Shown here: one piece after another, positions 1-62,928 of the stretch
How positions within the stretch are numbered: the first letter of the stretch is position 1
How the letters are laid out: every line of letters starts with the position of its first letter
DNA from: Deltaproteobacteria bacterium
Lineage (GTDB): Bacteria > Myxococcota_A > Polyangia > Polyangiales > Houyiibacteriaceae
NCBI GenBank assembly: GCA_034670305.1
Contig: JAXMNT010000043.1
Span: 1 to 62,928, forward strand
Direction of reading: 5' to 3'
DNA: 62,928 bases
The notes under the pieces: generated by a model
The model's database searches: none
Told to the model about the DNA's origin: nothing
The model's input: only the letters and a program-made list of their open reading frames with translations
Translations under genes and position numbers: made by a program

Positions 1-2
1 AG

Positions 3-278
3 GGCGCAGGCGAGTTCAGTCCCAAGGAGAAGGCCCGCTTCTATCGGATGGCCCGGCGCTCCGCGATCGAGGTCGTCTCCTGGCTCGAAATCACGGACCG
101 TCGGGCCGAGGCATCGAGGCCCGATATTCGACAGCGTGCAGCCTCGCGAAGCGAGCCAGCGGTGTCACCGGGACGGGGTTTGGGGGCTGTGCCCCCAAGA
201 AACATCGAACGGGCTCTCGCCCACCTTGAGCAGGTCGTCGCGATGCTCGTCGCGCTGATCAAGCGATCTGACCGCTGA
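3..278 (+). CDS. Four-helix-bundle protein (23S rRNA IVP / Avd-like family), 5'-truncated by the window edge; carries an apparent ~26-aa in-frame insert
   Basis: Frame from nt 3 reads GAGEFSPKEKARFYRMARRSAIEVVSWLEI...LEQVVAMLVALIK, matching the family pattern (N)IAEG-x-G...K.RF..IARGSA.E....L. Confidence 0.8.
   Translation, partial: GAGEFSPKEKARFYRMARRSAIEVVSWLEITDRRAEASRPDIRQRAASRSEPAVSPGRGLGAVPPRNIERALAHLEQVVAMLVALIKRSDR
127..201. repeat. Two-hairpin palindromic element inside the four-helix-bundle CDS
   Basis: CTCGC-GAA-GCGAG (143-155) and TTGGGGGC-TGT-GCCCCCAA (180-198). Confidence 0.6.
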
Positions 279-283
279 TCCGC

Positions 284-320
284 GGGCAAGGGCAAAGGCA
301 AGGGCAGGGGCAAGGGGCAG
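284..320. repeat. (GGGCAA/GGGCAG)n hexamer tract
   Basis: gggcaagggcaaaggcaagggcaggggcaaggggcag directly after the four-helix-bundle stop codon. Confidence 0.9.
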
Positions 321-357
321 GCGCGAGAACGCCCTGCGGGCGTTCTTCAGCAGCCTG

Positions 358-1113
358 CTAGACCGGCAGCGCCCGCAACGAGGGCACCGCCACACCGAGC
401 GCGTCCGCCTGCTCGAGCGCACGCTTCAACCGGGCCGGCGCGCTGCGACCCCGCGCGCCGTGCTCCGGATCTGCCGCGATGGCCCGTTCGAGCATCGTCG
501 TCTGCAGTTCCGCGTCGACGTCTGCCCCGAGCCGCGCGGCCTGAAGCGCCAGCACGTCGACGAGCACGCCCTTCACCAAGTCACGGTGGTCCGCGTAGAG
601 CGCGCCCACCCGGGTGCCGGTCGGCGCCGCGAGCCCCGCGAGGTTCATCGTCAGGATGTAGACGTTCTTGGCGACGAGCTCTTGGATGCGTTGGGCGTCG
701 TCGACGACGCGCGCTGGCAAATCGATCGCGCCCAGCGCGCGCACGACGTGGTCGGCCTTCGGTCCGCCCACCGGCGTGGCTAGAATGACGTTCGTCGCGA
801 TCGACTTCTTCTTCTCGAACCACACCACCGCGACCGTCGGGTGGAGACCGTGTTTCTCCCAGTCGACCGGCAACAGTTCGTTCTGCACCAGCACCACCGA
901 ATCCCGCCACGAGTCGGGCAACGTGGCGAGCACGCCATCCAGGTCCCCCTCGCCCACCGTGATCACCACGAGCGACGGGTCCGGCACCGTGCGCGCGAGG
1001 TTCTCCATGGAGTCGCCGCGGTTGACGGGACGGACCGAGGTGCCCGCGCGCAACAAGCCGTGCGCAAAGATGGAACCGAGTTGACCGAGTCCGACGACGA
1101 CAGCGGGTTGCAT
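358..1113 (-). CDS. Rossmann-fold protein, ketopantoate-reductase-like
   Basis: N-terminal VVVGLGQLG dinucleotide-binding motif, VVLVQNELL, C-terminal helical domain. Confidence 0.55.
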   Translation of the reverse strand: MQPAVVVGLGQLGSIFAHGLLRAGTSVRPVNRGDSMENLARTVPDPSLVVITVGEGDLDGVLATLPDSWRDSVVLVQNELLPVDWEKHGLHPTVAVVWFEKKKSIATNVILATPVGGPKADHVVRALGAIDLPARVVDDAQRIQELVAKNVYILTMNLAGLAAPTGTRVGALYADHRDLVKGVLVDVLALQAARLGADVDAELQTTMLERAIAADPEHGARGRSAPARLKRALEQADALGVAVPSLRALPV

Positions 1114-1190
1114 CTCGGTCTCATACCGAGCCCTTGGGCCCCACGCCACATGGATTGCATCCCAGGCGCTCGCCCCATAGGGTCGCGCCC

Positions 1191-1985
1191 ATGAAACGAC
1201 TCGCCCTCGGATTCTCCCTTCTCGTGGTCGCGTGTGGTGGCTCCACCACCGAGACCACGACCACCGAACCCACCGAGACCACGAGCGGTGGTGACGTGAC
1301 CGTCGAAGCCGAGCCGATCGTGGTGCTTCGGTCGACCACGCCCATTCCGGTGCCACAGCCGGCCATCCCCCGCGAGCAGCTCTCGCCGGTCTTGCAGGAC
1401 ATCTGGACCAAGGTGGAAGAAGCCGTCGCGATCCGGCCGCCCGAGACGCCGACCGAACACACGCTCGAGGCGGTGAACGCCTGGGCGCAGGGACCGTTCA
1501 CGACCTGGATTCAAGCCCGCACCGAAGCCAACCGCGCCGTGGAAGCGCTGAGCAGCGAGCTCACGAACGCGGAGCACCCCCACTCGATCCCCGAACGGGC
1601 GGTGGGCGCCGCGCTCTTCGGGTACCTCTACGAAGACCTCGTGAGCGGCGTGCGTGGTGCACCGATTCCGGAAGAGATCACCAACGACCAGGAGCTGCTC
1701 GACGTCTACGTCGGCGCGCTGACCAACTCGACGTCGCCCGTCGCGCGTCGCGCGCTCGACGCGTACCTCTTCTGCGCGCGGCATGTGGCCGAGTACCTGG
1801 GCGAGACGCCCTGGGCCGAGTGGGGACCCTACTGCTACGCCCGCGCGGAAGACGTGAACGCGGTGTACGAGCTGGTGCCGCACGCCGAAGTCCAGGAGTC
1901 GCCCGGTGCGCCCGGCACCGCGCCGGACAGCACGAGCGAAGAAGCGCCCGAAGCGACGACCGCCCCGCCCGCGCCCCAGTCCTGA
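1191..1985 (+). CDS. Lipoprotein of unknown function
   Basis: MKRLALGFSLLVVAC lipobox followed by a Thr/Glu linker; stop overlaps next start (TGATG). Confidence 0.75.
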   Translation: MKRLALGFSLLVVACGGSTTETTTTEPTETTSGGDVTVEAEPIVVLRSTTPIPVPQPAIPREQLSPVLQDIWTKVEEAVAIRPPETPTEHTLEAVNAWAQGPFTTWIQARTEANRAVEALSSELTNAEHPHSIPERAVGAALFGYLYEDLVSGVRGAPIPEEITNDQELLDVYVGALTNSTSPVARRALDAYLFCARHVAEYLGETPWAEWGPYCYARAEDVNAVYELVPHAEVQESPGAPGTAPDSTSEEAPEATTAPPAPQS

Positions 1986-2566
1986 TGACCACGTTCAAGC
2001 GCGTTGCCGTCTACTGCGCGTCGAGCGACTCGGTGCCCGAGGTCTACTTCGAGGCCGCGCGTGGCCTCGGCCGCCTGCTCGCGGCGCGCGGCATCGGTGT
2101 GGTGTTCGGTGGGGGCGTGGTCGGCCTGATGGGCGCGTGCGCCGACGCCGCGATGGAAGCCGGCGGCGAGGTGATCGGGGTCATCCCGGAGAAGCTCATG
2201 GCGCTCGAGGTCGGCCACCACGGCGTGACGCGGCTCGAGGTCGTCTCCGACATGCGCAAACGCAAGCAACGCATGGAGGAGCTCTCGGACGCGTTCATCG
2301 CGATGCCCGGCGGCTTCGGCACGCTCGACGAGATCTTCGAGGCCGCTTGCAACACCCAGCTGCACTACCACCTCAAGCCCTGCGGCATCCTGAACACGGA
2401 TGGGTACTACGACGGAGTGGTGCAGTGGCTCGAGCGGGCGGTCCGAGAGACGTTCGTACGCGAAGCGCACCGGCACATCGTCGTGAGCGCCGACGACCCC
2501 GAGACGTTGCTGACTCGGATGATCGAAGCCGACCTCACCGGCATACCGAAGTGGCTCGAGCGCTGA
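1985..2566 (+). CDS. LOG-family (TIGR00730) nucleotide phosphoribohydrolase
   Basis: VAVYCASS, GGGVVGLMG, MRKRK and PGGFGTLDE motifs. Confidence 0.92.
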   Translation: MTTFKRVAVYCASSDSVPEVYFEAARGLGRLLAARGIGVVFGGGVVGLMGACADAAMEAGGEVIGVIPEKLMALEVGHHGVTRLEVVSDMRKRKQRMEELSDAFIAMPGGFGTLDEIFEAACNTQLHYHLKPCGILNTDGYYDGVVQWLERAVRETFVREAHRHIVVSADDPETLLTRMIEADLTGIPKWLER

Positions 2567-2627
2567 GACGGAAGCCACGGTTGTTGTAACCGTCTGCGAT
2601 CCACCGCGTACGTCGACTCGTACCCTG

Positions 2628-4430
2628 ATGACCTTGTTCCCACGCATCTTCACCCTCGCCGTCCTCGCCGCATGCGCGGGCACTGCCCCCAACACCGAAG
2701 CGCCGCGTGCGGCCGACCCGCCGCCGGTCGAGTGGCACGAGTGGGAAGCGGCCTCCTTCGAACGCGCAGCGCGCGAGGGCAAACACCTTCTCGTCAGCGT
2801 GCAGGCAGCGTGGTGCCACTGGTGCCATGTGATGAATGACGAGACGTTCGGCGACGCCGAAGTGCGGGCGCGACTCGCCACGGACTACATCGCGATCAAG
2901 GTGGACTCCGACGCGCGCCCCGACCTCGCCGAGCGGTTTCAGGACTACGCGTGGCCCGCCACCATCCTGCTGAGTCCCGAGGCCGAGGTCGTGCTGCCGC
3001 TTCGAGGTTTCCGCCCGCCGCGCGTCTTCGCGGGGCTCCTGGCCGATGTACGCGCCGGCCGCGAAGTGCACGACACCGACACCCCGGTGGCGCGTCCGAT
3101 CGACGACCTCGACACCGTGCGCTCGGAAGCGACCGCGCTGCTCGACCGACTCTACGACGAGGACGCCGGCGGCTGGGGCGCGCGTCAGAAGTACCCCTAC
3201 GCCGGACCGCTCGAACACGCGATGTTCCGCGCGGCGGTGCTGGGGGAAGGCGAGACTTGGAATGCGCGGATCGAGCACACCCTCGCTGGCCACGCCGCAT
3301 TGATCGACCCGGTGTTCGGCGGCGTCTTTCAGTACTCACTGCCGGGCACAGGCGACGACCGCGCCCGCGGCACAGAGGCGTGGACGCGTCCACACTTCGA
3401 GAAGATCACCGGCGTGCAGGCCGACGCGTTGCAGACCTTCGCGCAGGCCTGTCTGAGCGACGAACGCTGGTGCGCCTCCGCCGAAGACGTGCGTCGCTAC
3501 GTCGCGCGTTTTCTGACTTCGGACACGGGCGGCTTCTACACGAGCCAGGACGCGGACCTCGATCACGAGACCACCGGCACCACGTACTACGCGTGGGACG
3601 AAGCGCAGCGCCTCGAACACGGCGTGCCCCGGGTCGATCAGAACGTCTACGCGGATCTGAACGGCCGGCTCATCGTCGCGCTGGCCGCACTCGACGCCGC
3701 CCGCCCGGAAAGCGAAGCGCGCGCCATGGCGGTCGCTGCGGGCGAGTTCGTGGAGACCACACTTCGTGCGGAAGGTGCGGAGCTCTTCGACCATGGCGGT
3801 GAGGGCACCGGCCTGCAGCATCTCGGCGACACCGCCTGGATGCTCCGCGCCGAACTCGCGCTCTACGAAGCCACCGGCGATCCCGTCTGGCTCGAGCGCG
3901 CAGAGCGCAGCGCCCGTGGCCTGCGCACCCTGGTCTCTCCGGCCGGCGCCCTCTTCGCCCACACCGAAGACCCCGCCGCGGCGGGTGTGTTCGCCGAGCG
4001 CCGCACCCCGCTGACCCTCAACGGCGTCGCCGCGCGCGCGCTGATCCACCTGCACCGCCTCGACCACGACGAAGCCCACCTCGAACTCGCCCTCGGCGCC
4101 CTGCGCGCCGTCGCCGACGCCACCGAACTGCGTCGGCGCGGCCGCCGCATCGGCGAGTACCTGATGGCGCTCGAAGCACTCCGCGCCCCGTACGTACTCT
4201 TGAGCGTCGTCGGCCCCGACGACGCGCCCACCCGCGCCCTCGTCGCCGCAGCCCGCGCCCTCCCCCACCCGAACGCGCTGGTCGAAGTGGGCCGCCCCGG
4301 CGAAAGCCGCTACCCCTACCCCGGCGAACCCGCGGTCTACCTCTGCAACGAATCCCGCTGCTCCATCCCCGTCACCGATCCAAACGCCCTCCCCTCCGCC
4401 GCCACCCGCTTCCTGGCCCCAGCGGAGTAG
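2628..4430 (+). CDS. DUF255/YyaL (SPATA20-like) thioredoxin-domain lipoprotein
   Basis: Lipobox [26 protein letters not shown] and [10 protein letters not shown] motifs. Confidence 0.88.
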
Positions 4431-4433
4431 ACA

Positions 4434-4717
4434 GCGTCGGCTTCGGCTTCGGCTTCGGCGTCGGCGTCGGCGTCGGCGTCGGCTTCGGAGTCGGAGTCGG
4501 CGTCGGCTTCGGCTTCGGCGTCGGCTTCGGCTTCGGCGTCGGCTTCGGCTTCGGCGTCGGAGTCGGCGTCGGCTTCGGCAGCGGCTTCGGCGTCGGCTTC
4601 GGCAGCGGCTTCGGCGTCGGCTTCGGCGTCGGCTTCGGTTTCGGTTTCGGCTTCGGAGTCGGGCTCGGCTTCGGAGAACTCCGGGCACACGGGCACGGGC
4701 ACGGGCACGGCTTCGGC
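4434..4717 (+). repeat. TCGG-NN hexamer array ending in a (GGGCAC)n block
   Basis: TCGGCT/TCGGCG/TCGGAG units 4434-4675, then gggcac repeats 4683-4710; between convergent genes. Confidence 0.95.
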
Positions 4718-4756
4718 GCCAACGTCGAGCCAGCCGCAGCCGCCCCCAAGCGCCCG

Positions 4757-5410
4757 CTACGTGCCGAAGCTCAGAACGAACGCGTCGAACGCATCGCTCG
4801 CGGACTCGACCGTCGCTTCTGGACCGACGAGTTTGAAGAACACCGGGCCTGCCGGCGCCTGGACGATCGCGCCGAGCAAACGCTGCCCCGCCTGCGTTCC
4901 ACCGCCCGCCATCATGCCGGCGGAGAAGTTGCCGCGTACGTCGACGAGATGAACCGAGAGCCCGCCCACGGTGCGCTCGCTCGTCTCCGCTTCGGCCGGC
5001 GTGCCATCCGCTTTCCGGAACTGACCGACCCAGCGCGCGATGTTGTCGTCGACCGACCCACCCATGCCGGGGAAGTGGAACACCGTCATCTCGGCTTCGC
5101 CGGCGCTGCCTGCAATCGCGTACTCGGCGTTGCGCATCGGACGGGTCGGCCGCCGGTAGACGAACGTCTCGGGCGCCGACCACTTCATGCCGCCGAGCAC
5201 CGGAGATGCGGGGTCGAACGGCGTTTGGGGCGGAACCGCGGTGCGCTCCTCCGGTCCTGTCTCGACCACGGTCGTCTCAGCCGGCGGCGGGGCCTGGATC
5301 TCACTCGCCGGCGGCGGCTCGGGTCCCCGGTTGCACCCCAGCACGCCCAGGGCAATCGCGGTCAACAGGAGGAACGAAGTGGCAGCAGCTCGGAACATGC
5401 GGCGAATCAT
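4757..5410 (-). CDS. Lipoprotein of unknown function
   Basis: Lipobox VLGC, Pro-rich linker, then a conserved-looking domain (MRNAEY...[15 protein letters not shown]...FFKLVGP). Confidence 0.75.
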
Positions 5411-5455
5411 ACGTCGGTTCCGACGGAACGCGAGCGGTCGGTGCCAGAGCTGCGT

Positions 5456-6202
5456 TCAGCCGAGTGAGAGCCCGCCGTCCAGGACCAGGTCCGTCCCGGT
5501 CATCCAGCCCGCATCGATCACGAAGAGCACGGCCGCAGCGATCTCTTCGGCGCGCCCGAACCGCCGGAGCGCGTGCTGCCCCCGCAGGGCCTCGAGTTCG
5601 GCTGGTGGGCGGGCGGCGATCATGTCGGTCTCGACGACGCCCGGCGAGATGCTGTTGACCCGCACGTGCGGCGCGAGCTCGAGCGCGAAGGTGCGCGACC
5701 ACGCCACCATGGCGGCTTTGGTCGCGCCATAGACCGCGGTGCCGGGCGCGCTGCGGTGGGCCAAGGTGCTCGCCACGTTGACGATGACGCCGCGGGTCCG
5801 GACGAGGTGGGGTGCGGCCGCCTGCGCGATCATCATCGGCGCGGTGAGGTTGACCGCGACCTGCGCCGCGAGCGCGTCCGGCGAGATGGTCCCGGTCGCC
5901 TCGTAGTGCACGATGCCGGCGCACTGAACCAGCACGTCCAGCCCACCGAGTTCGCTCACGGCCGACGACACGAGCGCGTCCCGTGGCCCCTCGAGCGCGA
6001 GGTCGCCGACGACGGCGGTCATGCGGTGTTTGTGGTGGCGGGCGACTTCCTTGAGGGCGCCGACATCGCGGCCGGCGCACACCACGTCGTCTCCACGGGC
6101 CGCCAGCGCAATCGCCACGGCGCGCCCGATTCCGCGGCTCGCCCCCGTCACGAGGACCCGGTGCGGATTGGCGATGGTCTTGCGTTCGTCGTCTGCGTTC
6201 AT
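5456..6202 (-). CDS. Short-chain dehydrogenase/reductase (possibly pteridine-reductase-like, from context)
   Basis: TGASRGIG, YGATK catalytic YxxxK, VRVNSISPG, DGG. Confidence 0.9.
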   Translation of the reverse strand: MNADDERKTIANPHRVLVTGASRGIGRAVAIALAARGDDVVCAGRDVGALKEVARHHKHRMTAVVGDLALEGPRDALVSSAVSELGGLDVLVQCAGIVHYEATGTISPDALAAQVAVNLTAPMMIAQAAAPHLVRTRGVIVNVASTLAHRSAPGTAVYGATKAAMVAWSRTFALELAPHVRVNSISPGVVETDMIAARPPAELEALRGQHALRRFGRAEEIAAAVLFVIDAGWMTGTDLVLDGGLSLG

Positions 6203-6213
6203 CGTCTGCGCCC

Positions 6214-6966
6214 CTAACCTTGGCCGACGATCGGACCCCACGGGGGCTCGGATTGCACGTCCGCCGGTTCCCCGGACACCTCGATCTCGTCCTCCGGCAT
6301 GAACCGGGGAAGATCGATGCAGAGGATCGACTGCCATCGCTCGGTGGGGTTGTCGTAGCGGTGGGCGGCGCCGCGCGGCCATCGGTGCACGGTGCCCGGC
6401 TGGATTGGCTGCGACTGACACATCAGTCCATCGGTCAGCACCATCTCGCTCTCGCGCATCACCTTGTGCATGTGCAGCGGGATGCCTTGGCCGGGCGCGA
6501 TGTTGAGCCGGTAGATGCCGGCGTCGCGCGTCTCTTCGATGACGTCCACCGACCCCCAAGGTTTGGTCTCCTGCCCGACCTTGCACCAGCTCTGGTCGCG
6601 CCGGATCTCGAGCGAGGGCGTCGCAAAGCCGCGCAGCGCGCCGGGTTTGGTGAGTTTGACGACGACCTCGTCAACGGTTGCGCGTTTGGCACCCGGCGCC
6701 GCGGGCGCGAGCATCAACTTCGCGAGCGTGTGCGCGGCGGTCTCGAGCAACCGAAAGCGCGCGCTCCGGAGTACGAAGACGATCTGAGACGCGACCGCGC
6801 CGTAGTCGACGGTCGAGTGCACCGACTCGGTCTCCGCCGCTTCTTCGGTGTCCAGCATGAGCTGCACGTCCACCCGCAGGGGCTGCGACGCGTGCCGTTC
6901 GTGCGGGTACATGCCGACGACACAGTCCACGCGCAGGTCGTGGATGCGGACGATGTCGCGCTTCAT
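6214..6966 (-). CDS. folB: Dihydroneopterin aldolase fused to a C-terminal cupin domain
   Basis: IHDLRVDCVVGMYPHER..QPLRVD, TVDY, FRLLET, KLTKP; C-terminal IPLHMH...E...GAAHRY cupin motifs. Confidence 0.85.
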   Translation of the reverse strand: MKRDIVRIHDLRVDCVVGMYPHERHASQPLRVDVQLMLDTEEAAETESVHSTVDYGAVASQIVFVLRSARFRLLETAAHTLAKLMLAPAAPGAKRATVDEVVVKLTKPGALRGFATPSLEIRRDQSWCKVGQETKPWGSVDVIEETRDAGIYRLNIAPGQGIPLHMHKVMRESEMVLTDGLMCQSQPIQPGTVHRWPRGAAHRYDNPTERWQSILCIDLPRFMPEDEIEVSGEPADVQSEPPWGPIVGQG

Positions 6967-7010
6967 CGATGGGCCGGTGGGGTGGCTGGGATCACGGAGC
7001 GCACGGTAGC

Positions 7011-7115
7011 AGAAGCCAATGCCGAGGCCGATGCCGAAGCCGACGCCGACGCCGATGCCGATGCCGATGCCGATGCCGAGGCCGATGCCGATGCCGAGGC
7101 CGAGTGCCGATGCCG
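7011..7115 (-). repeat. Hexamer array (GCCGAT/GCCGAG on +, i.e. TCGG-NN on -)
   Basis: Tandem gccgat units between divergent folB and aminotransferase genes. Confidence 0.95.
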
Positions 7116-7180
7116 CCCCGACCTCCCCGACTCTTCGTTCGTTCGGCAGGGCGGGAGGATCTGCTACACGGTGGCGCACG

Positions 7181-8500
7181 ATGTCCGACGCAGCCGACGA
7201 GACCTCTTCCACCACCCTCCCCACCAGCGCTCGATCTCCGAACGATGGGCCGAGTGCGTTTCGGCGCGTGCCGCGAACCGGCGTGATCTACGTGAGTGAA
7301 GCCGCCCGGGCACGTGGGTTTCATCTCGGCAAAAGCGGCACCGGCCCGGAGGCGTGGTGCAACTTGGGGCAGGGCCAGCCGGACACGGGCCACCTAGACG
7401 GGGCGCCGGCGCGGCTGACCTCGATCGACATCCTCCCGGACGACCTCGACTACGCGCCGGTCGCCGGACTCATGGAGCTCCGGGAGGCCGTCGCCGCGAT
7501 GTACAACCGGCTCTTCCGCCAGGGCATGCCCTCGCAGTACGGACCCGAGAACGTGGCCATCTGTGGCGGCGGACGGGTGGCGATCATGCGCGCGTGTGCC
7601 GCCATCGCGCCGGTGCACCTCGGACACTTCCTGCCGGACTACACCGCGTACGAAGAGCTCCTCGATGTGTTCCGGCGCTTTCAGCCGATCCCGATCCTGC
7701 TCGATCCGGATCGCGGGTACGAGTTCACCAACGAGGAACTGCACCGCGAGATCCTTGGGCGCGGGCTCGGCGCGATCTTGATGAGCAACGCCTGCAATCC
7801 GACCGGCAAACTCGTGCAAGGCGAGGTGCTCTCCAAGTGGGTCCACACGGCGCGCACGCTCGGCTGCGCGCTCTTGATGGACGAGTTCTACTCCCACTAC
7901 GTGTGGGCCGGCCCAGAGAAGATCGTGAGCGCCGCGCGCTACGTCGAAGACGTGAACCGCGACCCCGTCGTGATCTTCGACGGCCTCACCAAGAACTGGC
8001 GGTACCCCGGGTTCCGCGTGAGCTGGATCGTGGGGCCCAAACACGTCATCGACTCCGCCGCGAGCGCCGGGTCCTTCCTGGACGGCGGCGGTTCGGCGCC
8101 GATGCAGCGGGCCGCCATTCCGCTCCTCGAACCCGCCTACGTGGCCGCCGAGACCGACGCCCTGCGCGCCGCCTTCGCGCCGAAACGACAGCTCTTGCTC
8201 GATCGCCTTGGCGCGATGGGTGTGAAGTTCGACCTCGCGCCCGAAGGCACGTTCTACGCGTGGGGCGACGTGCGGAACCTGCCCGGTTCACTGTCGACGG
8301 GCGAAGGGTTCTTCGAAGCTGCGCTCGACCACAAGGTCATCACGGTGCCGGGACACTTCTTCGACGTGAACCCGGGCAAACGCCGGATGGGTCGTCCCTC
8401 CCGGTTCCGGCACCACGTGCGCTTCAGCTTCGGCCCGAACATCGAGGTGCTCGAAGAAGCGATGAAGCGGCTCGAAGCCGTGGTGCGGGGTGCCTCGTGA
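7181..8500 (+). CDS. PLP-dependent aminotransferase, class I/II
   Basis: NLGQGQPD, SNACNPTG, DEFY, GLTKNWRYPGFRVSW (PLP Lys), VRFSF. Confidence 0.9.
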   Translation: MSDAADETSSTTLPTSARSPNDGPSAFRRVPRTGVIYVSEAARARGFHLGKSGTGPEAWCNLGQGQPDTGHLDGAPARLTSIDILPDDLDYAPVAGLMELREAVAAMYNRLFRQGMPSQYGPENVAICGGGRVAIMRACAAIAPVHLGHFLPDYTAYEELLDVFRRFQPIPILLDPDRGYEFTNEELHREILGRGLGAILMSNACNPTGKLVQGEVLSKWVHTARTLGCALLMDEFYSHYVWAGPEKIVSAARYVEDVNRDPVVIFDGLTKNWRYPGFRVSWIVGPKHVIDSAASAGSFLDGGGSAPMQRAAIPLLEPAYVAAETDALRAAFAPKRQLLLDRLGAMGVKFDLAPEGTFYAWGDVRNLPGSLSTGEGFFEAALDHKVITVPGHFFDVNPGKRRMGRPSRFRHHVRFSFGPNIEVLEEAMKRLEAVVRGAS

Positions 8501-9663
8501 AACCGCGCGCACGGCTCTCGTACGTGCTCTCGACGCTGCTCGCCGCGTGCGGCGGCACCCCGACGACCGTCGACCACCCCCGGCCGATGGCGGACATCGT
8601 TCAGCTCGCCACCGGACTCGAGCACACCTGCGCGCGACTGCTGGACGGAGATGTATGGTGCTGGGGCGACGGCACCCGCTCGGTGCCGTTCGAAGATGGA
8701 CCGCGCGGTCCGGTGCCGCCCACGCGCGTCGAAGGCGTGTCCGGCACCCTCGACCTCGACGTGGGCACCCACAGCGCCTGCGCCGTCACCGAGGACCGCG
8801 GGGTGCTCTGCTGGGGCCTCGACACCCACGGCGGCCTCGGAGACGGGGAGACCGGTCTCGGCCAGCGCGCCCGCCGGCTGGCGACGCCGGTGGTTGGCGT
8901 GCGCGAGGCCGCCGAGGTCTCGGTCGGCGCCTACTTCGCATGCGCCCGCACCCAGACCGGGGAGGTGTACTGCTGGGGCAACGGGGAGCTCGGACAGCTG
9001 GGCGACGGACGGCGGCGCACGATGCGCGTGGCCACCCGCGCCACGGTCTCGGGCGCGACTCAGATCGAGTCTGGTCACGCCCACTCCTGCGCGGTCCTGG
9101 CCGACGGAACGGTCCAGTGCTGGGGCAGCTTTCGAGACGACGAGGGCCGCAACCAGGGCTCCGGCAGCGACCGTCTCGCACCGGAGACCGTCGCCGGCGT
9201 GGCTGGCGCAACCGCGATCGCGAGTGGCGGCGGGCACACCTGCGCGCAGACCGCGGGCACGATCGTGTGCTTCGGCGGAGGCACCTCCGAGACGCGCAAC
9301 TTCGACGAGCGCAGCGGCGAGGCCCTCGAGTCCCATGGCGTCGACCTGCCGCTCGCGCTCGAGCCGACGCCGCTCCCTGGGATCACGCCCACGTCGCCGG
9401 AGCGTCTGCCGCTCGCGGTGTCCCGCGATGCAGCCCACGTGTGCGTCCGGGCCCAAACGCGCCACTTCGACCTGAGCGGCGATGCGCCGACTCCGAGTTC
9501 CACGGTTTCCGTGCCATGCGCGACGCTTGTCTCCGCAGGCGTCGGCTTCGTGTGCGCCATCCGCAGCGGCCAAGTCCAATGCGCCGGCACGAACACCCAT
9601 GGAGAGCTCGGCACCGGAGACTCGGAACCGCGTGAAGGTGCGGTTGCGGTGGGTGGACTCTGA
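8497..9663 (+). CDS. RCC1-repeat lipoprotein
   Basis: GTG start overlaps upstream stop; lipobox LLAAC; repeated HTCA...VWCWG / GQLGDG units. Confidence 0.85.
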   Translation: MKPRARLSYVLSTLLAACGGTPTTVDHPRPMADIVQLATGLEHTCARLLDGDVWCWGDGTRSVPFEDGPRGPVPPTRVEGVSGTLDLDVGTHSACAVTEDRGVLCWGLDTHGGLGDGETGLGQRARRLATPVVGVREAAEVSVGAYFACARTQTGEVYCWGNGELGQLGDGRRRTMRVATRATVSGATQIESGHAHSCAVLADGTVQCWGSFRDDEGRNQGSGSDRLAPETVAGVAGATAIASGGGHTCAQTAGTIVCFGGGTSETRNFDERSGEALESHGVDLPLALEPTPLPGITPTSPERLPLAVSRDAAHVCVRAQTRHFDLSGDAPTPSSTVSVPCATLVSAGVGFVCAIRSGQVQCAGTNTHGELGTGDSEPREGAVAVGGL

Positions 9664-9676
9664 TAGTTTCCGCCCC

Positions 9677-10789
9677 ATGACGGAACGCCCGCGCCAGCGA
9701 CTTCGATCGCTCGGCCTCAAGATCGGCCGATACGACACCGGCGCACACAACGCCATCACCGACGTCGCGGGGGTGAAGGTGGGCCACTCCACGATCATCG
9801 AGGGGGACGCCGGGGCGCGCGTGCCCGGGACCGGCCCCATCCGCACGGGCGTCACGGCCATCTTGCCGGCCGCCGGCGACATCTTCGATGAGCGGGTCAT
9901 CGGCGGCGGCTTCGTGCTCAACGGCGCGGGCGAGGTCTCCGGCTTGACCCAGCTGCTCGAGTGGGGGTTGCTCGAGACGCCCATCTTCCTGACCAACACC
10001 CTCAGCGTCGGCGCGGTGTCGTCCGCCGCGGTCGCGCGGCTCGTGAAAGATCACCCGGGCATCGGGAGCGTGCACGACGTGCTGATCCCAGTCGTGGGCG
10101 AGTGCGACGACTCCTGGCTGAACGACGTCGCCGGCCAACACGTGAAGGCCAAGCACGTGAACGAAGCGTTCGACAGCGCGAGCGGCGGCGCCGTCCTCGA
10201 AGGCAGCGTCGGCGGCGGCACCGGCATGATCACCTGCGACCTGAAGGGCGGCATCGGCACCTCGAGCCGTGTCCTCCCCGAAGCCAACGGCGGCTACACC
10301 GTGGGCGTGCTCGTCATGAGCAACTTCGGCGAACTCAACGAACTGCGGGTCGGCGGCTTTCCGCTCGGCATGCGGCTCGAGGACCGGTTCCGGGATCATT
10401 CGCGCCGCCGCCACAACTACGGCTCGATCATCGCCGTCGTCGCCACCGACGCGCCCTTGATGAGCATGCAGGTCAGCCGCCTGTGCAAACGCGCCGCGCT
10501 CGGCATCGGCCGCGTCGGTTCCACCGCCGCGCACGGCAGCGGCGAGATCATCGTCGGCTTCAGCACCCGCAACCGGGTCCCCCGCGCGACCCAAACCGGC
10601 CTCGTCAAAGGCCTCGAAGTGCTCCTCGACACCCACATCAACCCGCTCTACCAAGCGGTCATCGAAGCCACCGAAGAAGCCATCCTCAACGCCCTCTGCA
10701 TGGCCGAACCCATGTCCGGCGCCGACGGCGCGTTCTGCCCCGCCCTCCCGCTGGACGCCGTCGAAGAAGTCGCCCGCCTGATGACGTAG
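9677..10789 (+). CDS. DmpA-type (P1/S58) aminopeptidase
   Basis: NAITDVAGVKVGH, RTGVTAI, EGSVGGGTGM, KGGIGTSSR; autocleavage-type GSIIAVVATDAP; ATEEAILNAL. Confidence 0.9.
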   Translation: MTERPRQRLRSLGLKIGRYDTGAHNAITDVAGVKVGHSTIIEGDAGARVPGTGPIRTGVTAILPAAGDIFDERVIGGGFVLNGAGEVSGLTQLLEWGLLETPIFLTNTLSVGAVSSAAVARLVKDHPGIGSVHDVLIPVVGECDDSWLNDVAGQHVKAKHVNEAFDSASGGAVLEGSVGGGTGMITCDLKGGIGTSSRVLPEANGGYTVGVLVMSNFGELNELRVGGFPLGMRLEDRFRDHSRRRHNYGSIIAVVATDAPLMSMQVSRLCKRAALGIGRVGSTAAHGSGEIIVGFSTRNRVPRATQTGLVKGLEVLLDTHINPLYQAVIEATEEAILNALCMAEPMSGADGAFCPALPLDAVEEVARLMT

Positions 10790-10800
10790 CCCAGAATCCG

Positions 10801-10990
10801 GTTCGGCTCCGGCGTCGGCTCCCGCGTTGGCATCGCCATCGGCATCGCCATCGGCTTCGGCGTCGGATTCGGCGTCGGATTCGGCTTCGGCTTCGGCTTC
10901 GCCATCGGCTTCGGCATCGGCGTCGGCTTCGGCTTCGGCTTCGCCATCGGCTTCGGCATCGGCGTCAGCGTCGGCATCGGCTCCGGATCG
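10801..10990 (+). repeat. TCGG-NN hexamer array
   Basis: TCGGCT/TCGGCA/TCGGAT/TCGCCA units between co-directional genes. Confidence 0.95.
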
Positions 10991-11068
10991 ACCCCGGCAC
11001 CGCCCAGCAACCCCATCTCGCCGGACTCTTCTGGCGCGCTGCGCCCTCAGCGCGCAGACTCCGCGACC

Positions 11069-13096
11069 ATGCGCATCGCCTTCACCCACAACCTCCAGCG
11101 CTCCGGCGCCGAGGAGGAGGCGGAGTTCGACACCGCCGAAACCGTCCGGTTCATCCAGCGCGCGCTCGAGCGGCTCGGCCACCAGGTCGACCTGGTCGAC
11201 GTCGCCGGCTCCGCGGCGCGCCTGACCGCACGCCTCGAGGCGCTCCGACCGGACCTCGTGTTCAACACAGCCGAAGGCACCCACGGGCGTTTCCGGGAAG
11301 CGTTCTACCCCGCCCTCTTCGAACAACTCGGTCTGCCCTACACCGGCTCGGACCCGTACGTCTGCACCCTCACGCTCGACAAGGAGCTCACGAAGCTCGT
11401 GCTCGCCGGCCACTCGGTGCGCGCGCCGCTCGGCAAGGTCGTGCACACGCTCGCGGAAGTCGACGCACTCACCTTCCGGTTCCCCGTCATCGTGAAACCG
11501 AACCACGAAGGCAGCTCGAAAGGCATCACCGAAGACTCGGTCGTCGACGACCTGCCGGCGCTGCGCGCACGCTGCGAATCCGCCTGGGCGCGCTTCGATG
11601 GTGGCCTACTGATCGAAGAGTTCATCGTCGGGCGCGACGTGGTCGTTCCCTTCGTCGAAGGCGCGAGCCCGGAGACCGGCGGCGTGCTCGAACCTGCCTC
11701 GTACCGCTTCGACGAAGCCGTCGTGGGCAAGCGCAAGCACGTCATCTACGACTACTCGCTCAAGAGCACGCTCTCGGACGCGGTGCATGTCGAAGTGCCC
11801 GCGCAGGTGGACGACGCGGTGCGCGCGACGTTGATGGAGACCTCTCGAGTCGTGTTCGAGGCGCTCAAGATCCGGGACGCCGCGCGCATCGACTTCCGCG
11901 TCACCGACGAAGGCGAAGTGTTCTTCATCGAGATCAACGCGCTGCCGTCGTTCGAACCGGGTGCGAGCATCTACCTCTGCGCCGCGCGGGTCGGGCTCGA
12001 AGATCCCACCGAGGTGATCGGCTCAGTCGTCGACAGCGCGGCGAAGCGCTTCGGGATCGAGTCGAAGAAGACCACCGCGACCGGCAGCCTCAAGGCGCGT
12101 CGGCGTGGACGGCCGGTTCGCGTTGGGCTGACCCACAACGTCAAACGGGGCAGCGACGAGACCCAGGCCGAGTTCGACTCTCCCGAGACCATCGAATCGA
12201 TTCGGGCCGCGATCGCGTCCTTCGGCCACGAGGTCGTCTTGCTCGAAGCGCGGGCCGACTTGCCCGCCCGCATCGCCGAGTCGCAGATCGACGTGGCGTT
12301 CAACATCGCGGAGGGACTCGTCGGTCGCGCGCGAGAATCCCAGGTGCCCTCCCTGCTCGAGTTGCTCGGCCTGCCGTACACCGGCTCGGACCCGTCGACG
12401 TTGAGCCTCTGCCTCGACAAGGCGCTCGCCAAGCAGGTCGTCGAGCACGCCGGCGTGCCGGTGCCGCTCGGCCTCGTCTGGCGCACGGGCAAAGAGAAAC
12501 TCCCGAAGGACTTCCCCTTCCCGGCGCTGGCGAAGCCCGTCGCGGAAGGCAGCTCGAAGGGCATCGGGGGCGGGGTCTGCCGCACCGAAGCGGAGCTGCG
12601 CGAGACGGTCCGCGCGCTGGTCGACGCGTACGCGCAGCCGGTGCTGGTCGAGACCTTCTTGCCGGGCCGGGAGTTCACCATCGGACTGCTCGGCGCGAGC
12701 CGCCCAAGGGTGTTGCCGCCGCTCGAGATCCTGTTCCAGGAGTCCGCCGACGAGCTGCCGATCTACTCGTACGCCCACAAGTTCGAAGGCAAACCGATCC
12801 AGTTCGAGGTGCCGGCCAAGGTGGACGCCAAACTCGGCGCGGAACTCGAACGCGTCGGCCGCAAGGCGTTCCGCGCGCTCGGCTGCCGCGACGTCGCGCG
12901 CATCGACGTGCGCTGCGACGGGCACGGCAAAGTGCACTTCATCGAGTGCAACCCGCTCCCCGGGCTCAGTCCCGGCTTCTCGGATCTCTGCGTGATCGCG
13001 GAATCGACCGGCATGTCGCACCAGGATCTCATCGGCGAGATCCTCGCCCCCGCCCTGCGCCGCGGCGGCTTCCGGATCTCACGCGACCCAGCCTAG
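11069..13096 (+). CDS. Tandem two-domain D-Ala-D-Ala-ligase-like ATP-grasp protein
   Basis: Two full copies: [20 protein letters not shown] / [16 protein letters not shown] / [13 protein letters not shown] / FIECNPLPG. Confidence 0.88.
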
Positions 13097-13100
13097 CGCC

Positions 13101-13393
13101 GGTTCGGCTTCGGAGTCGGAGTCGGAGTCGGCTTCGGAGTCGGCTTCGGTTTCGGCGTCGGCTTCGGAGTCGGCTTCGGCGTCGGCGTCGGCTTCGGCGT
13201 CGGCTTCGGCTTCGGCGTCGGCGTCGGCTTCGGCTTCGGAGTCGGCTTCGGCTTCGGCGTCGGCTTCGGAGTCGGCTTCGGCGTCGGAGTCGGCTTCGGC
13301 TTCGGCTTCGGCTTCGCTTCGGAGTCGGCGTCGGCCTCAGCGTCGGATTCGGCTTCGATTCGGACGGGCCACGGGCACGGGCACGCACACGGC
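13101..13393 (+). repeat. TCGG-NN hexamer array ending in a (GGGCAC)n block
   Basis: TCGGCT/TCGGAG/TCGGCG units, then acgggcacgggcacg; between convergent genes. Confidence 0.95.
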
Positions 13394-13407
13394 CACCTCC
13401 TACCCGC

Positions 13408-14679
13408 CTACGCGTCCGGGTTGATGATGCAGGTGCGGAACTCTTCGCCGCCGCTGCAGATCACCGTGGGGCCGTTGCAGCAGGCGGGGCCGTCGGCGGT
13501 GCAGAACTCCCCGAGTTGCGGGCCATCGCAGGCGTCGCAGTCCGCAGGATCGCTCGAACAGCTCAGCGCGCCCGTCGCGTCGGGGACGCACGCGCAGCCG
13601 CAGCAGTCCGACGCCGTGGTGCACGCGCCGGCGTCCGGCACGCACTCGGAGCCGCAACGGAGCACGCCTTCGGAGTCCGGGGTGCAGATGCCGCCGCAGC
13701 ACACGTCGCCGAACGCACACTCGTCGCCGTCGCCGACGCAGCAGATGTTCGTTCCGGCGCGGCCTTCGGTGCACATGATGTCGGGGTAGACGTCGGTGCA
13801 GCAGTCCTCGGTCATCTCGCATGCACGACCGGGCAAGGTGCAGGTTCCGTCGCCACCAAAGCATCGGCGGAAGCCGGTGCCGGTCGGTTCGCAGCCGGTG
13901 TCGCCGCCGCCGTTCGGGCAGCAGTTCGAGCTCGCGCCGCCGTCGCCGCACACTTCGCCGGCGGGCAAACACGAATCGGCGTTGGCGCAGCGCATGATCG
14001 AGCGCCCGTCGAGCGTCATCGCGGTCTCTTCACAGACGCCGCTACAGCACTCACCGTCCGCGGCGCAGAGTTCGTCTTGGACCCGGCAGCCGCCGAGGAA
14101 CTGACAGCGGGGTCCGGTCCCGTCCGTGTCCAAGCAAACCGTCGAACAACACGAGCCGCTCAGCCCCTCACCACTGCACGGTTCGCCCGCGGTGCTGCAC
14201 GATCCAAACGAGGCACATGTGCCGGGACCGTCACCAGGACGATCGCAGAAACGGTTGCAGCAGTCGCCGTCGTCCATGCACGACTCTTCCTGCGCGCGGC
14301 AAGCCGGGCTCGGGCCGCAGATGCAATCCCCTTCGCCGTCGCAGGCGGTGCCGCCGCTGGCGTTGCACGCGCCGCTGCAACAGTCGATGGCGTCGGCGCA
14401 GGCGGTGCCCACCGCGGTGCAGCCGGCACTCTCGCCGCAGGTGCCGCCCTCGCACACGTTGGAGCAGCAATCGCCAGGCGCCCCGCACACGAGACCCCGC
14501 GCCAGACAGGCTTCGGCATCGGGACGTGGGGCATCCACCGAGGGCCCATCCGTGTTCGTGTCCACCGTGGAGACGTCTTCGCCACCTCCGCCGCCGTCGA
14601 GATCGCCGGGGTCGTCCCCGCAATCACACGCGACCAGCAAGAAGCAAGAGACCCAGACCAGGAGCGGTGCGCAGCGCAT
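13408..14679 (-). CDS. Cys-rich repeat lipoprotein (myxobacterial type)
   Basis: Lipobox LVAC, then many C-x6-C-x5-CC-x3-C modules. Confidence 0.85.
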   Translation of the reverse strand: MRCAPLLVWVSCFLLVACDCGDDPGDLDGGGGGEDVSTVDTNTDGPSVDAPRPDAEACLARGLVCGAPGDCCSNVCEGGTCGESAGCTAVGTACADAIDCCSGACNASGGTACDGEGDCICGPSPACRAQEESCMDDGDCCNRFCDRPGDGPGTCASFGSCSTAGEPCSGEGLSGSCCSTVCLDTDGTGPRCQFLGGCRVQDELCAADGECCSGVCEETAMTLDGRSIMRCANADSCLPAGEVCGDGGASSNCCPNGGGDTGCEPTGTGFRRCFGGDGTCTLPGRACEMTEDCCTDVYPDIMCTEGRAGTNICCVGDGDECAFGDVCCGGICTPDSEGVLRCGSECVPDAGACTTASDCCGCACVPDATGALSCSSDPADCDACDGPQLGEFCTADGPACCNGPTVICSGGEEFRTCIINPDA

Positions 14680-14733
14680 GACCCATCATGCACCGAAAGG
14701 CCCACTTCCTTCACGAAGTTGGCGAGATTTCTC

Positions 14734-15708
14734 TCAGACCCAGCGTTTGCGCTTCATCCAGAGGTAGCCACCCACCGAGCTGGCCAGCATGACGAACCAG
14801 GCCATCTCGTAGCCGTACTTCCAATGGATGCCGGGCATCGAGTCGAAGTTCATGCCGTACAGGCCCGTGATGAAGGTCAGCGGGAGCATGATGGTCGAGA
14901 TGATGGTGAGGATCTTCATGACCTCGTTGAGCCGGTGCGACTGCATGGAGAGGTAGGCCTCCAGGCTCGACGCCACCAGGTCTTCGTAACTCTCGCAGAG
15001 GTCCATCACCCGCACGAAGTGGTCGTCCACGTCTCGGTAGAAGGGGCGGGCGTCGACCGGCACGTGCGGCAGCGCGCCATCGGAGAGACGACGCAGAATG
15101 GTCTTCTGGTGCATGCCCACCCGGCGGAGCCGCTGCAAGATGTGCTTGAGCGAGAAGATGCGGCGAAGGAGCTTCGGGTCCGGATCGTCGACCGCAGCGC
15201 CTTCCACCGAAGCGACCTCTTCGTCGATGCGTTCCATCCAGGGCAGCAGCTCGTCGACCATCATGTCCGCGAGCCGGTGCGCGACGAACGAGGGTCCCCG
15301 CCGCAAGAGCGCCGGGTCTCGGCGAATCTCCTGACGAGCGACACGCAGCGACTCCACCGGCGTACGGTGGTGGGTCACCAGGAACCGGTCCCCCAAGAAG
15401 AAGTCCACGTCGATGGTGTCGCGCTCGAGGACTTCCTTGCCGGTGGCCGTCGCGAGCCCGTGGAGAATCAAGTAGAGGTACCCCTCGTGGACTTCGACCT
15501 TGGGCGTCGGGGCGATCGAGAGCGCGTCTTCGACCAGCAGTTCGTGGAGCTCGAACACGTCCGTGAGCAGCACCCGCTCCGCTTCGCCCGCTTGGTCCAG
15601 GCTGACCCAGATGGTCACGTCCTCGTCGGCCATCAACTCCGGGACCTCCTGAGGCGAGGGTTCGAAGGTGGGCCCAGTCGAGCGGCACGCAAAAACGAGG
15701 GTCGGCAC
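14734..15708 (-). CDS. corA: CorA magnesium/cobalt transporter (start codon uncertain)
   Basis: LNEVMKILT..STIMLPLTFITGLYGMNF..MP (GMN signature) and two C-terminal TM helices. Confidence 0.92.
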   Translation of the reverse strand: MPTLVFACRSTGPTFEPSPQEVPELMADEDVTIWVSLDQAGEAERVLLTDVFELHELLVEDALSIAPTPKVEVHEGYLYLILHGLATATGKEVLERDTIDVDFFLGDRFLVTHHRTPVESLRVARQEIRRDPALLRRGPSFVAHRLADMMVDELLPWMERIDEEVASVEGAAVDDPDPKLLRRIFSLKHILQRLRRVGMHQKTILRRLSDGALPHVPVDARPFYRDVDDHFVRVMDLCESYEDLVASSLEAYLSMQSHRLNEVMKILTIISTIMLPLTFITGLYGMNFDSMPGIHWKYGYEMAWFVMLASSVGGYLWMKRKRWV

Positions 15709-15750
15709 CGAGAAACGGTATCGAAGTCGAGGCAGAAGCCGCACTTTTCG

Positions 15751-15810
15751 GCCACGGCGGGTCCGGCGCTGCGAAGCCTGCCGCCGCGTGGTTGGGGGTC
15801 GATCCCCAGC
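15751..15810. repeat. Two-hairpin palindromic element (GCGAAGC hairpin plus G/C hairpin)
   Basis: CCACGGCGG...GCGAAGC...CCGCCGCGTGG then TGGGG-GTCGAT-CCCCA; same architecture as 127-201. Confidence 0.5.
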
Positions 15811-15821
15811 GATATCCCCTG

Positions 15822-15940
15822 GTCTCTCGCGGGGTTCCTGCGGGCACGGACGCCTTCGGCTTTCCGAACCCTTGGAAACGGCTCTGGACCTGCTCGTCGC
15901 TTCGCTCCTGCGCGGGCCCAGATCCTCCCGCGCGAGAGAC
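15822..15940. mobile_element. ~119-bp MITE/REP-like element, copy 1
   Basis: 10-bp terminal inverted repeats GTCTCTCGCG / CGCGAGAGAC; ~100-nt core differs from 47121-47229 at about 6 positions. Confidence 0.8.
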
Positions 15941-15961
15941 ATATCGGCTAAGGTCCCCCGC

Positions 15962-16429
15962 ATGAAGGGCGACCCCGAAATCCTCGACATCCTCAACAAC
16001 CTGCTCACGCACGAGCTGACGGCCATCAACCAGTACTTCATCCATCACAAGATGCTGCTCGACTGGGGCTACAAGAAGCTGTCGGACAAAAAGCGCGCGG
16101 AGTCGATCGAGGAGATGCAGCACGCGGACGAAGTGATCGACCGCATCCTCTTCTTCGACGGGGTGCCCAACATGCAGCGGCTCAACCCGGTGAAGGTCGG
16201 CGAAGACCCCGTCGAGCAGCACAAGCTCGACCTCGAACTGGAACTCGAAGCGGTCGCCAACCTCAAAAAGGGCATCGAGATCTGCATGAAGAAAGCCGAC
16301 GTCGGCACCCGCGCCCTGCTCGAAAAGATCCTGGTCGACGAAGAAGAAGCGATCGACTGGCTCGAGACCCAGCTGCACTTGGTCGACGAGCTCGGCAAGA
16401 CCGCCTACCTCGCCGAACACCTCGAGTAG
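15962..16429 (+). CDS. bfr: Bacterioferritin
   Basis: MKGDPEILDILNNLLTHELTAINQYFIH, ESIEEMQHAD, ILFFDGVPN, DEEEAIDWLETQ. Confidence 0.95.
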   Translation: MKGDPEILDILNNLLTHELTAINQYFIHHKMLLDWGYKKLSDKKRAESIEEMQHADEVIDRILFFDGVPNMQRLNPVKVGEDPVEQHKLDLELELEAVANLKKGIEICMKKADVGTRALLEKILVDEEEAIDWLETQLHLVDELGKTAYLAEHLE

Positions 16430-16462
16430 AGAGGCGAGCCCCAGCAACCGGTGTCCTGAGTG

Positions 16463-16703
16463 CCGTCGGCTTCGGCTTCGGGATCGGCTTCGGGATCGGC
16501 TTCGGCTTAGGCCGTCGGCTTCGGCGTCGGCTTCGGCGTCGGCTTCGGCGTCGGCTTCGGCGTCGGCTTCGGGATCGGCTTCGGCCGTCGGCTTCGGGAT
16601 CGGCTTCGGGATCGGCTTCGGGATCCGCTTCGGCCGTCGGCGTCGGCGTCGGCTTGGCCTTCGCTTGGGCATCGCCTTCGGATCGGGCACGGGCACGGGC
16701 ACG
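16463..16703 (+). repeat. TCGG-NN hexamer array ending in a (GGGCAC)n block
   Basis: TCGGCT/TCGGGA/TCGGCG units, then gggcacgggcacgggcac. Confidence 0.95.
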
Positions 16704-16769
16704 GGGCCTCGCCTTTCGGCTCGGCGGGCCTCGCCTTTCGGCTCGGCGGGCCTCGCCTTTCGGCTCGGC
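16704..16769. repeat. Three perfect 22-bp tandem repeats
   Basis: GGGCCTCGCCTTTCGGCTCGGC x3; the minus strand contains a GCC-GAAA-GGC hairpin. Confidence 0.95.
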
Positions 16770-16777
16770 GGCCGCGG

Positions 16778-17710
16778 TCAGTAGTTCCGGACCACGACCT
16801 CGGGCACCTTGCCGCGCTTGCTCCCGTTGGAGTTGATCGCGCGTCCGGCGTACACCACGTCGATGTTCCACTTCGCGTAGAGCCCGCGGATGAACGGCAC
16901 GTCGCTGTTGCTGAGCATGAGCTTGCAGCCACGGCGATCGAGCTCGGCGAACACGTCGCGCAGCCGCCGCTGGTCGTCCTGCGAGAAGCCGCCAGTCGCG
17001 TAGCTCGTGAAACTCGCGGTCTCGGACACCGGCTCGTAGGGCGGGTCGAGGTAGACGAAGTCGCCCGGCTTCGCGCGCCGCAAGAGCCCTTCGAAACCAT
17101 CGCGCACGATGGTCGACCGGCGCAGCGCCGCGCTCGCCGCGCGCAGCCCAACCGGGTCGGAGATCTTCGGGTTGGTGTAGCGCCCGAACGGCACGTTGAA
17201 CTCGCCCTTGCGGTTGACCCGGTGCAGGCCGTTGAAGCAGGTGCGGTTCAAGTAGATGAAGAGCGCCGCGTGTTCGACGTTCGAGTGGCGGCCGGTGTTG
17301 TACTCGCTGCGCCGCTCGTAGAACTTCTCTTTGCTGTGCACCGCCGCGAGTGGCTCGAGCGCCTCGAGCACACCTTCCACGTCCTCGCGAATCGCTTGGT
17401 ACGTGCGCACGAGCTTGCCGTTCACGTCGCAGAGCAGTGCGCGCTGTGGCCGCTGCGCGAAGAAGAACGCGCCCCCGCCCACGAAGGGTTCGACGTGACG
17501 CATGCGCTCGACGCCTTCGGGAAGCAGCGGCGTCAGCTGCGGAAGCAACCGGCCCTTGCCGCCCACCCACTTGATGAAGGGTTTGGCCGGAGGCGCCTCG
17601 GGCGCTTTTCGAAGCGCCTTGGACCGGAGCGGGGACCGACGCGCGGCCGCCTGCGGGACGGGCTTCTTGACCAGGGAGATTCGAGCGACCGCTGCTGCTG
17701 ATGTAGCCAT
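16778..17710 (-). CDS. Dam-like (D12 class) DNA adenine methyltransferase, orphan
   Basis: KWVGGK, EPFVGGG (motif I), FNGLHRVN.KGEFNVPFG, YLDPPY (motif IV), LSNS. Confidence 0.92.
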   Translation of the reverse strand: MATSAAAVARISLVKKPVPQAAARRSPLRSKALRKAPEAPPAKPFIKWVGGKGRLLPQLTPLLPEGVERMRHVEPFVGGGAFFFAQRPQRALLCDVNGKLVRTYQAIREDVEGVLEALEPLAAVHSKEKFYERRSEYNTGRHSNVEHAALFIYLNRTCFNGLHRVNRKGEFNVPFGRYTNPKISDPVGLRAASAALRRSTIVRDGFEGLLRRAKPGDFVYLDPPYEPVSETASFTSYATGGFSQDDQRRLRDVFAELDRRGCKLMLSNSDVPFIRGLYAKWNIDVVYAGRAINSNGSKRGKVPEVVVRNY

Positions 17711-17870
17711 GTGAAGTTGGATATCCTACATCCGCCTACCCCTGAACTTTTTGGCCCAAACTTTTTCGAAACCGATCAATTCCCTAGAAAACCGAGTGAT
17801 CGTCCCAATCCCGGCGCCACCACAGTTGAGTTCGAATCGCGCGGCTCAAATTCGATCCCTCCTTCGAGCA

Positions 17871-17889
17871 AATGAAATTGACTTTCATC
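17871..17889. promoter_or_regulatory. Putative Fur box upstream of bfd
   Basis: AATGAAATTGACTTTCATC: ATGAAA-N5-TTTCAT inverted repeat resembling the 7-1-7 Fur consensus, 25 bp before the bfd start. Confidence 0.65.
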
Positions 17890-17914
17890 AAGCATGACGC
17901 ATCCTAGGGGGGTC

Positions 17915-18127
17915 ATGTTGGTTTGCCACTGCAAGCGAGTTCACTGCCGGGTCATCCGCGACTGCGTGGAAGCGGGCGCCCGCGACACCGACACCGTCGG
18001 CCGCCTCTGCGGCGCCGGCACCGGCTGCGGCGGCTGCAAGCCGCTCCTCGGCAAGCTCGTCGACGCCGAAAAAGAGCGCAACGACCGCGCCCTCGGCTGC
18101 GACCACCACGCCACCGCCGCCCACTGA
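17915..18127 (+). CDS. bfd: Bacterioferritin-associated [2Fe-2S] ferredoxin
   Basis: MLVCHCKRV...CGAGTGCGGC pattern (CxC...CxxC). Confidence 0.85.
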   Translation: MLVCHCKRVHCRVIRDCVEAGARDTDTVGRLCGAGTGCGGCKPLLGKLVDAEKERNDRALGCDHHATAAH

Positions 18128-18134
18128 CGCGCGC

Positions 18135-19268
18135 CTAAGGAGCGAGCCAAGCCCTGAGCAGCGGGAGCGCGGGCGCGTACAGGTCCGCGGTCGGCACGTC
18201 GTACGTCACCTGACAGCGTTCCGCGATGCCGGCCGCGTCGTACGCCCGGCAGAGTTCGTCCCCGAAGTTCGGTAGGTGCGTGCAGTCGACCGTACCCGCG
18301 GGCCGGCAGTCGGAGGCTTCGAGCGGCAGTGTCTCGAGAGGAGCGAGGTAAGCCATGGCGACGGGTGGATCGTCCCCGAGAACATCCCCCACAGCGTGCC
18401 CCAAGTTCGCGCTCCCAAAACGCCGGAGGATGACGGAGCGGCTGGCCCTCGAAAAGAACCGGTCCGCGATCCACTCCCCCCAGTACGAGGTCTGGGCCTG
18501 AATCCCATATACGCCGCGCAGCGCTGTGGGCTGGCGGCGGGCCGGGTCGGGATGGTCGGCATCCATCAGGTCGTCTTGCAACGCGGTCCAGATCGCCAGC
18601 GTCCCTCGCGAACGGGCGATCGCCGCCATGCGCTCGGACGACGTACCCAGCGAGGCCGCATGGCAACGGAGGAACTGGATCGCGTGCGCTAGATCCGTCC
18701 TCGGTGCCCCGTCCTCTCGGTTCACCACAGGGTGTCGGAACTCCACGCTGGCGAAGGCGGTGCCTTCGGCGAGGAGCGGACGCGCAACGTCTTCAGCCAA
18801 CGCCGAGCTCGAACCCACTTCCCGCGTCGAACCATTGGCGTGCGCCCAGACCACCACAGGTGCCTCGCCGCTGGCACCTAGCGGGAGGTACACATCCACC
18901 ACCTGCTCGAGATCGACCTCGTTCTCCCGCCACGTGGCCGAGCCGTAGGGGATTCCGAGGAAACACGTGCACAGGTCGCCACAGAAGCAGTCGGCGGCGC
19001 GGTAGGACTCGAGGTCGAGCCCGCCGCCGCATGCCGCCGCCACCACCGCATCCGCGGCGTCGGACGATGCATCGGTCGACGCGGCGTCGGTCGATGCGGC
19101 GTCGATCGATTCAGCATCGATCGTGCCCGCATCCAGCGACGCTGCGTCGGACAGGCCCGCGTCGCGCACAGCCGCATCGCCCGCGTCTTCGGAATCGCCA
19201 CAACCCGCGATCATCGCCAAAATGAGCACGACGGATCCGGGGGCCGTGCGGCGCAGTCGTTTCTCCAT
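18135..19268 (-). CDS. Lipoprotein with an alpha/beta-hydrolase-like domain
   Basis: Lipobox IAGC, D/A/S linker, DVYLP..PVVVWAHANG, ARSRG nucleophile-elbow-like motif, THLPNFG. Confidence 0.6.
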   Translation of the reverse strand: MEKRLRRTAPGSVVLILAMIAGCGDSEDAGDAAVRDAGLSDAASLDAGTIDAESIDAASTDAASTDASSDAADAVVAAACGGGLDLESYRAADCFCGDLCTCFLGIPYGSATWRENEVDLEQVVDVYLPLGASGEAPVVVWAHANGSTREVGSSSALAEDVARPLLAEGTAFASVEFRHPVVNREDGAPRTDLAHAIQFLRCHAASLGTSSERMAAIARSRGTLAIWTALQDDLMDADHPDPARRQPTALRGVYGIQAQTSYWGEWIADRFFSRASRSVILRRFGSANLGHAVGDVLGDDPPVAMAYLAPLETLPLEASDCRPAGTVDCTHLPNFGDELCRAYDAAGIAERCQVTYDVPTADLYAPALPLLRAWLAP

Positions 19269-19422
19269 GGGGCACTCTACCAACATCGTCCCTGCGCCCG
19301 CGAGCCATCACGAGCCAGCTGAAGCTGAGTCGTGATGATGCTCGAGCGCTTCTCGAAGGGCTTCATGGGATCGTCGGCGTCGCGGATCTCAACACGCGAC
19401 CCCAGAACAGCCGGCCTGTTTC

Positions 19423-20259
19423 CTACGCCTTCGCGTGCGCGTCGATGAACGCTCGGCTCACCCCCGACGCTTCGATGTACTCCATCACCGACGGGTGTCC
19501 CTGCGCGATGATGTCCTTCGGCGACGCCGAGATCACCACGTCGCCGTAGTAGAGAAACGTGATGCGGTCGGCGATGCGGAACACGCTCGCCATGTCGTGG
19601 CTGATCACCACCGACGTCACGCCGAACTTCTCTTCGGTCTCCGCGATGAGCTCGTCCACCGTGCACACCGTAAGCGGATCCAGTCCGGTCGTGGGTTCGT
19701 CGTAGATGAGGATGTCCGTCTCGAGCACGATCGCGCGCGCCACCGCCACGCGTCGCTGCATGCCGCCCGAGAGTTCGGCCGGCCACTTGCGCGACGCGTG
19801 CCCGATGCCGAGCGACTCGAGCCGGTCCATCACCCGCTCCTCGATCTCCTTGCGCGACATCTTCGTGTGCTCGCGCAGCGGGAACGCGACGTTGTCGAAC
19901 ACGTCCATCGAGTCGAAGAGCGCGGACATCTGGAAGACCATGCCCATCGCTCGGCGCCGACGTTCGAGCTCCATGCCGGCGAGCTGCGCGTAGTCGATGC
20001 CGTCGACCAGGAACTGTCCCTCGTCCGGCTTCTCGAGCCGGATGAGCTGCCGCATCAACACCGATTTGCCAGACCCCGAAGGCCCGATGACGACGTTGGT
20101 CTTCTTGCGAAGGATGTCGAAGTCGATGCCCTTGAGCACGTGGTGTTTGCCGTAGGTCTTGTGGACTCCCCGCACCTTCACGTGCACTGGATCCGCGCGC
20201 GCCTCTTCCAGCACTGCACTCTCCTGCGCGGTCGGCGCCTTCTTGCCGAAGAAGCCCAT
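19423..20259 (-). CDS. mlaF: MlaF/Ttg2A-family ABC ATPase
   Basis: GPSGSGKS, FQMSALFDSM, LSGGMQRR, IYDEPTTGLDP, ISHD. Confidence 0.9.
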   Translation of the reverse strand: MGFFGKKAPTAQESAVLEEARADPVHVKVRGVHKTYGKHHVLKGIDFDILRKKTNVVIGPSGSGKSVLMRQLIRLEKPDEGQFLVDGIDYAQLAGMELERRRRAMGMVFQMSALFDSMDVFDNVAFPLREHTKMSRKEIEERVMDRLESLGIGHASRKWPAELSGGMQRRVAVARAIVLETDILIYDEPTTGLDPLTVCTVDELIAETEEKFGVTSVVISHDMASVFRIADRITFLYYGDVVISASPKDIIAQGHPSVMEYIEASGVSRAFIDAHAKA

Positions 20260-21140
20260 CAGAAGAGGCCCTGGCCGAGCACCATCGCGGTGACCAAGTA
20301 GTCGAGGGCGAGGATGGCGACCGCGCTGTGCACGACCGAGCGGTTGGTCGCCCGCCCCACCCCCGCTGCGCCGCCCGTCGCGTAGAACCCCTGGCGGCAC
20401 GCGATGAGGCAGATGGTGCCGCCGAAGATGAACGCCTTGATCAGCCCCTGCATCACGTCGGGCCAGTCCACCAGCCACTGCATGCGGCCCACGAACACGC
20501 CTGGGTCGATGCCGAGCATCTTCACGCAGACGACGTACGCGCCGCACATGCCAATGACGTTGAACATCAAGGTCAGGATCGGGACCATGACGAACCCCGC
20601 CACGACCCGCGGCACCACGAGGTACTGCACCGGGTTGACCGCCATCACGACGAGCGCGTTGATCTGATCACTCACCCGCATCGAGCCGAGCTCGGTGGTG
20701 ATCGCGCTGCCCGCGCGGCTCGACACCATCAGGGCGCTGAACACCGGTCCGATCTCGCGGACCATGGCCATGCCGACCACCGCACCGGTCTGGTTCTCCG
20801 CCCCGAACTGCCGGAACCCGTCGACCAGCTGCAGGCCGAGCACGGCGCCGATGAAGAACCCGCAGAGGCCGACGATGAAGATCGATCCGATGCCGATGAA
20901 CTCCATCTGCTCGACGAAGATCCGTGCGCGGAACGGCCGACGAAACGTCCAGAGGAACGTCTGCCCCGCCAACCGCGCCAACGTGCCCAGCTCCTCCAAG
21001 GGCTGGAGCAAGAACGCCCCCACCCGCTCCGCTGCGGGCGGCGCCTCCTCCTCAGCCTCCCGAGTCTTCGGTGGCTGCGGGGTCTCCGGCTCCGTCTCCG
21101 CCGTCTCGGTACCGGCCGCAGGCGCGGTGGGATTGGCCAC
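20259..21140 (-). CDS. mlaE: MlaE-family ABC permease
   Basis: REIGPV.SALMV.SRAGSA.TTELGSMRVSDQI.AL, YLVVPR, GVGRAT..SVV. Confidence 0.92.
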   Translation of the reverse strand: MANPTAPAAGTETAETEPETPQPPKTREAEEEAPPAAERVGAFLLQPLEELGTLARLAGQTFLWTFRRPFRARIFVEQMEFIGIGSIFIVGLCGFFIGAVLGLQLVDGFRQFGAENQTGAVVGMAMVREIGPVFSALMVSSRAGSAITTELGSMRVSDQINALVVMAVNPVQYLVVPRVVAGFVMVPILTLMFNVIGMCGAYVVCVKMLGIDPGVFVGRMQWLVDWPDVMQGLIKAFIFGGTICLIACRQGFYATGGAAGVGRATNRSVVHSAVAILALDYLVTAMVLGQGLF

Positions 21141-21231
21141 GCCCCCGATATAGCACGCCCCGTCCCCCGAATCCGAAGGAGAGCGGACGGCATCGAATCC
21201 CCCGGCACCAGCACCGTGTCACCGTGTCACC

Positions 21232-21529
21232 GCATCGGCATCGGCATCGGCACCGGCATCGGCACCGGCATCGGGATCGGATTCGGCATCGGCATCGGAT
21301 TCGGCATCGGCATCGGCATCGGCATCGGCATCGGCTTCGGCATCGGCATCGGCATCGGCATCGGCATCGGCATCGGATTCGGCATTGGCTTCGGCTTCGG
21401 ATTCGGCATCGGCATCGGCATCGGCATCGGCATCGGCAGCGGCTTCTGCATCGGGATCGGCTTCGGCTTCGGGCTTCGGCGACGTCGGTTCGGTGTCACC
21501 ACGGGCACGGGCACGGGCACGGGCACGGG
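21232..21529 (+). repeat. TCGG-NN (mostly TCGGCA) hexamer array ending in a (GGGCAC)n block
   Basis: Long ggcatc run, then acgggcacgggcacgggcacgggcacggg; between alr and mlaE. Confidence 0.95.
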
Positions 21530-21548
21530 TTCAGACGCCCGTCCGCCG

Positions 21549-22736
21549 CTACGCGTAGAAGCGGGGGACGCGGCGGGAGACGGCGCACCAGACTTCGTAC
21601 GGGAGCGTGCCGGCGTCGGCGGCGACCTCTTCGGCGGAGAGGCATTCGGTTCCGTCTGGGCCGTCTTGGCTGCCGAGCAAGACGACCTCGCTCGAGACGT
21701 GCACGCCGGGCACGTCCGTCACGTCCAGGGACGTCAGATCCATCGAGACGTTGCCCAGGATGGGGCAACGCTGCCCGCCCACGAGCGCGGTGCCGGTCTG
21801 CGAGTGCGCCCGCATGAGTCCGTCGCCGTAGCCGACCGGAACGGTCGCCACGACGGTCCGGCGCTCGGCCTTCCAAGTCGCGTCGTATCCAACCACCTCG
21901 CCGGGTTCGAGTTCGCGCAGCGCAATGACTTCGCTGCGCAGGCGCATGGTGGGACGGAGCACGGCGCCGTCCGCGGGCTCCCACAGCCGCGGCCCTCCAC
22001 CGAACAGGGCCAGGCCGACCCGGACCATGTCGTGCCGCGACGCGGGGTGAAGCAGTGCCCCGGCGGTGTTCGCGGCGTGCAGCAGAGAGGGGCTGTGTCC
22101 ACGGGCGCGGACGAGCGCCACCGCGGCGTCGAAGCGCTCGAGCTGGTGGCGGGTGAACTCGGGGTCAGAGTCGGCGGACGCAAGGTGGGTGAGCACGCCG
22201 TCGATGCGGACCGTGGGATACGCCGACAACCGATCCAGGAACGCGGGCAGGGTGCGGTCCGGCACGCCGAGCCGGCCCATGCCTGTGTCGACCTTGAGGT
22301 GCACGCCGACCTGCGCATCGGGTCCGACCCGCACCGCAGCGCGGTGGAACTTCTCGGCCTCGTCGAGATCGTAGAGGATGGGCGTCAGCCCCGCGTGCAC
22401 GACTTCGGTGTGGGCGCCGCCGATGACGCCGTTGAGCACGAGAATGGGCGACTTGATGCCCGCTTCCCGCAGCTCGAGGCCCTCTTCCGCGAGGGCGACG
22501 CCGAAGCCGAAGGCCCGCTCTTCCTGCAGTCGCAGCGCCACCGGCACCACGCCGTGTCCGTACGCATCGGCCTTCACCACCGCCAGCACCCGCGAAGGTG
22601 AGACGACATCGCGCACCAGGCGAAAGTTGTGGGCGATGGCAGAGAGGTCTATCTCTGCACGGGTGGGGCGCAGAGAATCGCTCGCGCGCTGAACGCGCGG
22701 GCGAAGGATCAGAGTGTGCTCGGGGGCGGCGCTCAC
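21549..22736 (-). CDS. alr: Alanine racemase
   Basis: AVVKADAYGHG, HLKVDTGMGRLG, HAANTA, VPVGYGDG, VSMD. Confidence 0.95.
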   Translation of the reverse strand: MSAAPEHTLILRPRVQRASDSLRPTRAEIDLSAIAHNFRLVRDVVSPSRVLAVVKADAYGHGVVPVALRLQEERAFGFGVALAEEGLELREAGIKSPILVLNGVIGGAHTEVVHAGLTPILYDLDEAEKFHRAAVRVGPDAQVGVHLKVDTGMGRLGVPDRTLPAFLDRLSAYPTVRIDGVLTHLASADSDPEFTRHQLERFDAAVALVRARGHSPSLLHAANTAGALLHPASRHDMVRVGLALFGGGPRLWEPADGAVLRPTMRLRSEVIALRELEPGEVVGYDATWKAERRTVVATVPVGYGDGLMRAHSQTGTALVGGQRCPILGNVSMDLTSLDVTDVPGVHVSSEVVLLGSQDGPDGTECLSAEEVAADAGTLPYEVWCAVSRRVPRFYA

Positions 22737-22781
22737 GGGACGATGTTCGCACCGATGGTGCGGTCGTGGGAGGGTGGCAGC

Positions 22782-24848
22782 ATGTTTGGAACAATCAAGG
22801 TCGGGCGCGGTACACCGCTTTCGCGGGTGCATGGACCGCAACGCCGGAGCCGCACCGCGTTGTTCCCCTTGCTCGTCGGCCTGCTTGTCGGCCTCGTGGT
22901 GCCGTCGCTGGGCTCGGCACAGGTCGGCATCAACGCGCACATTCCGAGCCCGGACATGCTGGACCTGGTCGCCGAGAGTGGGGTGACCTGGATCCGGGTG
23001 GACGCGAACTGGGACCTGCTGCAACCGGAACGCGGCCGCTACGCGTACGCGGTGCTCGACGTGCCGATCGCCAACGCAACCAGCCGCGGGCTGAGCGTCT
23101 ACGCGTCGCTCGGGTACACACCGGCGTGGGTGCCGAAAGTGCCCCGCGAACGAACCGACACCTACGGCGGCAACGACGAACCCGCGACGAGCGAGGAATG
23201 GGTCGCGTTCGTAGAGGACGCGGTCACCCACTTTCGCGGCATGGGCGTGACCCACTTCGGCATGTGGAACGAACCGAACCTCGAACACTTCTGGGACGGC
23301 GACATCGACTCGTACGTCGAGAAGATCCTCATCCCGGGTTCGGACGCGGTGCACCGGGTGTGTGCGGACTGCGTGGTGCTGGGTGCGGACCTGGCGCATG
23401 TGGGCGAGGTGGACGACGCGCTCGACCGGGTGCTGGCACTGGGCGCCGACGCGATCGACGTGTTCGCGCATCACCTCTACAACGACTGGCCGGAGAACGG
23501 CCACGGCGGCTTCGACGGCGACTCGTTCCTGCAGGCGCTCGAGATGCGCCGGTCTTCGTTCACCCGCGCGAGTTTGAGAGAAGTGCTCGACCGGTACGGC
23601 TGGACCGGCGAGGTCTGGATCACCGAGACCGGCTACCGAGCGACGCCGGGCGACGCGGGGGAAGAGACCAAACAGGAGACCTACGTGCGCCGCGTGCTCG
23701 AGGAGCAGCTGCGGCACGACTGGTGGACCCACACGTTCTTCTACGAAATCATGGACTGCGGCATCGACCAGCCGGACTGCACCATCGACGGGTTCGGACT
23801 GACGCGGCCCACGCGCGCGCTGCCCCGAACCGAGAGCGACTACCGCCGCAAACCCGCGTTCGACCAACTTCGCGACTTTCTCCGCGACAACCCCGAAGTG
23901 CTCGACGACGCACCGCTCGAGTGCGCGAACGGACGCGACGACGACGGAGACGGACGGACCGATGGAGAAGACCGCGGATGCCGCGGCGAAGGCGACGACC
24001 GCGAGACCGACGAGGCGCGCACGGTGCTCTCGGCGCGGCGCGCGGCGGCGCCGACCATCGACGGGACGCTTGGCGAGTGGAGCGACGACGCGTGGGTGAA
24101 CGCGGTGTCCTTCCGCGGAGCCGGCGGCGGGTTCCAGGCGCGGGAAGAGTTCGGGGTGCGGGCCGTAGCGCGCTGGTCGGCCGGCACCCTCTACCTCGCG
24201 TTCGAGGTCACCGACGACGCCCACGTGAACGCGCAGCCGGACACGATGCTGTGGGCGAGCGACTCGATCCAGATGGCGTTCGATGTCGGTCGGGAGTTCG
24301 GGTTCGCGTACGACGACAACGACCACGAGATCGATCTCGCCCTCGTGGGTGGTGCCGCGCGCGGCAACCGGAACCATGGGACCGGCGACGACGCCTGGCA
24401 GCTCGCCGTCACCCGCGACGCCACGACCACCCGCTACGAGATCGCGCTGCCCACCTCGGTGCTCGGCGCGCCGTTCGCTGCGGAGGGCGAGCGCGTCGGC
24501 TTCAGCTTCTTGGCCAACGACGACGATGGGGCGGGCCGCGAAGGCTGGCTCGAGTGGACGCCGGGCATCGGTGCCACCAAAGCCCCGTACTGGTTCGGCG
24601 AGGTCGTCTTGGCGGGCGCAGACGCACCGGTCGATGCCGGCGGGCGCGATGCGGGTCCCGGCGCGGATGCGTCGATGGACGACGGCGGTGCTGGCGACGC
24701 GGGTGTCTCCGGCGAAGACGGCGGGTGCGGCTGTCGCACGTCGCAGACGGGCGACGCGACGGCGCCCGTCCTGCTGCTCGGTCTGCTCGTTATCCGGAGA
24801 TGCACGCGGCGTCGTCGACGCGGCAGATCGAATCGCCCGCGTCGTTGA
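22782..24848 (+). CDS. Secreted clan GH-A glycoside hydrolase with a CBM9-like domain and a MYXO-CTERM sorting signal
   Basis: Signal peptide; WNEPN acid/base and WITETG nucleophile motifs; CANGRDDDGDGRTD motif; PTIDG.LGEW...DSIQMAFD...YEIALP; C-terminal GGCGC + hydrophobic + RRRRR. Confidence 0.8.
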   Translation: MFGTIKVGRGTPLSRVHGPQRRSRTALFPLLVGLLVGLVVPSLGSAQVGINAHIPSPDMLDLVAESGVTWIRVDANWDLLQPERGRYAYAVLDVPIANATSRGLSVYASLGYTPAWVPKVPRERTDTYGGNDEPATSEEWVAFVEDAVTHFRGMGVTHFGMWNEPNLEHFWDGDIDSYVEKILIPGSDAVHRVCADCVVLGADLAHVGEVDDALDRVLALGADAIDVFAHHLYNDWPENGHGGFDGDSFLQALEMRRSSFTRASLREVLDRYGWTGEVWITETGYRATPGDAGEETKQETYVRRVLEEQLRHDWWTHTFFYEIMDCGIDQPDCTIDGFGLTRPTRALPRTESDYRRKPAFDQLRDFLRDNPEVLDDAPLECANGRDDDGDGRTDGEDRGCRGEGDDRETDEARTVLSARRAAAPTIDGTLGEWSDDAWVNAVSFRGAGGGFQAREEFGVRAVARWSAGTLYLAFEVTDDAHVNAQPDTMLWASDSIQMAFDVGREFGFAYDDNDHEIDLALVGGAARGNRNHGTGDDAWQLAVTRDATTTRYEIALPTSVLGAPFAAEGERVGFSFLANDDDGAGREGWLEWTPGIGATKAPYWFGEVVLAGADAPVDAGGRDAGPGADASMDDGGAGDAGVSGEDGGCGCRTSQTGDATAPVLLLGLLVIRRCTRRRRRGRSNRPRR

Positions 24849-26199
24849 GCAGCCAGACCTCGAACGACTGGCCGGCTTCCGAACGTTCTTCGGTGGCCGG
24901 GTCGTAGTCGAGCGCGCCGGACGCGCCGCGAATGTCGATGGACCGGCCGGCGGTGAACTCTTCGATGACGCTCGTCCAGGTCAGGTCGCCGACGTTCAGG
25001 GCTGTGCCCGAGCTGAGCTGACGAAGGCCGCGGGACACCCCAAGCGGCGTGACACCGCCTTCTTGCTGGAGCGACCACACGATCGCGTAGAGCGAGAGCC
25101 ACCCGGCGTCGTACGAGTGCGCCGTGAAGCTCAGCAGATCGAGCGGATCGTCACCGTACGCTACGCGGTAGCGACGCTCGAACTCGTCCGCGAGCTCGGG
25201 GTCCTTCGAAGGCCGGGTGCCCCGGATGCGGGCCCGAAGCGCAGCGTCGTCGGGAAGGCGGCCGACGAAGTCCTGGTTGGCCGCCGCGTCCGTGAGAAAG
25301 AAGCGGGTGTCCGTGAGCCCGGCTTCGCTGATCGCCGCGGTGAGAAAGTCGATGTAGTCGTCGGTGTCCGACGAAGCGATGATCACCTCGGGCGCCATGG
25401 CGTCGGCCGCCATGCCGAGCGCCGAGGTCAGTTGCCCTTCGGTGGAGAATCGAACCACCGTCATACCTGGGATCTCAGGCATCAGGAGCTCCGCGAGCCC
25501 GTCGCCGTACGCACCGGTCTGCGCCACCAACATCAAGTCCGTGCCGCCGCGGCTGCGCACGTCGGCGCCGATCTGGATCGCCTGCTCTGCATCGGGCGGC
25601 GCGGTGCGCCAGACCCGGCCCGGCGCCGCGTCGGACGGCGCACTCTCGAGACTGGTGAGCCGCGGACTGGTGGCGGACGGAGTCATCAGCACCACGTCGT
25701 GCGTCGCCCCATACGTCATGATGACTTCGTCCGAACCGGGCGGACCGATGACGACCGGCACCCCCGCGACGTCTTCGAGCCACTGCGCGACCTGGAGGGA
25801 GGCTTCGGGGCGGGTGTTGCCATCGAACATCTCCGCGTCTTCGCGAATGTCGCACCGGATGAGCGCGAACTCGCGTCCTTCGAGGCCGCCGGAGTCGTTC
25901 GCATCGTCCAGAGCGAGCTCGACCGAGTTGGCCCGGGCGACGTGGGTGAGGAGCGAGTAGTCACCCATGGTCGCGAGCACGATCCGGTCGCCCGGGTTGC
26001 TCAGCAGATCCGGCGGGAACGTCGTGGCGCAGCGCGGCTCTTCGGGCGCCGCCGCGCAGAGGCCATCGTCCGCACACACGAAGCCGATGCCGAACGCGGA
26101 GCGGCAGTCCGAGTTCGCGTTGCACTCGTCGGAGTCGAACCGGGTGAAGGAGCAGCCGCAGAGCAGCACGCAGCCGGCCCACCAGGCCAGTGCCTTCAT
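24790..26199 (-). CDS. Lipoprotein with a Cys-rich N-terminus and a branched-chain-amino-acid-type periplasmic binding domain
   Basis: Lipobox LCGC; ANDSGGLEGR, VIGPPGS, TPSATSP.LT, RTAPPDAEQA, YGDGL, YDA, GASGALDYD. Confidence 0.85.
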   Translation of the reverse strand: MKALAWWAGCVLLCGCSFTRFDSDECNANSDCRSAFGIGFVCADDGLCAAAPEEPRCATTFPPDLLSNPGDRIVLATMGDYSLLTHVARANSVELALDDANDSGGLEGREFALIRCDIREDAEMFDGNTRPEASLQVAQWLEDVAGVPVVIGPPGSDEVIMTYGATHDVVLMTPSATSPRLTSLESAPSDAAPGRVWRTAPPDAEQAIQIGADVRSRGGTDLMLVAQTGAYGDGLAELLMPEIPGMTVVRFSTEGQLTSALGMAADAMAPEVIIASSDTDDYIDFLTAAISEAGLTDTRFFLTDAAANQDFVGRLPDDAALRARIRGTRPSKDPELADEFERRYRVAYGDDPLDLLSFTAHSYDAGWLSLYAIVWSLQQEGGVTPLGVSRGLRQLSSGTALNVGDLTWTSVIEEFTAGRSIDIRGASGALDYDPATEERSEAGQSFEVWLLNDAGDSICRVDDAACISG

Positions 26200-26212
26200 G
26201 CGGGGATGGGGA

Positions 26213-27034
26213 TCAGAACGTTCCATGAATGCCCACCATGGCGCCGCGGGTCGATGCGGCGACATCGATGCCGACGGTGTCGTCTTCGTCTTCGGCTTCC
26301 GGTTCCACGCTGGAGGCGTCCCCGCCGCCTCGAACGAGCAACACGATGCCCGCCGCGAGCGCGCCGGCGGCGGCCAGAAACAGCACGTCGGCCGTGATCG
26401 AGAATGCTTTGTCGCGGCCGAGCGCGTCGCTGGCCGAGCTCGGACAGTAGGTGCCGCCGTCGCCGTTGCGACACAGGCCATCGAGGTCGTCTCGTGCGTT
26501 GCCTGCGATGACCGCGAGGGCGATCCCCGCGCCGACGAGCAACGCGCTCGCGCCCAGCAGGATGGGTCCGCCTGGCCCAATGCCTGGCGGCTCGGGCGGT
26601 GGCGCCGGCGCGACCTCGTTTGGGTTCTGCTGCATGCTCCGGATGCGTTCGATCCGTCCTTCGAGGCTCTCGATGCGGGACTGGATGCGTCCGCGCTCGT
26701 CGCCCTCCACCGTGGCGAGGTAGGTGCGCAGCGTGACGACCGCGTCCTCCCAATGACCCGCGCGCTCCTGCGCGTTGGCGACGTTGAAGAGCAACAACGT
26801 GCGGTGACTCAGCGCGTAGGCTTCTTCGAAGGCGGCCAGCGCTTCTTCGTACTGCCCCTGCGCATAGAGCTCATCGCCCATGCGGTAGAGTTCGCGGGCC
26901 CGTTGGTCTTGCTCCGGCGTGGGTTGCGGAGGCATCTCGGCCGACTCGGCCGGCACCTCGTCCGGCGCCGGCTCGTCCGCGAGAACGGGAGACGCCACCA
27001 CGAGCACACCGAAGAGCGCCGCCAGTCGTGTCAC
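26213..27034 (-). CDS. Secreted TPR protein with C-terminal membrane segments
   Basis: Signal peptide; ARELYRMG.ELYAQGQYEEALAAFEEAY...LLFNVA; two hydrophobic helices; GTG start overlaps the kinase stop. Confidence 0.85.
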   Translation of the reverse strand: MTRLAALFGVLVVASPVLADEPAPDEVPAESAEMPPQPTPEQDQRARELYRMGDELYAQGQYEEALAAFEEAYALSHRTLLLFNVANAQERAGHWEDAVVTLRTYLATVEGDERGRIQSRIESLEGRIERIRSMQQNPNEVAPAPPPEPPGIGPGGPILLGASALLVGAGIALAVIAGNARDDLDGLCRNGDGGTYCPSSASDALGRDKAFSITADVLFLAAAGALAAGIVLLVRGGGDASSVEPEAEDEDDTVGIDVAASTRGAMVGIHGTF

Positions 27035-28713
27035 TGCGCCCACGGATCGCGGTTGTCGGTCATCGTCGTCGGTTCGGACATCGTCGTGATCATCGTCATC
27101 GGCGTGTCCGGATCCATCGCGGTCATGGTCTCGGCCGCCATCGTCTCGACGTCTTCGCCGCCGCGGGTCTGCATGCCTGCACGCCGCCGACGGGTCAACG
27201 ACACGCGGACTTCGCCCTGTCCGGCGAGCACCGTCAACTCCCGCGTCTCGAACCCATCCGCGGTCAGCACGAGTTGCCAGCTCTCTCCGGCGGGGATCGG
27301 AAGGGTCAGCGGCGTGTCCCCGAGGTCCAGCGCGCCTCTTCGAACGCGGGCCGGAGGATCGGTGGTCAGCTCCACGGGTTGGACCGCCACCGGCATTTCG
27401 GTCGTCTCGTTGCCGGTCGTCTCGGTGCCGGTCGTCTCAGTGCCGGTCGTCTCGGTACCGGTCGTCTCCGTGCCGGTCGTCTCGGTCGTCTCCGTGCCGG
27501 TCGTCTCGGTGCCGGTCGTCTCGGTGCCGGTCGTCTCGGTCGGCTGACTCTGCAGGATCACGAATGCCGCCGTGCCGATCGCCCCGACCAGAATCGCCGC
27601 GAGTGCGATCCACATGCCGGTGCGACGGGGCGCGCCCGCAGCCGGGTCCACCGCCGGGGCAGGCGTCATGGCATCCATCGGTGGACGGATGCCGGAACTG
27701 CCGACCTCGCCGTCCTCCGACTTGCGGGCGGCACGGATCCGGGCTCCGGTCGCGCTCGTGTCGCTGAAGTCCGGGACCGCCATCTCTTGGCTGGTGCTGC
27801 TTCGCGCCAGCATCGTCGCGGACGTGGAGGTGTCTTCCGGGCAGTTCAGCAGCGCCTGCGCCAGCGCCTCCATCGAGGGGAACCGGTCTTTCGGATCCTT
27901 GCTCAAGCAGCGCATGACGATGGCGGCGAACTCGGGGCTCGCGGAACTGTCCGGCACCACTTCGTGGATGGCCGGCGGCTGCACGTTGATGTGCGACGCG
28001 AGCAGAACGAACTTCGAGTCGGAGTCGAACGGCGGGCGGCCGGTGAGCATGTGGTACATGCACGCGCCCAGGGAGTAGATGTCGCTGGCCGGACCAACGT
28101 TCGAGTTCGCGATCTGCTCCGGCGCGATGTAGCGGGGCGTCCCGAGCAGCGCGCCACTCTGGGTGAGGCCCGCGTCGTTGTTGTCCTTCACCAGGCCGAA
28201 ATCGAGCACCTTCACGTACGCTTGGTCGGCGCCGCGCATCGTTAGCATCACGTTCGACGGTTTGAGGTCGCGGTGCACCATGCCGCTGTCGTGCGCCTCG
28301 CCGAGGCTGCCGCAGATCTGCAGCGCGACGTGGATGGTGATGGCGGGATCCATCGGCGCGTTCTCTTCGACCACGTCGTCCAACGTGCGCCCCCGAAGCA
28401 GCTCCATCGCGATGTAAAAGATCTCGTCGTCTTCGATCTTGCCGTAGTCGTAGACCACCACCGTGTTGGGGTGGCTCAGCTTCGCGCAGGCCGCGGCCTC
28501 CATGAAGAACCGTTTGGCGAAGTCGCCACCGGCCGTCTTGCCCTGCAGTTGCTCCAAATCGAGCACTTTGAGGGCCACTTCTCGGCCCAAAGGCTGCTGA
28601 ACGGCACGGTAGACGCGGCCCATGCCGCCGCGGGCGATGGCCTCGACGATCTCGTATTTCCCATCGAGGGTGAGTCCCAGGAATGGATCGCGCCGGTGCG
28701 GAGAGGTGGCCAT
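27031..28713 (-). CDS. Membrane Ser/Thr protein kinase with TETTG repeats and a PEGA-like C-terminal domain
   Basis: GGMGRVY, VALK, HRDLKPSN, DFG, GTPRYIAPEQ; TM helix; (TETTG)n; TTDPPARV...LGDTPL. Confidence 0.93.
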   Translation of the reverse strand: MATSPHRRDPFLGLTLDGKYEIVEAIARGGMGRVYRAVQQPLGREVALKVLDLEQLQGKTAGGDFAKRFFMEAAACAKLSHPNTVVVYDYGKIEDDEIFYIAMELLRGRTLDDVVEENAPMDPAITIHVALQICGSLGEAHDSGMVHRDLKPSNVMLTMRGADQAYVKVLDFGLVKDNNDAGLTQSGALLGTPRYIAPEQIANSNVGPASDIYSLGACMYHMLTGRPPFDSDSKFVLLASHINVQPPAIHEVVPDSSASPEFAAIVMRCLSKDPKDRFPSMEALAQALLNCPEDTSTSATMLARSSTSQEMAVPDFSDTSATGARIRAARKSEDGEVGSSGIRPPMDAMTPAPAVDPAAGAPRRTGMWIALAAILVGAIGTAAFVILQSQPTETTGTETTGTETTGTETTETTGTETTGTETTGTETTGTETTGNETTEMPVAVQPVELTTDPPARVRRGALDLGDTPLTLPIPAGESWQLVLTADGFETRELTVLAGQGEVRVSLTRRRRAGMQTRGGEDVETMAAETMTAMDPDTPMTMITTMSEPTTMTDNRDPWAQ

Positions 28714-28761
28714 CGAGCCTGGGCAGCATACCCAATTTTGAGTGAGGTGTACCGCGCGACC

Positions 28762-28928
28762 CGGCTCCGGTCGCGGAAGCGGTCGCGGTCGCGGTCGCGG
28801 TCGCGGTCGCGGTCGCGGTCGCGGAAGCAGAAGCGGAAGCGGAAGCAGAAGCTGAAGCTGAAGCTGAAGGCTGAAGCAGGAGCTGAAGATGAAGCTGAAG
28901 CTGGAGCTGAAGCAGGAGCTGAAGCTGC
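28762..28928 (+). repeat. Hexamer array, GCGGTC / GCGGAA / GCTGAA blocks
   Basis: tcgcgg run grading into gcggaa, gcagaa and gctgaa units; between divergent genes. Confidence 0.92.
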
Positions 28929-29006
28929 CCGAAGGACGCCAGCCTCCCCCTCAGCGGCTCAGTTGGAGCATTTGCCCGCCCGGACCAGGCGTGACAGCCC
29001 CGGACT

Positions 29007-29807
29007 GTGCCTGCCCCCCGCATCTTCCGAGCCTACTCATGGAACGTGAACGGCATCCGGTCGGTCGCGACCAAGGGATGGAGCGCGTTTCTCAAGAAGG
29101 CGCGCGCCGACGTGATCGCGCTTCAGGAGACCCGAGCCCACCCGGATCAGCTGACCCCTGAGGTTCGCCAGCCCAAACGTTGGCGCACCAGTTACGTCAG
29201 TGCGGATCGCAAGGGATACAGCGGGGTCGCAACGTTCGCGCGGCGCGCGTTCGAGAGCCAAGCGTTCGCGGTCGGTCCAGAGTTCGATCCGGAAGGTCGG
29301 GTGCAAAAATCCACCTTCGGTGCGCTCACCCTCTTCAATGTCTACTTCCCCAACGGAAGCGGCAAGAACCGCGACAACGGCCGGGTTCCGTTCAAACTCG
29401 CGTTCTACCGCGCGCTCTTCGACCGCATCGAGCCGCTGAGGGCAGCTGGCCCAGTGCTCGTCGTGGGCGACTTCAACACCGCCCACCAGGACATCGACCT
29501 CGCGCGCCCCAAACAGAACCACAAGACCTCGGGTTTCCTCCCCGAGGAACGGGCCGAGCTCTCGCGGTGGCTCGACAGCGGATGGACGGACACGTTCCGC
29601 CACCTCCACCCGGACAAGAAGGACGTCTACTCCTGGTGGAGCCAACGCTTCGGGGTCCGGGAACGCAACGTCGGCTGGCGCATCGACCACATCCTCGCTT
29701 CGCCCTCGGTGCTGCCCCACCTCCAAGCCGCCCGCATCCACACCAAGATCATGGGCAGCGACCACTGCCCCATCAGCGTCGACCTGACCCCCACCGTCCT
29801 CGAGTAG
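29007..29807 (+). CDS. xth: Exodeoxyribonuclease III
   Basis: SWNVNG, LQET, YFPNG, GDFN.AH, YSWWS, GWRIDH, GSDHCP. Confidence 0.95.
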
Positions 29808-30118
29808 AAGCGGAAGCGGAAGCGGAAGCGGCAGCGGAAGCGGCAGCGGAAGCGGCGGCGGCAGCGGAAGCGGAAGCGGTAGCGGCAGCGGGTCGCGGTC
29901 GCGGTAGTGGTCGCGGTAGCAGTCGCGGCAGCGGTCGCGGTCGCGGTAGCGGTCGCGGAAGCGGAAGCGGATTCGGGATCGGCTTCGGCTTCGGGATCGG
30001 CTTCGGGATCGGCTTCGGATTCGGATTCGGCTTCGGGATCGGCTTCGGCTTCGGCTTCGGGATCGGCTTCGGCTTCGAACCAAGGGCAAGGGCAAGGGCA
30101 GGGGCAAGGGCAAGGGCC
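29808..30118 (+). repeat. Composite hexamer array: GCGG-NN block, TCGG-NN block, (GGGCAA)n end block
   Basis: gaagcg/gcagcg/gtcgcg units, then gcttcg/ggatcg/gattcg, then caagggcaagggcaagggcagggg. Confidence 0.95.
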
Positions 30119-30132
30119 GCATCTCCCCGGCC

Positions 30133-30160
30133 TTGTCTGTCCCACCCGCGGTGCTATGTT
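30133..30160 (+). promoter_or_regulatory. Putative sigma70-type promoter for the tRNA
   Basis: TTGTCT-N16-TATGTT with extended -10 TG, 14 bp before the tRNA. Confidence 0.5.
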
Positions 30161-30174
30161 CGCCGACCTCTCTG

Positions 30175-30259
30175 GGCCGAGTGGCGGAACTGGCAGACGC
30201 GACGGATTCAAAATCCGTTTCTTTCGGGAGTGCGGGTTCGAGTCCCGCCTCGGCTACCA
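30175..30259 (+). tRNA. tRNA-Leu(CAA)
   Basis: Acceptor GGCCGAG/CTCGGCT + ACCA; D-arm TGGCGGAACTGGCAGACGC; anticodon arm ACGGA-TTCAAAA-TCCGT; long variable arm; T-arm GCGGG-TTCGAGT-CCCGC. Confidence 0.97.
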
Positions 30260-30326
30260 AGAGCAACAACGCAACGACATGGCGCGGGCCGAGCGCGCAC
30301 ACCGCTCCGGAGCGGCTCGCAGGGTG

Positions 30327-30932
30327 CTAGAACCCGCCGGCCACGACCCACTCGAGCAACGATCGCGTCGCGTGACCGCGGTGGCTGATCGCCGACTTCT
30401 CGGCGGGTGAGAGCTGCGCCATCGATCGTTCCGGCCAAGCGTCCGGATGGAAGAGCGGGTCGTACCCGAACCCGCCCTCCCCTTGCGGCGCCCGCGCGAT
30501 CCACCCTTCGCATGCGCCTGCGTGTCGCGTGAGCTCCGCCCCCGACGGATCGACCAGCGAGAGCGCGCACCGAAAGCGCGCGGTGCGTTCTTCGTCGGCG
30601 ACGCCGGCCATGGCCTGGAGCAACTTCAGGTTGTTCTTCGCATCGGTCGCCCCTGGCCCGGCGTACCGGGCCGAGTGCACGCCGGGCGCGCCGTGAAGCG
30701 CGTCGACGCACAGGCCGCTGTCGTCGGCCATCGCGTGCAACCCCGACGCAGCGGCGAAGCCCTTCGCCTTCAGCAACGCGTTGCCCTCGAAGGTGGCCGC
30801 GTCTTCCACCACGTCGAGCCGTAGCCCGGCGTCCGCCGGCGACACGACTTCGATCGTCGTGTCCTGGAACAGGTGCCGCAGCTCTTTCAGCTTGCCGGGG
30901 TTGTTGGTCGCGACGAGCAGGCGCACGGTCAC
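30327..30932 (-). CDS. rdgB: Non-canonical purine NTP pyrophosphatase
   Basis: ATNNPGK..E, TFEGNALLKA, ADDSGL.VDAL.GAPGVHSAR, GFGYDPLF, SHRG. Confidence 0.95.
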   Translation of the reverse strand: MTVRLLVATNNPGKLKELRHLFQDTTIEVVSPADAGLRLDVVEDAATFEGNALLKAKGFAAASGLHAMADDSGLCVDALHGAPGVHSARYAGPGATDAKNNLKLLQAMAGVADEERTARFRCALSLVDPSGAELTRHAGACEGWIARAPQGEGGFGYDPLFHPDAWPERSMAQLSPAEKSAISHRGHATRSLLEWVVAGGF

Positions 30933-31681
30933 ACCATCAACGCAGCGAGGTCGATCCCTGCGTCGCGCAACGCGGCCGTCTGGGCTTCGATGAGCGTCGG
31001 CATGGCCCCCAGCGCGAGATCGAGCATGGCGTCGAGTTTGTCCCGCGGGATCGGCGCGCCCTCCGCCGTGCCCTGCACTTCGACAAACGCGCCGCTGGCG
31101 GTTCCGACCACGTTCAGATCCACTTCCGCGTCTCGGTCTTCGACGTAGCAGAGGTCGAGGATCGGATGTCCGTGGAAGAGCCCCACGCTGATGGCGGCGA
31201 TCGGTTCACGCAGCACACCCTTCTTCACGAGCCCGCGTTTGCGGAGCCCATCGAGCGCCATCGCGAGCGCCACGAAACCGCCCGTGACCGATGCGGTGCG
31301 GGTGCCTCCGTCCGCGTCGAGCACATCGCAGTCCACCGAAATCGTGCGCTCGCCGAGCTGCTCGAGATCGACCGCCGCGCGGAGCGAACGGGCGATGAGT
31401 CGCTGGATCTCCGCCGTCCGGCCACCGATGCTGCCCTTGCGGCCTTCGCGGTTCTGGCGGCGCGGGTTGGCGCGCGGGTGCATCGCGTACTCGGCGGTGA
31501 CCCAGCCCTGGCCGGGTTTGTTCAGCCACGGCGGCCGGCCTTCGTCCACCGACGCCGCGACCAGCACGGCCGTATCGCCCGAGCGGTAGATCACGCTGCC
31601 TTCCGGGTTGCGCATCACCCCCGGTTCGATCCGAATCGTCCGCGCCGCGTCGTAGCCGCGCCCATCGTGCCGTGTCGTCAT
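30929..31681 (-). CDS. rph: Ribonuclease PH
   Basis: GWVTAEYAM.P, GRTAEIQRLIARSLR, DCDVLDADGGTRTAS, EVQGTAEG. Confidence 0.95.
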   Translation of the reverse strand: MTTRHDGRGYDAARTIRIEPGVMRNPEGSVIYRSGDTAVLVAASVDEGRPPWLNKPGQGWVTAEYAMHPRANPRRQNREGRKGSIGGRTAEIQRLIARSLRAAVDLEQLGERTISVDCDVLDADGGTRTASVTGGFVALAMALDGLRKRGLVKKGVLREPIAAISVGLFHGHPILDLCYVEDRDAEVDLNVVGTASGAFVEVQGTAEGAPIPRDKLDAMLDLALGAMPTLIEAQTAALRDAGIDLAALMV

Positions 31682-31750
31682 GCGCACGTTAGAGCGCATC
31701 CGAACGCAGAACGCCACCCCATCCGCCAGCCGGCCCGCTGGGCGGTGCGC

Positions 31751-33688
31751 TCAGTGTTTGAGCGGGAAGACGAGCTCGAAACGCGCGCCGCCTGCGCCGC
31801 CCTGGGTCACCCGGATCGTGCCGCCGTGGGCGTGCACGACCTGTTGGGTCAGTGGCAGCCCGAGTCCCGAGCCGCGCTCCTTCGTGGTGAAGAAGAGATC
31901 GAAGATCCGCTCGCGTTCGGACTCCGGCACACCCTCCCCTTCGTCTTCGACCGAGACCAAGATGCCGTCACCGACCCGCTCGATCCCGAGCCGCACCCGG
32001 CCTCCCTCCGGGCTGGCGTCGACCGCGTTTCGGATGAGGTTGAGGAGCGCCTGACGGATTTGATTCTCGTCGAGCCGGACCGTCGGAAGCCCGGATTCGA
32101 TCGCCAGATCGAGATGCACCCCCGACGCGGCGAAGTCTCGGGCCATGAAGTTCGCGAGCGCCGTCGCGATCTCGCCCAGGTCCTCCACCTCGAATCGTGG
32201 TTGCGGCAAACGCGCGAGTCGGAGGTACTGCTCGGTGATTCCGGTGAGTCGATCGATCTCCGTCTGGATCGCTTCCAGCAGTGCGGTGGCTTCCGCCTCC
32301 GCCTCGGCGTCGTTCGCCCCCATCGAGAGGATCTCGTCGCGCAGCATGTCGACGTTCAGCCCGATGCTGGACAGTGGGTTGCGCACCTCGTGCGTCACGT
32401 GCGCGGCCATGCGCCCGATCGCTGCGAGCCGTTCGGTGCGAAGGAGCCGCTCTTTCGTGCGCAGCGCGTCGGTCACATCCTCCGCCACGAGCAAGATCGC
32501 GCCTGGTTCGTCTCCGAACGCGGTCAGCAACATGTCGATCTGACGGGTCGCACCGCCCGCGGGGTCGGGCTGTTCGATCGCTTCGAGCACCACCTGCGGC
32601 GTGCCCGAACGGACTTCCGCGATGCCATCGCGAAGGCCCGCGGGCGTGTCGAACTCGTGGCCCTCCGCCTCGCGCGAGAGGCCGAGCACCCGCGCGGCCG
32701 CTGGGTTCACGCTGCGCACGACGTCGTCTCCGTCGAGCACGACGACCGCGGCCCGGAGACCCGCGACGATCTGCGCTTGCATGCGGCGCAGCTCGGACAG
32801 TCCTGCATCGCGGGCGCGCAGCGCGTCCACCATGTGATCGAAATCCTGCGCGAGCAGCGCCAGCTCGTCCGCGCCGCGTACCTTGAGCGGCGGGGTATCG
32901 AAGTCGCCTTCCGCAATCGCACCGACCCGCTCCTGGAGCAGCGGCAGCGGACGCAGCACGCGAAGCGACCAGAAGGTGGCCGAGAGTCCGACGAGCAGCG
33001 CGAGGAACGCCAGCACTCCGAGCACGACCGACGCCTGCCGCTCCTGTTCGCTCGCTTCCGATGCCAACGCGTCGATCCGATCCACGAGCTTGCCGTAGCC
33101 CTCGCGGTACTGCCGCTCGATCTCCAACTCGGCCGCCTTGAGCCGGTCGTGCACAGCCTGGGCTTCTGCGCGGTCGCCGTTCTCCAGCGCTGTGAGCAGC
33201 ACGTCGTAGTCCGCGTCGGTCGACTCGTACCCGTGGCCGATCGCTTCGACGGCTTCGCGCACCGGTCGCAACGTCGGTGCGTCGTCGGCCCGCTCAGCGA
33301 GCCGTTCGGCCCGCTCGAGGAAGTAGTCGAGACGCCGCATGGTGGAGGGCCGGACTTGGCGCGCCGCCTGGAACCACACCCGTTCGCTCGAGTCCTCGAG
33401 AATGCTTTCGACATGGCGCCGGTACACGTTCTGATAGGAACGCGCTTCACCGAGCCGCATCGCCAGGGGCAGGTAGCCGTCGTGCAAGAGCTGCAGCATG
33501 CGGGCGCTGCGATCGTGCCGGAGCACACTCGAGACGCTGACGACCGCGAAACCGACCAACGTGATCGCGAACGCCGCAAAGATCCGCGTCGGGATCGACA
33601 GGCGCGAACGCCGACGCGCCGGCGGCCGGAGCGGACGAGGCTCGGGTGCAGGCGTCGTCGGGCTGCTGTCCGGACCGCTCGGGCTCAT
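31751..33688 (-). CDS. Membrane sensor histidine kinase (HAMP, PAS-like, HisKA, HATPase)
   Basis: Two TM helices, HAMP (DELALLAQDFDHM), HEVRNPL, NLIRNA, DEGEG, FFTTK..GSGLGL. Confidence 0.92.
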   Translation of the reverse strand: MSPSGPDSSPTTPAPEPRPLRPPARRRSRLSIPTRIFAAFAITLVGFAVVSVSSVLRHDRSARMLQLLHDGYLPLAMRLGEARSYQNVYRRHVESILEDSSERVWFQAARQVRPSTMRRLDYFLERAERLAERADDAPTLRPVREAVEAIGHGYESTDADYDVLLTALENGDRAEAQAVHDRLKAAELEIERQYREGYGKLVDRIDALASEASEQERQASVVLGVLAFLALLVGLSATFWSLRVLRPLPLLQERVGAIAEGDFDTPPLKVRGADELALLAQDFDHMVDALRARDAGLSELRRMQAQIVAGLRAAVVVLDGDDVVRSVNPAAARVLGLSREAEGHEFDTPAGLRDGIAEVRSGTPQVVLEAIEQPDPAGGATRQIDMLLTAFGDEPGAILLVAEDVTDALRTKERLLRTERLAAIGRMAAHVTHEVRNPLSSIGLNVDMLRDEILSMGANDAEAEAEATALLEAIQTEIDRLTGITEQYLRLARLPQPRFEVEDLGEIATALANFMARDFAASGVHLDLAIESGLPTVRLDENQIRQALLNLIRNAVDASPEGGRVRLGIERVGDGILVSVEDEGEGVPESERERIFDLFFTTKERGSGLGLPLTQQVVHAHGGTIRVTQGGAGGARFELVFPLKH

Positions 33689-36600
33689 CGCCCTCCGACG
33701 ATACCGCGTGCTTCTTCGGCGAGGTTGGGATCCGCAGCCTCCGCCGCCTGCGCCGCCGTTCGTGCGTCGGCGCGGCGGCGCAGACCGACGAACGCGCGGG
33801 CCCGCATCAACTGAATCCGACCGGGTTCCGGGTGCTGGACGAGCAACGCCGTGTCCGCTTCGTACAGGGCTTCGGCGTGGCGTCCCTTCTGCAGGTAGGC
33901 CTGGGCCAAGAGATCGTGCACGGCCGGGTTGTTCGGATCGACGAAGACGCTGGCTTCGCCTTCGGTCACGGCGTCGTCCCACTGGGCCCGCTCGACGAGC
34001 AGCGCGAGAAGCGCAGCGTGGGTGGGCCGGTCGTGTTCGTCGATGCGCGCGAGGCGGCTCAACGCACGGAGCCGAAGATCGGCGTCGTTCGCCTGCTGCG
34101 CGATCTCCGAGAGACCCATCCACGCTTCCGGGCGGTGCTCGTCGATGCGGGCAGCCGCCTCCAGAGACTGGCGCGCCGCCGCGGTGTCGTTCCCGCCGAG
34201 CGCCGCGCGGGCCATGAGCAACCGGAGTTCGTAGCCGTCTCGGCCGCCGGCCAGCAGCGCCTGCAGGTGCGTCAACGCGGTCTGTCCATCGCTCTGCATC
34301 AGCGCCAACCGTGCGAGCACGAACCGCGCGACCGGCTCGGCGGCGTCGATGCCGATCGCCCGCGCCGCGGCCGCCTGAGCGGCCTCTGCATCACCGCCCA
34401 CCAAGAGCGCGGCCGCGAGCGCGCCCTGCTTGCTGGCGTCCGTCGGTGCGGCCTCGGCGGCTTGGCGGATGGGCTCGACTTCGGTGTACTGCGAGAAGTC
34501 GACCGAGAAGTCATCGGCGCGCGCACGGAGCCGCTGCCGGGCGTGGGCGCGGAAGTTGCGGTCGAGTTCTTCAATCGTGATGCCGAGCGCCGTCTGCACG
34601 ACCTCGGGGGTCGTCTTGCCTTGCGACCAGCCGCGCAACATCGCGACCACATCCGGGAACCCGTGTTCGTCCGCGATGTACTTCACGATGCGGGTGCTCG
34701 CGTAGTACGCGACCATCATGTCCATGCCGGACCGCGCGCGGGTGAAGGCGCGGTTCATCAGGCGCAGCGGCGGGAGCCGGTCCTCTTCGAGCGCGGCCCA
34801 CAGGTGGTGGTCCATCTCGCGCTGCCAGTCCTGACGCGCGATCAAGGTCTCGTACTCGGCGAGCCCTTCGGTGAACCAGCGCGGCACCCGGTTGCGGGAG
34901 AGCTGGATGTGGAAGACGTGCGCGAGTTCGTGCCAGGTGATCTGGCCCCAGTTGAACGGACCGCCGCGCGGCGAGATGGCGGTCACGACCTTGCCGAAAC
35001 ACACCCCCTGCACGCCGAGGTTTGGCAGCCCCACGGTGCGCACGCTGAAGTGCGAGGTGTTCGCGAAGAGCTCGATGCGGACCGGTCCCTCCGGAGTGAA
35101 CTGGTAGCGGCGCACCATGTCCGTGTACGCGCGTCGCAGCGTGCGCGGCACGTAACGCTCGAGCACGCTCCGCTCGTCCCGGTGCATGCGAAAGACGAAC
35201 GGGCCGTCGGTGAGCTCTTCGTACTCCTGCTCGATCACGTCGTCGTAGAGGTTGAGCGTGTTGAACACCCGAACGTTGAACCGGTCCCGCCGCCACGCGC
35301 TCTGCAGCGCGGTGAGCCCTTCGGCTTCGTCGCCCATGCGCAAGAGGTTGAGGCCGAGCGCCGCGTGGGCGCGGTAGTCGTTGCTGTCGAGGGTGACCGC
35401 TTCGCGCGACATCGCCACGATGTCCGGGTACCGGTGCTCCCATTCCGCGAACTCGCCGAGCACCGCGTAGAGTTCCGTGTAGGTGCGGTTCCGGCGAAAG
35501 ACCTCGCGTTTGGCCGCGGCGAATCCAGCGTCGTCGTCCGCGAGGTAGCGCACAGCGGCGCGGGTGCTCAGCGCTTCCATGTCGTTCGGGTTCGTTTGCA
35601 GCGCACGATCGAGGCTGGCGTCGGCGGCGTCGATGTCGAGGTCGCGCAGCGCCATGCCCGCGCGGGTGATGTGCGCCATGCCGAGGTTCGGGTTCACCGA
35701 GAGCGCCTGCTCGACGTGGGCTTCCGCGGCCGCGAAGTTGAAGCTCTGCGCGATCTTGATCCGCGCCAAGAGCGCGTGGGCTTCGGGGTGCACCGGGTTG
35801 ACCTCGAAGACCTCCCGGATGTTCTCTTCGGCGTGGCCGGCGTCGTACTTCGCCAAGAACAGGCGCGCCCACTCGAGGCGCGTCTCCACCCGCACGCGGC
35901 CCGCCGGTGTCGGGGGCGGCGGAGGCGCTGCGAGGCCGCCGGTGCTGTTCGGCTGACGCGGCGGACTCGGTGGGCGCGCGCCCGACTCGGCCCGCACCGA
36001 CTGTACGAACGCGTCGTTCGCGTCGCGCGGCGCGCCGAGTTCCCAGGCGGCCATGCCTACGTAGCTGAGCCCTTCGGCGTCGCGGTCGCCGATGGTGCCG
36101 TCGTTGAAGGCGGCGATGAGCTTCATCAGGATCGGCTCTGCCGCGACGCGCTGGCCGCGCAGGTTGAGGAGGCGGCCCAGCATCACGCGCGCCCGGTGTG
36201 CCGCCGGTTCGTCCTTCACGATTTCGAACGCCGCCTGCGCGTCGTCCCACCGGCCGCGGGCCACGAGCACCTCGCCAAGCAAGGTCTGCGCAGCGATCCG
36301 GATCGCCGGGTCCGCGGCTGCACCTCGGGTCGCGTGTTGCACGGCCAAGCGCGCCTTGGCGGCCGCGTCGTCGTACCCGCCGGTGACGAAGAGATGTTGC
36401 GCTTGCAGCAGCTCGAGCGCCGGGCCGCGACCGATCGCCTCGGCGCCGGTCCGCGCCAGCGCCGTGCCGACCTCTGCGTAGAAGCCCTGGTTCAAGGCCT
36501 CGCGGGCCTGGTCGAGGGTGGTGATCGTCGGTGCGGTGCGCTCGGGGATCTCGAGACCTTCGGTTTCGGGAAGCGCCGACAACGGCACCGCGTCGGCACT

Positions 36601-36765
36601 CGCCGTGTCCCTGCCCTGCTCGGGGGTGGGCGCTTCGGTGGTTCCAGCGGTCTCGCCCTCGGTCTCGGTCTCACCGCCTTCGGGCGAAGGCGCAGGACCA
36701 CAGGAGGCGCCGACGAGGGGCGCAGCGAACAGGAGGGTGAGCAAGACGCGGGCAGAAACGGTCAT
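33685..36765 (-). CDS. Large TPR lipoprotein with a gluzincin (peptidase MA-like) domain
   Basis: Lipobox-like GASC; many TPR-like helices; WHELAHVF plus PRWFTEGLAEYE. Confidence 0.85.
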   Translation of the reverse strand: MTVSARVLLTLLFAAPLVGASCGPAPSPEGGETETEGETAGTTEAPTPEQGRDTASADAVPLSALPETEGLEIPERTAPTITTLDQAREALNQGFYAEVGTALARTGAEAIGRGPALELLQAQHLFVTGGYDDAAAKARLAVQHATRGAAADPAIRIAAQTLLGEVLVARGRWDDAQAAFEIVKDEPAAHRARVMLGRLLNLRGQRVAAEPILMKLIAAFNDGTIGDRDAEGLSYVGMAAWELGAPRDANDAFVQSVRAESGARPPSPPRQPNSTGGLAAPPPPPTPAGRVRVETRLEWARLFLAKYDAGHAEENIREVFEVNPVHPEAHALLARIKIAQSFNFAAAEAHVEQALSVNPNLGMAHITRAGMALRDLDIDAADASLDRALQTNPNDMEALSTRAAVRYLADDDAGFAAAKREVFRRNRTYTELYAVLGEFAEWEHRYPDIVAMSREAVTLDSNDYRAHAALGLNLLRMGDEAEGLTALQSAWRRDRFNVRVFNTLNLYDDVIEQEYEELTDGPFVFRMHRDERSVLERYVPRTLRRAYTDMVRRYQFTPEGPVRIELFANTSHFSVRTVGLPNLGVQGVCFGKVVTAISPRGGPFNWGQITWHELAHVFHIQLSRNRVPRWFTEGLAEYETLIARQDWQREMDHHLWAALEEDRLPPLRLMNRAFTRARSGMDMMVAYYASTRIVKYIADEHGFPDVVAMLRGWSQGKTTPEVVQTALGITIEELDRNFRAHARQRLRARADDFSVDFSQYTEVEPIRQAAEAAPTDASKQGALAAALLVGGDAEAAQAAAARAIGIDAAEPVARFVLARLALMQSDGQTALTHLQALLAGGRDGYELRLLMARAALGGNDTAAARQSLEAAARIDEHRPEAWMGLSEIAQQANDADLRLRALSRLARIDEHDRPTHAALLALLVERAQWDDAVTEGEASVFVDPNNPAVHDLLAQAYLQKGRHAEALYEADTALLVQHPEPGRIQLMRARAFVGLRRRADARTAAQAAEAADPNLAEEARGIVGGR

Positions 36766-36954
36766 CGAGGACATCATAGTGTCTTTACCGACGCCGTCGC
36801 CCCCGTGTTCCTTGGCCCGCGCCATCCCGATCGAGTTTGCAATGGCCACCCGGGTGTTGAATCGCCCTCCTCCATGCTAGAAGTCGGGCGTTCCGGAGAG
36901 GAACCGCCTGGGATCGGGGGGTCCCGCGCACCACCCTTCACAAGGAGACGCTCG

Positions 36955-37899
36955 ATGAAGCGCACACTGAGTCTCGTCGGAGGTCTGGCCCTGAGCCTGC
37001 TTTCGACCACCACGAACGCACAACCGGCCGCCATGGGCATGGTCACCGCACAGGCCCAAGCCCGCATGGACGCACGCATGACCGCGATGACCGCTCGCAT
37101 GGACGCGCGCGCGGAGACGATGGAGGCACGCGTCGCCGCGATGGCCGCCGCATCGGTCATGGGCATGGGCCCGCAAGCACGGGCGACCCGCATGGAGCTC
37201 CGCGCCGAAGCCCGTACCGAAGCCGGCGAAGCGCGCGAAGCCCGCATGGACGCGCGCACCGCGACGATGGAAGCGCGGCAACTCCACGGGGAAGCCCGTC
37301 AGGAAGCCCGACGCGAACGCCGCCAGGCCGAATGGGCCCGGGTCCAGGCCCGCACCAACGCCAGCCGTCCGAGCGAGGTGCCCGCCCCCCTGCGTGCCGA
37401 GCTGCGCATCCACGCGCGCCGCACCGCCAAACTCAACCGCGTTCGCGCGGTGGCCGTCGCCCAAGGCGACACCGCGACCCTCGCGCGGGTGGACGCCATC
37501 CTCGTCCGTGAGAACCGCCGCCACACCCGGCGCGTCGAACGCTACAGCGCGGAAGCCGGCGCGGAAGCCACCAACACGGCGACCCCAGCCGCCGAAGGCA
37601 ACGCCGCGCTCAACGTACGCGTCAACGGCGTGCGACCGGGCGTCGCGGTCATGGTCGCCGAACGCGGTGGCGTCGCGGTGCGCACCCAGGTCAACGCCGC
37701 CAATGGCACCGTGATGACCCAGGCCGCCACCGTGATGACCCAGGCCGAGCAGGCCAACGTGGCGGTGATGACCGGGACCCAGATGGCGGCGGCGACGGTC
37801 CGCACGACGACGACCACCACCACGACTGTGATGACTCGAACCACCGCGATGGCGCCTGGCGCCACCGTCAGCGTGATGGCTGGCGTGGGAGGACTCTGA
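36955..37899 (+). CDS. Secreted Met/Ala/Arg/Thr-rich low-complexity protein
   Basis: AAGGAG RBS; signal peptide MKRTLSLVGGLALSLLSTTTNA; ARMDAR repeats; ELR.HARR.AKL.R helical core. Confidence 0.75.
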   Translation: MKRTLSLVGGLALSLLSTTTNAQPAAMGMVTAQAQARMDARMTAMTARMDARAETMEARVAAMAAASVMGMGPQARATRMELRAEARTEAGEAREARMDARTATMEARQLHGEARQEARRERRQAEWARVQARTNASRPSEVPAPLRAELRIHARRTAKLNRVRAVAVAQGDTATLARVDAILVRENRRHTRRVERYSAEAGAEATNTATPAAEGNAALNVRVNGVRPGVAVMVAERGGVAVRTQVNAANGTVMTQAATVMTQAEQANVAVMTGTQMAAATVRTTTTTTTTVMTRTTAMAPGATVSVMAGVGGL

Positions 37900-38183
37900 T
37901 GTTCCGCAAGATGCAGATGTGTTGGATGATGCTGGCCCTCGCCCTTCCGACCTTTGCCGCTGGGTGCGGCGGAGAAGAAGAAGCGGCCCCCGACTTCGTC
38001 GACCCGGTCGAGCCCGAGGCGCCGGAGGAGGAGCCGATGGTGGAAGAAGAGATCGAGCTGACCGAAGAGGACATCCCGATCGCCGCCGACTTCGAGGAAG
38101 CGGCCGAAGCCGAGATCACCGAGGAGAACTACGCTTCGGTGCTCGATCAGATCGAAGCCGAGCTCGGACCCGAAGAAGAGTAG
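37899..38183 (+). CDS. Small acidic lipoprotein
   Basis: Start overlaps upstream stop; lipobox AAGC; Glu-rich; DFEEAAEAEITEEN...LDQIEAEL. Confidence 0.75.
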   Translation: MFRKMQMCWMMLALALPTFAAGCGGEEEAAPDFVDPVEPEAPEEEPMVEEEIELTEEDIPIAADFEEAAEAEITEENYASVLDQIEAELGPEEE

Positions 38184-38206
38184 AGACCGCGCCTCGGCGC
38201 GTGGAT

Positions 38207-38249
38207 GGAAGAGGCGGCCGCGTAGAAGCGCGCCGCCTTTTTCTCTTCC
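38207..38249. terminator. Intrinsic terminator-like hairpin between convergent genes
   Basis: GGAAGAGGCGGC...GCCGCCT-TTTT-CTCTTCC. Confidence 0.7.
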
Positions 38250-38251
38250 GT

Positions 38252-38821
38252 CTACTCCTCTTCGACGACTTCGGTCTTCTTCGCGATGTGCGCGGCGAAG
38301 CTCCGGGCTTCTTCTTCCGAGACCTCTTCGATGAGCTCGTCTTCTTCTTCGTCCTCGGGGATGGTGTCGAGCGCATCGAGGAACCGGCCCATCAGGCCCT
38401 CCATCATCAGCTCGCGCTGCATCTCGGTCGCCTTCTGCTCCGACACGTCGGTGTAGTGGCCTTCGTAGTCGTCGATGAGACCCCGGAACCGAAGCACCTT
38501 CTTCCAGATCGCTTCCTGATTCTTGCCGTAGACCGCGATGAGGGAGATCGCAGAAGCGCCTGCGAGCAGAAGTCCGAGTGGGCCACCCAGAAAGATGCGG
38601 ATGAGCATCGCACCCGCCGCCAAACCGGCGGCGCCCGTGAGCGCCTTCTTGCCGGACTCCAGGCTGAGCCCTTTCGACGCCGCGACGCCCCAAGCCTGGC
38701 GGGTCGCGAGCATCAACGCGAGGAAGGTGACCTTGCTGGACCCTTTGCGGTCCCAGTACCGCTGCATCGATGTCTTGAGAAAGGACTGGTAGCTCTCGAA
38801 GGGAGCGGGGTCGTCGGCCAT
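38252..38821 (-). CDS. Hypothetical membrane protein
   Basis: Clean ORF with typical codon use, central Gly-zipper-like hydrophobic hairpin, acidic tail. Confidence 0.7.
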   Translation of the reverse strand: MADDPAPFESYQSFLKTSMQRYWDRKGSSKVTFLALMLATRQAWGVAASKGLSLESGKKALTGAAGLAAGAMLIRIFLGGPLGLLLAGASAISLIAVYGKNQEAIWKKVLRFRGLIDDYEGHYTDVSEQKATEMQRELMMEGLMGRFLDALDTIPEDEEEDELIEEVSEEEARSFAAHIAKKTEVVEEE

Positions 38822-38876
38822 CGGGGGAAGGTAGTGCCGAGCGGCCGAAGGCGAAAGCCCCTCGGCCGGTGCAAGC

Positions 38877-39269
38877 TCAGGTTCCCGACGACGGAGGAAT
38901 GCAGGCCTTGGGCGCGCTGCCTGGGAGAAGCGGTTCCACATAGTCCACCGAGGAGGAACAGTTGGACTCGACGTCCTCCTCCCGGTGGGTGTTGCACTCG
39001 GGCTTCTCGTCGCAGTTGCGGAAGCAGTAGTTGAGCCCGTCGTCGTGCACGACGCACGACGAACCGGCCGGACAGTCCGCGTGCGCGGTGCATCCCGAGT
39101 TGCCGCAGTAGCCACCGGAGAAGTCGGTCAGGCACTCCTGGCCTTCTTCGAAACAGTCTTCGGAGGTGACACAGGACGCGCCGACGCCGCGGCGGTCGGC
39201 CTCGTTGCCGTCGTCTCCACAGGCGACGAGAAGGAAACCAAAGAACAACAGAAGGGTGGGGGTTCGCAT
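38877..39269 (-). CDS. Small Cys-rich lipoprotein
   Basis: Lipobox LVAC; GVGASC...DC...CLTDFSGGYC...C. Confidence 0.8.
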   Translation of the reverse strand: MRTPTLLLFFGFLLVACGDDGNEADRRGVGASCVTSEDCFEEGQECLTDFSGGYCGNSGCTAHADCPAGSSCVVHDDGLNYCFRNCDEKPECNTHREEDVESNCSSSVDYVEPLLPGSAPKACIPPSSGT

Positions 39270-39291
39270 GGTCTCAGGGTACCCTTGTCCG

Positions 39292-40329
39292 ATGACCCGT
39301 GTCGCAACCTTGTGCGCTCTTCTCTCGCTTGTCCTTGCCTGTGGAGGCGACGACGACGGCGGAACACCCGACGGCAGCGGCGTCGACGGCAGCGGCGTCG
39401 ACGGCGGCGGCGTCGACGGCGGCGGCATCGACGGCGGCGGCGTGGACGGCGGCGGTGTGGACGGCAGCGGCGTGGACGGCGGCGGTGTGGACGGCGGCGG
39501 CGTAGACGGCGGCGGCGTGGACGGCGGCGGTGTGGACGCGGGCCCGACGGAGTGTGTGCCCGCGACCTGCGACGGACGCCAGTACGCCTGCGGCAACTGC
39601 ATGGACGACGACGAGGACGGATTCATCGACTCGCTCGATCCGGACTGTCTCGGCGCCTGCGACGACAACGAAGAAGGCTACGACCTCGGCATTCCCGGCG
39701 GCGAAGTCGGCCGATGCGACCGCGACTGTTACTACGACACCAACCAGGGATCGGGCGACGACAAATGCGAATGGGACGCGCAGTGCGATCCGCTCGCGCC
39801 GGGCCCCTTCTGCGACTTCGTGCCCGAAGACGAACGCACCGGCGCGATCATGTGCCCGGAGCCTCAAGTCGAAGCGTGCCGCACCAACTGCGCCGACATC
39901 ACGCCGAACGGCTGCGACTGCTTCGGCTGTTGTGAGCTCCCGGCGCGTTCGGGCAACTTCGTGTTCCTCGGCAGCACCGACGCAGCTGGCGAGCCAAGCT
40001 GCAACCCGAGCACCGTCGAGGACCCGGACCTCTGCCACCCCTGCACCCAGGTCACCGGCTTCTGCACCAACACCTGCGGCCGCTGCGAACTCTGCCTCGG
40101 CGAGACCATCGACGACCTCCCCGACGACTGCTTCCCGCCCCCGCCCGTCGACGCCGGCCCTGGAATCGACGGTGGTCCCGGCTCCGACGGCGGCACCGAC
40201 GCGGGCACCGACGCCGGCATGCCCGACCCCCGCTGCCCCGACGGCCGCCAACCCTGCGGCGCCCCCAGCGACCCCACCTGCCCCGCCGACCACTTCTGCC
40301 TGACCGGCTGCTGCACCCTCTTCATGTGA
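39292..40329 (+). CDS. Cys-rich lipoprotein with (GVDGG)n linker and an Asp-rich metal-binding-like motif
   Basis: Lipobox VLAC; about 12 VDGGG/VDGSG repeats; CGNCMDDDEDGFIDSLDPDCLGAC; PNGCDCFGCC. Confidence 0.85.
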   Translation: MTRVATLCALLSLVLACGGDDDGGTPDGSGVDGSGVDGGGVDGGGIDGGGVDGGGVDGSGVDGGGVDGGGVDGGGVDGGGVDAGPTECVPATCDGRQYACGNCMDDDEDGFIDSLDPDCLGACDDNEEGYDLGIPGGEVGRCDRDCYYDTNQGSGDDKCEWDAQCDPLAPGPFCDFVPEDERTGAIMCPEPQVEACRTNCADITPNGCDCFGCCELPARSGNFVFLGSTDAAGEPSCNPSTVEDPDLCHPCTQVTGFCTNTCGRCELCLGETIDDLPDDCFPPPPVDAGPGIDGGPGSDGGTDAGTDAGMPDPRCPDGRQPCGAPSDPTCPADHFCLTGCCTLFM

Positions 40330-40335
40330 CCTGAG

Positions 40336-40495
40336 GAGTCGGATTCGGATTCGGATTCGGCGTCCGGCTTCGGCTTCGGCTTCGGCTTCGGCTTCGGCTT
40401 CGGCTTCGGCTTCGGCTTCGGCTTCGGCTTCGGCTTCGGCTTCGGCGTCGGCTTCGGCGCCGGCTTCAGCGTCGGCTTCGCCGTGGGTTTCGGCC
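40336..40495 (+). repeat. TCGG-NN hexamer array
   Basis: TCGGAT x3, then a long perfect (TCGGCT)n run. Confidence 0.95.
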
Positions 40496-40522
40496 CGACC
40501 GTGAATCTGAGTCACCCTCAGT

Positions 40523-40642
40523 TTGTCCACAACCCGCGGCGATTCCGCCGGAGCGGCCACTATTGCCGCAAACCGTTACAATCATTGGACTTCCAGGTTC
40601 GGCCATCCTGCGCCCACCAACTGTCCACACCGTTTGTCCACA
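40523..40642 (+). promoter_or_regulatory. Cluster of three co-oriented DnaA-box-like 9-mers
   Basis: TTGTCCACA (40523-40531), CTGTCCACA (40621-40629), TTGTCCACA (40634-40642) in an AT-richer intergenic region. Confidence 0.6.
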
Positions 40643-40691
40643 CGTTGGACACATGTACGAGCGGTGCTCAAAACCAACCCTCGAAACGGGC

Positions 40692-41603
40692 TCAGGTGGC
40701 GTCGAACTTGTCCGCTTTGCGTTCGCCAAACAGCAGCTTCTTCTCCAGATGCGAGCGCTGCTGCTTGTAGAAGGTCCGGAGAAACCGCCGGGGGTCGGTC
40801 TGCGGCAGGGGACCCTCGAACTGGATCTTCCGAGCGATGGTCATCGCGATGATCTGGAGGTCGCGGTTGGACGCTTTGCCCGCGTCGGTCTTGCGCATGA
40901 TGCCAGCCAGAGTCTCGAGTTCGGTCTCGCCGTACACCGAGAGCTGCGGCGCGGTGAACGAGAGCACATCGTCCGGGGAATCCGGCACCAGCGACGTGCG
41001 CGCGGCCTGGTCCTGCTGGAGTTTGGCGACGGGCAGCCGCACGACGAGCGTGCCGCCCACCAGATCCCCGATGCGGGTGCGGTCCTTCGTCAGGAGCGGC
41101 AGCAAGAACATGACGAGCAGCCACAACGATGCGGGCAGCAGCAGCCACGGCGGCGCGTCGCCCCAGACTTGTTCGGGCGAAGCCATGACCGCGGCCGGCA
41201 GGAACACCTCGACGTCGCGCATGAGGTTCCGTGCGATCACCGCGTCGGTGGTCAGGCCCGCGCCGTCCCGCGAGACCACCCGGAGCTTCATGAGCCGCTT
41301 GCCGGGCGTGACCCCCTGCCAGTGCGTCTCGAAGAAGATGAAGTACCCGTGCTGCACGACGAACACGGCGATGAGCGTCATGCCCATCGGAAAACTCATC
41401 TGCGAACCCGCGCTGAGGAACGCGCCGATGAGGACGAGCGTCACGATGGTCAGACCAAGCAGCACGATGTCGAGCGAGAACGCGACCGCGCGCTCCCCGA
41501 TGCTCGCGGCGGGAAAGGTCAGCGGCACACCTTCGGGTCCGATGATCTCGATCCGCCGCTCGCCCGGCTCGTGGTGGAGCGGCGCGATGGATGCGTCCCC
41601 CAT
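40692..41603 (-). CDS. RDD-family membrane protein
   Basis: PEGVPL.F..ASIGERAVAFSLD, YFIFFE..WQGVTPGKR, RNLMR, RIGDLVGGT. Confidence 0.9.
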   Translation of the reverse strand: MGDASIAPLHHEPGERRIEIIGPEGVPLTFPAASIGERAVAFSLDIVLLGLTIVTLVLIGAFLSAGSQMSFPMGMTLIAVFVVQHGYFIFFETHWQGVTPGKRLMKLRVVSRDGAGLTTDAVIARNLMRDVEVFLPAAVMASPEQVWGDAPPWLLLPASLWLLVMFLLPLLTKDRTRIGDLVGGTLVVRLPVAKLQQDQAARTSLVPDSPDDVLSFTAPQLSVYGETELETLAGIMRKTDAGKASNRDLQIIAMTIARKIQFEGPLPQTDPRRFLRTFYKQQRSHLEKKLLFGERKADKFDAT

Positions 41604-41605
41604 CT

Positions 41606-42640
41606 TCACGATGGCGCCCCCTTTGCCGCGGCCCCGCGCTTGGTTCGACCGGCGAGAAACAACCACGCGGTGAACCAGAGCAGGTTGAACCCAAAGAGCG
41701 CGTACCGAAGCGTCAGATCCGTGACCGCCTGACGGAAGATGCCTTCCACCAGACCCGCGATGCCAAACAACACCACCGCACCCGCCACGACGATCGCACT
41801 CCGCCGACCGGCCGCCGCCAACGAATCTCGGACGGAACGTTTGCCGGGCAAGAGCATCGAGCGGCCGAGGTGCAGTCCCGCCGCGCCGCACAGGATGACC
41901 GCGCCGATCTCCGGCACGCCGTGGGGCAAGAGCCACCCGAGCAGCTCCACCGTCATGCCGCGCGAGGCGTAGAGTTCGATGAACGCGCCGAGCATCAACC
42001 CGTTCGAGAACAACAGCAGCGCGGTCGGAATGCCGCCCGCGAATCCGAGCGCGAAGCAGAGCATGCCGATGCGCGCGTTGTGTACAAAGAGGAAGGACGC
42101 AAACGTGGCCAGTTCTTCGCCGTGGTTGCCACCCGAGTAGAGCACCTCGCGCAGGGTCTCCGTCGTCGCATTCGGATCCCGACCGTTCGCGAGCGCCGGG
42201 TTCACGAACGCGTCGTACCAGCCCATGTCGGACTTCATCAGACCGACCGCCACAAACGCGCCGAGCGCGAGGAAGAGGGTCGAGAGCCCGAGCTCCGGCG
42301 CCATCGCGCGCACGCGCTGAGGAAAGGTCTCGAAGAGCGCGCGTCGCAGCGCGCCTTTGGTGGACCGGCGCGAGCCGTACACCGTCAGGTACGCGCGGCC
42401 GGCGAGCGCTTCGAGATAGAGCAGGAGCGCGCGGTCCATCGCCGTTCGGCGCGCCACGCTGAGACTCGCGAGCACCGAGCGGTAGAGCACCGGCAGCCGG
42501 TGCAGCTCCGCGCTCGAGAGCACCTTGAGCCCGCCGCGCATCGACTTGTTCACGAGCCGGTCGAGCTCGAACCATTGGCCTTCGCGTTCTTTGCGGAACG
42601 CCACCGAGCGCGGCAGGCCGGACTTCTTCGGGTCGCTCAT
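41606..42640 (-). CDS. SpoIIM/DUF95-family membrane protein
   Basis: FLFVHNARIG, NGLMLG, WLLPHGVPE, AGLVEG. Confidence 0.88.
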   Translation of the reverse strand: MSDPKKSGLPRSVAFRKEREGQWFELDRLVNKSMRGGLKVLSSAELHRLPVLYRSVLASLSVARRTAMDRALLLYLEALAGRAYLTVYGSRRSTKGALRRALFETFPQRVRAMAPELGLSTLFLALGAFVAVGLMKSDMGWYDAFVNPALANGRDPNATTETLREVLYSGGNHGEELATFASFLFVHNARIGMLCFALGFAGGIPTALLLFSNGLMLGAFIELYASRGMTVELLGWLLPHGVPEIGAVILCGAAGLHLGRSMLLPGKRSVRDSLAAAGRRSAIVVAGAVVLFGIAGLVEGIFRQAVTDLTLRYALFGFNLLWFTAWLFLAGRTKRGAAAKGAPS

Positions 42641-43938
42641 CCGATGAGCCCTCGGCGTTTGATGTGCACGTAGCGGGCGAGCAACTGCAGCGCCGCTGCA
42701 CCGGGCGGTCCGTGGATCACATCGACGCCCATGCGCCGCAGCCGGCGCAGCACCCGCTCCCGGTCCTGGCGAAGGCCGCCGGCCACCGCGGTCGCCGCGA
42801 GATCTTCGACCGTGCGCGGCAACGTGTGCACCGAGTCCTGGATGGCCGGATCGTCGAGCGCGACAAACACCACCAGGTGGCGGCGCGCCAAGTGACCAAG
42901 GTGTTCCACCATGAGCTCCGCGGTGGTGCCATCGGAGAACTCTGTGAAGACCACGATGAGCGAGCGGCGCCGGAGTTTGCCGAGGAGCGCGTGCACCCCG
43001 ACGACGTGGTTCGACTCCTGCGGCAGCGACTCCAGATCCGAGAGCGCGCGAGAGATGCGCGCCATCTGCCGCATGCCACCGCGCGGTGCGGCCCATGCGG
43101 TCTGCTTGTCTGCGTAGCCGTGCACGCCGACCAGATCCCCGGCTTTGAGCGCCACCCGCGCCAGCAGCAGCGCCGCGTGGATCGCATGGTCGAGCCGCTC
43201 GGTGCCGTCGATCGGATCCGCCATCAGTCGACCGCTGTCGACGCAGAGCACGAGCCGCTGGTTCTGCTCGAGCCGGAAACGGCGCAGCTGAAGCTTCTGG
43301 TGCCGTGCGCTCGCTTTCCAGTCCACCTTGCGCAGGTCCATGCCAGGTTCGTACGCCTCGAGCGCGTCGAACTCGCCGCCGTCGCCCTTCTTGCGCTGTA
43401 CGTGTACGCCGCCGTAGCGCTGGGCGCCGAAGTGCGCGAGCGCGAGCTCCCGGACCCGTTCCGCGTTGGGCACGATCGACACGGGCTTGTCGACCGTGTG
43501 GCGATCGATCCGGCGGAGCAGTCGGAGCGGCCCGTCGAGCCGCATCCAGAGGGCGCGCACGAACGCGCCGCCTCGGTGGGGCGCATCGGCGGTGACCTTG
43601 TGCACGCCGGGACCGCCGGTGCGGATCGCGACGTCGTCCGAGGGCTCCAGTGGTGCGTCCACTTCGCCGCGGAGGGTGGCGAAGAGCCGTTTGGGCGCAC
43701 GGACCGAGACCTTCACCTGAAGCTCGAGCGCCGCACCGACTCCGACCGCGGCGGGCACCTGCACGTCCAGCGAAGGACGGGCGCGCATCAACACGATCGC
43801 GTCGGTGAGACCGCCGAGCACGATCACCCCCCACGTGCCGAGCACCAAGGGCCACAGCGCCGAGTCGACGAGCACCGGCAACGCCGCCACGGCGAGACCG
43901 GCGAACGCGAACCAGAGCAATCGGGCGGAAGGCACCAT
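42637..43938 (-). CDS. DUF58 (vWA-like) membrane-anchored protein
   Basis: GEFDALEAYEPG.DLRKVDWKASAR, LCVDSGRLM, RRSLIVVFTE. Confidence 0.9.
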   Translation of the reverse strand: MVPSARLLWFAFAGLAVAALPVLVDSALWPLVLGTWGVIVLGGLTDAIVLMRARPSLDVQVPAAVGVGAALELQVKVSVRAPKRLFATLRGEVDAPLEPSDDVAIRTGGPGVHKVTADAPHRGGAFVRALWMRLDGPLRLLRRIDRHTVDKPVSIVPNAERVRELALAHFGAQRYGGVHVQRKKGDGGEFDALEAYEPGMDLRKVDWKASARHQKLQLRRFRLEQNQRLVLCVDSGRLMADPIDGTERLDHAIHAALLLARVALKAGDLVGVHGYADKQTAWAAPRGGMRQMARISRALSDLESLPQESNHVVGVHALLGKLRRRSLIVVFTEFSDGTTAELMVEHLGHLARRHLVVFVALDDPAIQDSVHTLPRTVEDLAATAVAGGLRQDRERVLRRLRRMGVDVIHGPPGAAALQLLARYVHIKRRGLIG

Positions 43939-43941
43939 CGT

Positions 43942-44898
43942 TCAGCGCGGGGCGGGCACCTGTTGAAGGATCTGCGTGAGCACGTCGTCGACTCGGACGT
44001 CGTCCATCTCCGCGGCCGGCGTCACGATGACGCGGTGGCGGGCGGCGGGAAGAAAGAGCGTCTTGAGATCGTCGGGCACGGTGAACTGGCGTCCTTCGCA
44101 AGCCGCGTTCGCCCGCCCCGCGGCCGCCAACATCGTCGCCGCGCGTGGAGACAGGCCGACCGCGAAGCTCGGGTGCTGACGCGTCGCACGCGCCAGATGC
44201 ACCGCGTATCGGGCGAGCGCCGGGTCGAGGTGGACCGTCTTCGACACCTCGCGCAGCGCATCCACCTGTTCGGGGGTGAGCATCGGCGCGAGTCCGACCT
44301 CGTCGAGGTCCGGCGTCCCGCTCGAGCCGCAGTGCGCGATGACCGCGTTCACTTCGTCTTCTTCCGAGGGGTAGAGCACCTCGAGCTTGAACAAGAACCG
44401 GTCGAGCTGTGCTTCGGGGAGCGGGTAGGTGCCCTCGTGTTCCACCGGGTTCTGGGTGGCGAGCACCATGAACCGGTTCGAGAGATCGTGGGTGGTTCCG
44501 TCGATGGTCACCGACCGCTCCTGCATCGCCTCGAGCAGCGCCGACTGCGTCTTGGGTGGCGTTCGGTTGACCTCGTCGGTGAGGAGGAACTCGGTGAACA
44601 CCGGCCCCTTGGTGAGCGTGAAGGACTGGGTGCGGAAGTCGAAGACGTTCGCGCCGATGACGTCGCCCGGCATGAGATCCGGGGTGCACTGCACGCGCTT
44701 CATCTCCAGCCCGAGGCAACGTGAGAAACACCGGGCAAGCAACGTCTTGCCGACACCGGGCACGCCTTCGAGCAGGATGTGACCCCGCACCAGGAAAGTC
44801 ACGAAGCAGTAGCGCACGTTCATCTCGGAACCGAGCACCACCCGTCCGATGTTCTCGGTGAGGTGGGCGAGGACCTGCTGTACGTTTTCGGGCGTCAT
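43942..44898 (-). CDS. MoxR-family AAA+ ATPase
   Basis: HILLEGVPGVGKT, QCTPDLMPGD, DEVNRTPPKTQSALLEAMQE, ATQNPVEHEGTYPLPEAQLDRF. Confidence 0.95.
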   Translation of the reverse strand: MTPENVQQVLAHLTENIGRVVLGSEMNVRYCFVTFLVRGHILLEGVPGVGKTLLARCFSRCLGLEMKRVQCTPDLMPGDVIGANVFDFRTQSFTLTKGPVFTEFLLTDEVNRTPPKTQSALLEAMQERSVTIDGTTHDLSNRFMVLATQNPVEHEGTYPLPEAQLDRFLFKLEVLYPSEEDEVNAVIAHCGSSGTPDLDEVGLAPMLTPEQVDALREVSKTVHLDPALARYAVHLARATRQHPSFAVGLSPRAATMLAAAGRANAACEGRQFTVPDDLKTLFLPAARHRVIVTPAAEMDDVRVDDVLTQILQQVPAPR

Positions 44899-46292
44899 CG
44901 AGAAGCGTCTTTCTGAGCGGTGGGGTCGGGTGGAGCTGCACTTCGGTCGTGCGGAGGAACCACGTCGGAAACGGTCGGGGCGGCCTGCGTCGAAGGCGCC
45001 TTCTTGGTGGCGGGTTCGAGCAGCCGCGCGCGGAACGCGAACGCAGCCCGGGCGACGCGCCAAGCATCGGCCTGGGCTTTGCCCGACAACCGTTTGGTGT
45101 GCGGAATCGCGTGGGCCTGCCGGATCAACTCGCTGGCCTGCGGCGGGATCTTGCGGCGTCCAGCGACGCCGTCGATGGCGAGTGCGCGCGCGGCGATCGT
45201 GGACGCCTCCGGCATGCCGAGCCGGCGATGGAGGTCTTGCAGCACTTCCACGACGTAGTTGTACGTCAGCACGCCGAGGGGCTGCCCGTCGGCGAGCACG
45301 GAGGCGGCGACCGCAATCGCTTCGCGCGGCCCGTGCCCGAGCCCGGCGTCTTCGACCGGACGCCCGAAGCGCCGGCTGCCAAGCATGATGATCAAGAAGA
45401 GCAAGAGCAGCGCGTGAATGACGAAGAGAATCGCCGGGAACTGACCGAGCGCCTCTCCGAGCTTCAACGCGTGCCCGTGTCCATGAAACGACTCGTCGAT
45501 GACCACGGTGTCCGTCTGCAGGTCTTCGATGAGCGCCAGCCAGAGCGCCGCGTGATCGGCACGGTGCAAGTTGAAGCTGTGGATGAGATCCGGATCGCTG
45601 ACGACGTATGTCCCGCGCGGGTACTCCACCACGACTGCACCGGTCGCGGCATCGAGCAACACATCGGCGCCAGGCGGGATCCGCTGAATGGTCTGCAGCT
45701 GAGGTACGTCCGCGTCGAACTCTCCCAGGAGCCCCACCAAGGTGTGGTTGGTCTGACCGCTCTCGACCAGGTGTACACGCGGGGTGCCCGCCAGGATCGT
45801 GCCGTCCGGTGCAACGGTGGGTGGCAGAGCCGCGTCGAACGTGTTGCCGAGCCGTTCTTCCGACACCAGCCGCACCGGCGGTTCCCCGAGCGCGATGCCG
45901 AGCTGAAACTCCCACTTCGGCAGCACGACCACCGTGGTGCGTCCGGCGAAATGGCGCGCATCCAGCGCGGTCTCGAGTGAGTGCAGCGCGCCATCGACCC
46001 GCGACTCCTCGGTCGGTTCGATGAAGAAGAGCGGCGCATCGATCGCATCGAACCGGTCGCCGCGGCTCTGCAGGACGTGGACGCCGAGTTCCTCGAGCAC
46101 TTCCGCGAACACCCGGTGTCCGAGCGGGCCGGCGCCGTAGCTGTCGGACTCACTCGCGCGCGGCGCAACCAGGCTCGCGCCGTAGAGCAGCGTGCCGACC
46201 CCCGCACCACCGCTGAGCACCACGATCATCAAGACGAGCCGGCGCATCCCGGGTGAGAAGACGTCGCCGCCGACGTTGCTGCCCCGCTTCAC
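44895..46292 (-). CDS. DUF4350-like membrane protein
   Basis: N-terminal TM, DSYGAGPLG, VVSDPDLI.SFNL, VVIDESFHG, TM then RRFG; position in the MoxR operon. Confidence 0.7.
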   Translation of the reverse strand: MKRGSNVGGDVFSPGMRRLVLMIVVLSGGAGVGTLLYGASLVAPRASESDSYGAGPLGHRVFAEVLEELGVHVLQSRGDRFDAIDAPLFFIEPTEESRVDGALHSLETALDARHFAGRTTVVVLPKWEFQLGIALGEPPVRLVSEERLGNTFDAALPPTVAPDGTILAGTPRVHLVESGQTNHTLVGLLGEFDADVPQLQTIQRIPPGADVLLDAATGAVVVEYPRGTYVVSDPDLIHSFNLHRADHAALWLALIEDLQTDTVVIDESFHGHGHALKLGEALGQFPAILFVIHALLLLFLIIMLGSRRFGRPVEDAGLGHGPREAIAVAASVLADGQPLGVLTYNYVVEVLQDLHRRLGMPEASTIAARALAIDGVAGRRKIPPQASELIRQAHAIPHTKRLSGKAQADAWRVARAAFAFRARLLEPATKKAPSTQAAPTVSDVVPPHDRSAAPPDPTAQKDASR

Positions 46293-47239
46293 GCCATCGC
46301 TCCGACGGGACCCACCGGTGAGGACGGAGCCGCACGGCTCGCGGCCTGCACGCCGTCGCGGAACCTGCGGACCTCGAAGAACAATGCTTCGGTGGGCTCG
46401 TCGCCGGCGAACCGCACCCGCTCGGCGAGTCGCACCACCTCACCGAGCGGCACCCGCCTCGGATCGGACTCGGACAGGGCCCGGAAGATCTCGCGCGCGG
46501 TGCGACTGCGCTGTGCTTGGCCCTTCCATCCAGACGCTTGGAGCGACTGCACCAGCAGCGCGAGGATCGCTTCGGAGTATCTGCCTTGCTGCGCGAGCTC
46601 GTCCGGGTCGCCCACCACCCACGGCAGTTCGTCGGGCCTCGGCAGCTCCGTGCCATCGGAGACACCGGGACCCGAGCTGGCGGGATCGTCCTGAAGCCGG
46701 CCCTGAAAGAGGCTGTAGATCAGGATGATGACCAGACCGACCAGCGCGATGCCCACGACGACCAGCAAGATGTTGGAGATGATGGCGCCGAACGAACCGA
46801 AGGCGCCGCTCCCACCGAGCCGCTGCTCCTGGGGCTGCAAGGTCTGACCGCGACTCGTGCGGCGGGCGTCGAGCAGCGAGCGGTCCCCCGATGCACCCTC
46901 GCCGCCCATCGACGCGGCGTTGTCTCCGCCCCGACTCGGGAACGTTCCGGCTTCGCCGGTCGGCCCGCGGTAGTGCAGCCCCTCGCCGTACCCACCGCGT
47001 TGATGCACGCGTTGCGCGACGTCGCGCGGGGATTGCGCCTGCGCACCCATCGGCGCGAACCACACGACCAAGCACAGCACCCACGCGCCCACCAGTCGGG
47101 CCGCCACGGGGGTGTTGCTGGTCTCTCGTGCGGGCCCGGACGCCTTCGGCTTTCCGAACCCTCGAAAACGGCTCCGGACCTGCTCGTCGCTTCGCTCCTG
47201 CGCGGGCCCAGAGCCTCCCTCGCGAGAGAAAATGCTCAC
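46289..47239 (-). CDS. DUF4129-like membrane protein; a palindromic element is read in frame at the N-terminus if the GTG at 47239 is the start
   Basis: Signal-like and TM helices; AQQGRYSEAILAL, SRTAREI, ERVRFAG. Confidence 0.7.
   Translation of the reverse strand: MSIFSREGGSGPAQERSDEQVRSRFRGFGKPKASGPARETSNTPVAARLVGAWVLCLVVWFAPMGAQAQSPRDVAQRVHQRGGYGEGLHYRGPTGEAGTFPSRGGDNAASMGGEGASGDRSLLDARRTSRGQTLQPQEQRLGGSGAFGSFGAIISNILLVVVGIALVGLVIILIYSLFQGRLQDDPASSGPGVSDGTELPRPDELPWVVGDPDELAQQGRYSEAILALLVQSLQASGWKGQAQRSRTAREIFRALSESDPRRVPLGEVVRLAERVRFAGDEPTEALFFEVRRFRDGVQAASRAAPSSPVGPVGAMA
47121..47229. mobile_element. MITE/REP-like element, copy 2
   Basis: Near-identical to 15822-15940; flanked by TGCT direct repeats (47116-47119, 47233-47236), 117 bp apart. 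Confidence 0.8.
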
Positions 47240-47240
47240 G

Positions 47241-48263
47241 TCACGAGAAGACGCGTGCGAGTGCGTCCGCATCCACGCCATCGCGCACGCCGCGAATCCG
47301 CGCGTAGGTCACAGCGGCAAGCGCCGAGACACCCATGATCTGCACCGCGGTGGTGACCCAGTTCAGGATGAAGGAGAGCACCTGGGAGAACGTCGAGGCC
47401 GCTTGCGGCATGCCCGTGGCGGCATCGATGCCTTGTCCGCCCGCCGCGCCAGTGAAGCAGCCGCCGATGCAAGCGAACACGACCACCGCCAGAAGGAACG
47501 CGAGGTACGAGAGCACGATGGGCACACGGTTGCCGCGGGTGAGCTCGACGCTTCGAGACATCGACTCGATCGGCCCGTGCTGCTCGGCGACCGCGGTCGG
47601 GATCGCCACGAAGAAGAGCGTCATGATGTAGAAGGCCGGCGCGAGCATGCCGACGAACATGATGACGATGCCGCAGCAAGCGCCCGCGCCGCCGCCTGCG
47701 GCGGTGAGCAGCACCGCCACACCGACGCCCGGAAGCGCCGCGAGAAAGGTGGCGAGACCCGTGAGGATCGCGATGACCAGCACGGCGCCCATGCGCGACA
47801 TCCCCTTGGAGAACGCCTGGCCGGCGGTGGCTTTGCGGCCCGCGAGGAACTCGACCGAGGTGAACATGAGCATCGCCTGCGCGAGGTAGCCCATGATGAA
47901 GTTGAGCAGCATCGCGAAGCAGAGGCCGCCGATCACGACCGGCTCGAACGCGTCCATGATCTTCGTGAAGTCCGGCTGCATGCCCAGCGCGATGTCCTGC
48001 TGGAAGCCCAGCATGTTCTCCTGCAGTCGCGCGCCACAGAACGCGCTGATCACGAGGCCGGGCAGCGGCAACAGAAACGCGATGAGGGCGAACGGGCCGA
48101 GGTTCGCGGCGATGGCCCGCATGCTCGTGCCGAGCAGATCCGAGATCTGGAGTTTGCCCGCGAGGGCGGCTTGCGCGCCGGAGAACTGAGGCGGCGGACC
48201 ACCCGGTGCGGGCGGCTGGCCCGGTGCTCCTCCGAACGGCGGTGGCGGATCCCAATCAGACAT
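47241..48263 (-). CDS. Integral membrane protein, first gene of the MoxR operon
   Basis: Pro-rich N-terminus, 5-6 TM helices, E..GPIESMSRSVELTRG, Y.RIRGVRDGVD. Confidence 0.75.
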   Translation of the reverse strand: MSDWDPPPPFGGAPGQPPAPGGPPPQFSGAQAALAGKLQISDLLGTSMRAIAANLGPFALIAFLLPLPGLVISAFCGARLQENMLGFQQDIALGMQPDFTKIMDAFEPVVIGGLCFAMLLNFIMGYLAQAMLMFTSVEFLAGRKATAGQAFSKGMSRMGAVLVIAILTGLATFLAALPGVGVAVLLTAAGGGAGACCGIVIMFVGMLAPAFYIMTLFFVAIPTAVAEQHGPIESMSRSVELTRGNRVPIVLSYLAFLLAVVVFACIGGCFTGAAGGQGIDAATGMPQAASTFSQVLSFILNWVTTAVQIMGVSALAAVTYARIRGVRDGVDADALARVFS

Positions 48264-48359
48264 GGCCACGGAGGCTAGCACCCCTGTGCATCCCATCCCA
48301 TGGACAAACCACCTCGATGGATGGCCCCTGAAAATGTGCCCTGCGTGGGCCGGTCGGGG

Positions 48360-49349
48360 CTAGCGCGGTACGAACTCTACTTCGAAGCTGGCGGGCCAGA
48401 GTTTGCCCGTGAGCAAGAAGCGCCTGGTCTCAGGGAGCCATGCGATGCCGTTGAGCACATCCGCGCTCCGTCGTTCCGCGGCCGTCAGCAATCCACCTGC
48501 ATCCACGATCGCCTCGACCCGCCCGGTGCCCGGGTCGATCCGGACGAGCTCGTTCCGCTGCCAGACGTTCGCCCACACCTTGCCGTCGACGCACTCCAGT
48601 TCGTTCAGGGAGCGGAGCGGTCGGCCGATGCGGGTCACGCGCACCTCGCGGACCACCTCGAAGGTCGCTGGGTCACGGAAGCGCAGCCGGTCCGAACCAT
48701 CGCTCATCACGAGGTGCGTCCCGTCGTAGCAGAGGCCCCAACCTTCGCCCTCGTATCGATGTTCGGCGGTCTTCTGGAGCGTGGTCAGATCGTAGACCAG
48801 CGCCCGCTCGTTCTGCCACGTCAGTTGAACGAGCGTGTCGCCCACCCGTGCCAGACCTTCAGCGAAGAACGTCTCGTCGACGTCGGTCCGCGCCTCCACC
48901 GCGCCGGTCGCGAGATCGACGCGGCGGACCGAAGAGCGTCCTTCGAGCCCGGTGGACTCGTAGAGTTTGCCGCCGTGCCAGAGCAGTCCCTGGGTGAACG
49001 CTCGAGGATCGTGCGGGTGCCGCTGCACCACTTGCACGCGGAGGGCTTCGGGCACGGTGGTGCCGAGCGGTTCGGGAATGTCCGGGACCACGTCCTGGAC
49101 CTCGGTCGCGTCTTCGGTCCGCGCTTCGTTCGGCTGTGCCATCACCACCACCCCGACCACGATCACCGCGCTCATCGCCAACCCGAGCAGCCAGCGTCCG
49201 GCGACCCCATCGGCTCCGGTCGAAGACGTGCGGTTGCGCGGCTTTCGGGAAGTCGACTTCTTCGGAGCCGACTTCTTCGCGGCCGACTTCTTCGCGGCCG
49301 ACTTCTTCGAAGCGGACTTCTTCGCACGAGACTTCTTCTTCCCTGCCAC
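48360..49349 (-). CDS. Glutaminyl-peptide cyclotransferase (plant/bacterial type I QC) with a Lys/Ala-rich N-terminal tail and TM anchor
   Basis: HDPRAFTQGL, YESTG, FAEGL, QLTWQ, EGWGL, LNELE, ANVW, VLNGIA. Confidence 0.92.
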   Translation of the reverse strand: MAGKKKSRAKKSASKKSAAKKSAAKKSAPKKSTSRKPRNRTSSTGADGVAGRWLLGLAMSAVIVVGVVVMAQPNEARTEDATEVQDVVPDIPEPLGTTVPEALRVQVVQRHPHDPRAFTQGLLWHGGKLYESTGLEGRSSVRRVDLATGAVEARTDVDETFFAEGLARVGDTLVQLTWQNERALVYDLTTLQKTAEHRYEGEGWGLCYDGTHLVMSDGSDRLRFRDPATFEVVREVRVTRIGRPLRSLNELECVDGKVWANVWQRNELVRIDPGTGRVEAIVDAGGLLTAAERRSADVLNGIAWLPETRRFLLTGKLWPASFEVEFVPR

Positions 49350-49401
49350 GCCTCAGCGTAGCCCAGGTGCGCCGCGCGTCGATCCGGAACCCACCGACGC
49401 T

Positions 49402-49581
49402 CGGGCTTCCGATTTCGGCGTCGGCGTCGGCTTCGGCGTCGGCGTCGGCGTCGGTTTCGGCGTCGGTTTCGGTTTCGGTTTCGGTTTCGGCGTCGGCGTC
49501 GGCGTCGGCTTCGGCTTCGGCGTCGGCTTCGGCTTCGGCGTCGGCTTCGGCGTCGGCGTCCGCTTCGGCTTCGGCGTCGGC
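49402..49581 (+). repeat. TCGG-NN hexamer array
   Basis: TCGGCG/TCGGTT/TCGGCT units abutting the methyltransferase stop. Confidence 0.95.
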
Positions 49582-50385
49582 CTAGCCGAGCCGCGCCTTC
49601 ATCACCGCGATCGCTTCCGGGTTCTCGTCGATCAGCACGTAGCCGCGACCGTTGCGCTGGGCCGCGTCACCGGTGGTGCCGCTGCCGGCGAAGAAGTCGA
49701 GCACCACGTCGCCGGGGGCGGAGTGGACCTTGACGACACGCTCGAGCACCCCGAGCGGTTTCTGGGTTGGGTAGCCGGTCTTCTCGGCGCCGTTGGTCGG
49801 CACGATCGTGTGCCACCAGACATCGGTCGGGGTCTTGCCACGCGCCCGCTTCTCGGGCGTCACCAACCCCGGCGCCATGTACGGGATGCGGTCCATCGCC
49901 TCGAAGTCGAAACAGTAGCGCTTTGGATCGCGCGTGTACCAGAGCAGCACGTCGTGTTTCGACGACCACTTCTTCTTGCTGCGGCCACCGAAGTCGTACG
50001 CCCAGACGATCTCGTTCTGGAAGGACGCCCGCCCAAACAATCCATCCAGCGCGACCTTCACGTAGTGCGACTCGCGCGGGTCGACGTGCACGATGAACGA
50101 CGCATCCTCGGTCGTGCACGGGATCGACGCTTCGACCCTCTCCATCAGCCACGGGACGTAGTCCTCAAACGAGTCCCGGTAGCTCCCGCTCTTCTTCACG
50201 ACATCCGCGTACCGCCGCCCCCCGAACCCGACGCGGGCGCCGTCCTTGTCCTGCGACGACTCGATGCGCCGCCGCTTCTGAACCTTGCCGGTGTTGAACG
50301 GAGGATCGATGTACACCAGCCGCGCGAACGCCCGAGGCAAGGTCGGAAGCACCGACAAACACTCCCCCAGCAAGACGTCCTTCAT
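49582..50385 (-). CDS. Beta-class N6-adenine/N4-cytosine DNA methyltransferase, orphan
   Basis: VYIDPPF (motif IV) N-terminal; [22 protein letters not shown] (motif I) C-terminal. Confidence 0.92.
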
Positions 50386-50444
50386 ACCCGCCCGCAGCCT
50401 ACCAGCAGTCCCTCGCCGTCGCGGCATCCGCGAAGGGGCTCGGA

Positions 50445-50577
50445 CGCATCGGCATCGGCATCGGCATCGGCTTCGGGCATCGGCTTCGGCTTCGGCCTCG
50501 GCGTCGGCTTCGGCATCGGCCTCGGCCTCGGCTTCGGCGTCGGCATCGGCTTCGGCATCGGCATCGGCCACGGCACC
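50445..50577 (+). repeat. TCGG-NN hexamer array
   Basis: TCGGCA/TCGGCT/TCGGCC units between divergent genes. Confidence 0.95.
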
Positions 50578-50681
50578 GCCCTCCAAAAGAGATCGCCACC
50601 GCCATCCGCCTTCGCGACAGAAAATCGCATCGGCTTCGACTTCCGACCCAATTGTTGCCACCCCCCAGTGTCTCTTCCCAC

Positions 50682-51716
50682 GTGCGGGTCCTCTGTCTGG
50701 TCGTCGCGGCGCTGGGGTGTGCGACGCACGCACGGCCGGTTCACGTCCAGCCGCACCGCGCCCAACCACCGCCATCGGCAGCTTGGAACCTCGACGACTG
50801 CGCCGCCCTGTCGGAACGCGCCCGTGCCGAACGCAGCGTTCCGGACGTCTCGGAGTCGGTGGTCCAGGCCCTGGTGCAGTGCGGCGACTTCGCGGCCGCT
50901 TACACCCAACTTCACCCAAGTCTCGCGCCCGCCACCCAGTGCACGCTCGGCGCGGAGATCGCGCGGCGGCAAGCGCGCAGCAACCTGCCCGCCGCCGAAG
51001 TGCACCTGCGCGACGCCAGCCGCGCCGGCTGCGGGACGGCGACATTGCTCTTGAGCGATCTGCTGCGCCGCCATCCAGACCGCACGGAGGACGCCCTCGC
51101 GTGGGCACGCGAAGCGGTGGTGCAGGCTGGCAGCGCGCCCTTGCCCGAACGTGCGGCCGCGTTCGTGGCGCTGGCACGCGCCCTCGGCAGCACAGGCGGC
51201 GCAAGTCGTGCGGAGGTCGCCTGCCGGCATGCGCTCCAGCTCGATCGAAGCAGGGCGGCGAGCTGGCATGGGTGCGGCGTCGTAGCGCTTGACGCCGGCG
51301 ACATCGAGCTCGCGCTCACCCGCTTTCAGCGCGCCTACACGCTCGACCCGGAACTCATCGACGCGTGGGTGGCCCACGGGGAGGTCGCGTTGGCCCACCG
51401 CGACTTCGAAGAAGCCGCGCGGCTCTTTGGCGAGGCGCTCTCGCGCGAGCCCGCCCACTACCCTGCTCTGGTCGAGCGCGGCATCGCACTGCGTGCCCTC
51501 GGCGCGGTGAACGACTCCCGCGCACACTACCAACGCGCGATCGCCGCGTCCCCCGACCGGCCGGAGGCGTGGTTCGATCTCGCGTTGGCGCTCGAGTCCA
51601 CCGGCGAACTGGAAGAGGCGGCGCGCGCTTACGAAGCCTTCCTCGAGCGCGCGCCGGCGGCGATGTCCGAAGAGCGGCGCCGGGCCGAACGGTTTCTGGC
51701 TGCGCAGCCCCGGTAG
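50682..51716 (+). CDS. TPR lipoprotein
   Basis: Lipobox ALGC; C-terminal TPRs (AWVAHG, ALVERG, AWFDLA); start uncertain. Confidence 0.75.
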   Translation: MRVLCLVVAALGCATHARPVHVQPHRAQPPPSAAWNLDDCAALSERARAERSVPDVSESVVQALVQCGDFAAAYTQLHPSLAPATQCTLGAEIARRQARSNLPAAEVHLRDASRAGCGTATLLLSDLLRRHPDRTEDALAWAREAVVQAGSAPLPERAAAFVALARALGSTGGASRAEVACRHALQLDRSRAASWHGCGVVALDAGDIELALTRFQRAYTLDPELIDAWVAHGEVALAHRDFEEAARLFGEALSREPAHYPALVERGIALRALGAVNDSRAHYQRAIAASPDRPEAWFDLALALESTGELEEAARAYEAFLERAPAAMSEERRRAERFLAAQPR

Positions 51717-51761
51717 ACACACACCAGGACCGCCGCAGATCCGCGGCAGAATGCGGCAGGG

Positions 51762-54692
51762 TTAGAGGAGGCGCGTCATCGAGGCAAGGTTGCCGCGGAG
51801 CTCTCGGGTCATCGGGCGGAAGCCCGGGGTCATCTGCACGTCGGTGGCGTTCGCCAGGTAGACGGCGGAGGGGCGCTGATGCGCATCCAAGTCGGCAAGG
51901 GCTGCTTCGATGCCTGCGCGTTCGAGCGTCGCGCCGTCGCGCGGCACGACCACAGCGGTCGCCTCTCCCTCCACTACGAAGGCTACTGCAAGCGAGACAC
52001 CGGCCGCGGCGTCGAGCGCGTCTTCGATCGGGCGCATGAACACCGAGCGGCCTTCGGCGCGCAAGACTTCGTGCAAGCGGCCCCGGAACCACATGTCTCC
52101 GTCGCGATCCTGTTCCAGCACGTCGTTGGACCGCCACCAGCGGTCGCCACCCGCAAACACGTTGCGGACGACCCGAGGGTCGTCTTGGTCGTACGCCGGA
52201 TGCGTGGCGTCGATGCGCGAAAGCAGCACACCGGGCTCGCTCGACCCACAGCGACGCAGCAACCCGCGCGAGTCTCGAACGAAGTCCTTCGTGTCGAAGT
52301 CGTACGCGCAGAGCGCCATCTCGATGCTGCCGGGCAAGGGACGCCCGAGCGCGCCGACCTTGCTGCCCGACGCGTTGGCCAGGACGGCGTTGCCTTCGGT
52401 CGACGCGTAGAACTCGAGCACGCCGCAATCGAACCGGTCGACGACGCGCTTCCACACGCTCGGCTTCATGCCGCTGCCCGCGAACAGGCGCACCGGGTTG
52501 GTCGCGTCGGTGGGTTGGTACGGTGCGTTGACCAAGCTGCGGCACATCTCGCCCGCGTAGAAGACGACCGTCGCGCCGTAGCGGCGGACCTCGCGCCAGA
52601 AGGGGGCCGGGTCGTCGTGCAGTCCGGTGGGGAAGCCGCCGCCTTCGATCTCGTCGGCGAGCGCCAAACGCGCACCGGCGACAAGCGCACTGCCCACGCT
52701 CACGAGCATGCCGGCGACATGGTGCAGCGGGAGCGCAGCGTAGACAGTGTCGTTCGGGGTCAACGTGCAGGCCGCGGACGCACCAAGCGCCGAGAACGCC
52801 CACCGACCGTTCGTGATGCGCACTGATCGCAACCCGCCGTCGCGGGCATCGGAGAACAACACCATCGCCAGGTCCCGCGCCCGGCCGGGGTTGGGATCGT
52901 GGTCGCTTGGGAGCACGACTTTGGCCGGGTCGATGCGCTCCATGTCCACGACCCCGTCGATCGCGAGCTGCCGGGTCGCACCGCCGCCGAGCACCATCAC
53001 CTGCGCGTCGGCGTCCAGCGCCCGCGCGCGCGCGCCGAACTCCGGATCGGCCACGATGTGTTTCGCCGAGAAGTCTGCGAGCGCGGTCTTGATGGCGGCG
53101 TCGCTCGCGCCGGGCGGCAACACCAACGCGACCGCGCCGAGCCGGCTGAGTGCGGTCGCCATGGTCAACAGGCTCGGTCGCCCGTTCATCAACACCGCGA
53201 CGTCATCGCCCTTCTTCACTCCGAGCGACGAGAGCCCACGCACCACGGCGTCCACCCGCGCATCCGCGTCCGCGTAGGTGAAGGCGCGGCTGCGCCACAA
53301 GAAGAAGGTCTGGTCGGCCGAGGCCTTGGCTTGCTCCGCGAGTGCCTGGCCCACGCTGATGCGGGTGTGCGGCTGGAGCTGTTCGAGCCGCTCGAGCTTC
53401 GGCACCTGGAAGCGCAAGCTCGTGACCACGTCGCCCGCGTCGTCGGTCATCTGCCCGATGCGGTTCCAGAGGCTGGTCAGGGTGTCGCCGATCGCATCGA
53501 AGAAGAGACGCAGGTCGACGTCGATGTCGTCGAACCCGGCGACCTCGGGATCCTCGAGCGGCACCGTCTCGACGTCCGCGAGCAACGCGCGCGGTTTCGG
53601 TCCGTCGATGTCGCGCCAGCGCATCCACTGCACGACCGTCGGCCAAGTCCTCCGCAGCGCGCCCGAGCCCACGACCAAACCGAAGTGGCCCGCCGGCACC
53701 GACACCTCGAAGACCTCCGCGTCGACGACCGCCCGCTGGATCGCTTGCACGCTGGCGGGCCTCGCGATGTCGTCCCGCTCGCCGACGAAGTAGAGCACCG
53801 GGCAGGTGATGTCCGCGAGCGTCACGGTGCGGCCGTCGATCACGAACCCGCCCGAGAGCATCCGGTTGTTGACGATGAACTCGTCGACGAACTTCCGAAA
53901 CGCCGGCCCCGGCCAGGCGACGAACCCTTCCCCGCCGAGAAAACGACGACGGCTCTCCCGCTTCTCCAGCGCCTGGCGGTCGTGCAACTTGGCGACGAAG
54001 TCCCCGACCTGCGTCAGCTCCTTTCGGAGCGACACGAGCTTGAACGCGGTCGAGCTCATGAAGCCCGGGAGCCCATCGATGCGTTCCATGGGCTTCTCGA
54101 GCACCTTCTGGAGCACTTGGATGATCTGCTCTGCGGCACCCTCCGCGACGTTCGGGAGGTTGCGGTGGATGTCGACCGGTGAACCGAAGGTGATGACCGA
54201 GGCCAAGCGTTCGGACCGCCGGTACGCCGCGGTCTGGTAGCAGAACATGCCGCCTTGCGAGTAGCCCGCCAGGTGCACGTCGTGTCCGGTCTGCTCGGCC
54301 ACGTAGTCGACCGCACGCGACACCGCCTGCACGTGGGCGTCGAGCGTCCGCTCCATGCCCCCTTCTTCACGCTCGGGCGCGCCGAAGTCGCACAGCCAGA
54401 CGTCCACGCCTTCTTCCAGCAGCCGCGCCACCGCGCTGACGTCCGGGGCGATGTCGTAGACCTCGCTGGTCACCATGAGTGGGGGCACGAGCAAGATCGG
54501 CGACTCGAGCCCGGTGCCCGACCGACGGCCGTCGTAGCGCCGCAGCCGCATGATGTCGTCGTGCTGCATCACCTGGTAGGGCGCACGGTACGGCTCCGTC
54601 AGCCGGCCGAAGCGGGCGATCTCGAGCGCGTTGCGGGCGCCGAGGCTGAGTCGTTGCACACGCCGGCGCCACTTGGAGGAACGTTGAGCCAC
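51762..54692 (-). CDS. PhaC-like alpha/beta hydrolase fused to an acyl-CoA synthetase (FATP-like) domain
   Basis: ILLVPPLM, HLAGYSQGGMF, FGSPVD, GERDDI, AGHFGLVVG; then TYADAD, LPLHH, FYAGE, EFYASTEG, WFRGR. Confidence 0.88.
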   Translation of the reverse strand: MAQRSSKWRRRVQRLSLGARNALEIARFGRLTEPYRAPYQVMQHDDIMRLRRYDGRRSGTGLESPILLVPPLMVTSEVYDIAPDVSAVARLLEEGVDVWLCDFGAPEREEGGMERTLDAHVQAVSRAVDYVAEQTGHDVHLAGYSQGGMFCYQTAAYRRSERLASVITFGSPVDIHRNLPNVAEGAAEQIIQVLQKVLEKPMERIDGLPGFMSSTAFKLVSLRKELTQVGDFVAKLHDRQALEKRESRRRFLGGEGFVAWPGPAFRKFVDEFIVNNRMLSGGFVIDGRTVTLADITCPVLYFVGERDDIARPASVQAIQRAVVDAEVFEVSVPAGHFGLVVGSGALRRTWPTVVQWMRWRDIDGPKPRALLADVETVPLEDPEVAGFDDIDVDLRLFFDAIGDTLTSLWNRIGQMTDDAGDVVTSLRFQVPKLERLEQLQPHTRISVGQALAEQAKASADQTFFLWRSRAFTYADADARVDAVVRGLSSLGVKKGDDVAVLMNGRPSLLTMATALSRLGAVALVLPPGASDAAIKTALADFSAKHIVADPEFGARARALDADAQVMVLGGGATRQLAIDGVVDMERIDPAKVVLPSDHDPNPGRARDLAMVLFSDARDGGLRSVRITNGRWAFSALGASAACTLTPNDTVYAALPLHHVAGMLVSVGSALVAGARLALADEIEGGGFPTGLHDDPAPFWREVRRYGATVVFYAGEMCRSLVNAPYQPTDATNPVRLFAGSGMKPSVWKRVVDRFDCGVLEFYASTEGNAVLANASGSKVGALGRPLPGSIEMALCAYDFDTKDFVRDSRGLLRRCGSSEPGVLLSRIDATHPAYDQDDPRVVRNVFAGGDRWWRSNDVLEQDRDGDMWFRGRLHEVLRAEGRSVFMRPIEDALDAAAGVSLAVAFVVEGEATAVVVPRDGATLERAGIEAALADLDAHQRPSAVYLANATDVQMTPGFRPMTRELRGNLASMTRLL

Positions 54693-54808
54693 TGTGGAGA
54701 CCGTACCGCATTCGCGGCGGGCCACGCTGCGTTTGTGGTCTCAGCGGGGTCGCCGCGGAGAGGCGCCGTGGACCTGGGCCACGTGCCGGGAACTGCTACC
54801 GTCGCCCG

Positions 54809-57800
54809 GTGGAGGTCGCGCGCCATCGTCGAAGCGTCCAGCGGCGCTGGTTGGGTGGCGGGCTCGTCGCGGTGGCGGCTGGTTTCTGGCTGTTCTCGCG
54901 TGGACCGGCCCTGCATCAGAAGGCGACCATGGCGGGCGAGGTCTCGCTCGATGCGCTCGGCTTCGACACCGTTCTGACGGCCACGGCCACCGATCCCTGG
55001 TGGTGGTCGGTGCTCGCGGTGACGGTGAACTGGTTCGCGACCAACCGCGTCGGCATGGTGTTCGGCATCGTCTTCGGCGCGGGTCTGATGACCCTGCTCG
55101 CTACAACCGCACGGGAGGGTTCGGGGCCCGCGCGGCGCAAGGGGCTCTGGGGCGCGGCAACCGGCACGGCGGCGGGCGCACCGCTGGGTGTGTGTGTGAA
55201 CTGCGCGGCGCCGATCGCAGAAGGCCTCGCTGTCGGGGGCGCGAGCGCGGAGACCGCCATCGCGGCGGCCATCGCGTCGCCGACGTTGAACGTCGTCGCG
55301 GTGATCTTGCTGTTCACCCTGTTCCCACTCCATGTGGCGCTCGTGAAGATTGCGTTGCTGCTCGTGGTCCTGTTCGTCGTCGTGCCGGTGGCCTCGCGCC
55401 GCGCCCCCGCGAAGGCGCCCACGGCCCCCAGCATCCGACCAGCGGTGCCGGACGCGTCGGGACCTGCATTCCGGTCCGTCGTGGGGGCGTGGGCCCGGAA
55501 CCTCGTCTTGCTGGTCCGCCGCACGGTGCCGCCCATGCTCGCCGCCGGACTGCTCGGCGCCGTGATCATCCTCGTGCTTCCGCTCGATCGTTTGCCCGAA
55601 CTCATCGTGGCGGAGAGCGTGCCCGCGGCGCTTCTGTGGAGTCTCGGGCTGGCGGTGTTCGGAACGTTGCTGCCGGTCCCGATCACGTTCGACGTCATCG
55701 TCTGTGCGGTGCTCTACGCGGCGGGTCTGCCACTTCGGTACGTCGCAGTGCTTCTCTTCACGCTCGGGAGCTACAGCGTCTACGCCGGGTTCATCGTGGG
55801 CCGCGCGACTTCGTGGCGCGCGAGCGCGGTCGTCTTCGCCGGCGTCGTGACGCTGGGGGTGCTCGCCGGCGACCTGACCCAGACGTTCGACAACCGGGTG
55901 CGCCGGGCGGCACTTGGAGAGATCGATCGGCTCGAGGGAGACGAGCCCTGGCCGGCCGCGCCCGAAGAGGGCGCGACGACGGGCTTCGTCGTCGAGGACG
56001 GGCCGAGGGACCTCGCGATGCGGGCATCGTCCGGTTCCGAAGCGACACTGGCCTCGGTGGACGCGCAGGCGATGGGTTTGTGGGCGGCCGCTTCGGAGCG
56101 CGCACGGGCGGCCGAACGGAGTCTGCTCCGGCTGGAGTATCCGTTCGTGCAGGGGCGGGGACGGAGTCTGGCGGTCGCGGATGTGAACGGCGATGCGGTG
56201 GACGACCTGCTGGTGGTGGCGGATGGGAACGTCTTCGCGTTCGTGCAGCGGCTGGAGCCTGCGACGCACTTCGACCGACATCTGATCGCGACGGAGCAGA
56301 TGCTCGGATCGACGCCGCTGTTCGCGATGGCGGTGGACCGGGACGCGCGCGCGGGGGTGGACGTGTTCGTGGGGACGATGCGGGGCGGGGTGTGGCTGCG
56401 GCCGGAGGCGGCGGTGGCGGCGGCGGCAGAGACAGCGGCGGAGACAGCGGCAGAGACAGCGGCAGCGGCAGCGGCAGCGGCAGCGGCAGCGGCAGCGGCA
56501 GCGGCAGAGACAGCGGCGGCGGCAGACGCCGACTCCGACGCCGAAGCCGAAGCCGATGCCGAAACCGATGCCGACTCCGACTCCGACTCCGACTCCGAAG
56601 CCGAAACCGAAGCCGAAACCGAAGCCGACCCCGATGCCGACTCCGACTCCGACTCCGACTCCGAAACCGAAGCCGAAACCGACTCCGATGCCGACTCCGA
56701 CGCCGACGCCGAAGCCGATGCCGACTCCGATGCCGACTCCGACGCCGAAGCCGATGCCGAAGCCGACTCCGACTCCGATGCCGACTTCGCTGTCGGGTTG
56801 CGGCGGTATTTGGTTGGGGAGCGGGTGGGGGACGGGATGGTGGCGGCGGCGGCGTTTGGGGATGTGGATGGGGATGGGTTGGTGGACGTGTTGCTCTCGG
56901 AGTGGGGGGCGGCGTGGCGAAGTCCGTGGAAGACGGCGGGGGCGTCGCGGGACCGGCTGTTTCTTGCGAGCGGGGAAGTCGCGCTGCCGTCGACACCAGG
57001 AGCGGCGACGACCGCCCTCGTTGCGGACCTGGATGGGCGCGGTGGCATGGAGCTGTACGTCGGCCACGACTTCGGGGCGCCCGATGCGGTGTACGCGCGC
57101 GCGGATGGGTCCGGGTGGCGGCGGGACGATGCGCGCTTTCCCCAGACCACGCGGGACACCATGGGCGTGGCGCTCGGGGACTTGGATCGAGATGGTCGCG
57201 CGGAGTTGTTCTTCAGCGACATCGCGCACCCGGACGAGACCGGCTCTGCGCTGGAGGACGCGCAAGCGTGCGAGCAGAATGTCGAATGCGTCCGCCGCCG
57301 GGAAGAGACGCGGCGCTACCTGTCCCTGCGCCAACGGTCGTCCCCGGAAGAGTGCGCGCACGCCGGCGACCCGATCGACTGCCGGGCCGCGTTCTTCGTC
57401 GGACTCGCCCACACGTTTCCTGGGACCGCAGCGTGCGCGCTCCCCGCTGGCTGGCCGCGGTTGCGCGCGCTGTGTGAGTCGAACGCGGGGTCGGCGTTCC
57501 TTCCCGATCCGGACACACGCCGATTGGGCCCGCCGCAAACCCGCGGTCGCAATGTCCTGTTGCAGTGGTCGGACGAAACGGGGGGATGGTCGGTCGTCTC
57601 CGCACCGACCTTGGAACACCTTGGATGGACGTGGAACGCCGAGTTCGCGGACCTCGACGCCGACGGTCGGCTGGATGTCGTCGCCGCCACCGGCACCCCG
57701 ATCGAACTCAACCGCCCCGAGTCCAACGTCGCCCTTCGCCAGACCGCGCCCTTCACCTTCGAGCCCGCGTGGGGTTCACTCGACGACTCGGCCACCGCCA

Positions 57801-58165
57801 GCATCGTCACGATCGATCTCGATGCGGACGGCGACCTCGACGTCGTCTCGTTCCCGATGACCGGCCCCATGCGGGCGTGGCGCAACGACTTGTCGACCGG
57901 CCACACTGCGATTCTCGAACTGCGCCAGGCTGGGCCCAACCCCGCCGCCCTCGGAAGCCGGGTCACCGTTCACGCAGGCGAAGCGATGCAGACGCACTGG
58001 GTCAAGGTCGGGGGCGGCTACCTCTCGCAGCCTGGCACGCGGCTGCATCTGGGCCTCGGGGATCAGGAAGGCGCGGACATCGACGTCGAGTGGCCGGACG
58101 GTACGCAGAGCCGGCACCACGTCGTCGCCGGCCGGCGACAGGTCGTCGAACGACCGCTGCCGTAA
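54809..58165 (+). CDS. Predicted permease (DUF318/ArsP-like) fused to FG-GAP repeats and an ASPIC/UnbV domain; interrupted in frame by a hexamer array (start uncertain)
   Basis: About 8 TM helices with [14 protein letters not shown] and SPTLN; DVNGD, DVDGDG, DLDRDG, DLDADG repeats; NPAALGSRV...GGGYLSQ...LHLGLG...WPDG. Confidence 0.8.
56407..56786 (-). repeat. Intragenic bipartite hexamer array encoding poly-Ala then (D/E-A/S/T)n
   Basis: gcggca/gagaca block, then gccgac/tccgac/gccgaa block (TCGG-NN on -); frame preserved. Confidence 0.95.
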
Positions 58166-58167
58166 AC

Positions 58168-58745
58168 GCGGAAGCCGGCGCCGACGCCGACGCCGGCGCC
58201 GACGCCGACGCCGACGCCGAGGCCGAAGCCGAAGCCGAAGCCGAAGCCGAGGCTACAAACCGTGCGACTCCGAAGGAGAGCATGGCTGCTGTTGCTGCCG
58301 CTGTTGCTGCCGCTGTTGCTGCCGCTGTTGCTGCCGCTGTCTCTGCCGCTGACCCTGCCGCTGACTCTGCCGCTGACCCTGCCGCTGACCCTGCCGCTGA
58401 CTCTGCCGCTGACTCTGACTCTGACTCTGACTCTGACTCTGACTCTGACTCTGACTCTGACACTGCCGGCCGAAGCCGAGGCCGAAGCCGAAGCCGAACC
58501 CGAACCCGAACCCGAAGCCGAGGCCGAAGCCGAACCCGAACCCGAACCCGAACCCGAACCCGAAGCCGAACCCGAAGCCGAAGCCGAACCCGAAGCCGAC
58601 GCCGAAGCCGAACCCGAAGCCGACGCCGAGGCCGAGGCCGAGGCCGACCGCCGAGGCCGACGCCAACGCCGACGCCGATGCCGATGCCGACGCCGATGCC
58701 GAGGCCCGCTGCCCGTTTGCGGCTTCGCGCTTCCGCTTCCGCGTC
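58168..58745 (-). repeat. Large composite hexamer array
   Basis: gccgac/gccgaa block, ctgccg/ctgact block, cccgaa/gccgaa block, ttccgc tail. Confidence 0.95.
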
Positions 58746-58766
58746 TGCTTCCGTACCCTCCCGCCG

Positions 58767-59255
58767 GTGCAACACCTGGGGGAACAGGTTCGGGGGTCGG
58801 CGACGGAGTGGGTGGTCGATTCGGCATCGGGCGGCAACGGCGCCGTTGCGCTCGCGATCCTCGTCGCGTCCGCGCTCGGGCTCGCGGTCTACGCGCACGC
58901 GCATCGAAGGCGTCGTCGCGACACCTTGCGTCGACATGTGCGCGCACAGATCGACGAACGCTACGGGCCTTTGGATGCGTTGCGGGCACGGGCCGAGCGC
59001 GAAGGCCTCCCCGCCGTCCTGGACGACGCGCGCGCCGTCCTTCGACGCACCGAATCGCTGGCACTCACGGCCGGCGAGGGGGACGCGTTGCATGCCGCGA
59101 ACGACGACAGTGGCACCGACGTCTTCGATGCCCTGACCCGGTCGCTCAAGGAATTGCGGACGCGGCATGGCCGCTTGCTGGAGGGGCGCTCGGCCCAAGT
59201 GCCCCCGTCCGGGTCCAACGACCTCCCGGGCGAACGGTTGGGCGGGCCGGAATGA
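58767..59255 (+). CDS. Small hypothetical membrane protein, coupled to the kinase
   Basis: One TM helix followed by an Arg cluster; stop overlaps the kinase start (ATGA); start uncertain. Confidence 0.5.
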
Positions 59256-62200
59256 GCGCGGAAGCGCTGTTCTACGCGCCCGGCGAATCGATCGCCGGCT
59301 TTCGCATCCTGGAGATTCTCGGGCGCGGCGGCGTGGGCACGGTGTACGGCGCCGTCTCGCCCGAGGGTCGGCCGGTCGCGCTGAAAGTCGCCCACTCGTC
59401 GGACGGTGTGCTCCACGGCGACTGGCTCCGCCGCGAAGCACGGGTCGCGGCGCGGCTGCGTCACCCGCACATCGTGGAAGTGCTCGGCGTGGGCGAGCTG
59501 CAAGAAGGGGCCGCCTCGCGTCCGTTCTTGGTGCTCGGCCGCGTCCAAGGCGACGCGCTGGAGCGGCTCGCGGATCGACTGAGCTCGGCGGAGATCGCGC
59601 GCCTCGCCGACCAGCTGTTGGATGCGCTTGGGTACGCCCACGACTCGGGCGTGCTGCACCTCGACGTGAGCCCGAACAACATTCTCATTCGGGCCGGAGA
59701 CGGTGCCGCCCTGCTCACGGACTTCGGTCTCTCGTCGCCGCGCGACCGGCGAGAAGGGGAAACCCGAACGCTGATCGCGGGCACGCCCGGGTACATGAGC
59801 CCCGAGCAGGCACTCGGCGCGGGCGGGGTGGGTCCGCGGTCGGACCTCTACGCGCTCGGCGCGGTGCTCTACCGGCTCATCTCGGGGTTCCCTCCGCACA
59901 CCGGTCGCACCGGCCCCGAGATCATCCGGCGCACGCTGAACGACGAAGCCGTGCCCCTGAAAGAACGACCCGGCATCCACCTGGGTGCCGCGGCCTGCGC
60001 AGTCGTGGATGCGTTGTTGAGGCGGGGCGCCGAAGACCGGCCGCCGTGCGCGGCGGTCGCACGCCAGCTGTGGCGAGAGGCCACGGACCACGTGAAGCGT
60101 CCAGCGACGGTGTCGATGGTGGCGCCCACGCCGGCCATTGGCATCACCCGCGCGACCCTGATCGCGACCCAGGCGATGGAACTGCCCGTGGTTCCGGATG
60201 GGCCCACCCGTCCCGGACAGAGCGTACGCACGGCGGTGGTCGCGACGCCTGCCCGCGGCGCGCGCCGACCGTCGCTTCAACCGACGGGCGCGGGTGGTCG
60301 CGAGGCGGTGATCGAGGCGTTGCTGCTGGCCACCGAGGGCAGCCAGATCGTGCGCCTCGTCGGCCCGCGCGGCAGCGGCCGTTCGCACATCTTCGACTGC
60401 CTCCGCCGGTTCCTGCACGAGCGCGACCACGCAGTCGCGTGGTGCACCGGACGACGGGCCACCGACGCGCCGCCGATGGAGACCATCGCCGCGCTGGCGG
60501 TCGACTTGGTCGGGGCATCGGTCGGCCCGCCGTGGGTCGTCGCCGAGAGACTGGCGCTCGCACTCGACACCGTCGGAGGCGGTGCGCTGCGGTTGGGTCG
60601 CGACGCGCTGACCCAAGGCGTGCTCGGCATCACCCGACGCCCACCGCTCGGCGGTGCGCGGCTCGAGACGTTTCGTGCGATGCATCTCCTGCGCCCACCG
60701 GGGCGCCCGCTGACGTTGTTGGTCGACGACGCCGATCGCATCGACGCCGACTCGCTGGAAATTCTACGCGACCTCGCGCGCGGTGGGGTCGGCGTCGTGC
60801 TCGCCAGCTGCTCGGAAGACGCCGCCGACCCGTCCGTCCATGTGCCGGCCCTCTCGATGGACCGGCGACTGGTGCTCGCCGGCGACGAGGCGTTGGCCCA
60901 TTCCGACGCGACTCTGGCCGACCTCGCACTCGCCGGGGGTCTCCGGCAAGGCCAGTCGAAGAGCGCCGAAGCGCGCATCCGACACGCGCTCGACATCATC
61001 GGCTCCGCGGAGCACGACGCACTCGCCATCGCGGCGCTGCTCCATGGAGAAGCGCCGGTTCGTGCACTCGGCGCACTGGGCGGCGCGGCCGGGGTCGACG
61101 CCGTGGATGCGTTGATGGACGTGGGCTGGATCATCCCGGTCGCACACGCAGCTGCGCGCGCCGAGAACTGGTGTCGACTGCGGTCGCCCCTGCTCGAGGC
61201 CTGCATTCGAGACGCGACGCGCGAAGACCGGACCCGCCCGCTCGAAGTCGCGCGCTGGTTCACCCGTCAGTGTTTCGACCAGAGCCTCGGCGTGCTCGAG
61301 ACGGTGGCCGACCTCGCCACCCACGCCGGCGAGGAGAAGTTGGCCGCGTTCGCAGCCGCCGAAGTCGGCCGGCGTGCAGCGACGCTTCACGACCCGAACG
61401 CTCAGCGGTGGATCCAGCGGGCGCTCGACTCGGCCACCGAAGGCACCTCGAGCGCGGTCGACTCTGCGTCGCTGAGGGTCGAACTCGCGCAGCTCCACGC
61501 GCTGGCCGGAGAGACCGAGTCGTGTGAACGCGAGGCCCTTGCCGCGCTCGGTGAACTCGGTGAAGAGCGGCGCTTGCTTCGCGCCCGCGCGCTCGGTTGT
61601 CTCGGTCGCGCGCGGGCGGAGCTCGGCGATCCGGAGGCATCGGTGCAACGGTTCCGGCAAGCAGTGCACGCCGTCGAAGGCAGCGACCCGACGGAGCTCG
61701 CCACCGCCCTCTCCTCGCTCGCGTGGCAGCTCGGCTACGGCATGGGACAGACGGCGGAAGCCATCGCGCTGATGCAGCGCGCCCTCCAGGAAGCCGAACG
61801 CATCGACACCCCACTCTTCCGCGCCCGGCTCTGCGGTCGACTCGGCGCCGTGCAACTGCGCGCGGGCGACTGGGATGGACAGCTCATCACCAACTGGACC
61901 GACCTCGGGCTCTCCATGCTCGCCGGCGACATCTCGGGGGTCGTGCGTGGCCACATCAACATCGGCGTCTGCTTCACCAACCGCGGTCTGTTGACGCTGG
62001 CCCGCGCACACACCGAAGAGGCCGCGTTCCTCGCGGAAGCGCATGGCGGCTGGACGGCCGCACACATCGCGCAGAACAACCTCGCCACCATCGCGTGCGA
62101 CCAACACCGCCACGACGACGCCGTGTTCCATGTCGCGACCGCCAACCGACTCGCCGCACGCCGCGGTGTCTCGCCACTGTGCGAGACCTGGGCGGTGCGG

Positions 62201-62506
62201 GTCCGGCTGTGCATCCGCGCGGGCGACCTCGCGGGCGCCCGCGCCGCATGGACATTGATGCAGGAGTCCGCCCGCGGCGCCGAGCGTCCCCTCTGTGCCC
62301 GGATCGGCGCACTGCTCGAGGACGGAACCGAGAGACTGCAGGCCGCGGTCGCAGAGGGCATCGCCGACCCCTACGACGACGCCGCCACGCGTCTCAGCCT
62401 GGCAGCCCGTCGAGGAGACGAGCCGGCGGAGTCCGCGGCCATCGCCCGACTGATCGAACTCGGCGCCGACCCGGACCTGGAACGCCGCCGCTGGCTCGAA
62501 CCGTAG
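59252..62506 (+). CDS. Ser/Thr kinase with a degenerate P-loop NTPase domain and TPR region
   Basis: [43 protein letters not shown] and LLVDD; C-terminal TPR-like helices. Confidence 0.85.
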
Positions 62507-62539
62507 GAAGCGACCGCCGATCGCGGTGAGGTCTGCGGA

Positions 62540-62928
62540 CTGACGCTGCTGCCACTGCCGCTGCCGCTGCCGCTGACGCTGACGCTGACGCTGACCTCTG
62601 CCGCTGACTCTGCTGCTGACTCTGCTGCTGACTCTGCTGCTGACTCCGCTGCTGACTCTGCTGCTGACTCTGCTGCTGACTCTGCTGCTGACTCTGCTGC
62701 TGACTCCGCTGCTGACTCTGCTGCTGACTCTGCTGCTGACTCTGCTGCTGACTCTGCTGCTGACTCTGCTGGCCGAGGCCGAGGCCGAAGCCGAAGCCGA
62801 GGCCGAAGCCGAGGCCGAAGCCGAGGCCGAAGCCGAGGCCGAAGCCGAGGCCGAAGCCGAGGCCGAAGCCGAGGCCGAAGCCGAGGCCGAAGCCGAGGCC
62901 GAAGCCGAGGCCGAAGCCGAGGCCGAAG
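62540..62928 (-). repeat. Composite hexamer array running off the window end
   Basis: (ctgctg actctg)n, then (gccgag gccgaa)n to the last base. Confidence 0.95.

Follow-up and report, generated by a model that had tools for sequence, protein, structure and literature searches.

Do the many six-base tandem tracts between the genes of one myxobacterial contig share an origin, or did each arise by slippage where it now stands? The window analysed is the entire contig of 62928 bp, part of the 7.9-Mb metagenome-derived genome of an Enhygromyxa-like marine myxobacterium.

Hexamer arrays in the window and the genome

We called arrays in the window with Tandem Repeats Finder (TRF; periods 6, 12, 18 and 42) and with our own period-6 detector. 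Genes were called with a home-made codon-usage caller, and the Pfam check covered the window. An earlier note on this DNA had counted about 15 tracts making up about 6% of the window, and this estimate holds: there are 16 tracts of period 6 or 12. Our detector recovers 3485 bp in 23 pieces, and with the period-12 parts seen by TRF only the sum reaches ∼3.7 kb, or 5.9% of the 62928 bp. The period had been called strict, but TRF matches range from 71 to 100%. Genome-wide, the period-6 detector finds 1766 arrays comprising 183 kb (2.3% of the DNA), whereas 2 Mb of third-order Markov simulation gave 2 arrays (64 bp), so the scan that the earlier note had proposed lies far above simulated chance. 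Arrays at least 60 bp long number ∼780. Those with a best period of 6 or 12 sum to 209 kb, compared with 3.2 kb for periods 5 (2.4 kb) and 7 (0.8 kb) together. Judged by their sequence, the arrays appear to be more than random slippage.

Individual tracts

The contig begins within the left end of a high-copy element described below (IS/MITE; 1..361, minus strand, read inward). On the minus strand this end carries CTAG at 358-361 (its CTA doubles as the TAG stop of minus-strand gene 358-1149), a hairpin at ∼325-357 and the sub-terminal block GGGCAA GGGCAA AGGCAA GGGCAG GGGCAA at 283-312; a four-helix-bundle (PF05635) gene remnant lies on the plus strand at 3-275. TRF calls the block at 284-316, and we rejected this tract as the end of a TCGG array, since it is the sub-terminal block of the IS/MITE end.

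Five plus-strand arrays said to close in a GGGCAC or GGGCAA block do so, with TRF calls of (CACGGG)3.8, (ACGGGC)5.3, (CGGGCA)3.7, (CACGGG)5 and (CAAGGG)6.2. The first, (TCGGNN)40 at 4434..4674 (TRF from 4437), begins 4 nt past the TAG stop of a thioredoxin-like gene (2628-4430), and its 3.8 GGGCAC units (4688..4710) stop 47 nt short of the stop of minus-strand gene 4757-5410. The second, (TCGGNN)43 at 13096..13357 (TRF from 13103), lies immediately behind the TAG stop (13094-13096) of a D-Ala-D-Ala-ligase-like gene, and its GGGCAC-type block (13364..13396; 5.3 units, 81% match) ends 12 nt before the stop of minus-strand gene 13408-14679. Comparison of filled and empty sites, another proposed check, was informative here, as none of 23 orthologous loci in other genomes carries a TCGG-type array. 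In a convergent spacer, (TCGGNN)36 followed by (GGGCAC)3.7 at 16684-16705 (together 16464..16705) separates a ferritin-like gene from a D12 methyltransferase gene, with a 22-nt repeat present three times behind it (16704-16771). The array at 21232..21529, (TCGGCA)40 and then (GGGCAC)5 at 21500-21529, starts facing the mlaE start, and 20 nt separate its G block from the stop of the minus-strand alanine racemase gene (21549-22589). The last is a composite of (GAAGCG)27, (TCGGCT)18 and (GGGCAA)6 (29807..30117), which begins at the TAG stop of gene 29007-29807 and ends 58 nt upstream of tRNA-Leu(CAA) (30175-30259).

Four further TCGG arrays read on the plus strand: (TCGGNN)31 at 10802..10986, in the tandem spacer between a peptidase S58 gene (stop 10789) and the ligase-like gene (start 11069); (TCGGNN)23.5 at 40339..40480, in a convergent spacer 10 nt past the stop of gene 39292-40329; (TCGGCG/CT)28 at 49415..49581, abutting the stop of an N6/N4 methyltransferase gene (49582-50385, minus strand); and (TCGGCA)20 at 50446..50568, in the divergent spacer between that gene and a TPR gene. 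Another divergent spacer, with a Ser/Thr kinase gene on one side and a phosphatase-family gene on the other, holds (CGGTCG)9.5 and (GAAGCT)17 arrays (28768..28927), the tracts described before as GCGG-NN relatives. The tract at 7008..7115 (TRF 7015-7115) reads (GCCGAN)17 on the plus strand, its TCGG strand being the minus strand; a folB-like gene and an aminotransferase gene flank it, and it falls within called ORF 6214-7224, upstream of the FolB domain.

An in-frame coding tract (56398..56786; TRF 56417-56785; TCGG on the minus strand) lies inside the plus-strand FG-GAP/ASPIC gene 54851-58165, where the CCGA strand is sense and encodes an Ala run followed by a ∼120-residue (Asp/Glu)-(Ala/Ser/Thr) linker. 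Behind this gene a composite (58166..58753) reads on the minus strand (GGAAGC)5, (TCGGNN)39, (CAGAGT/CAGCGG/CAGCAA)n, a 60-nt stretch of leader from a class-B mini-gene (∼58241-58304; see below) and (TCGGCT/CG)14, this last array abutting the ASPIC gene stop. The final composite (62539..62928, TRF from 62555; minus-strand reading) consists of (TCGGCY)26, (CAGCAGCAGAGT)16 and (CAGCGK)n. It lies 33 nt from the TAG stop of kinase gene 59252-62506, the contig ends within its array, and its block order is that found upstream of a four-helix-bundle gene on another contig (C46). The window thus holds arrays in convergent, divergent and tandem spacers and one tract within a coding sequence, as had been claimed.

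Polarity and the end module

We counted neighbouring blocks within 100 nt of 553 TCGG arrays. Three GGGCAN units occur on the 3′ side in 103 cases and on the 5′ side in 14, while their reverse complement shows the converse, with 22 cases 5′ of the array and a single case 3′ of it. CAGNNN blocks of four units (33 cases 3′ of the array and 13 cases 5′ of it) and CTTCCG blocks of three (24 and 1) also favor the 3′ side, and multi-block orders recur at separate loci. Block-order statistics, suggested earlier as a check, therefore show that polarity and order hold genome-wide. End modules stand on both sides of only 12 of the 553 arrays (26 cases with a 5′ C block were examined, 12 of which carry a 3′ G block too). 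Orientation relative to the replichore fared differently: neighbouring arrays share their orientation in 245 cases and differ in 221, so there is no replichore-scale polarity.

The G end block is a separate module outside the microsatellite. This end module consists of ∼5 GGGCAN units, GGG and a GC-rich hairpin, with CTAG at the end of its outer arm. The genome has 466 blocks of three or more GGGCAN units, 129 of which are accounted for by the IS right end; of the other 334, 140 have a TCGG array on their inner side and 30 have a CCGA array there. A hairpin follows 97 of these 334, compared with 17 after shuffling. A convergent gene is faced in 71 cases, and in 49 of them its stop codon falls within the outer arm of the hairpin or at most 3 nt past it. 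Next to these hairpins the stop codon is TAG in 51 cases and TGA in 14, against a genome baseline of 1557 TAG in 5354. Furthermore, a unique 17-20-nt junction of G block and array is common to ∼20 loci. It reads GGG-AACCGC(G/A)CATCCTCTCC-TTCGGATTCGG and has 25 matches at no more than two mismatches, ∼5 of them unrelated; exact CATCCTCTCC followed by TTCGGA occurs in 34 of 79.

Taken together, the polarity, the discrete end module, the shared junction and the recurring block orders indicate common descent of at least a subset of the arrays. To that extent the common origin proposed in the earlier note is supported; that support does not reach the 236 of 442 non-coding TCGG arrays that have no G, CAGNNN or CTTCCG block within 120 nt. 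Shared junctions and block orders argue that independent slippage alone would not have produced these loci.

A high-copy element with two such ends

The end module forms both inverted ends of an IS-derived element (IS/MITE) present in ∼125 near-identical copies. We find 120 exact right-end cores, with unique outer flanks, and 124 left ends beginning CTAGCAGGYTGC; the left end is ordered as mini-gene remnant, G block, hairpin and CTAG. Two genes have left remnants inside the element, one encoding a DDE transposase and the other a four-helix-bundle protein. The transposase remnants are C-terminal, ∼45 residues long, and match PF13751 and PF01609, and no full-length transposase was found among the assembled IS/MITE copies. 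Copies of ∼670 bp have CTAG at each side, which may belong to the inverted repeat or have arisen as a target duplication, and the element is located at TAG stop codons. It also breaks the assembly, with 141 of 210 contig ends falling in it. The sequences suggest that the modules are probably mobile DNA, and we attribute the fixed block order to such repeated modules.

Mini-gene cassettes

A second module is a cassette of a hexamer array, a ∼250-nt leader in which a long-range helix is conserved, and an Avd-like four-helix-bundle mini-gene of 104 to ∼130 residues that matches PDB 2GSC (E 1.5e-5). Among 47 PF05635 matches in the genome, 43 have an array at most 800 nt upstream (15.9% of 5354 genes do) and 33 have one at most 450 nt downstream (21.4% of genes). 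Array type and orientation are particular to each cassette class. Class B, read on the mini-gene sense strand, is ordered as TCGGNN array, CAGNNN array, leader and mini-gene, and this layout and that of the IS/MITE left end agree with the genome-wide block orders. In the leader helix both sides change in 8 of 10 pairs, and 93.8% of cells pair compared with 62.0% after shuffling (0 of 500 shuffles); because the sequences fall into ∼5-6 subfamilies, few independent events lie beneath this covariation. No Rfam family matches the leader. The same array-leader-mini-gene layout occurs in the complete genome of another genus (a single contig of 9.07 Mb), and across genomes mini-gene copy number follows array abundance only loosely.

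Gene context and relatives

Arrays occupy 168 of 880 convergent, 208 of 3457 tandem and 41 of 912 divergent spacers, and their median distance is 33 nt to a stop codon and 111 nt to a start codon. The median length of convergent spacers is 325 nt where an array is present and 45 nt where there is none. In tandem spacers the TCGG strand is sense in 136 cases and antisense in 72. The outer side of the G block is turned to a gene end in 291 cases and a gene start in 148. RNA with TCGG as sense is predicted to fold at -92 and -98 kcal/mol (z -6.5 and -9.0), so the TCGG strand would form long hairpins containing G-U/G-T pairs, the CCGA strand being unusually unstructured in the same predictions. 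In coding tracts the sense strand is CCGA in 74 and TCGG in 22; AE and AD dipeptides make up 60 of the 96, and CCGA-sense tracts encode acidic Ala/Ser/Thr-Asp/Glu linkers.

Several families of the order have TCGG-core arrays with other variable bases (22 of 41 genomes), as do Kofleriaceae loci. Arrays and G blocks are separable, as one relative has 857 TCGG-pattern and 32 G-block matches and another has 458 G-block matches and 1 TCGG match.

Alternative explanations

One could regard TCGGNN as simply prone to expansion, the arrays being independent slippage microsatellites arising in place and the G blocks, IS ends and mini-genes being separate families in the same permissive spacers. About half of the non-coding arrays lack a module, arrays recur across the order and in Kofleriaceae, slipped hairpins are possible on the TCGG strand, and the spacers occupied are otherwise ∼45 nt long, all of which fits. 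Yet independent co-location would leave no strand bias, and G blocks adjoin the TCGG strand far more often than the CCGA strand; nor would it explain the identical non-repetitive junction, the repetition of one multi-block order at different loci, or the array type and orientation specific to each cassette class in two genera. We consider this reading unlikely. Somewhat less likely still, in our view, are host-selected 3′-end elements, in which array and hairpin/C-rich block serve as terminators, RNA stabilisers, Rho loading sites or insulators between converging genes. The richness of convergent spacers, the proximity to stops, the sense bias and the predicted folding of one strand only are what such a function would lead one to expect, as is the order on the adjacent gene's sense strand: stop, a hairpin directly after it, then a block of 50% C. 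Against it, both orientations are common, arrays lie also in divergent spacers and coding sequence, in 148 cases the outer side of the G block faces a gene start, and classical terminator patterns are not enriched (7 versus 9.3 in shuffles). At the site behind the ligase-like gene the orthologous spacers of relatives are empty, so these genes manage without the array.

The tight linkage of arrays to mini-gene and structured leader, and a period that is nearly always 6, could also point to a protein: the Avd-like four-helix-bundle protein or a transposase might bind the tracts, or leader RNA might template them in the manner of telomerase or of rolling-circle reverse transcription. PF05635 resembles Avd, an accessory protein of diversity-generating retroelements (DGR) described as working with a reverse transcriptase and an RNA (PMC10053308). 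The only reverse transcriptases found in the genome are three retron-type enzymes, RT_XIII being the best match in all three; none of the three RVT_1 matches is of DGR type and none adjoins a mini-gene. Other transposons have transposase-binding repeats, and the sub-terminal hexamer blocks at both IS ends resemble these, a point in favor of binding. The arrays of at least 60 bp far outnumber the 47 mini-gene matches, and from sequence considerations we would call this reading improbable. That short-read assembly of a metagenome bin produced the tracts or their lengths is hardly credible. Logan contigs of all four runs stop at the edges of the six arrays examined and none bridges any of them, so that lengths are given as assembled, and 129 of 210 contig ends lie in or at most 60 nt from a period-6 tract; but the same contigs reach into every array edge with 0 differences in the flanks, the single-contig 9.07-Mb genome has arrays of the same kind, and reading frames stay open through in-frame tracts.

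Comparison with known systems

DDE insertion sequences of the IS5/IS1182 type and MITEs have inverted ends, a 4-base palindromic site and internally deleted non-autonomous copies. With its inverted ends, CTAG on both sides and PF01609/PF13751 C-terminus, the IS/MITE is a putative member, differing in that each end is a hairpin and then a hexamer block and in the four-helix-bundle gene remnant inside; the assembly holds no autonomous copy. Long simple-sequence repeats or VNTRs of prokaryotes have reportedly been surveyed by Mrazek and co-workers. Like these, the arrays consist of imperfect head-to-tail 6-base units, presumably changed by slippage, and stay in frame within genes; unlike them, they follow a polar grammar of blocks, share junctions and come with associated modules. 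A survey describes bacterial genomes as on average not enriched in short tandem repeats, or depleted of them (PMC12699852); the genome analysed here holds 183 kb.

BrickBuilt, a MITE of Porphyromonas gingivalis, is described as having a minisatellite flanked by "leader" and "tail" subunits (Klein et al. 2015, PMC4596501). It too is an intergenic, multi-copy, modular bacterial element with a spacer-free array between non-repetitive subunits and small inverted-repeat ends. Its unit is given as 23 nt and its copies as 19, whereas here 6-nt units occupy hundreds of loci and 2.3% of the genome, in several array types, with G-rich sub-terminal blocks, CTAG/stop-codon placement and ties to a mini-gene and structured leader, and most arrays lack both end modules. 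Dispersed GC-rich hairpins behind genes with a conserved tetranucleotide at the foot recall REP/BIME/REPIN and GTAG- or CGTC-tagged palindromes as characterized in PMC3116915 and PMC3733652, and a G3N3G3N3G3N3G3-capable tract beside a hairpin recalls the G-quadruplex-hairpin motifs described for E. coli (PMC5100583). The tag here is CTAG, not the GTAG or CGTC given there. The 11 Y1-transposase genes have their own flanks, G-block/hairpin modules bracketing none of them and one adjoining an IS/MITE right end, while the high-copy element bears DDE-transposase remnants. The mini-gene shares PF05635 and multi-copy occurrence with ORF-bearing 23S rRNA intervening sequences and Avd as described in PMC10053308, but lies outside rRNA, behind a hexamer array and covarying leader.

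Origin and persistence of the arrays

We favor, at a probability of roughly 0.55, the reading that the tracts are the satellite part (unit 6 or 12 bases) of modular elements that are dispersed between genes and form a lineage-specific family. Such elements would seed and spread proto-arrays, for which the TCGG-rich 5′ part of the leader and the TCG-rich sub-terminal IS parts are candidate seeds. The array bodies still require slippage, and slipped-strand mispairing would enlarge and reshuffle the units locus by locus; copies without a mini-gene would be deletion derivatives. The tracts would be tolerated mainly behind genes, most of all between convergent genes, and their persistence there is likely due to entry of the elements at CTAG/TAG together with selection against interrupted promoters and coding frames.

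Genomic setting of the window

The window comprises all of contig C43 of a short-read metagenome bin (7.93 Mb, 105 contigs, 68% G+C), and its DNA is present in four 'plastic metagenome' runs of a single study, which may be its source. Gene calling with our own self-trained codon-usage model yielded 5915 genes covering 88% of the genome. When 43 window genes were submitted to Pfam, 37 had matches consistent with the calls and 6 had none, and tRNA-Leu was the only Rfam family found in the window. The region is ordinary chromosome. Because its conserved ligase-like protein is 59% identical to an Enhygromyxa salina protein and 56% identical to that of a Nannocystaceae MAG, the organism is assigned to the marine-type myxobacteria. 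At 15848-15893 the Logan contigs of all four runs break, summed depth rises ~10-fold and base variants lie at 15875, 15878 and 15885, which indicates that the spacer from which the corA-like and ferritin-like genes diverge contains a short multi-copy element. The window also holds three tandem repeats of a 15-base unit, with 9.9 copies in a called Ser/Thr kinase gene (27399-27540), 11.3 copies in a called ORF without assignment (39370-39538) and 5.7 copies in the spacer 5' of a glutaminyl cyclase gene (49254-49338).

Hexamer arrays occupy 2.3% of the genome

The earlier note had described dispersed tracts of a 6-nt period making up about 6% of the window. A TRF scan recovers every tract listed there (periods 6, 12 or 18, match rates of 71-100%), and 16 tracts together make up ~6% of the window. 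Tract 284-316 is the end of an insertion-sequence-derived element (here IS/MITE; 1-361 by BLAST of cassette sequences), inside which the window starts. Genome-wide, period-6 arrays number 1766 and total 183 kb, or 2.3% of the genome, whereas the same detector finds 2 arrays in 2 Mb of simulated third-order Markov sequence. Arrays with a best period of 6 or 12 occupy 209 kb; periods 5 and 7 account for 2.4 kb and 0.8 kb, respectively. Among the 779 arrays of at least 60 bp, 389 are built on TCGG/CCGA plus two variable bases and 158 on an overlapping CGGC core. A stricter rule defined 553 TCGG-family arrays (108 kb; 291 on one strand, 262 on the other), which form the base set for the counts of context and polarity below. 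We found no published description of such arrays in the open-access literature searched.

TCGG-family arrays are closer to stop codons (median distance 33 nt) than to start codons (111 nt). Convergent spacers hold 168 of them (880 such spacers in the genome), tandem spacers 208 (of 3457 spacers) and divergent spacers 41 (of 912), while 111 lie mostly within called genes and 25 at contig edges. Convergent spacers are 325 nt long with arrays and 45 nt without, and in the median case the array fills 70% of the spacer. The tract of 300 bp at 13096-13396, behind the ligase-like gene, is a gain specific to this lineage, since none of 23 orthologous loci in other genomes (two E. salina strains among them) has a TCGG-type array in that spacer; short GAGCGN tracts occur in 2 of the 23 loci. 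We also observed that an array or an end block abuts the stop codon of each of two DNA methyltransferase genes, at 16778-17566 (D12 class N6-adenine) and 49582-50385 (N6/N4 class). Between the end block and the stop of the D12 gene, a 22-nt unit (GGGCCTCGCCTTTCGGCTCGGC) is repeated three times perfectly at 16704-16771.

Arrays are polar and share a junction

The end block (GGGCAN)n, here the G block, had been reported on one side of several TCGG arrays in the window, and this polarity holds across the genome. Counted on the TCGG strand within 100 nt of the 553 arrays, (GGGCAN)x3 occurs 103 times at the 3' side and 14 times at the 5' side, and a 60-nt count agrees with this. Its reverse complement, the C block, is found 22 times at the 5' side and once at the 3' side, (CAGNNN)x4 33 times at the 3' side and 13 times at the 5' side, and (CTTCCG)x3 24 times and once, respectively. 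A G block on either side is present at 142 of 442 non-coding arrays. A genome of a second genus yielded only 4 G blocks in 360 kb, a number too small to assess polarity there.

No large-scale polarity was seen, as adjacent arrays share orientation in 245 cases and oppose each other in 221, and the link to local GC skew is weak (r = -0.28; 105 plus and 162 minus arrays where skew is above 0, 186 plus and 100 minus where it is below 0). On these grounds we rejected replichore polarity, as far as an assembly of 105 contigs can show it.

At ~20 dispersed loci a non-repetitive junction, GGG-AACCGC(G/A)CATCCTCTCC-TTCGGATTCGG, links the G block to the start of the TCGG array. Of 26 rows with a 5' C block, 12 also have a 3' G block (two of these rows are one locus) and read stop, hairpin, C block, TCGG array, G block, hairpin, stop; one such row carries an identical hairpin sequence at its two ends. 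Inverted end modules flank only 12 of the 553 arrays on both sides, so that the arrays themselves do not show the bounds of a MITE. Block order recurs as well: the last tract of the window reads (TCGGCY)n, (CAGCAGCAGAGT)n and (CAGCGK)n on the minus strand, and the same order stands upstream of a four-helix-bundle gene on contig C46.

The end block recurs at both ends of a dispersed element

We surveyed the flanks of all 466 (GGGCAN)x3 blocks in the genome. The G block usually consists of five units plus GGG, followed by a GC-rich hairpin whose outer arm ends in CTA(G); the gene on the opposite strand uses this CTA as its stop codon. By inspection, (GGGCAN)≥4 plus GGG fits the sequence pattern of a potential G-quadruplex (at least four runs of at least three G with gaps of 1-7 bases). 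The IS/MITE, represented by 120 exact right-end cores and 124 left ends at 97-100% identity, carries this module at both ends. Flanks are unrelated among copies, with divergence starting directly outside CTAG. The left end reads CTAGCAGGYTGCTGAAGA... and the right end, as reverse complement, CTAGCAGGTCGCTGAAAA..., so that terminal inverted repeats are present, and each inverted end (CTAGCAGGYTGCTGAA...) is a hairpin followed by a hexamer block. CTAG stands at both sides and could be a target-site duplication or part of the inverted repeat. Inside the right end a DDE transposase gene is left with its last ~45 codons, which match positions 79-124 of PF13751 (125 in all) and 160-200 of PF01609 (200 in all); inside the left end lies the 3' portion of a four-helix-bundle gene. 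The ~300-700-bp copies are internally deleted, MITE-like derivatives. Among the assembled contigs (cut-off 2 kb) we found C-terminal transposase remnants and no intact transposase or autonomous copy, and an exact 36-mer of the left end had no match in genomes of other species; a collapsed copy may lie below the contig cut-off. Of 210 contig ends, 141 fall within this element, the start of the window among them.

The remaining 334 G blocks are diverged relatives. A hairpin follows 97 of them, compared with 17 after shuffling. The IS-end foot AGCAGG...CCTGCTAG is retained in many of these hairpins, with varying tops. Where a convergent gene lies beyond the G block, its stop is in or just past the hairpin arm in 49 of 71 cases; the stops at these hairpins are TAG in 51 and TGA in 14, against a genome baseline of 29% TAG. 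On their inner side these G blocks face a TCGG array 140 times and a CCGA array 30 times, and the polarity seen in the window is this inner-side bias. Another genus of the family has 458 matches to the G-block pattern and 1 to the TCGG array, and there, too, a linker precedes the G block, with hairpin and gene end after it; the end module is older and more widespread than the arrays. In a Kofleriaceae MAG record (JANRKM010000292.1, 4608-4791) we noted a (TCTCGG)n array that starts directly after TTAGCAGG, which is similar to the CTAGCAGG foot of the IS/MITE end.

Arrays and a structured leader accompany an Avd-like mini-gene

The junction motif led to 47 matches in the genome to PF05635 (23S rRNA intervening-sequence / four-helix-bundle), of which 39 score above the Pfam cut-off of 33.8 bits; the remnant in the window, at 24.2 bits, is below it. 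A period-6 array lies within 800 nt upstream of 43 of the 47 matches, compared with 15.9% of 5354 genes, and within 450 nt downstream of 33, compared with 21.4%. Each class of these mini-gene cassettes has a characteristic array type and orientation. Upstream of the mini-gene, class A carries (CCGCTT)n, class B (TCGG)n followed by (CAGNNN)n, and class C (GCCGAN)n; class B also has (TCGG)n downstream. A complete 9.07-Mb genome of another genus contains 30 mini-gene copies, and at 19 of 20 fetched places there the mini-gene is preceded by the same array-leader layout, several times in tail-to-tail pairs. At three such pairs (G012:C1 7848146-7848833, 6939257-6939943 and 8530204-8530888) two leader/array subfamilies meet, with one hairpin between both stops.

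A leader of ~200-250 nt separates the array from the start codon. Its 5' part, which shares CTCTCCTTCGGA...TCGGATTCGG with the junction, is therefore a plausible proto-array. BLAST of cassette sequences places a 60-nt fragment of the class-B leader at 58241-58304, between two arrays of the window. A long-range helix is common to 40 leaders from the two genomes: both sides change in 8 of 10 pairs, and 93.8% of cells pair, compared with 62.0% after shuffling (0 of 500) and 26-56% for slid partners. The leaders fall into just five or six subfamilies, so that the covariation stems from few independent events. No Rfam match at E ≤ 0.1 was obtained among eight cassette or composite loci, leader included. 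As a side observation, a GC-rich insert of ~65 nt (...CGCGAAGCGAGCC...GGGACGGGGTTTGGGGGCTGTGCCCCCAAG...) splits the four-helix-bundle remnant at ~139-205 of the window. It occurs again in the leader of a class-C mini-gene (G000 C10, near 57100) and is thus probably another small repeat family.

One mini-gene copy matches PDB 2GSC (E 1.5e-5), and a passage in PMC10053308 likens PF05635 to the diversity-generating retroelement (DGR) protein Avd. A figure legend of PMC10910872 names the family among CRISPR-array-associated genes, an association for which hexamer-type repeat arrays might account. The arrays are not CRISPR arrays (23-50-nt repeats, unique spacers), as they are spacer-free and built of 6-nt units. 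A diversity-generating retroelement would pair an Avd-like gene with a DGR reverse transcriptase and template/variable repeats. Judged by the reverse transcriptases, none is present: beside 47 PF05635 matches, all three such enzymes (RVT_1) of the genome are best classed by PADLOC as retron type XIII (C23:86418-87011, C10:168437-169069 and C67:18832-19467).

Strand asymmetry and coding tracts

The two strands are predicted to fold very differently. For 144 nt of TCGG-strand RNA the model gives -92 and -98 kcal/mol (z -6.5 and -9.0), whereas complementary-strand RNA would reach -21 kcal/mol, weaker than all 200 shuffles; as DNA the predicted values are about -33 for the TCGG strand and -6 to -9.5 kcal/mol for its complement. 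Of the 96 arrays that called genes enclose completely, 74 have the unstructured CCGA strand as sense, and in tandem spacers sense orientation of the TCGG strand outnumbers antisense by 136 to 72; both orientation biases fit the predicted asymmetry. The coding tracts yield dipeptide repeats, mainly Ala-Glu (37 of 96) and Ala-Asp (23), and in the FG-GAP/ASPIC protein of the window the tract encodes a linker of ~120 residues. Stop readthrough, or a single conserved frame across spacer arrays, was rejected by inspection: array start frames differ and the linkers between blocks vary in length.

Origin of the arrays

On the sense strand of the mini-gene the cassette reads TCGG array, CAGNNN array, leader, mini-gene, and the IS/MITE left end reads mini-gene remnant, G block, hairpin, CTAG. 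Combined, the two orders yield the polarity seen across the genome. Most economically, the arrays would be a rapidly evolving satellite component of modular dispersed elements, many of which are deletion derivatives. The elements would move, with CTAG as their putative target, the modules would have seeded the arrays rather than merely lie next to them, and local slippage would expand the arrays so carried. Three findings speak against such an origin: no module accompanies 236 of 442 non-coding arrays, arrays and G blocks are found apart in relatives, and none of the mobility enzymes is intact.

Several rival explanations bear on the same observations. Pure slippage of microsatellites is one. 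The tracts do qualify as simple sequence repeats by their head-to-tail units (1-6, up to 9, bases). A host function at gene 3' ends is another rival; classical terminator patterns are, however, not enriched. Intrinsic terminators (GC-rich hairpin plus T/U run) were predicted at 7 sites in 3500-22500 of the window compared with 9.3 ± 3.1 in shuffles, and next to G blocks the hairpin leads into CCC(TTGCCC)n rather than a U run. The arrays may also be made or read by a protein. An origin templated by reverse transcriptase was rejected, only the three retron enzymes having been found, as was a link to REP/RAYT systems, since none of 11 Y1 transposase genes (PF01797) is bracketed by G-block/hairpin modules and their flanks differ. 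These IS200/RAYT-like genes (C20:45490-46050, C31:83254-83946, C38:23610-24161 and eight more) each have their own conserved flank with the palindrome GCAGCAGCATGCTGCTGC, a repeat family separate from the arrays. An assembly artefact is the least likely of these rivals. The Logan contigs of the four runs end at array edges and none bridges any array, so that array lengths and internal order are as assembled only.

Beyond the reading as a satellite component of modular elements, we put forward a bolder and rather unlikely proposal, in which array, covarying leader and Avd-like mini-gene would form one hitherto undescribed cassette with which marine myxobacteria are colonised and which propagates itself without its own enzyme. 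Its routes would be homologous recombination into arrays serving as landing pads, or the DDE element, whose ends have the G-block/hairpin module in common, and most naked polar arrays would be its footprints or future entry sites.

Tandem repeats are normally scarce in bacterial genomes, whereas here 2.3% of a 7.9-Mb genome is a hexamer satellite with a reproducible grammar. An array and structured leader beside a multi-copy Avd-like mini-gene offer a tangible way into the four-helix-bundle / 23S rRNA intervening-sequence family, which has long lacked an explanation, and IS ends at TAG stops, each placing a hairpin directly behind the neighbour's stop, present a testable case for a low-damage insertion strategy. 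If mobile modules do carry and seed the arrays, the poor assembly of such genomes would be explained, with two thirds of contig ends in one element, and the arrays would be a bacterial counterpart of the transposon-seeded microsatellites of eukaryotes.

Follow-up and report, generated by a model that had tools for sequence, protein, structure and literature searches.

Oriented hexanucleotide arrays in the window

The window, by which we mean the whole 62,928-nucleotide stretch of one contig that was analyzed, belongs to a Myxococcota genome (Deltaproteobacteria bacterium; 7.9 Mb, 68% GC) with 641 oriented (TCGGCN)n arrays of a median length of 166 bp. The units of these TCGG-core arrays are period-6 copies arranged head to tail (as determined by TRF), which makes the arrays hexanucleotide microsatellites (SSR/VNTR) by definition. 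Nine arrays of the window carry TCGG on the plus strand and five carry CCGA on it. Throughout, upstream and downstream denote the 5′ and 3′ sides of the TCGG strand. Genome-wide, 320 of the 446 intergenic arrays come after a co-oriented gene, and the array starts at a median of 21 bp past the stop codon of the preceding gene. Inspection by eye revealed hairpins resembling intrinsic terminators in front of some arrays. The arrays of the window and their flanks are as follows.

3901..4430, plus strand: 3′ end of the thioredoxin-domain gene (2628-4430), with C-rich third positions towards the array (deviation +0.35, then +0.58)
4437..4674, plus strand: (TCGGCN)n array with 38 TCGG cores, then a (CACGGG)n tail to ~4710; between convergent genes
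7022..7130, minus strand: inverted array, CCGA on the plus strand; upstream shift −0.12, the sole exception in the window
10201..10789, plus strand: 3′ end of the S58 peptidase gene; third positions are rich in C, the last 80 codons having CG3 +0.63 versus +0.31 in the rest
10839..10980, plus strand: TCGG array after the S58 peptidase gene
13104..13363, plus strand: TCGG array with 41 cores; upstream flank 12901-13096 C-rich (+0.30)
16466..16768, plus strand: TCGG array split into two blocks; mild C-richness (+0.18) in the upstream flank, 16201-16429
20960..21140, minus strand: 5′ end of the MlaE gene, rich in G when read in the gene's sense (CG3 −0.55 in the proximal part versus +0.11 in the rest), the TCGG strand thus being C-rich
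21235..21493, plus strand: TCGG array with a (CACGGG)5 tail at 21500-21529
29807..30117, plus strand: composite array (GAAGCG)n-(CGGCTT)n-(CAAGGG)n, with a C-rich gene end (29401-29807) on its upstream side
40339..40493, plus strand: TCGG array; third positions are C-rich throughout the upstream gene, 39292-40329 (+0.56 to +0.80)
49401..49580, plus strand: TCGG array beside the 3′ end of the methylase gene
50440..50567, plus strand: TCGG array in front of the minus-strand DNA methylase gene (49582-50385); read in the sense of this gene, its 5′ part (49801-50385) is G-rich
56529..56784, minus strand: inverted array, in frame inside the plus-strand FG-GAP/ASPIC gene (54851-58165)
58181..58702, minus strand: inverted composite arrays (58181-58250 and 58470-58702), separated by a 12-mer block
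62773..62926, minus strand: inverted array at the contig end

The mean (C−G)/(C+G) of the window is ~+0.015 on the plus strand. A preliminary description of this DNA had held that plus-strand genes ending at TCGG arrays are biased towards C, and we obtained values of +0.35 at 4240-4430, +0.27 at 10560-10789, +0.27 at 29640-29807 and +0.26 at 40140-40329. Minus-strand genes next to TCGG arrays likewise leave the plus strand C-rich (+0.19 at 50030-50385, +0.16 at 20960-21140). The sign flips, as had also been claimed, at the inverted array (56407-56786), with −0.27 at 56100-56406 and −0.32 at 56786-57200; these flanks are G-rich on the plus strand and hence C-rich on the TCGG strand. The upstream third-position shift is positive at nine of the ten scorable window arrays. 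Downstream it is positive at just two of five, and a 3′-side effect is not evident here. Window genes verified by Pfam and by orthologues carry the skew, and the third-position C shift of the thioredoxin-domain gene is absent from its orthologues.

Genome-wide size, sign and decay of the skew

Read on the TCGG strand, third codon positions near arrays are C-rich and poor in G and T. Genes were called with a crude codon-model caller of our own, and arrays with fewer than 30 scorable third positions on a flank were dropped from the per-array shift (145 upstream, 428 downstream). Of the 496 arrays that could be scored upstream, 440 have a positive shift (median +0.29; binomial p = 5.5e-75); downstream, 151 of 213 do. 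The upstream sign is the same whether the flanking gene runs in the TCGG sense (279 of 312 positive) or antisense to it (161 of 184, median +0.32); transcription-associated asymmetry was rejected on this ground, and the earlier claim that the skew is independent of gene direction is borne out.

Single exponentials fit both flanks, with decay lengths of 281 ± 21 bp on the 5′ side and 76 ± 9 bp on the 3′ side and nearly equal amplitudes at the array edge (0.44 and 0.40 for the two flanks). The gradient is polar, with its longer reach on the 5′ side (281 versus 76 bp), and would be at most an indirect proxy for recombination. A count of all positions that makes no use of gene calls yielded +0.11 near arrays and ~0 beyond 700 bp. 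The gene setting makes no difference, the skew being +0.452 for convergent (n = 141) and +0.451 for tandem arrangements (n = 78), and nine arrays inside genes carry skew of the same sign on both sides. Non-coding spacers adjoining arrays are weakly skewed: values over the first 100 bp run from +0.04 to +0.15, and the spacer between stop codon and array has −0.05. These spacers are short, may turn over and contain terminators. The shift depends on unit number: it is 0 at 1-3 units, +0.12 at 4 (n = 35), +0.07 at 5-7 (n = 28), +0.29 at 8-15, +0.34 at 16-30 and +0.39 at more than 30 units, levelling off in the longer arrays. About eight or more units are required for the skew. The per-array shift is unimodal and weakly tied to the 80-kb regional skew (Spearman 0.16).

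At 3′ gene ends before a TCGG-sense array (n = 198), the CG3 skew is +0.51 compared with +0.20 at 2,555 array-free 3′ ends, and the skew thus persists after control for gene ends. The corresponding values at 5′ gene ends after a CCGA-sense array (n = 51) and at 2,827 array-free controls are −0.18 and +0.13. Orthologues in five array-free relatives show no shift, as predicted if the skew is linked to the array; this comparison is between genera, with synonymous sites saturated. A gene-end or codon-usage effect was rejected on the strength of these orthologues and of the low values at array-free ends (+0.20 at 3′, +0.13 at 5′ ends). Other hexamer arrays lying away from TCGG arrays, (AAGCGG)n (n = 28) and (AGCGGC)n (n = 16), display almost no shift. 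Adjacent arrays are co-oriented in 268 of 552 cases; since neighbours are randomly oriented and the sign is set array by array, replication (leading/lagging) skew was rejected as well. Array orientation is weakly linked to the 60-kb skew, with 303 of 507 arrays in agreement and located on the C-rich strand.

The arrays of three other genomes lack a long 5′ skew. The 5′ side is positive at 7 of 15 arrays in G012 (median −0.10; 3′ side positive at 16 of 18), at 2 of 11 in G294 and at 2 of 6 in G151. An array alone is therefore insufficient, and a lineage-specific factor must be assumed. Many arrays of these three genomes are located inside genes.

Base changes and competing explanations

Four-fold sites on the TCGG strand yielded, in both gene orientations, odds ratios of 2.0-2.4 for C/G, 1.7-2.1 for A/G and 1.5-2.7 for C/T. 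In sense genes, C at these sites rises near arrays from 0.478 to 0.674 with A flat (0.057 versus 0.058); in antisense genes, A rises from 0.062 to 0.086. At two-fold sites near arrays, GAA goes from 0.43 to 0.59 and GAT from 0.17 to 0.07, corresponding to changes of G to A and T to C. The preliminary description had called the TCGG strand C/A-rich: the C part stands, and the enrichment in A reduces mainly to loss of T and, at two-fold sites, to replacement of G by A. Within 100 codons of arrays, GC3 is 0.885 and 0.881 versus 0.857 at 3′ ends, and 0.864 versus 0.847 at 5′ ends, so that the raised synonymous-site GC characteristic of biased gene conversion is present. The change acts base by base, array-like 4-mers not being specially lost, and G runs are especially depleted near arrays.

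Were the CCGA strand persistently single-stranded (in an R-loop, a gap or a slipped structure), loss of its cytosine (and adenine) by deamination would render it G/T-rich. The two-fold shifts of G to A and T to C on the TCGG strand and the rise of A at antisense four-fold sites are as expected from such chemistry, and the exponential decay is compatible with a gradient of exposure time. As ssDNA, moreover, the CCGA strand is exceptionally unstructured (−7 to −10 kcal/mol per 150 nt, worse than all 200 shuffles) whereas the TCGG strand folds on itself (~−34 kcal/mol per 150 nt), and an opened array would bare CCGA. GC3 rises instead of falling, however, and the main four-fold flux is from G to C, with A flat in sense genes; a four-state toy model in which deamination transitions alone were raised 2-10 fold gave A of 0.10-0.29 and a C/G change of just 1.1-2.3 fold. 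Read-through R-loops are further disfavored by a skew that is unchanged when the neighboring gene reads through the array in the CCGA sense. We consider deamination distinctly unlikely, and as the main chemistry it fits poorly in view of the rise in GC3 and the dominance of G to C. More mundane origins (replication skew, transcription-linked skew, a gene-end codon effect or a gene-calling artefact) are largely refuted and highly improbable. Array orientation does have its weak link to the 60-kb skew and the gene calls are home-made, but array-free gene ends lack the skew, its sign ignores gene direction, neighboring arrays are randomly oriented, the gene-call-free count exhibits the gradient, and the Pfam- and orthologue-verified window genes show it.

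The signature of a rut site is a C-rich, G-poor stretch of ~80 nt that precedes the point of termination in the sense transcript. Selection on strand composition, for a C-rich, G-poor flank that would serve as a Rho loading (rut-like) zone stopping TCGG-sense transcripts before or in the hairpin-prone array, or for a DNA-level need of an array-binding factor, matches this signature in its C enrichment and G depletion. It is also in line with the especially depleted G runs, the location of most intergenic arrays shortly past the stop codon of a co-oriented gene, the greater skew at third positions than in spacers, and odds ratios that are roughly additive, like a fixation bias. Yet genes antisense to the TCGG strand show an equal or stronger effect, which also occurs at arrays inside genes, where a terminator would be harmful, has the same sign on the 3′ flank, and follows a smooth exponential past 600 bp rather than the outline of a discrete 80-nt element. 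It is difficult to believe that selection on single sites could produce odds ratios of 2-2.7 over hundreds of synonymous positions in ~600 loci, and some arrays lie, as judged by eye, beyond the terminator-like hairpins. With a C>G zone that is also antisense and intragenic, extends on a 281-bp scale and lies in translated sequence, rut-site composition was rejected, and selection appears unlikely. That arrays were instead seeded, or persist in a set orientation, at pre-existing local C>G skew is improbable. Among array-free 3′ ends, 11.3% have CG3 of at least 0.5 in the last 33 codons, bin-matched controls retain a raised gene-wide skew (0.20-0.28), and synonymous saturation between genera leaves room for a skew predating the arrays in the lineage. 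In the next three bins, however, matched controls have 0.278, 0.255 and 0.213 versus 0.419, 0.325 and 0.298 next to arrays, the 5′ class behaving alike; the gradient sets out from the array edge with equal amplitude on either side, and the skew increases with unit number. It also counts against such a reversal of cause that we know of no mechanism that reads several hundred base pairs of skew.

Arrays as putative start points of repair or exchange tracts

The centring on arrays, the dependence on orientation, the exponential decay, the unit threshold and the array-free orthologues fit a DNA-level process starting at arrays. The local strand-specific process proposed in the preliminary description is supported in its centring, orientation, decay and absence from array-free orthologues; the cytosine-loss chemistry offered there as an example fits poorly. 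We tentatively favor, short of real confidence, the reading that arrays start processive strand-specific repair or recombination tracts with asymmetric mismatch correction; recurrent nick/repair synthesis is viable as part of it. The bias may be mutational, may lie in fixation through repair or conversion, or may reflect selection. Processive tracts are suggested by single exponentials with near-equal edge amplitude and differing decay lengths. The weak skew of spacers argues against this reading, because a purely neutral bias at the DNA level would be expected to act there with no less strength.

TCGGCN arrays of about eight or more units would in this scheme be polar start points for strand-specific DNA processing tracts, and a constant chance of termination per base would give mean reaches of ~281 bp to the 5′ and 76 bp to the 3′ side of the TCGG strand. 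Within the tracts, differences on the TCGG strand would be resolved towards C (then A) and against G (and T), and codons would drift along where protein function permits, irrespective of gene direction. The bias would arise because the TCGG strand is repeatedly re-made or exchanged, either by gap repair, in which nicks or gaps in this hairpin-prone strand are filled in again, or by recombination from the array with Chi-like polarity, in which it would be the invading strand. Were mismatch repair to overlook C·C while correcting G·G and G·T efficiently, C would gain on the TCGG strand by either route, and the net result would be a strand-asymmetric biased gene conversion or repair. MutS, MutL and RecC are encoded in the genome; the RecC family match (PF04257, 185.8 bits) lies on contig C13 with a RecB-like frame adjacent, and the cognate enzyme expected for Chi is thus present.

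In E. coli, Chi is over-represented on the leading strand and co-oriented with replication. Chi (RecBCD/AddAB) is a short, oriented, species-specific sequence with an effect to the 5′ side of the carrying strand, a pattern that the polar skew gradient of the arrays may resemble. The arrays, in contrast, are not co-oriented with replication-scale skew (leading-strand co-orientation was rejected, with 303 of 507 arrays in agreement, on the C-rich strand) and have a short 3′-side effect; they are at most candidates for a Chi-type role. Our literature search retrieved no report of Chi leaving compositional skew. Passages of two papers (PMC4614115, PMC5041463) describe Chi sites as short, polar and species-specific. 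Bacterial GC-biased gene conversion, a fixation bias of heteroduplex repair that mimics selection at synonymous sites and probably operates in most bacteria (passages of PMC4450053), resembles the array effect in the modestly raised GC3. Classical conversion, however, favors G and C equally and leaves no strand skew, whereas C prevails over G on one defined strand at arrays, so gene conversion would need a fixed strand polarity in exchange. Strand-biased mismatch resolution after breaks between tandem repeats is described for mouse cells in part of PMC9001825.

GC and AT skews, between leading and lagging strands or along mitochondrial ssDNA-exposure gradients, are graded and usually ascribed to strand-specific mutation or repair. 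Replication-associated asymmetry (the subject of a review, PMC3269012) is like that of the arrays in that one strand is enriched in G/T and the other in C/A at synonymous sites. It differs from the array domains, which span 0.1-1 kb around ~640 centres, take their orientation from the array (268 of 552 neighbors alike), and have G to C as dominant change with GC3 going up. Local strand asymmetry that decays with distance from a landmark is found at mammalian CpG islands and transcription start sites (passages of PMC2817419). Those asymmetries are tied to the initiation of transcription or replication and extend in both directions with opposite signs. The arrays differ in that their two flanks agree in sign, that gene direction plays no part and that a bacterial microsatellite serves as the landmark. 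Prokaryotic SSRs/VNTRs include hexanucleotide microsatellites such as these arrays; other hexamer arrays in the genome lack the skew, and our literature search found no orientation-linked base skew reported in genes flanking bacterial microsatellites.

A more far-reaching proposal, which we regard as doubtful, is that this lineage uses the arrays as its own polar points of entry for homologous exchange or for strand-specific gap repair, similar to Chi or nick sites. The same strand would always be exchanged or re-made, and C·C would escape mismatch repair; gene conversion would then be biased in a strand-asymmetric manner and alter codon usage, and to a slight extent protein composition, across several hundred base pairs around ~640 loci.

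Local strand skews are normally taken as marks of replication or transcription. Here, C/G odds are changed 2-2.7 fold at synonymous sites in step with array orientation and with no other feature tested. This suggests a strand-specific DNA process, so far undescribed, that starts at arrays. If a DNA process is at work, the arrays would be active sites of strand-specific repair or exchange and the decay lengths an evolutionary record of tract lengths; if selection is, hundreds of genes would bear a codon-usage cost, together with a certain amino-acid cost, for a strand-composition signal beside repeats. Either way, repeats can reshape adjacent coding sequence, and local codon bias or GC skew need not signal expression or replication. 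Should the arrays indeed be polar entry sites, they would provide the first natural G-versus-C strand skew from gene conversion or repair bias, with tract lengths (281 and 76 bp) that could be read straight from the genome sequence.

The TCGG arrays and their surroundings

The basis of the analysis is one metagenome-derived genome, G000 (7.93 Mb, 68.1% GC, 105 contigs, the window being all of contig C43), together with home-made gene calls. Our own codon-likelihood caller yielded 5,946 genes, which take up 88% of the genome; these calls are crude, and results were backed where possible by counts independent of them. Tandem Repeats Finder (TRF) reported many period-6 arrays in the window. An array, that is, an oriented (TCGGCN)n hexamer repeat, was defined as at least eight TCGG (or CCGA) cores at a spacing of at most 18 bp, with cores making up at least 60% of the span. 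By this definition the window holds 14 arrays and the genome 641 (343 with TCGG and 298 with CCGA on the plus strand; median length 166 bp), the commonest units in the genome being TCGGCT, TCGGCG and TCGGCA.

According to our gene calls, 73% of the arrays are intergenic, and convergent-gene intervals are enriched for them (181/446; expected, about 16%). Read along the strand that carries TCGG (the TCGG strand), the neighbour 5′ of an array is a gene co-oriented with that strand in 320 of 446 cases. Genome-wide, a median of 21 bp separates the stop codon of a co-oriented gene from the start of the TCGG array, and the median array spacer is 56 bp where the neighbouring gene ends in the CCGA sense. 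The reading frame of the array relative to the upstream stop codon is mildly biased (115/83/73), and unit variants along the arrays display a slight, uninformative polarity.

In-phase TCGG runs in G000 are bimodal in size, with 300 loci of three units, 35 of four, 28 of five to seven and 662 of at least eight, which looks like either an expansion threshold or the insertion of ready-made blocks. Nearly all tandem-repeat periods in this genome are multiples of three (TRF rows: period 6, 1,375; 12, 663; 15, 408; 18, 562; 21, 308; periods 7, 8, 10 and 11, 6–15 each), and this holds although the TCGG arrays are mostly intergenic. Missing mismatch repair was rejected as an explanation of the arrays, G000 and four relatives alike possessing MutS_I and MutL_C.

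The two strands of an array differ in predicted folding. For 150-nt segments at 4437-4586 and 13104-13253, the TCGG strand yielded −34.3 and −33.1 kcal/mol, no better than shuffled sequences, and the CCGA strand −10.3 and −6.8 kcal/mol (z = +6.05 and +5.61), with all 200 shuffles folding better. The long hairpins predicted for the TCGG strand, at about −34 kcal/mol, contain G·T pairs.

Other repeats adjoin the arrays. Repeats of (CACGGG)n or (CAAGGG)n follow TCGG arrays immediately on their 3′ side, in the same strand (4674-4710, 21500-21529, 30081-30117 and 284-316); by their sequence, these G3N3 repeats look like G-quadruplex motifs. Genome-wide, a G-tract tail occurs within 85 nt downstream of 153 of 626 arrays and upstream of 27. 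Composite arrays of GAAGCG, CGGTCG, GCTGCCGCTGAC, GCTGACTCTGCT and other hexamers or 12-mers also border TCGG arrays (29807-29971, 28768-28927, 58294-58468 and 62555-62771), their units on the TCGG strand being mostly NNNCGG or NNNGGG. The inverted array at 56417-56785, with CCGA on the plus strand, is in frame within an FG-GAP/ASPIC-UnbV gene (54851-58165, plus strand) that has Pfam matches on either side of it; the array would encode a linker rich in Ala, Asp, Glu and Ser.

Skew of the flanking DNA

The preliminary description had reported a strand skew near arrays whatever the direction of the gene. The bias is present in every segment it named, and gradients are visible in a 300-bp table of the window. 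Skew, (C−G)/(C+G), taken over all positions of the TCGG strand, a count that needs no gene calls, amounts genome-wide to +0.11 in the 150 bp 5′ of arrays and to +0.09 to +0.11 in the 100 bp 3′ of them, and drops to about 0.01 farther out. At third codon positions the skew (CG3), followed over distance and split by coding strand, likewise rises toward arrays in both gene senses: on the 5′ side from +0.18 to +0.49 in sense genes (those coding on the TCGG strand) and from −0.13 to +0.26 in antisense genes. This rise, or shift, on the 5′ side is above zero at 440 of 496 scorable arrays (279/312 with sense genes, 161/184 with antisense genes), with a median of +0.29 and a unimodal distribution; on the 3′ side, 151 of 213 arrays have a positive shift. 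Among the arrays of the window, the shift is positive at 9/10 on the 5′ side and 2/5 on the 3′ side.

The skew decays over different lengths in the two flanks. Exponential fits gave an amplitude of 0.44 with a decay of 281 ± 21 bp for the 5′ flank, and 0.40 with 76 ± 9 bp for the 3′ flank, where the effect is limited to about 100 bp (n = 151) and is almost lacking in genes that start there (n = 59). Beyond the 3′ end of the plus-strand array 13104-13363, the called gene 13408-14679 (minus strand) has the opposite skew: for more than 1 kb it is G-rich on the plus strand by 0.25–0.45. This gene has a low coding score and may be miscalled.

Base composition near the arrays changes in all synonymous families. 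On the TCGG strand, C replaces G at four-fold sites; at two-fold sites, A replaces G among the purines and C replaces T among the pyrimidines. What both gene classes share is that the TCGG strand loses G, most markedly before a C. Amino acids move slightly, with Pro and Thr up in TCGG-sense genes and Gly and Val up in CCGA-sense genes. G+C content at third positions (GC3) is raised (0.885 and 0.881 vs 0.857), and the skew of non-coding spacers is weak.

Base frequencies at four-fold sites within 200 bp of arrays and in the control
Sense genes, near arrays (n = 10,636): A 0.057, C 0.674, G 0.236, T 0.033
Sense genes, control: A 0.058, C 0.478, G 0.402, T 0.062
Antisense genes, near arrays (n = 6,212): A 0.086, C 0.542, G 0.318, T 0.054
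Antisense genes, control: A 0.062, C 0.402, G 0.478, T 0.058

The shift also varies with the number of units: it is zero at 1–3, +0.12 at four (n = 35), +0.07 at 5–7 (n = 28), +0.29 at 8–15, +0.34 at 16–30 and +0.39 at more than 30 units. Arrays of other hexamers over 400 bp away from any TCGG array have almost none (AAGCGG, n = 28; AGCGGC, n = 16). The G-tract tail plays no role in the skew, the shift being 0.327 with a tail and 0.340 without.

Origin of the skew

The skew has a cause linked to the array and the way it points, and both coding senses of the DNA are affected. With distance from the array edge the effect is lost at a constant rate per base, and on the TCGG strand C, and less so A, is favoured at the expense of G and T.

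Ordinary causes or an artefact are extremely improbable as its source. In kind the skew is akin to those of replication and transcription, but it lacks the features that define them. Replichore skew was rejected, as neighbouring arrays share orientation in 268 of 552 cases; array orientation is weakly linked to 60-kb skew (303/507 agree). Read-through out of the gene next to an array has no bearing on the skew (5′ skew +0.452 in convergent and +0.451 in tandem arrangements), and arrays inside genes with a good coding signal on both sides (n = 9) have skew of equal sign on either side. Array-free gene ends reject a gene-end effect: among genes of at least 900 bp with a score of at least 60, CG3 at 3′ ends preceding a TCGG-sense array (n = 198) is +0.51, declining to +0.21 at 600–900 bp, vs +0.20 to +0.14 at 2,555 array-free 3′ ends, and at 5′ ends just after a CCGA-sense array (n = 51) it is −0.18, vs +0.13 in 2,827 controls. 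Avoidance of array-like words, as a guard against slipped mispairing with the array, was likewise rejected; TCGG, CGGC and GGCT have the observed/expected ratio of controls, and array-like 4-mers are not additionally depleted.

The remaining alternatives concern selection, chemistry and the order of events. Selection for a C-rich, G-poor flank on the TCGG strand, for instance a rut-like one, is unlikely: antisense and intragenic flanks are affected equally, the 3′ flank is involved too, the exponential is long, and selection at each site would have to be strong. The preliminary description had proposed single-stranded exposure with cytosine loss on the CCGA strand, or nick/repair synthesis. 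As the main chemistry, such cytosine loss is at odds with a toy model, in which deamination of the exposed strand produces more A and little gain of C, and with GC3, which should fall but rises; we regard deamination or exposure of the CCGA strand alone as decidedly unlikely. That the skew preceded the arrays is very doubtful: controls matched on the skew of the last 33 codons drop to 0.278, 0.255 and 0.213 in the bins that follow, whereas array genes in those bins have 0.419, 0.325 and 0.298.

We infer, tentatively, that a class of explanation combining a re-made or invading strand with mismatch repair is the likeliest, at somewhat less than even odds. The TCGG strand would regularly be newly made or invading, and mismatch repair acting on it would turn G into C on one strand. 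G·G and G·T mismatches are well recognised by mismatch repair, and MutS, MutL and RecC are encoded in G000. In one version, the hairpin-prone TCGG strand would be nicked in the array, resected far in one direction and briefly in the other, and then refilled. In another, recombination would start at the array with Chi-like polarity and the TCGG strand would invade. The polarity of the skew gradient, an indirect proxy for recombination, is reminiscent of Chi; the arrays do not share Chi's genomic orientation bias. This recombination version would behave like biased gene conversion, and would also fit the GC3 rise and the weaker effect in spacers. Biased gene conversion is described as probably at work in most bacteria (PMC4450053). 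In the literature searched, no report of base skew in genes beside bacterial microsatellites came up.

Relatives and other array-bearing genomes

For eight window genes beside arrays we compared 37 orthologous loci in five relatives of the same family (a partial match in the genome G012, L043, was excluded); the fetched stretches contain no arrays. At 3′ ends, CG3 in G000 is +0.57 in the proximal 67 codons vs +0.29 in the remainder of the gene, and the corresponding difference in the five relatives is −0.06, +0.04, 0.00, +0.19 and −0.06. At 5′ ends the G000 values are −0.22 vs +0.11, with differences of −0.03 to −0.18 in the relatives. Across these loci, the array-free relatives lack a shift like that of G000. 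The S58 peptidase gene of the window has no match in any of the five; its best protein matches, among genome contigs, come from Myxococcota metagenome-assembled genomes at no more than 70% identity. Its CG3 excess over the last 80 codons is +0.32 in G000, and is positive in 4 of 14 distant orthologues (maximum, +0.21). Five window genes map to G012:C1 at about 8.79–8.82 Mb, in partial synteny with window 2.6–50 kb, and the G012 stretches fetched at these genes hold no arrays.

A search of metagenome contigs for close relatives gave a top protein identity of 52%. Contigs in sequencing runs X1-X3 are identical to the window and broken at arrays. Run X5, a marine metagenome, contains contigs of a relative at about 85–96% identity to window 2600-22599, also with many TCGG arrays. 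The differences from this stretch number more than 800, and C-to-G plus G-to-C is their largest class (286 of the 794 listed by kind).

In a sample of 401 genomes of the phylum, 51 have any match to a six-unit pattern, G000 with 4,024 matches, followed by G012 (286), G151 (143) and G294 (83). From these three genomes we fetched 24, 14 and 16 arrays, respectively, many of them in frame inside genes and with rough gene calls. On the 3′ side, the shift is positive at 16 of 18 G012 arrays. The long 5′ skew is lacking in all three genomes (positive at 7/15 arrays in G012, 2/11 in G294 and 2/6 in G151). As far as these genomes go, it therefore belongs to the G000 lineage rather than to the repeat sequence by itself.
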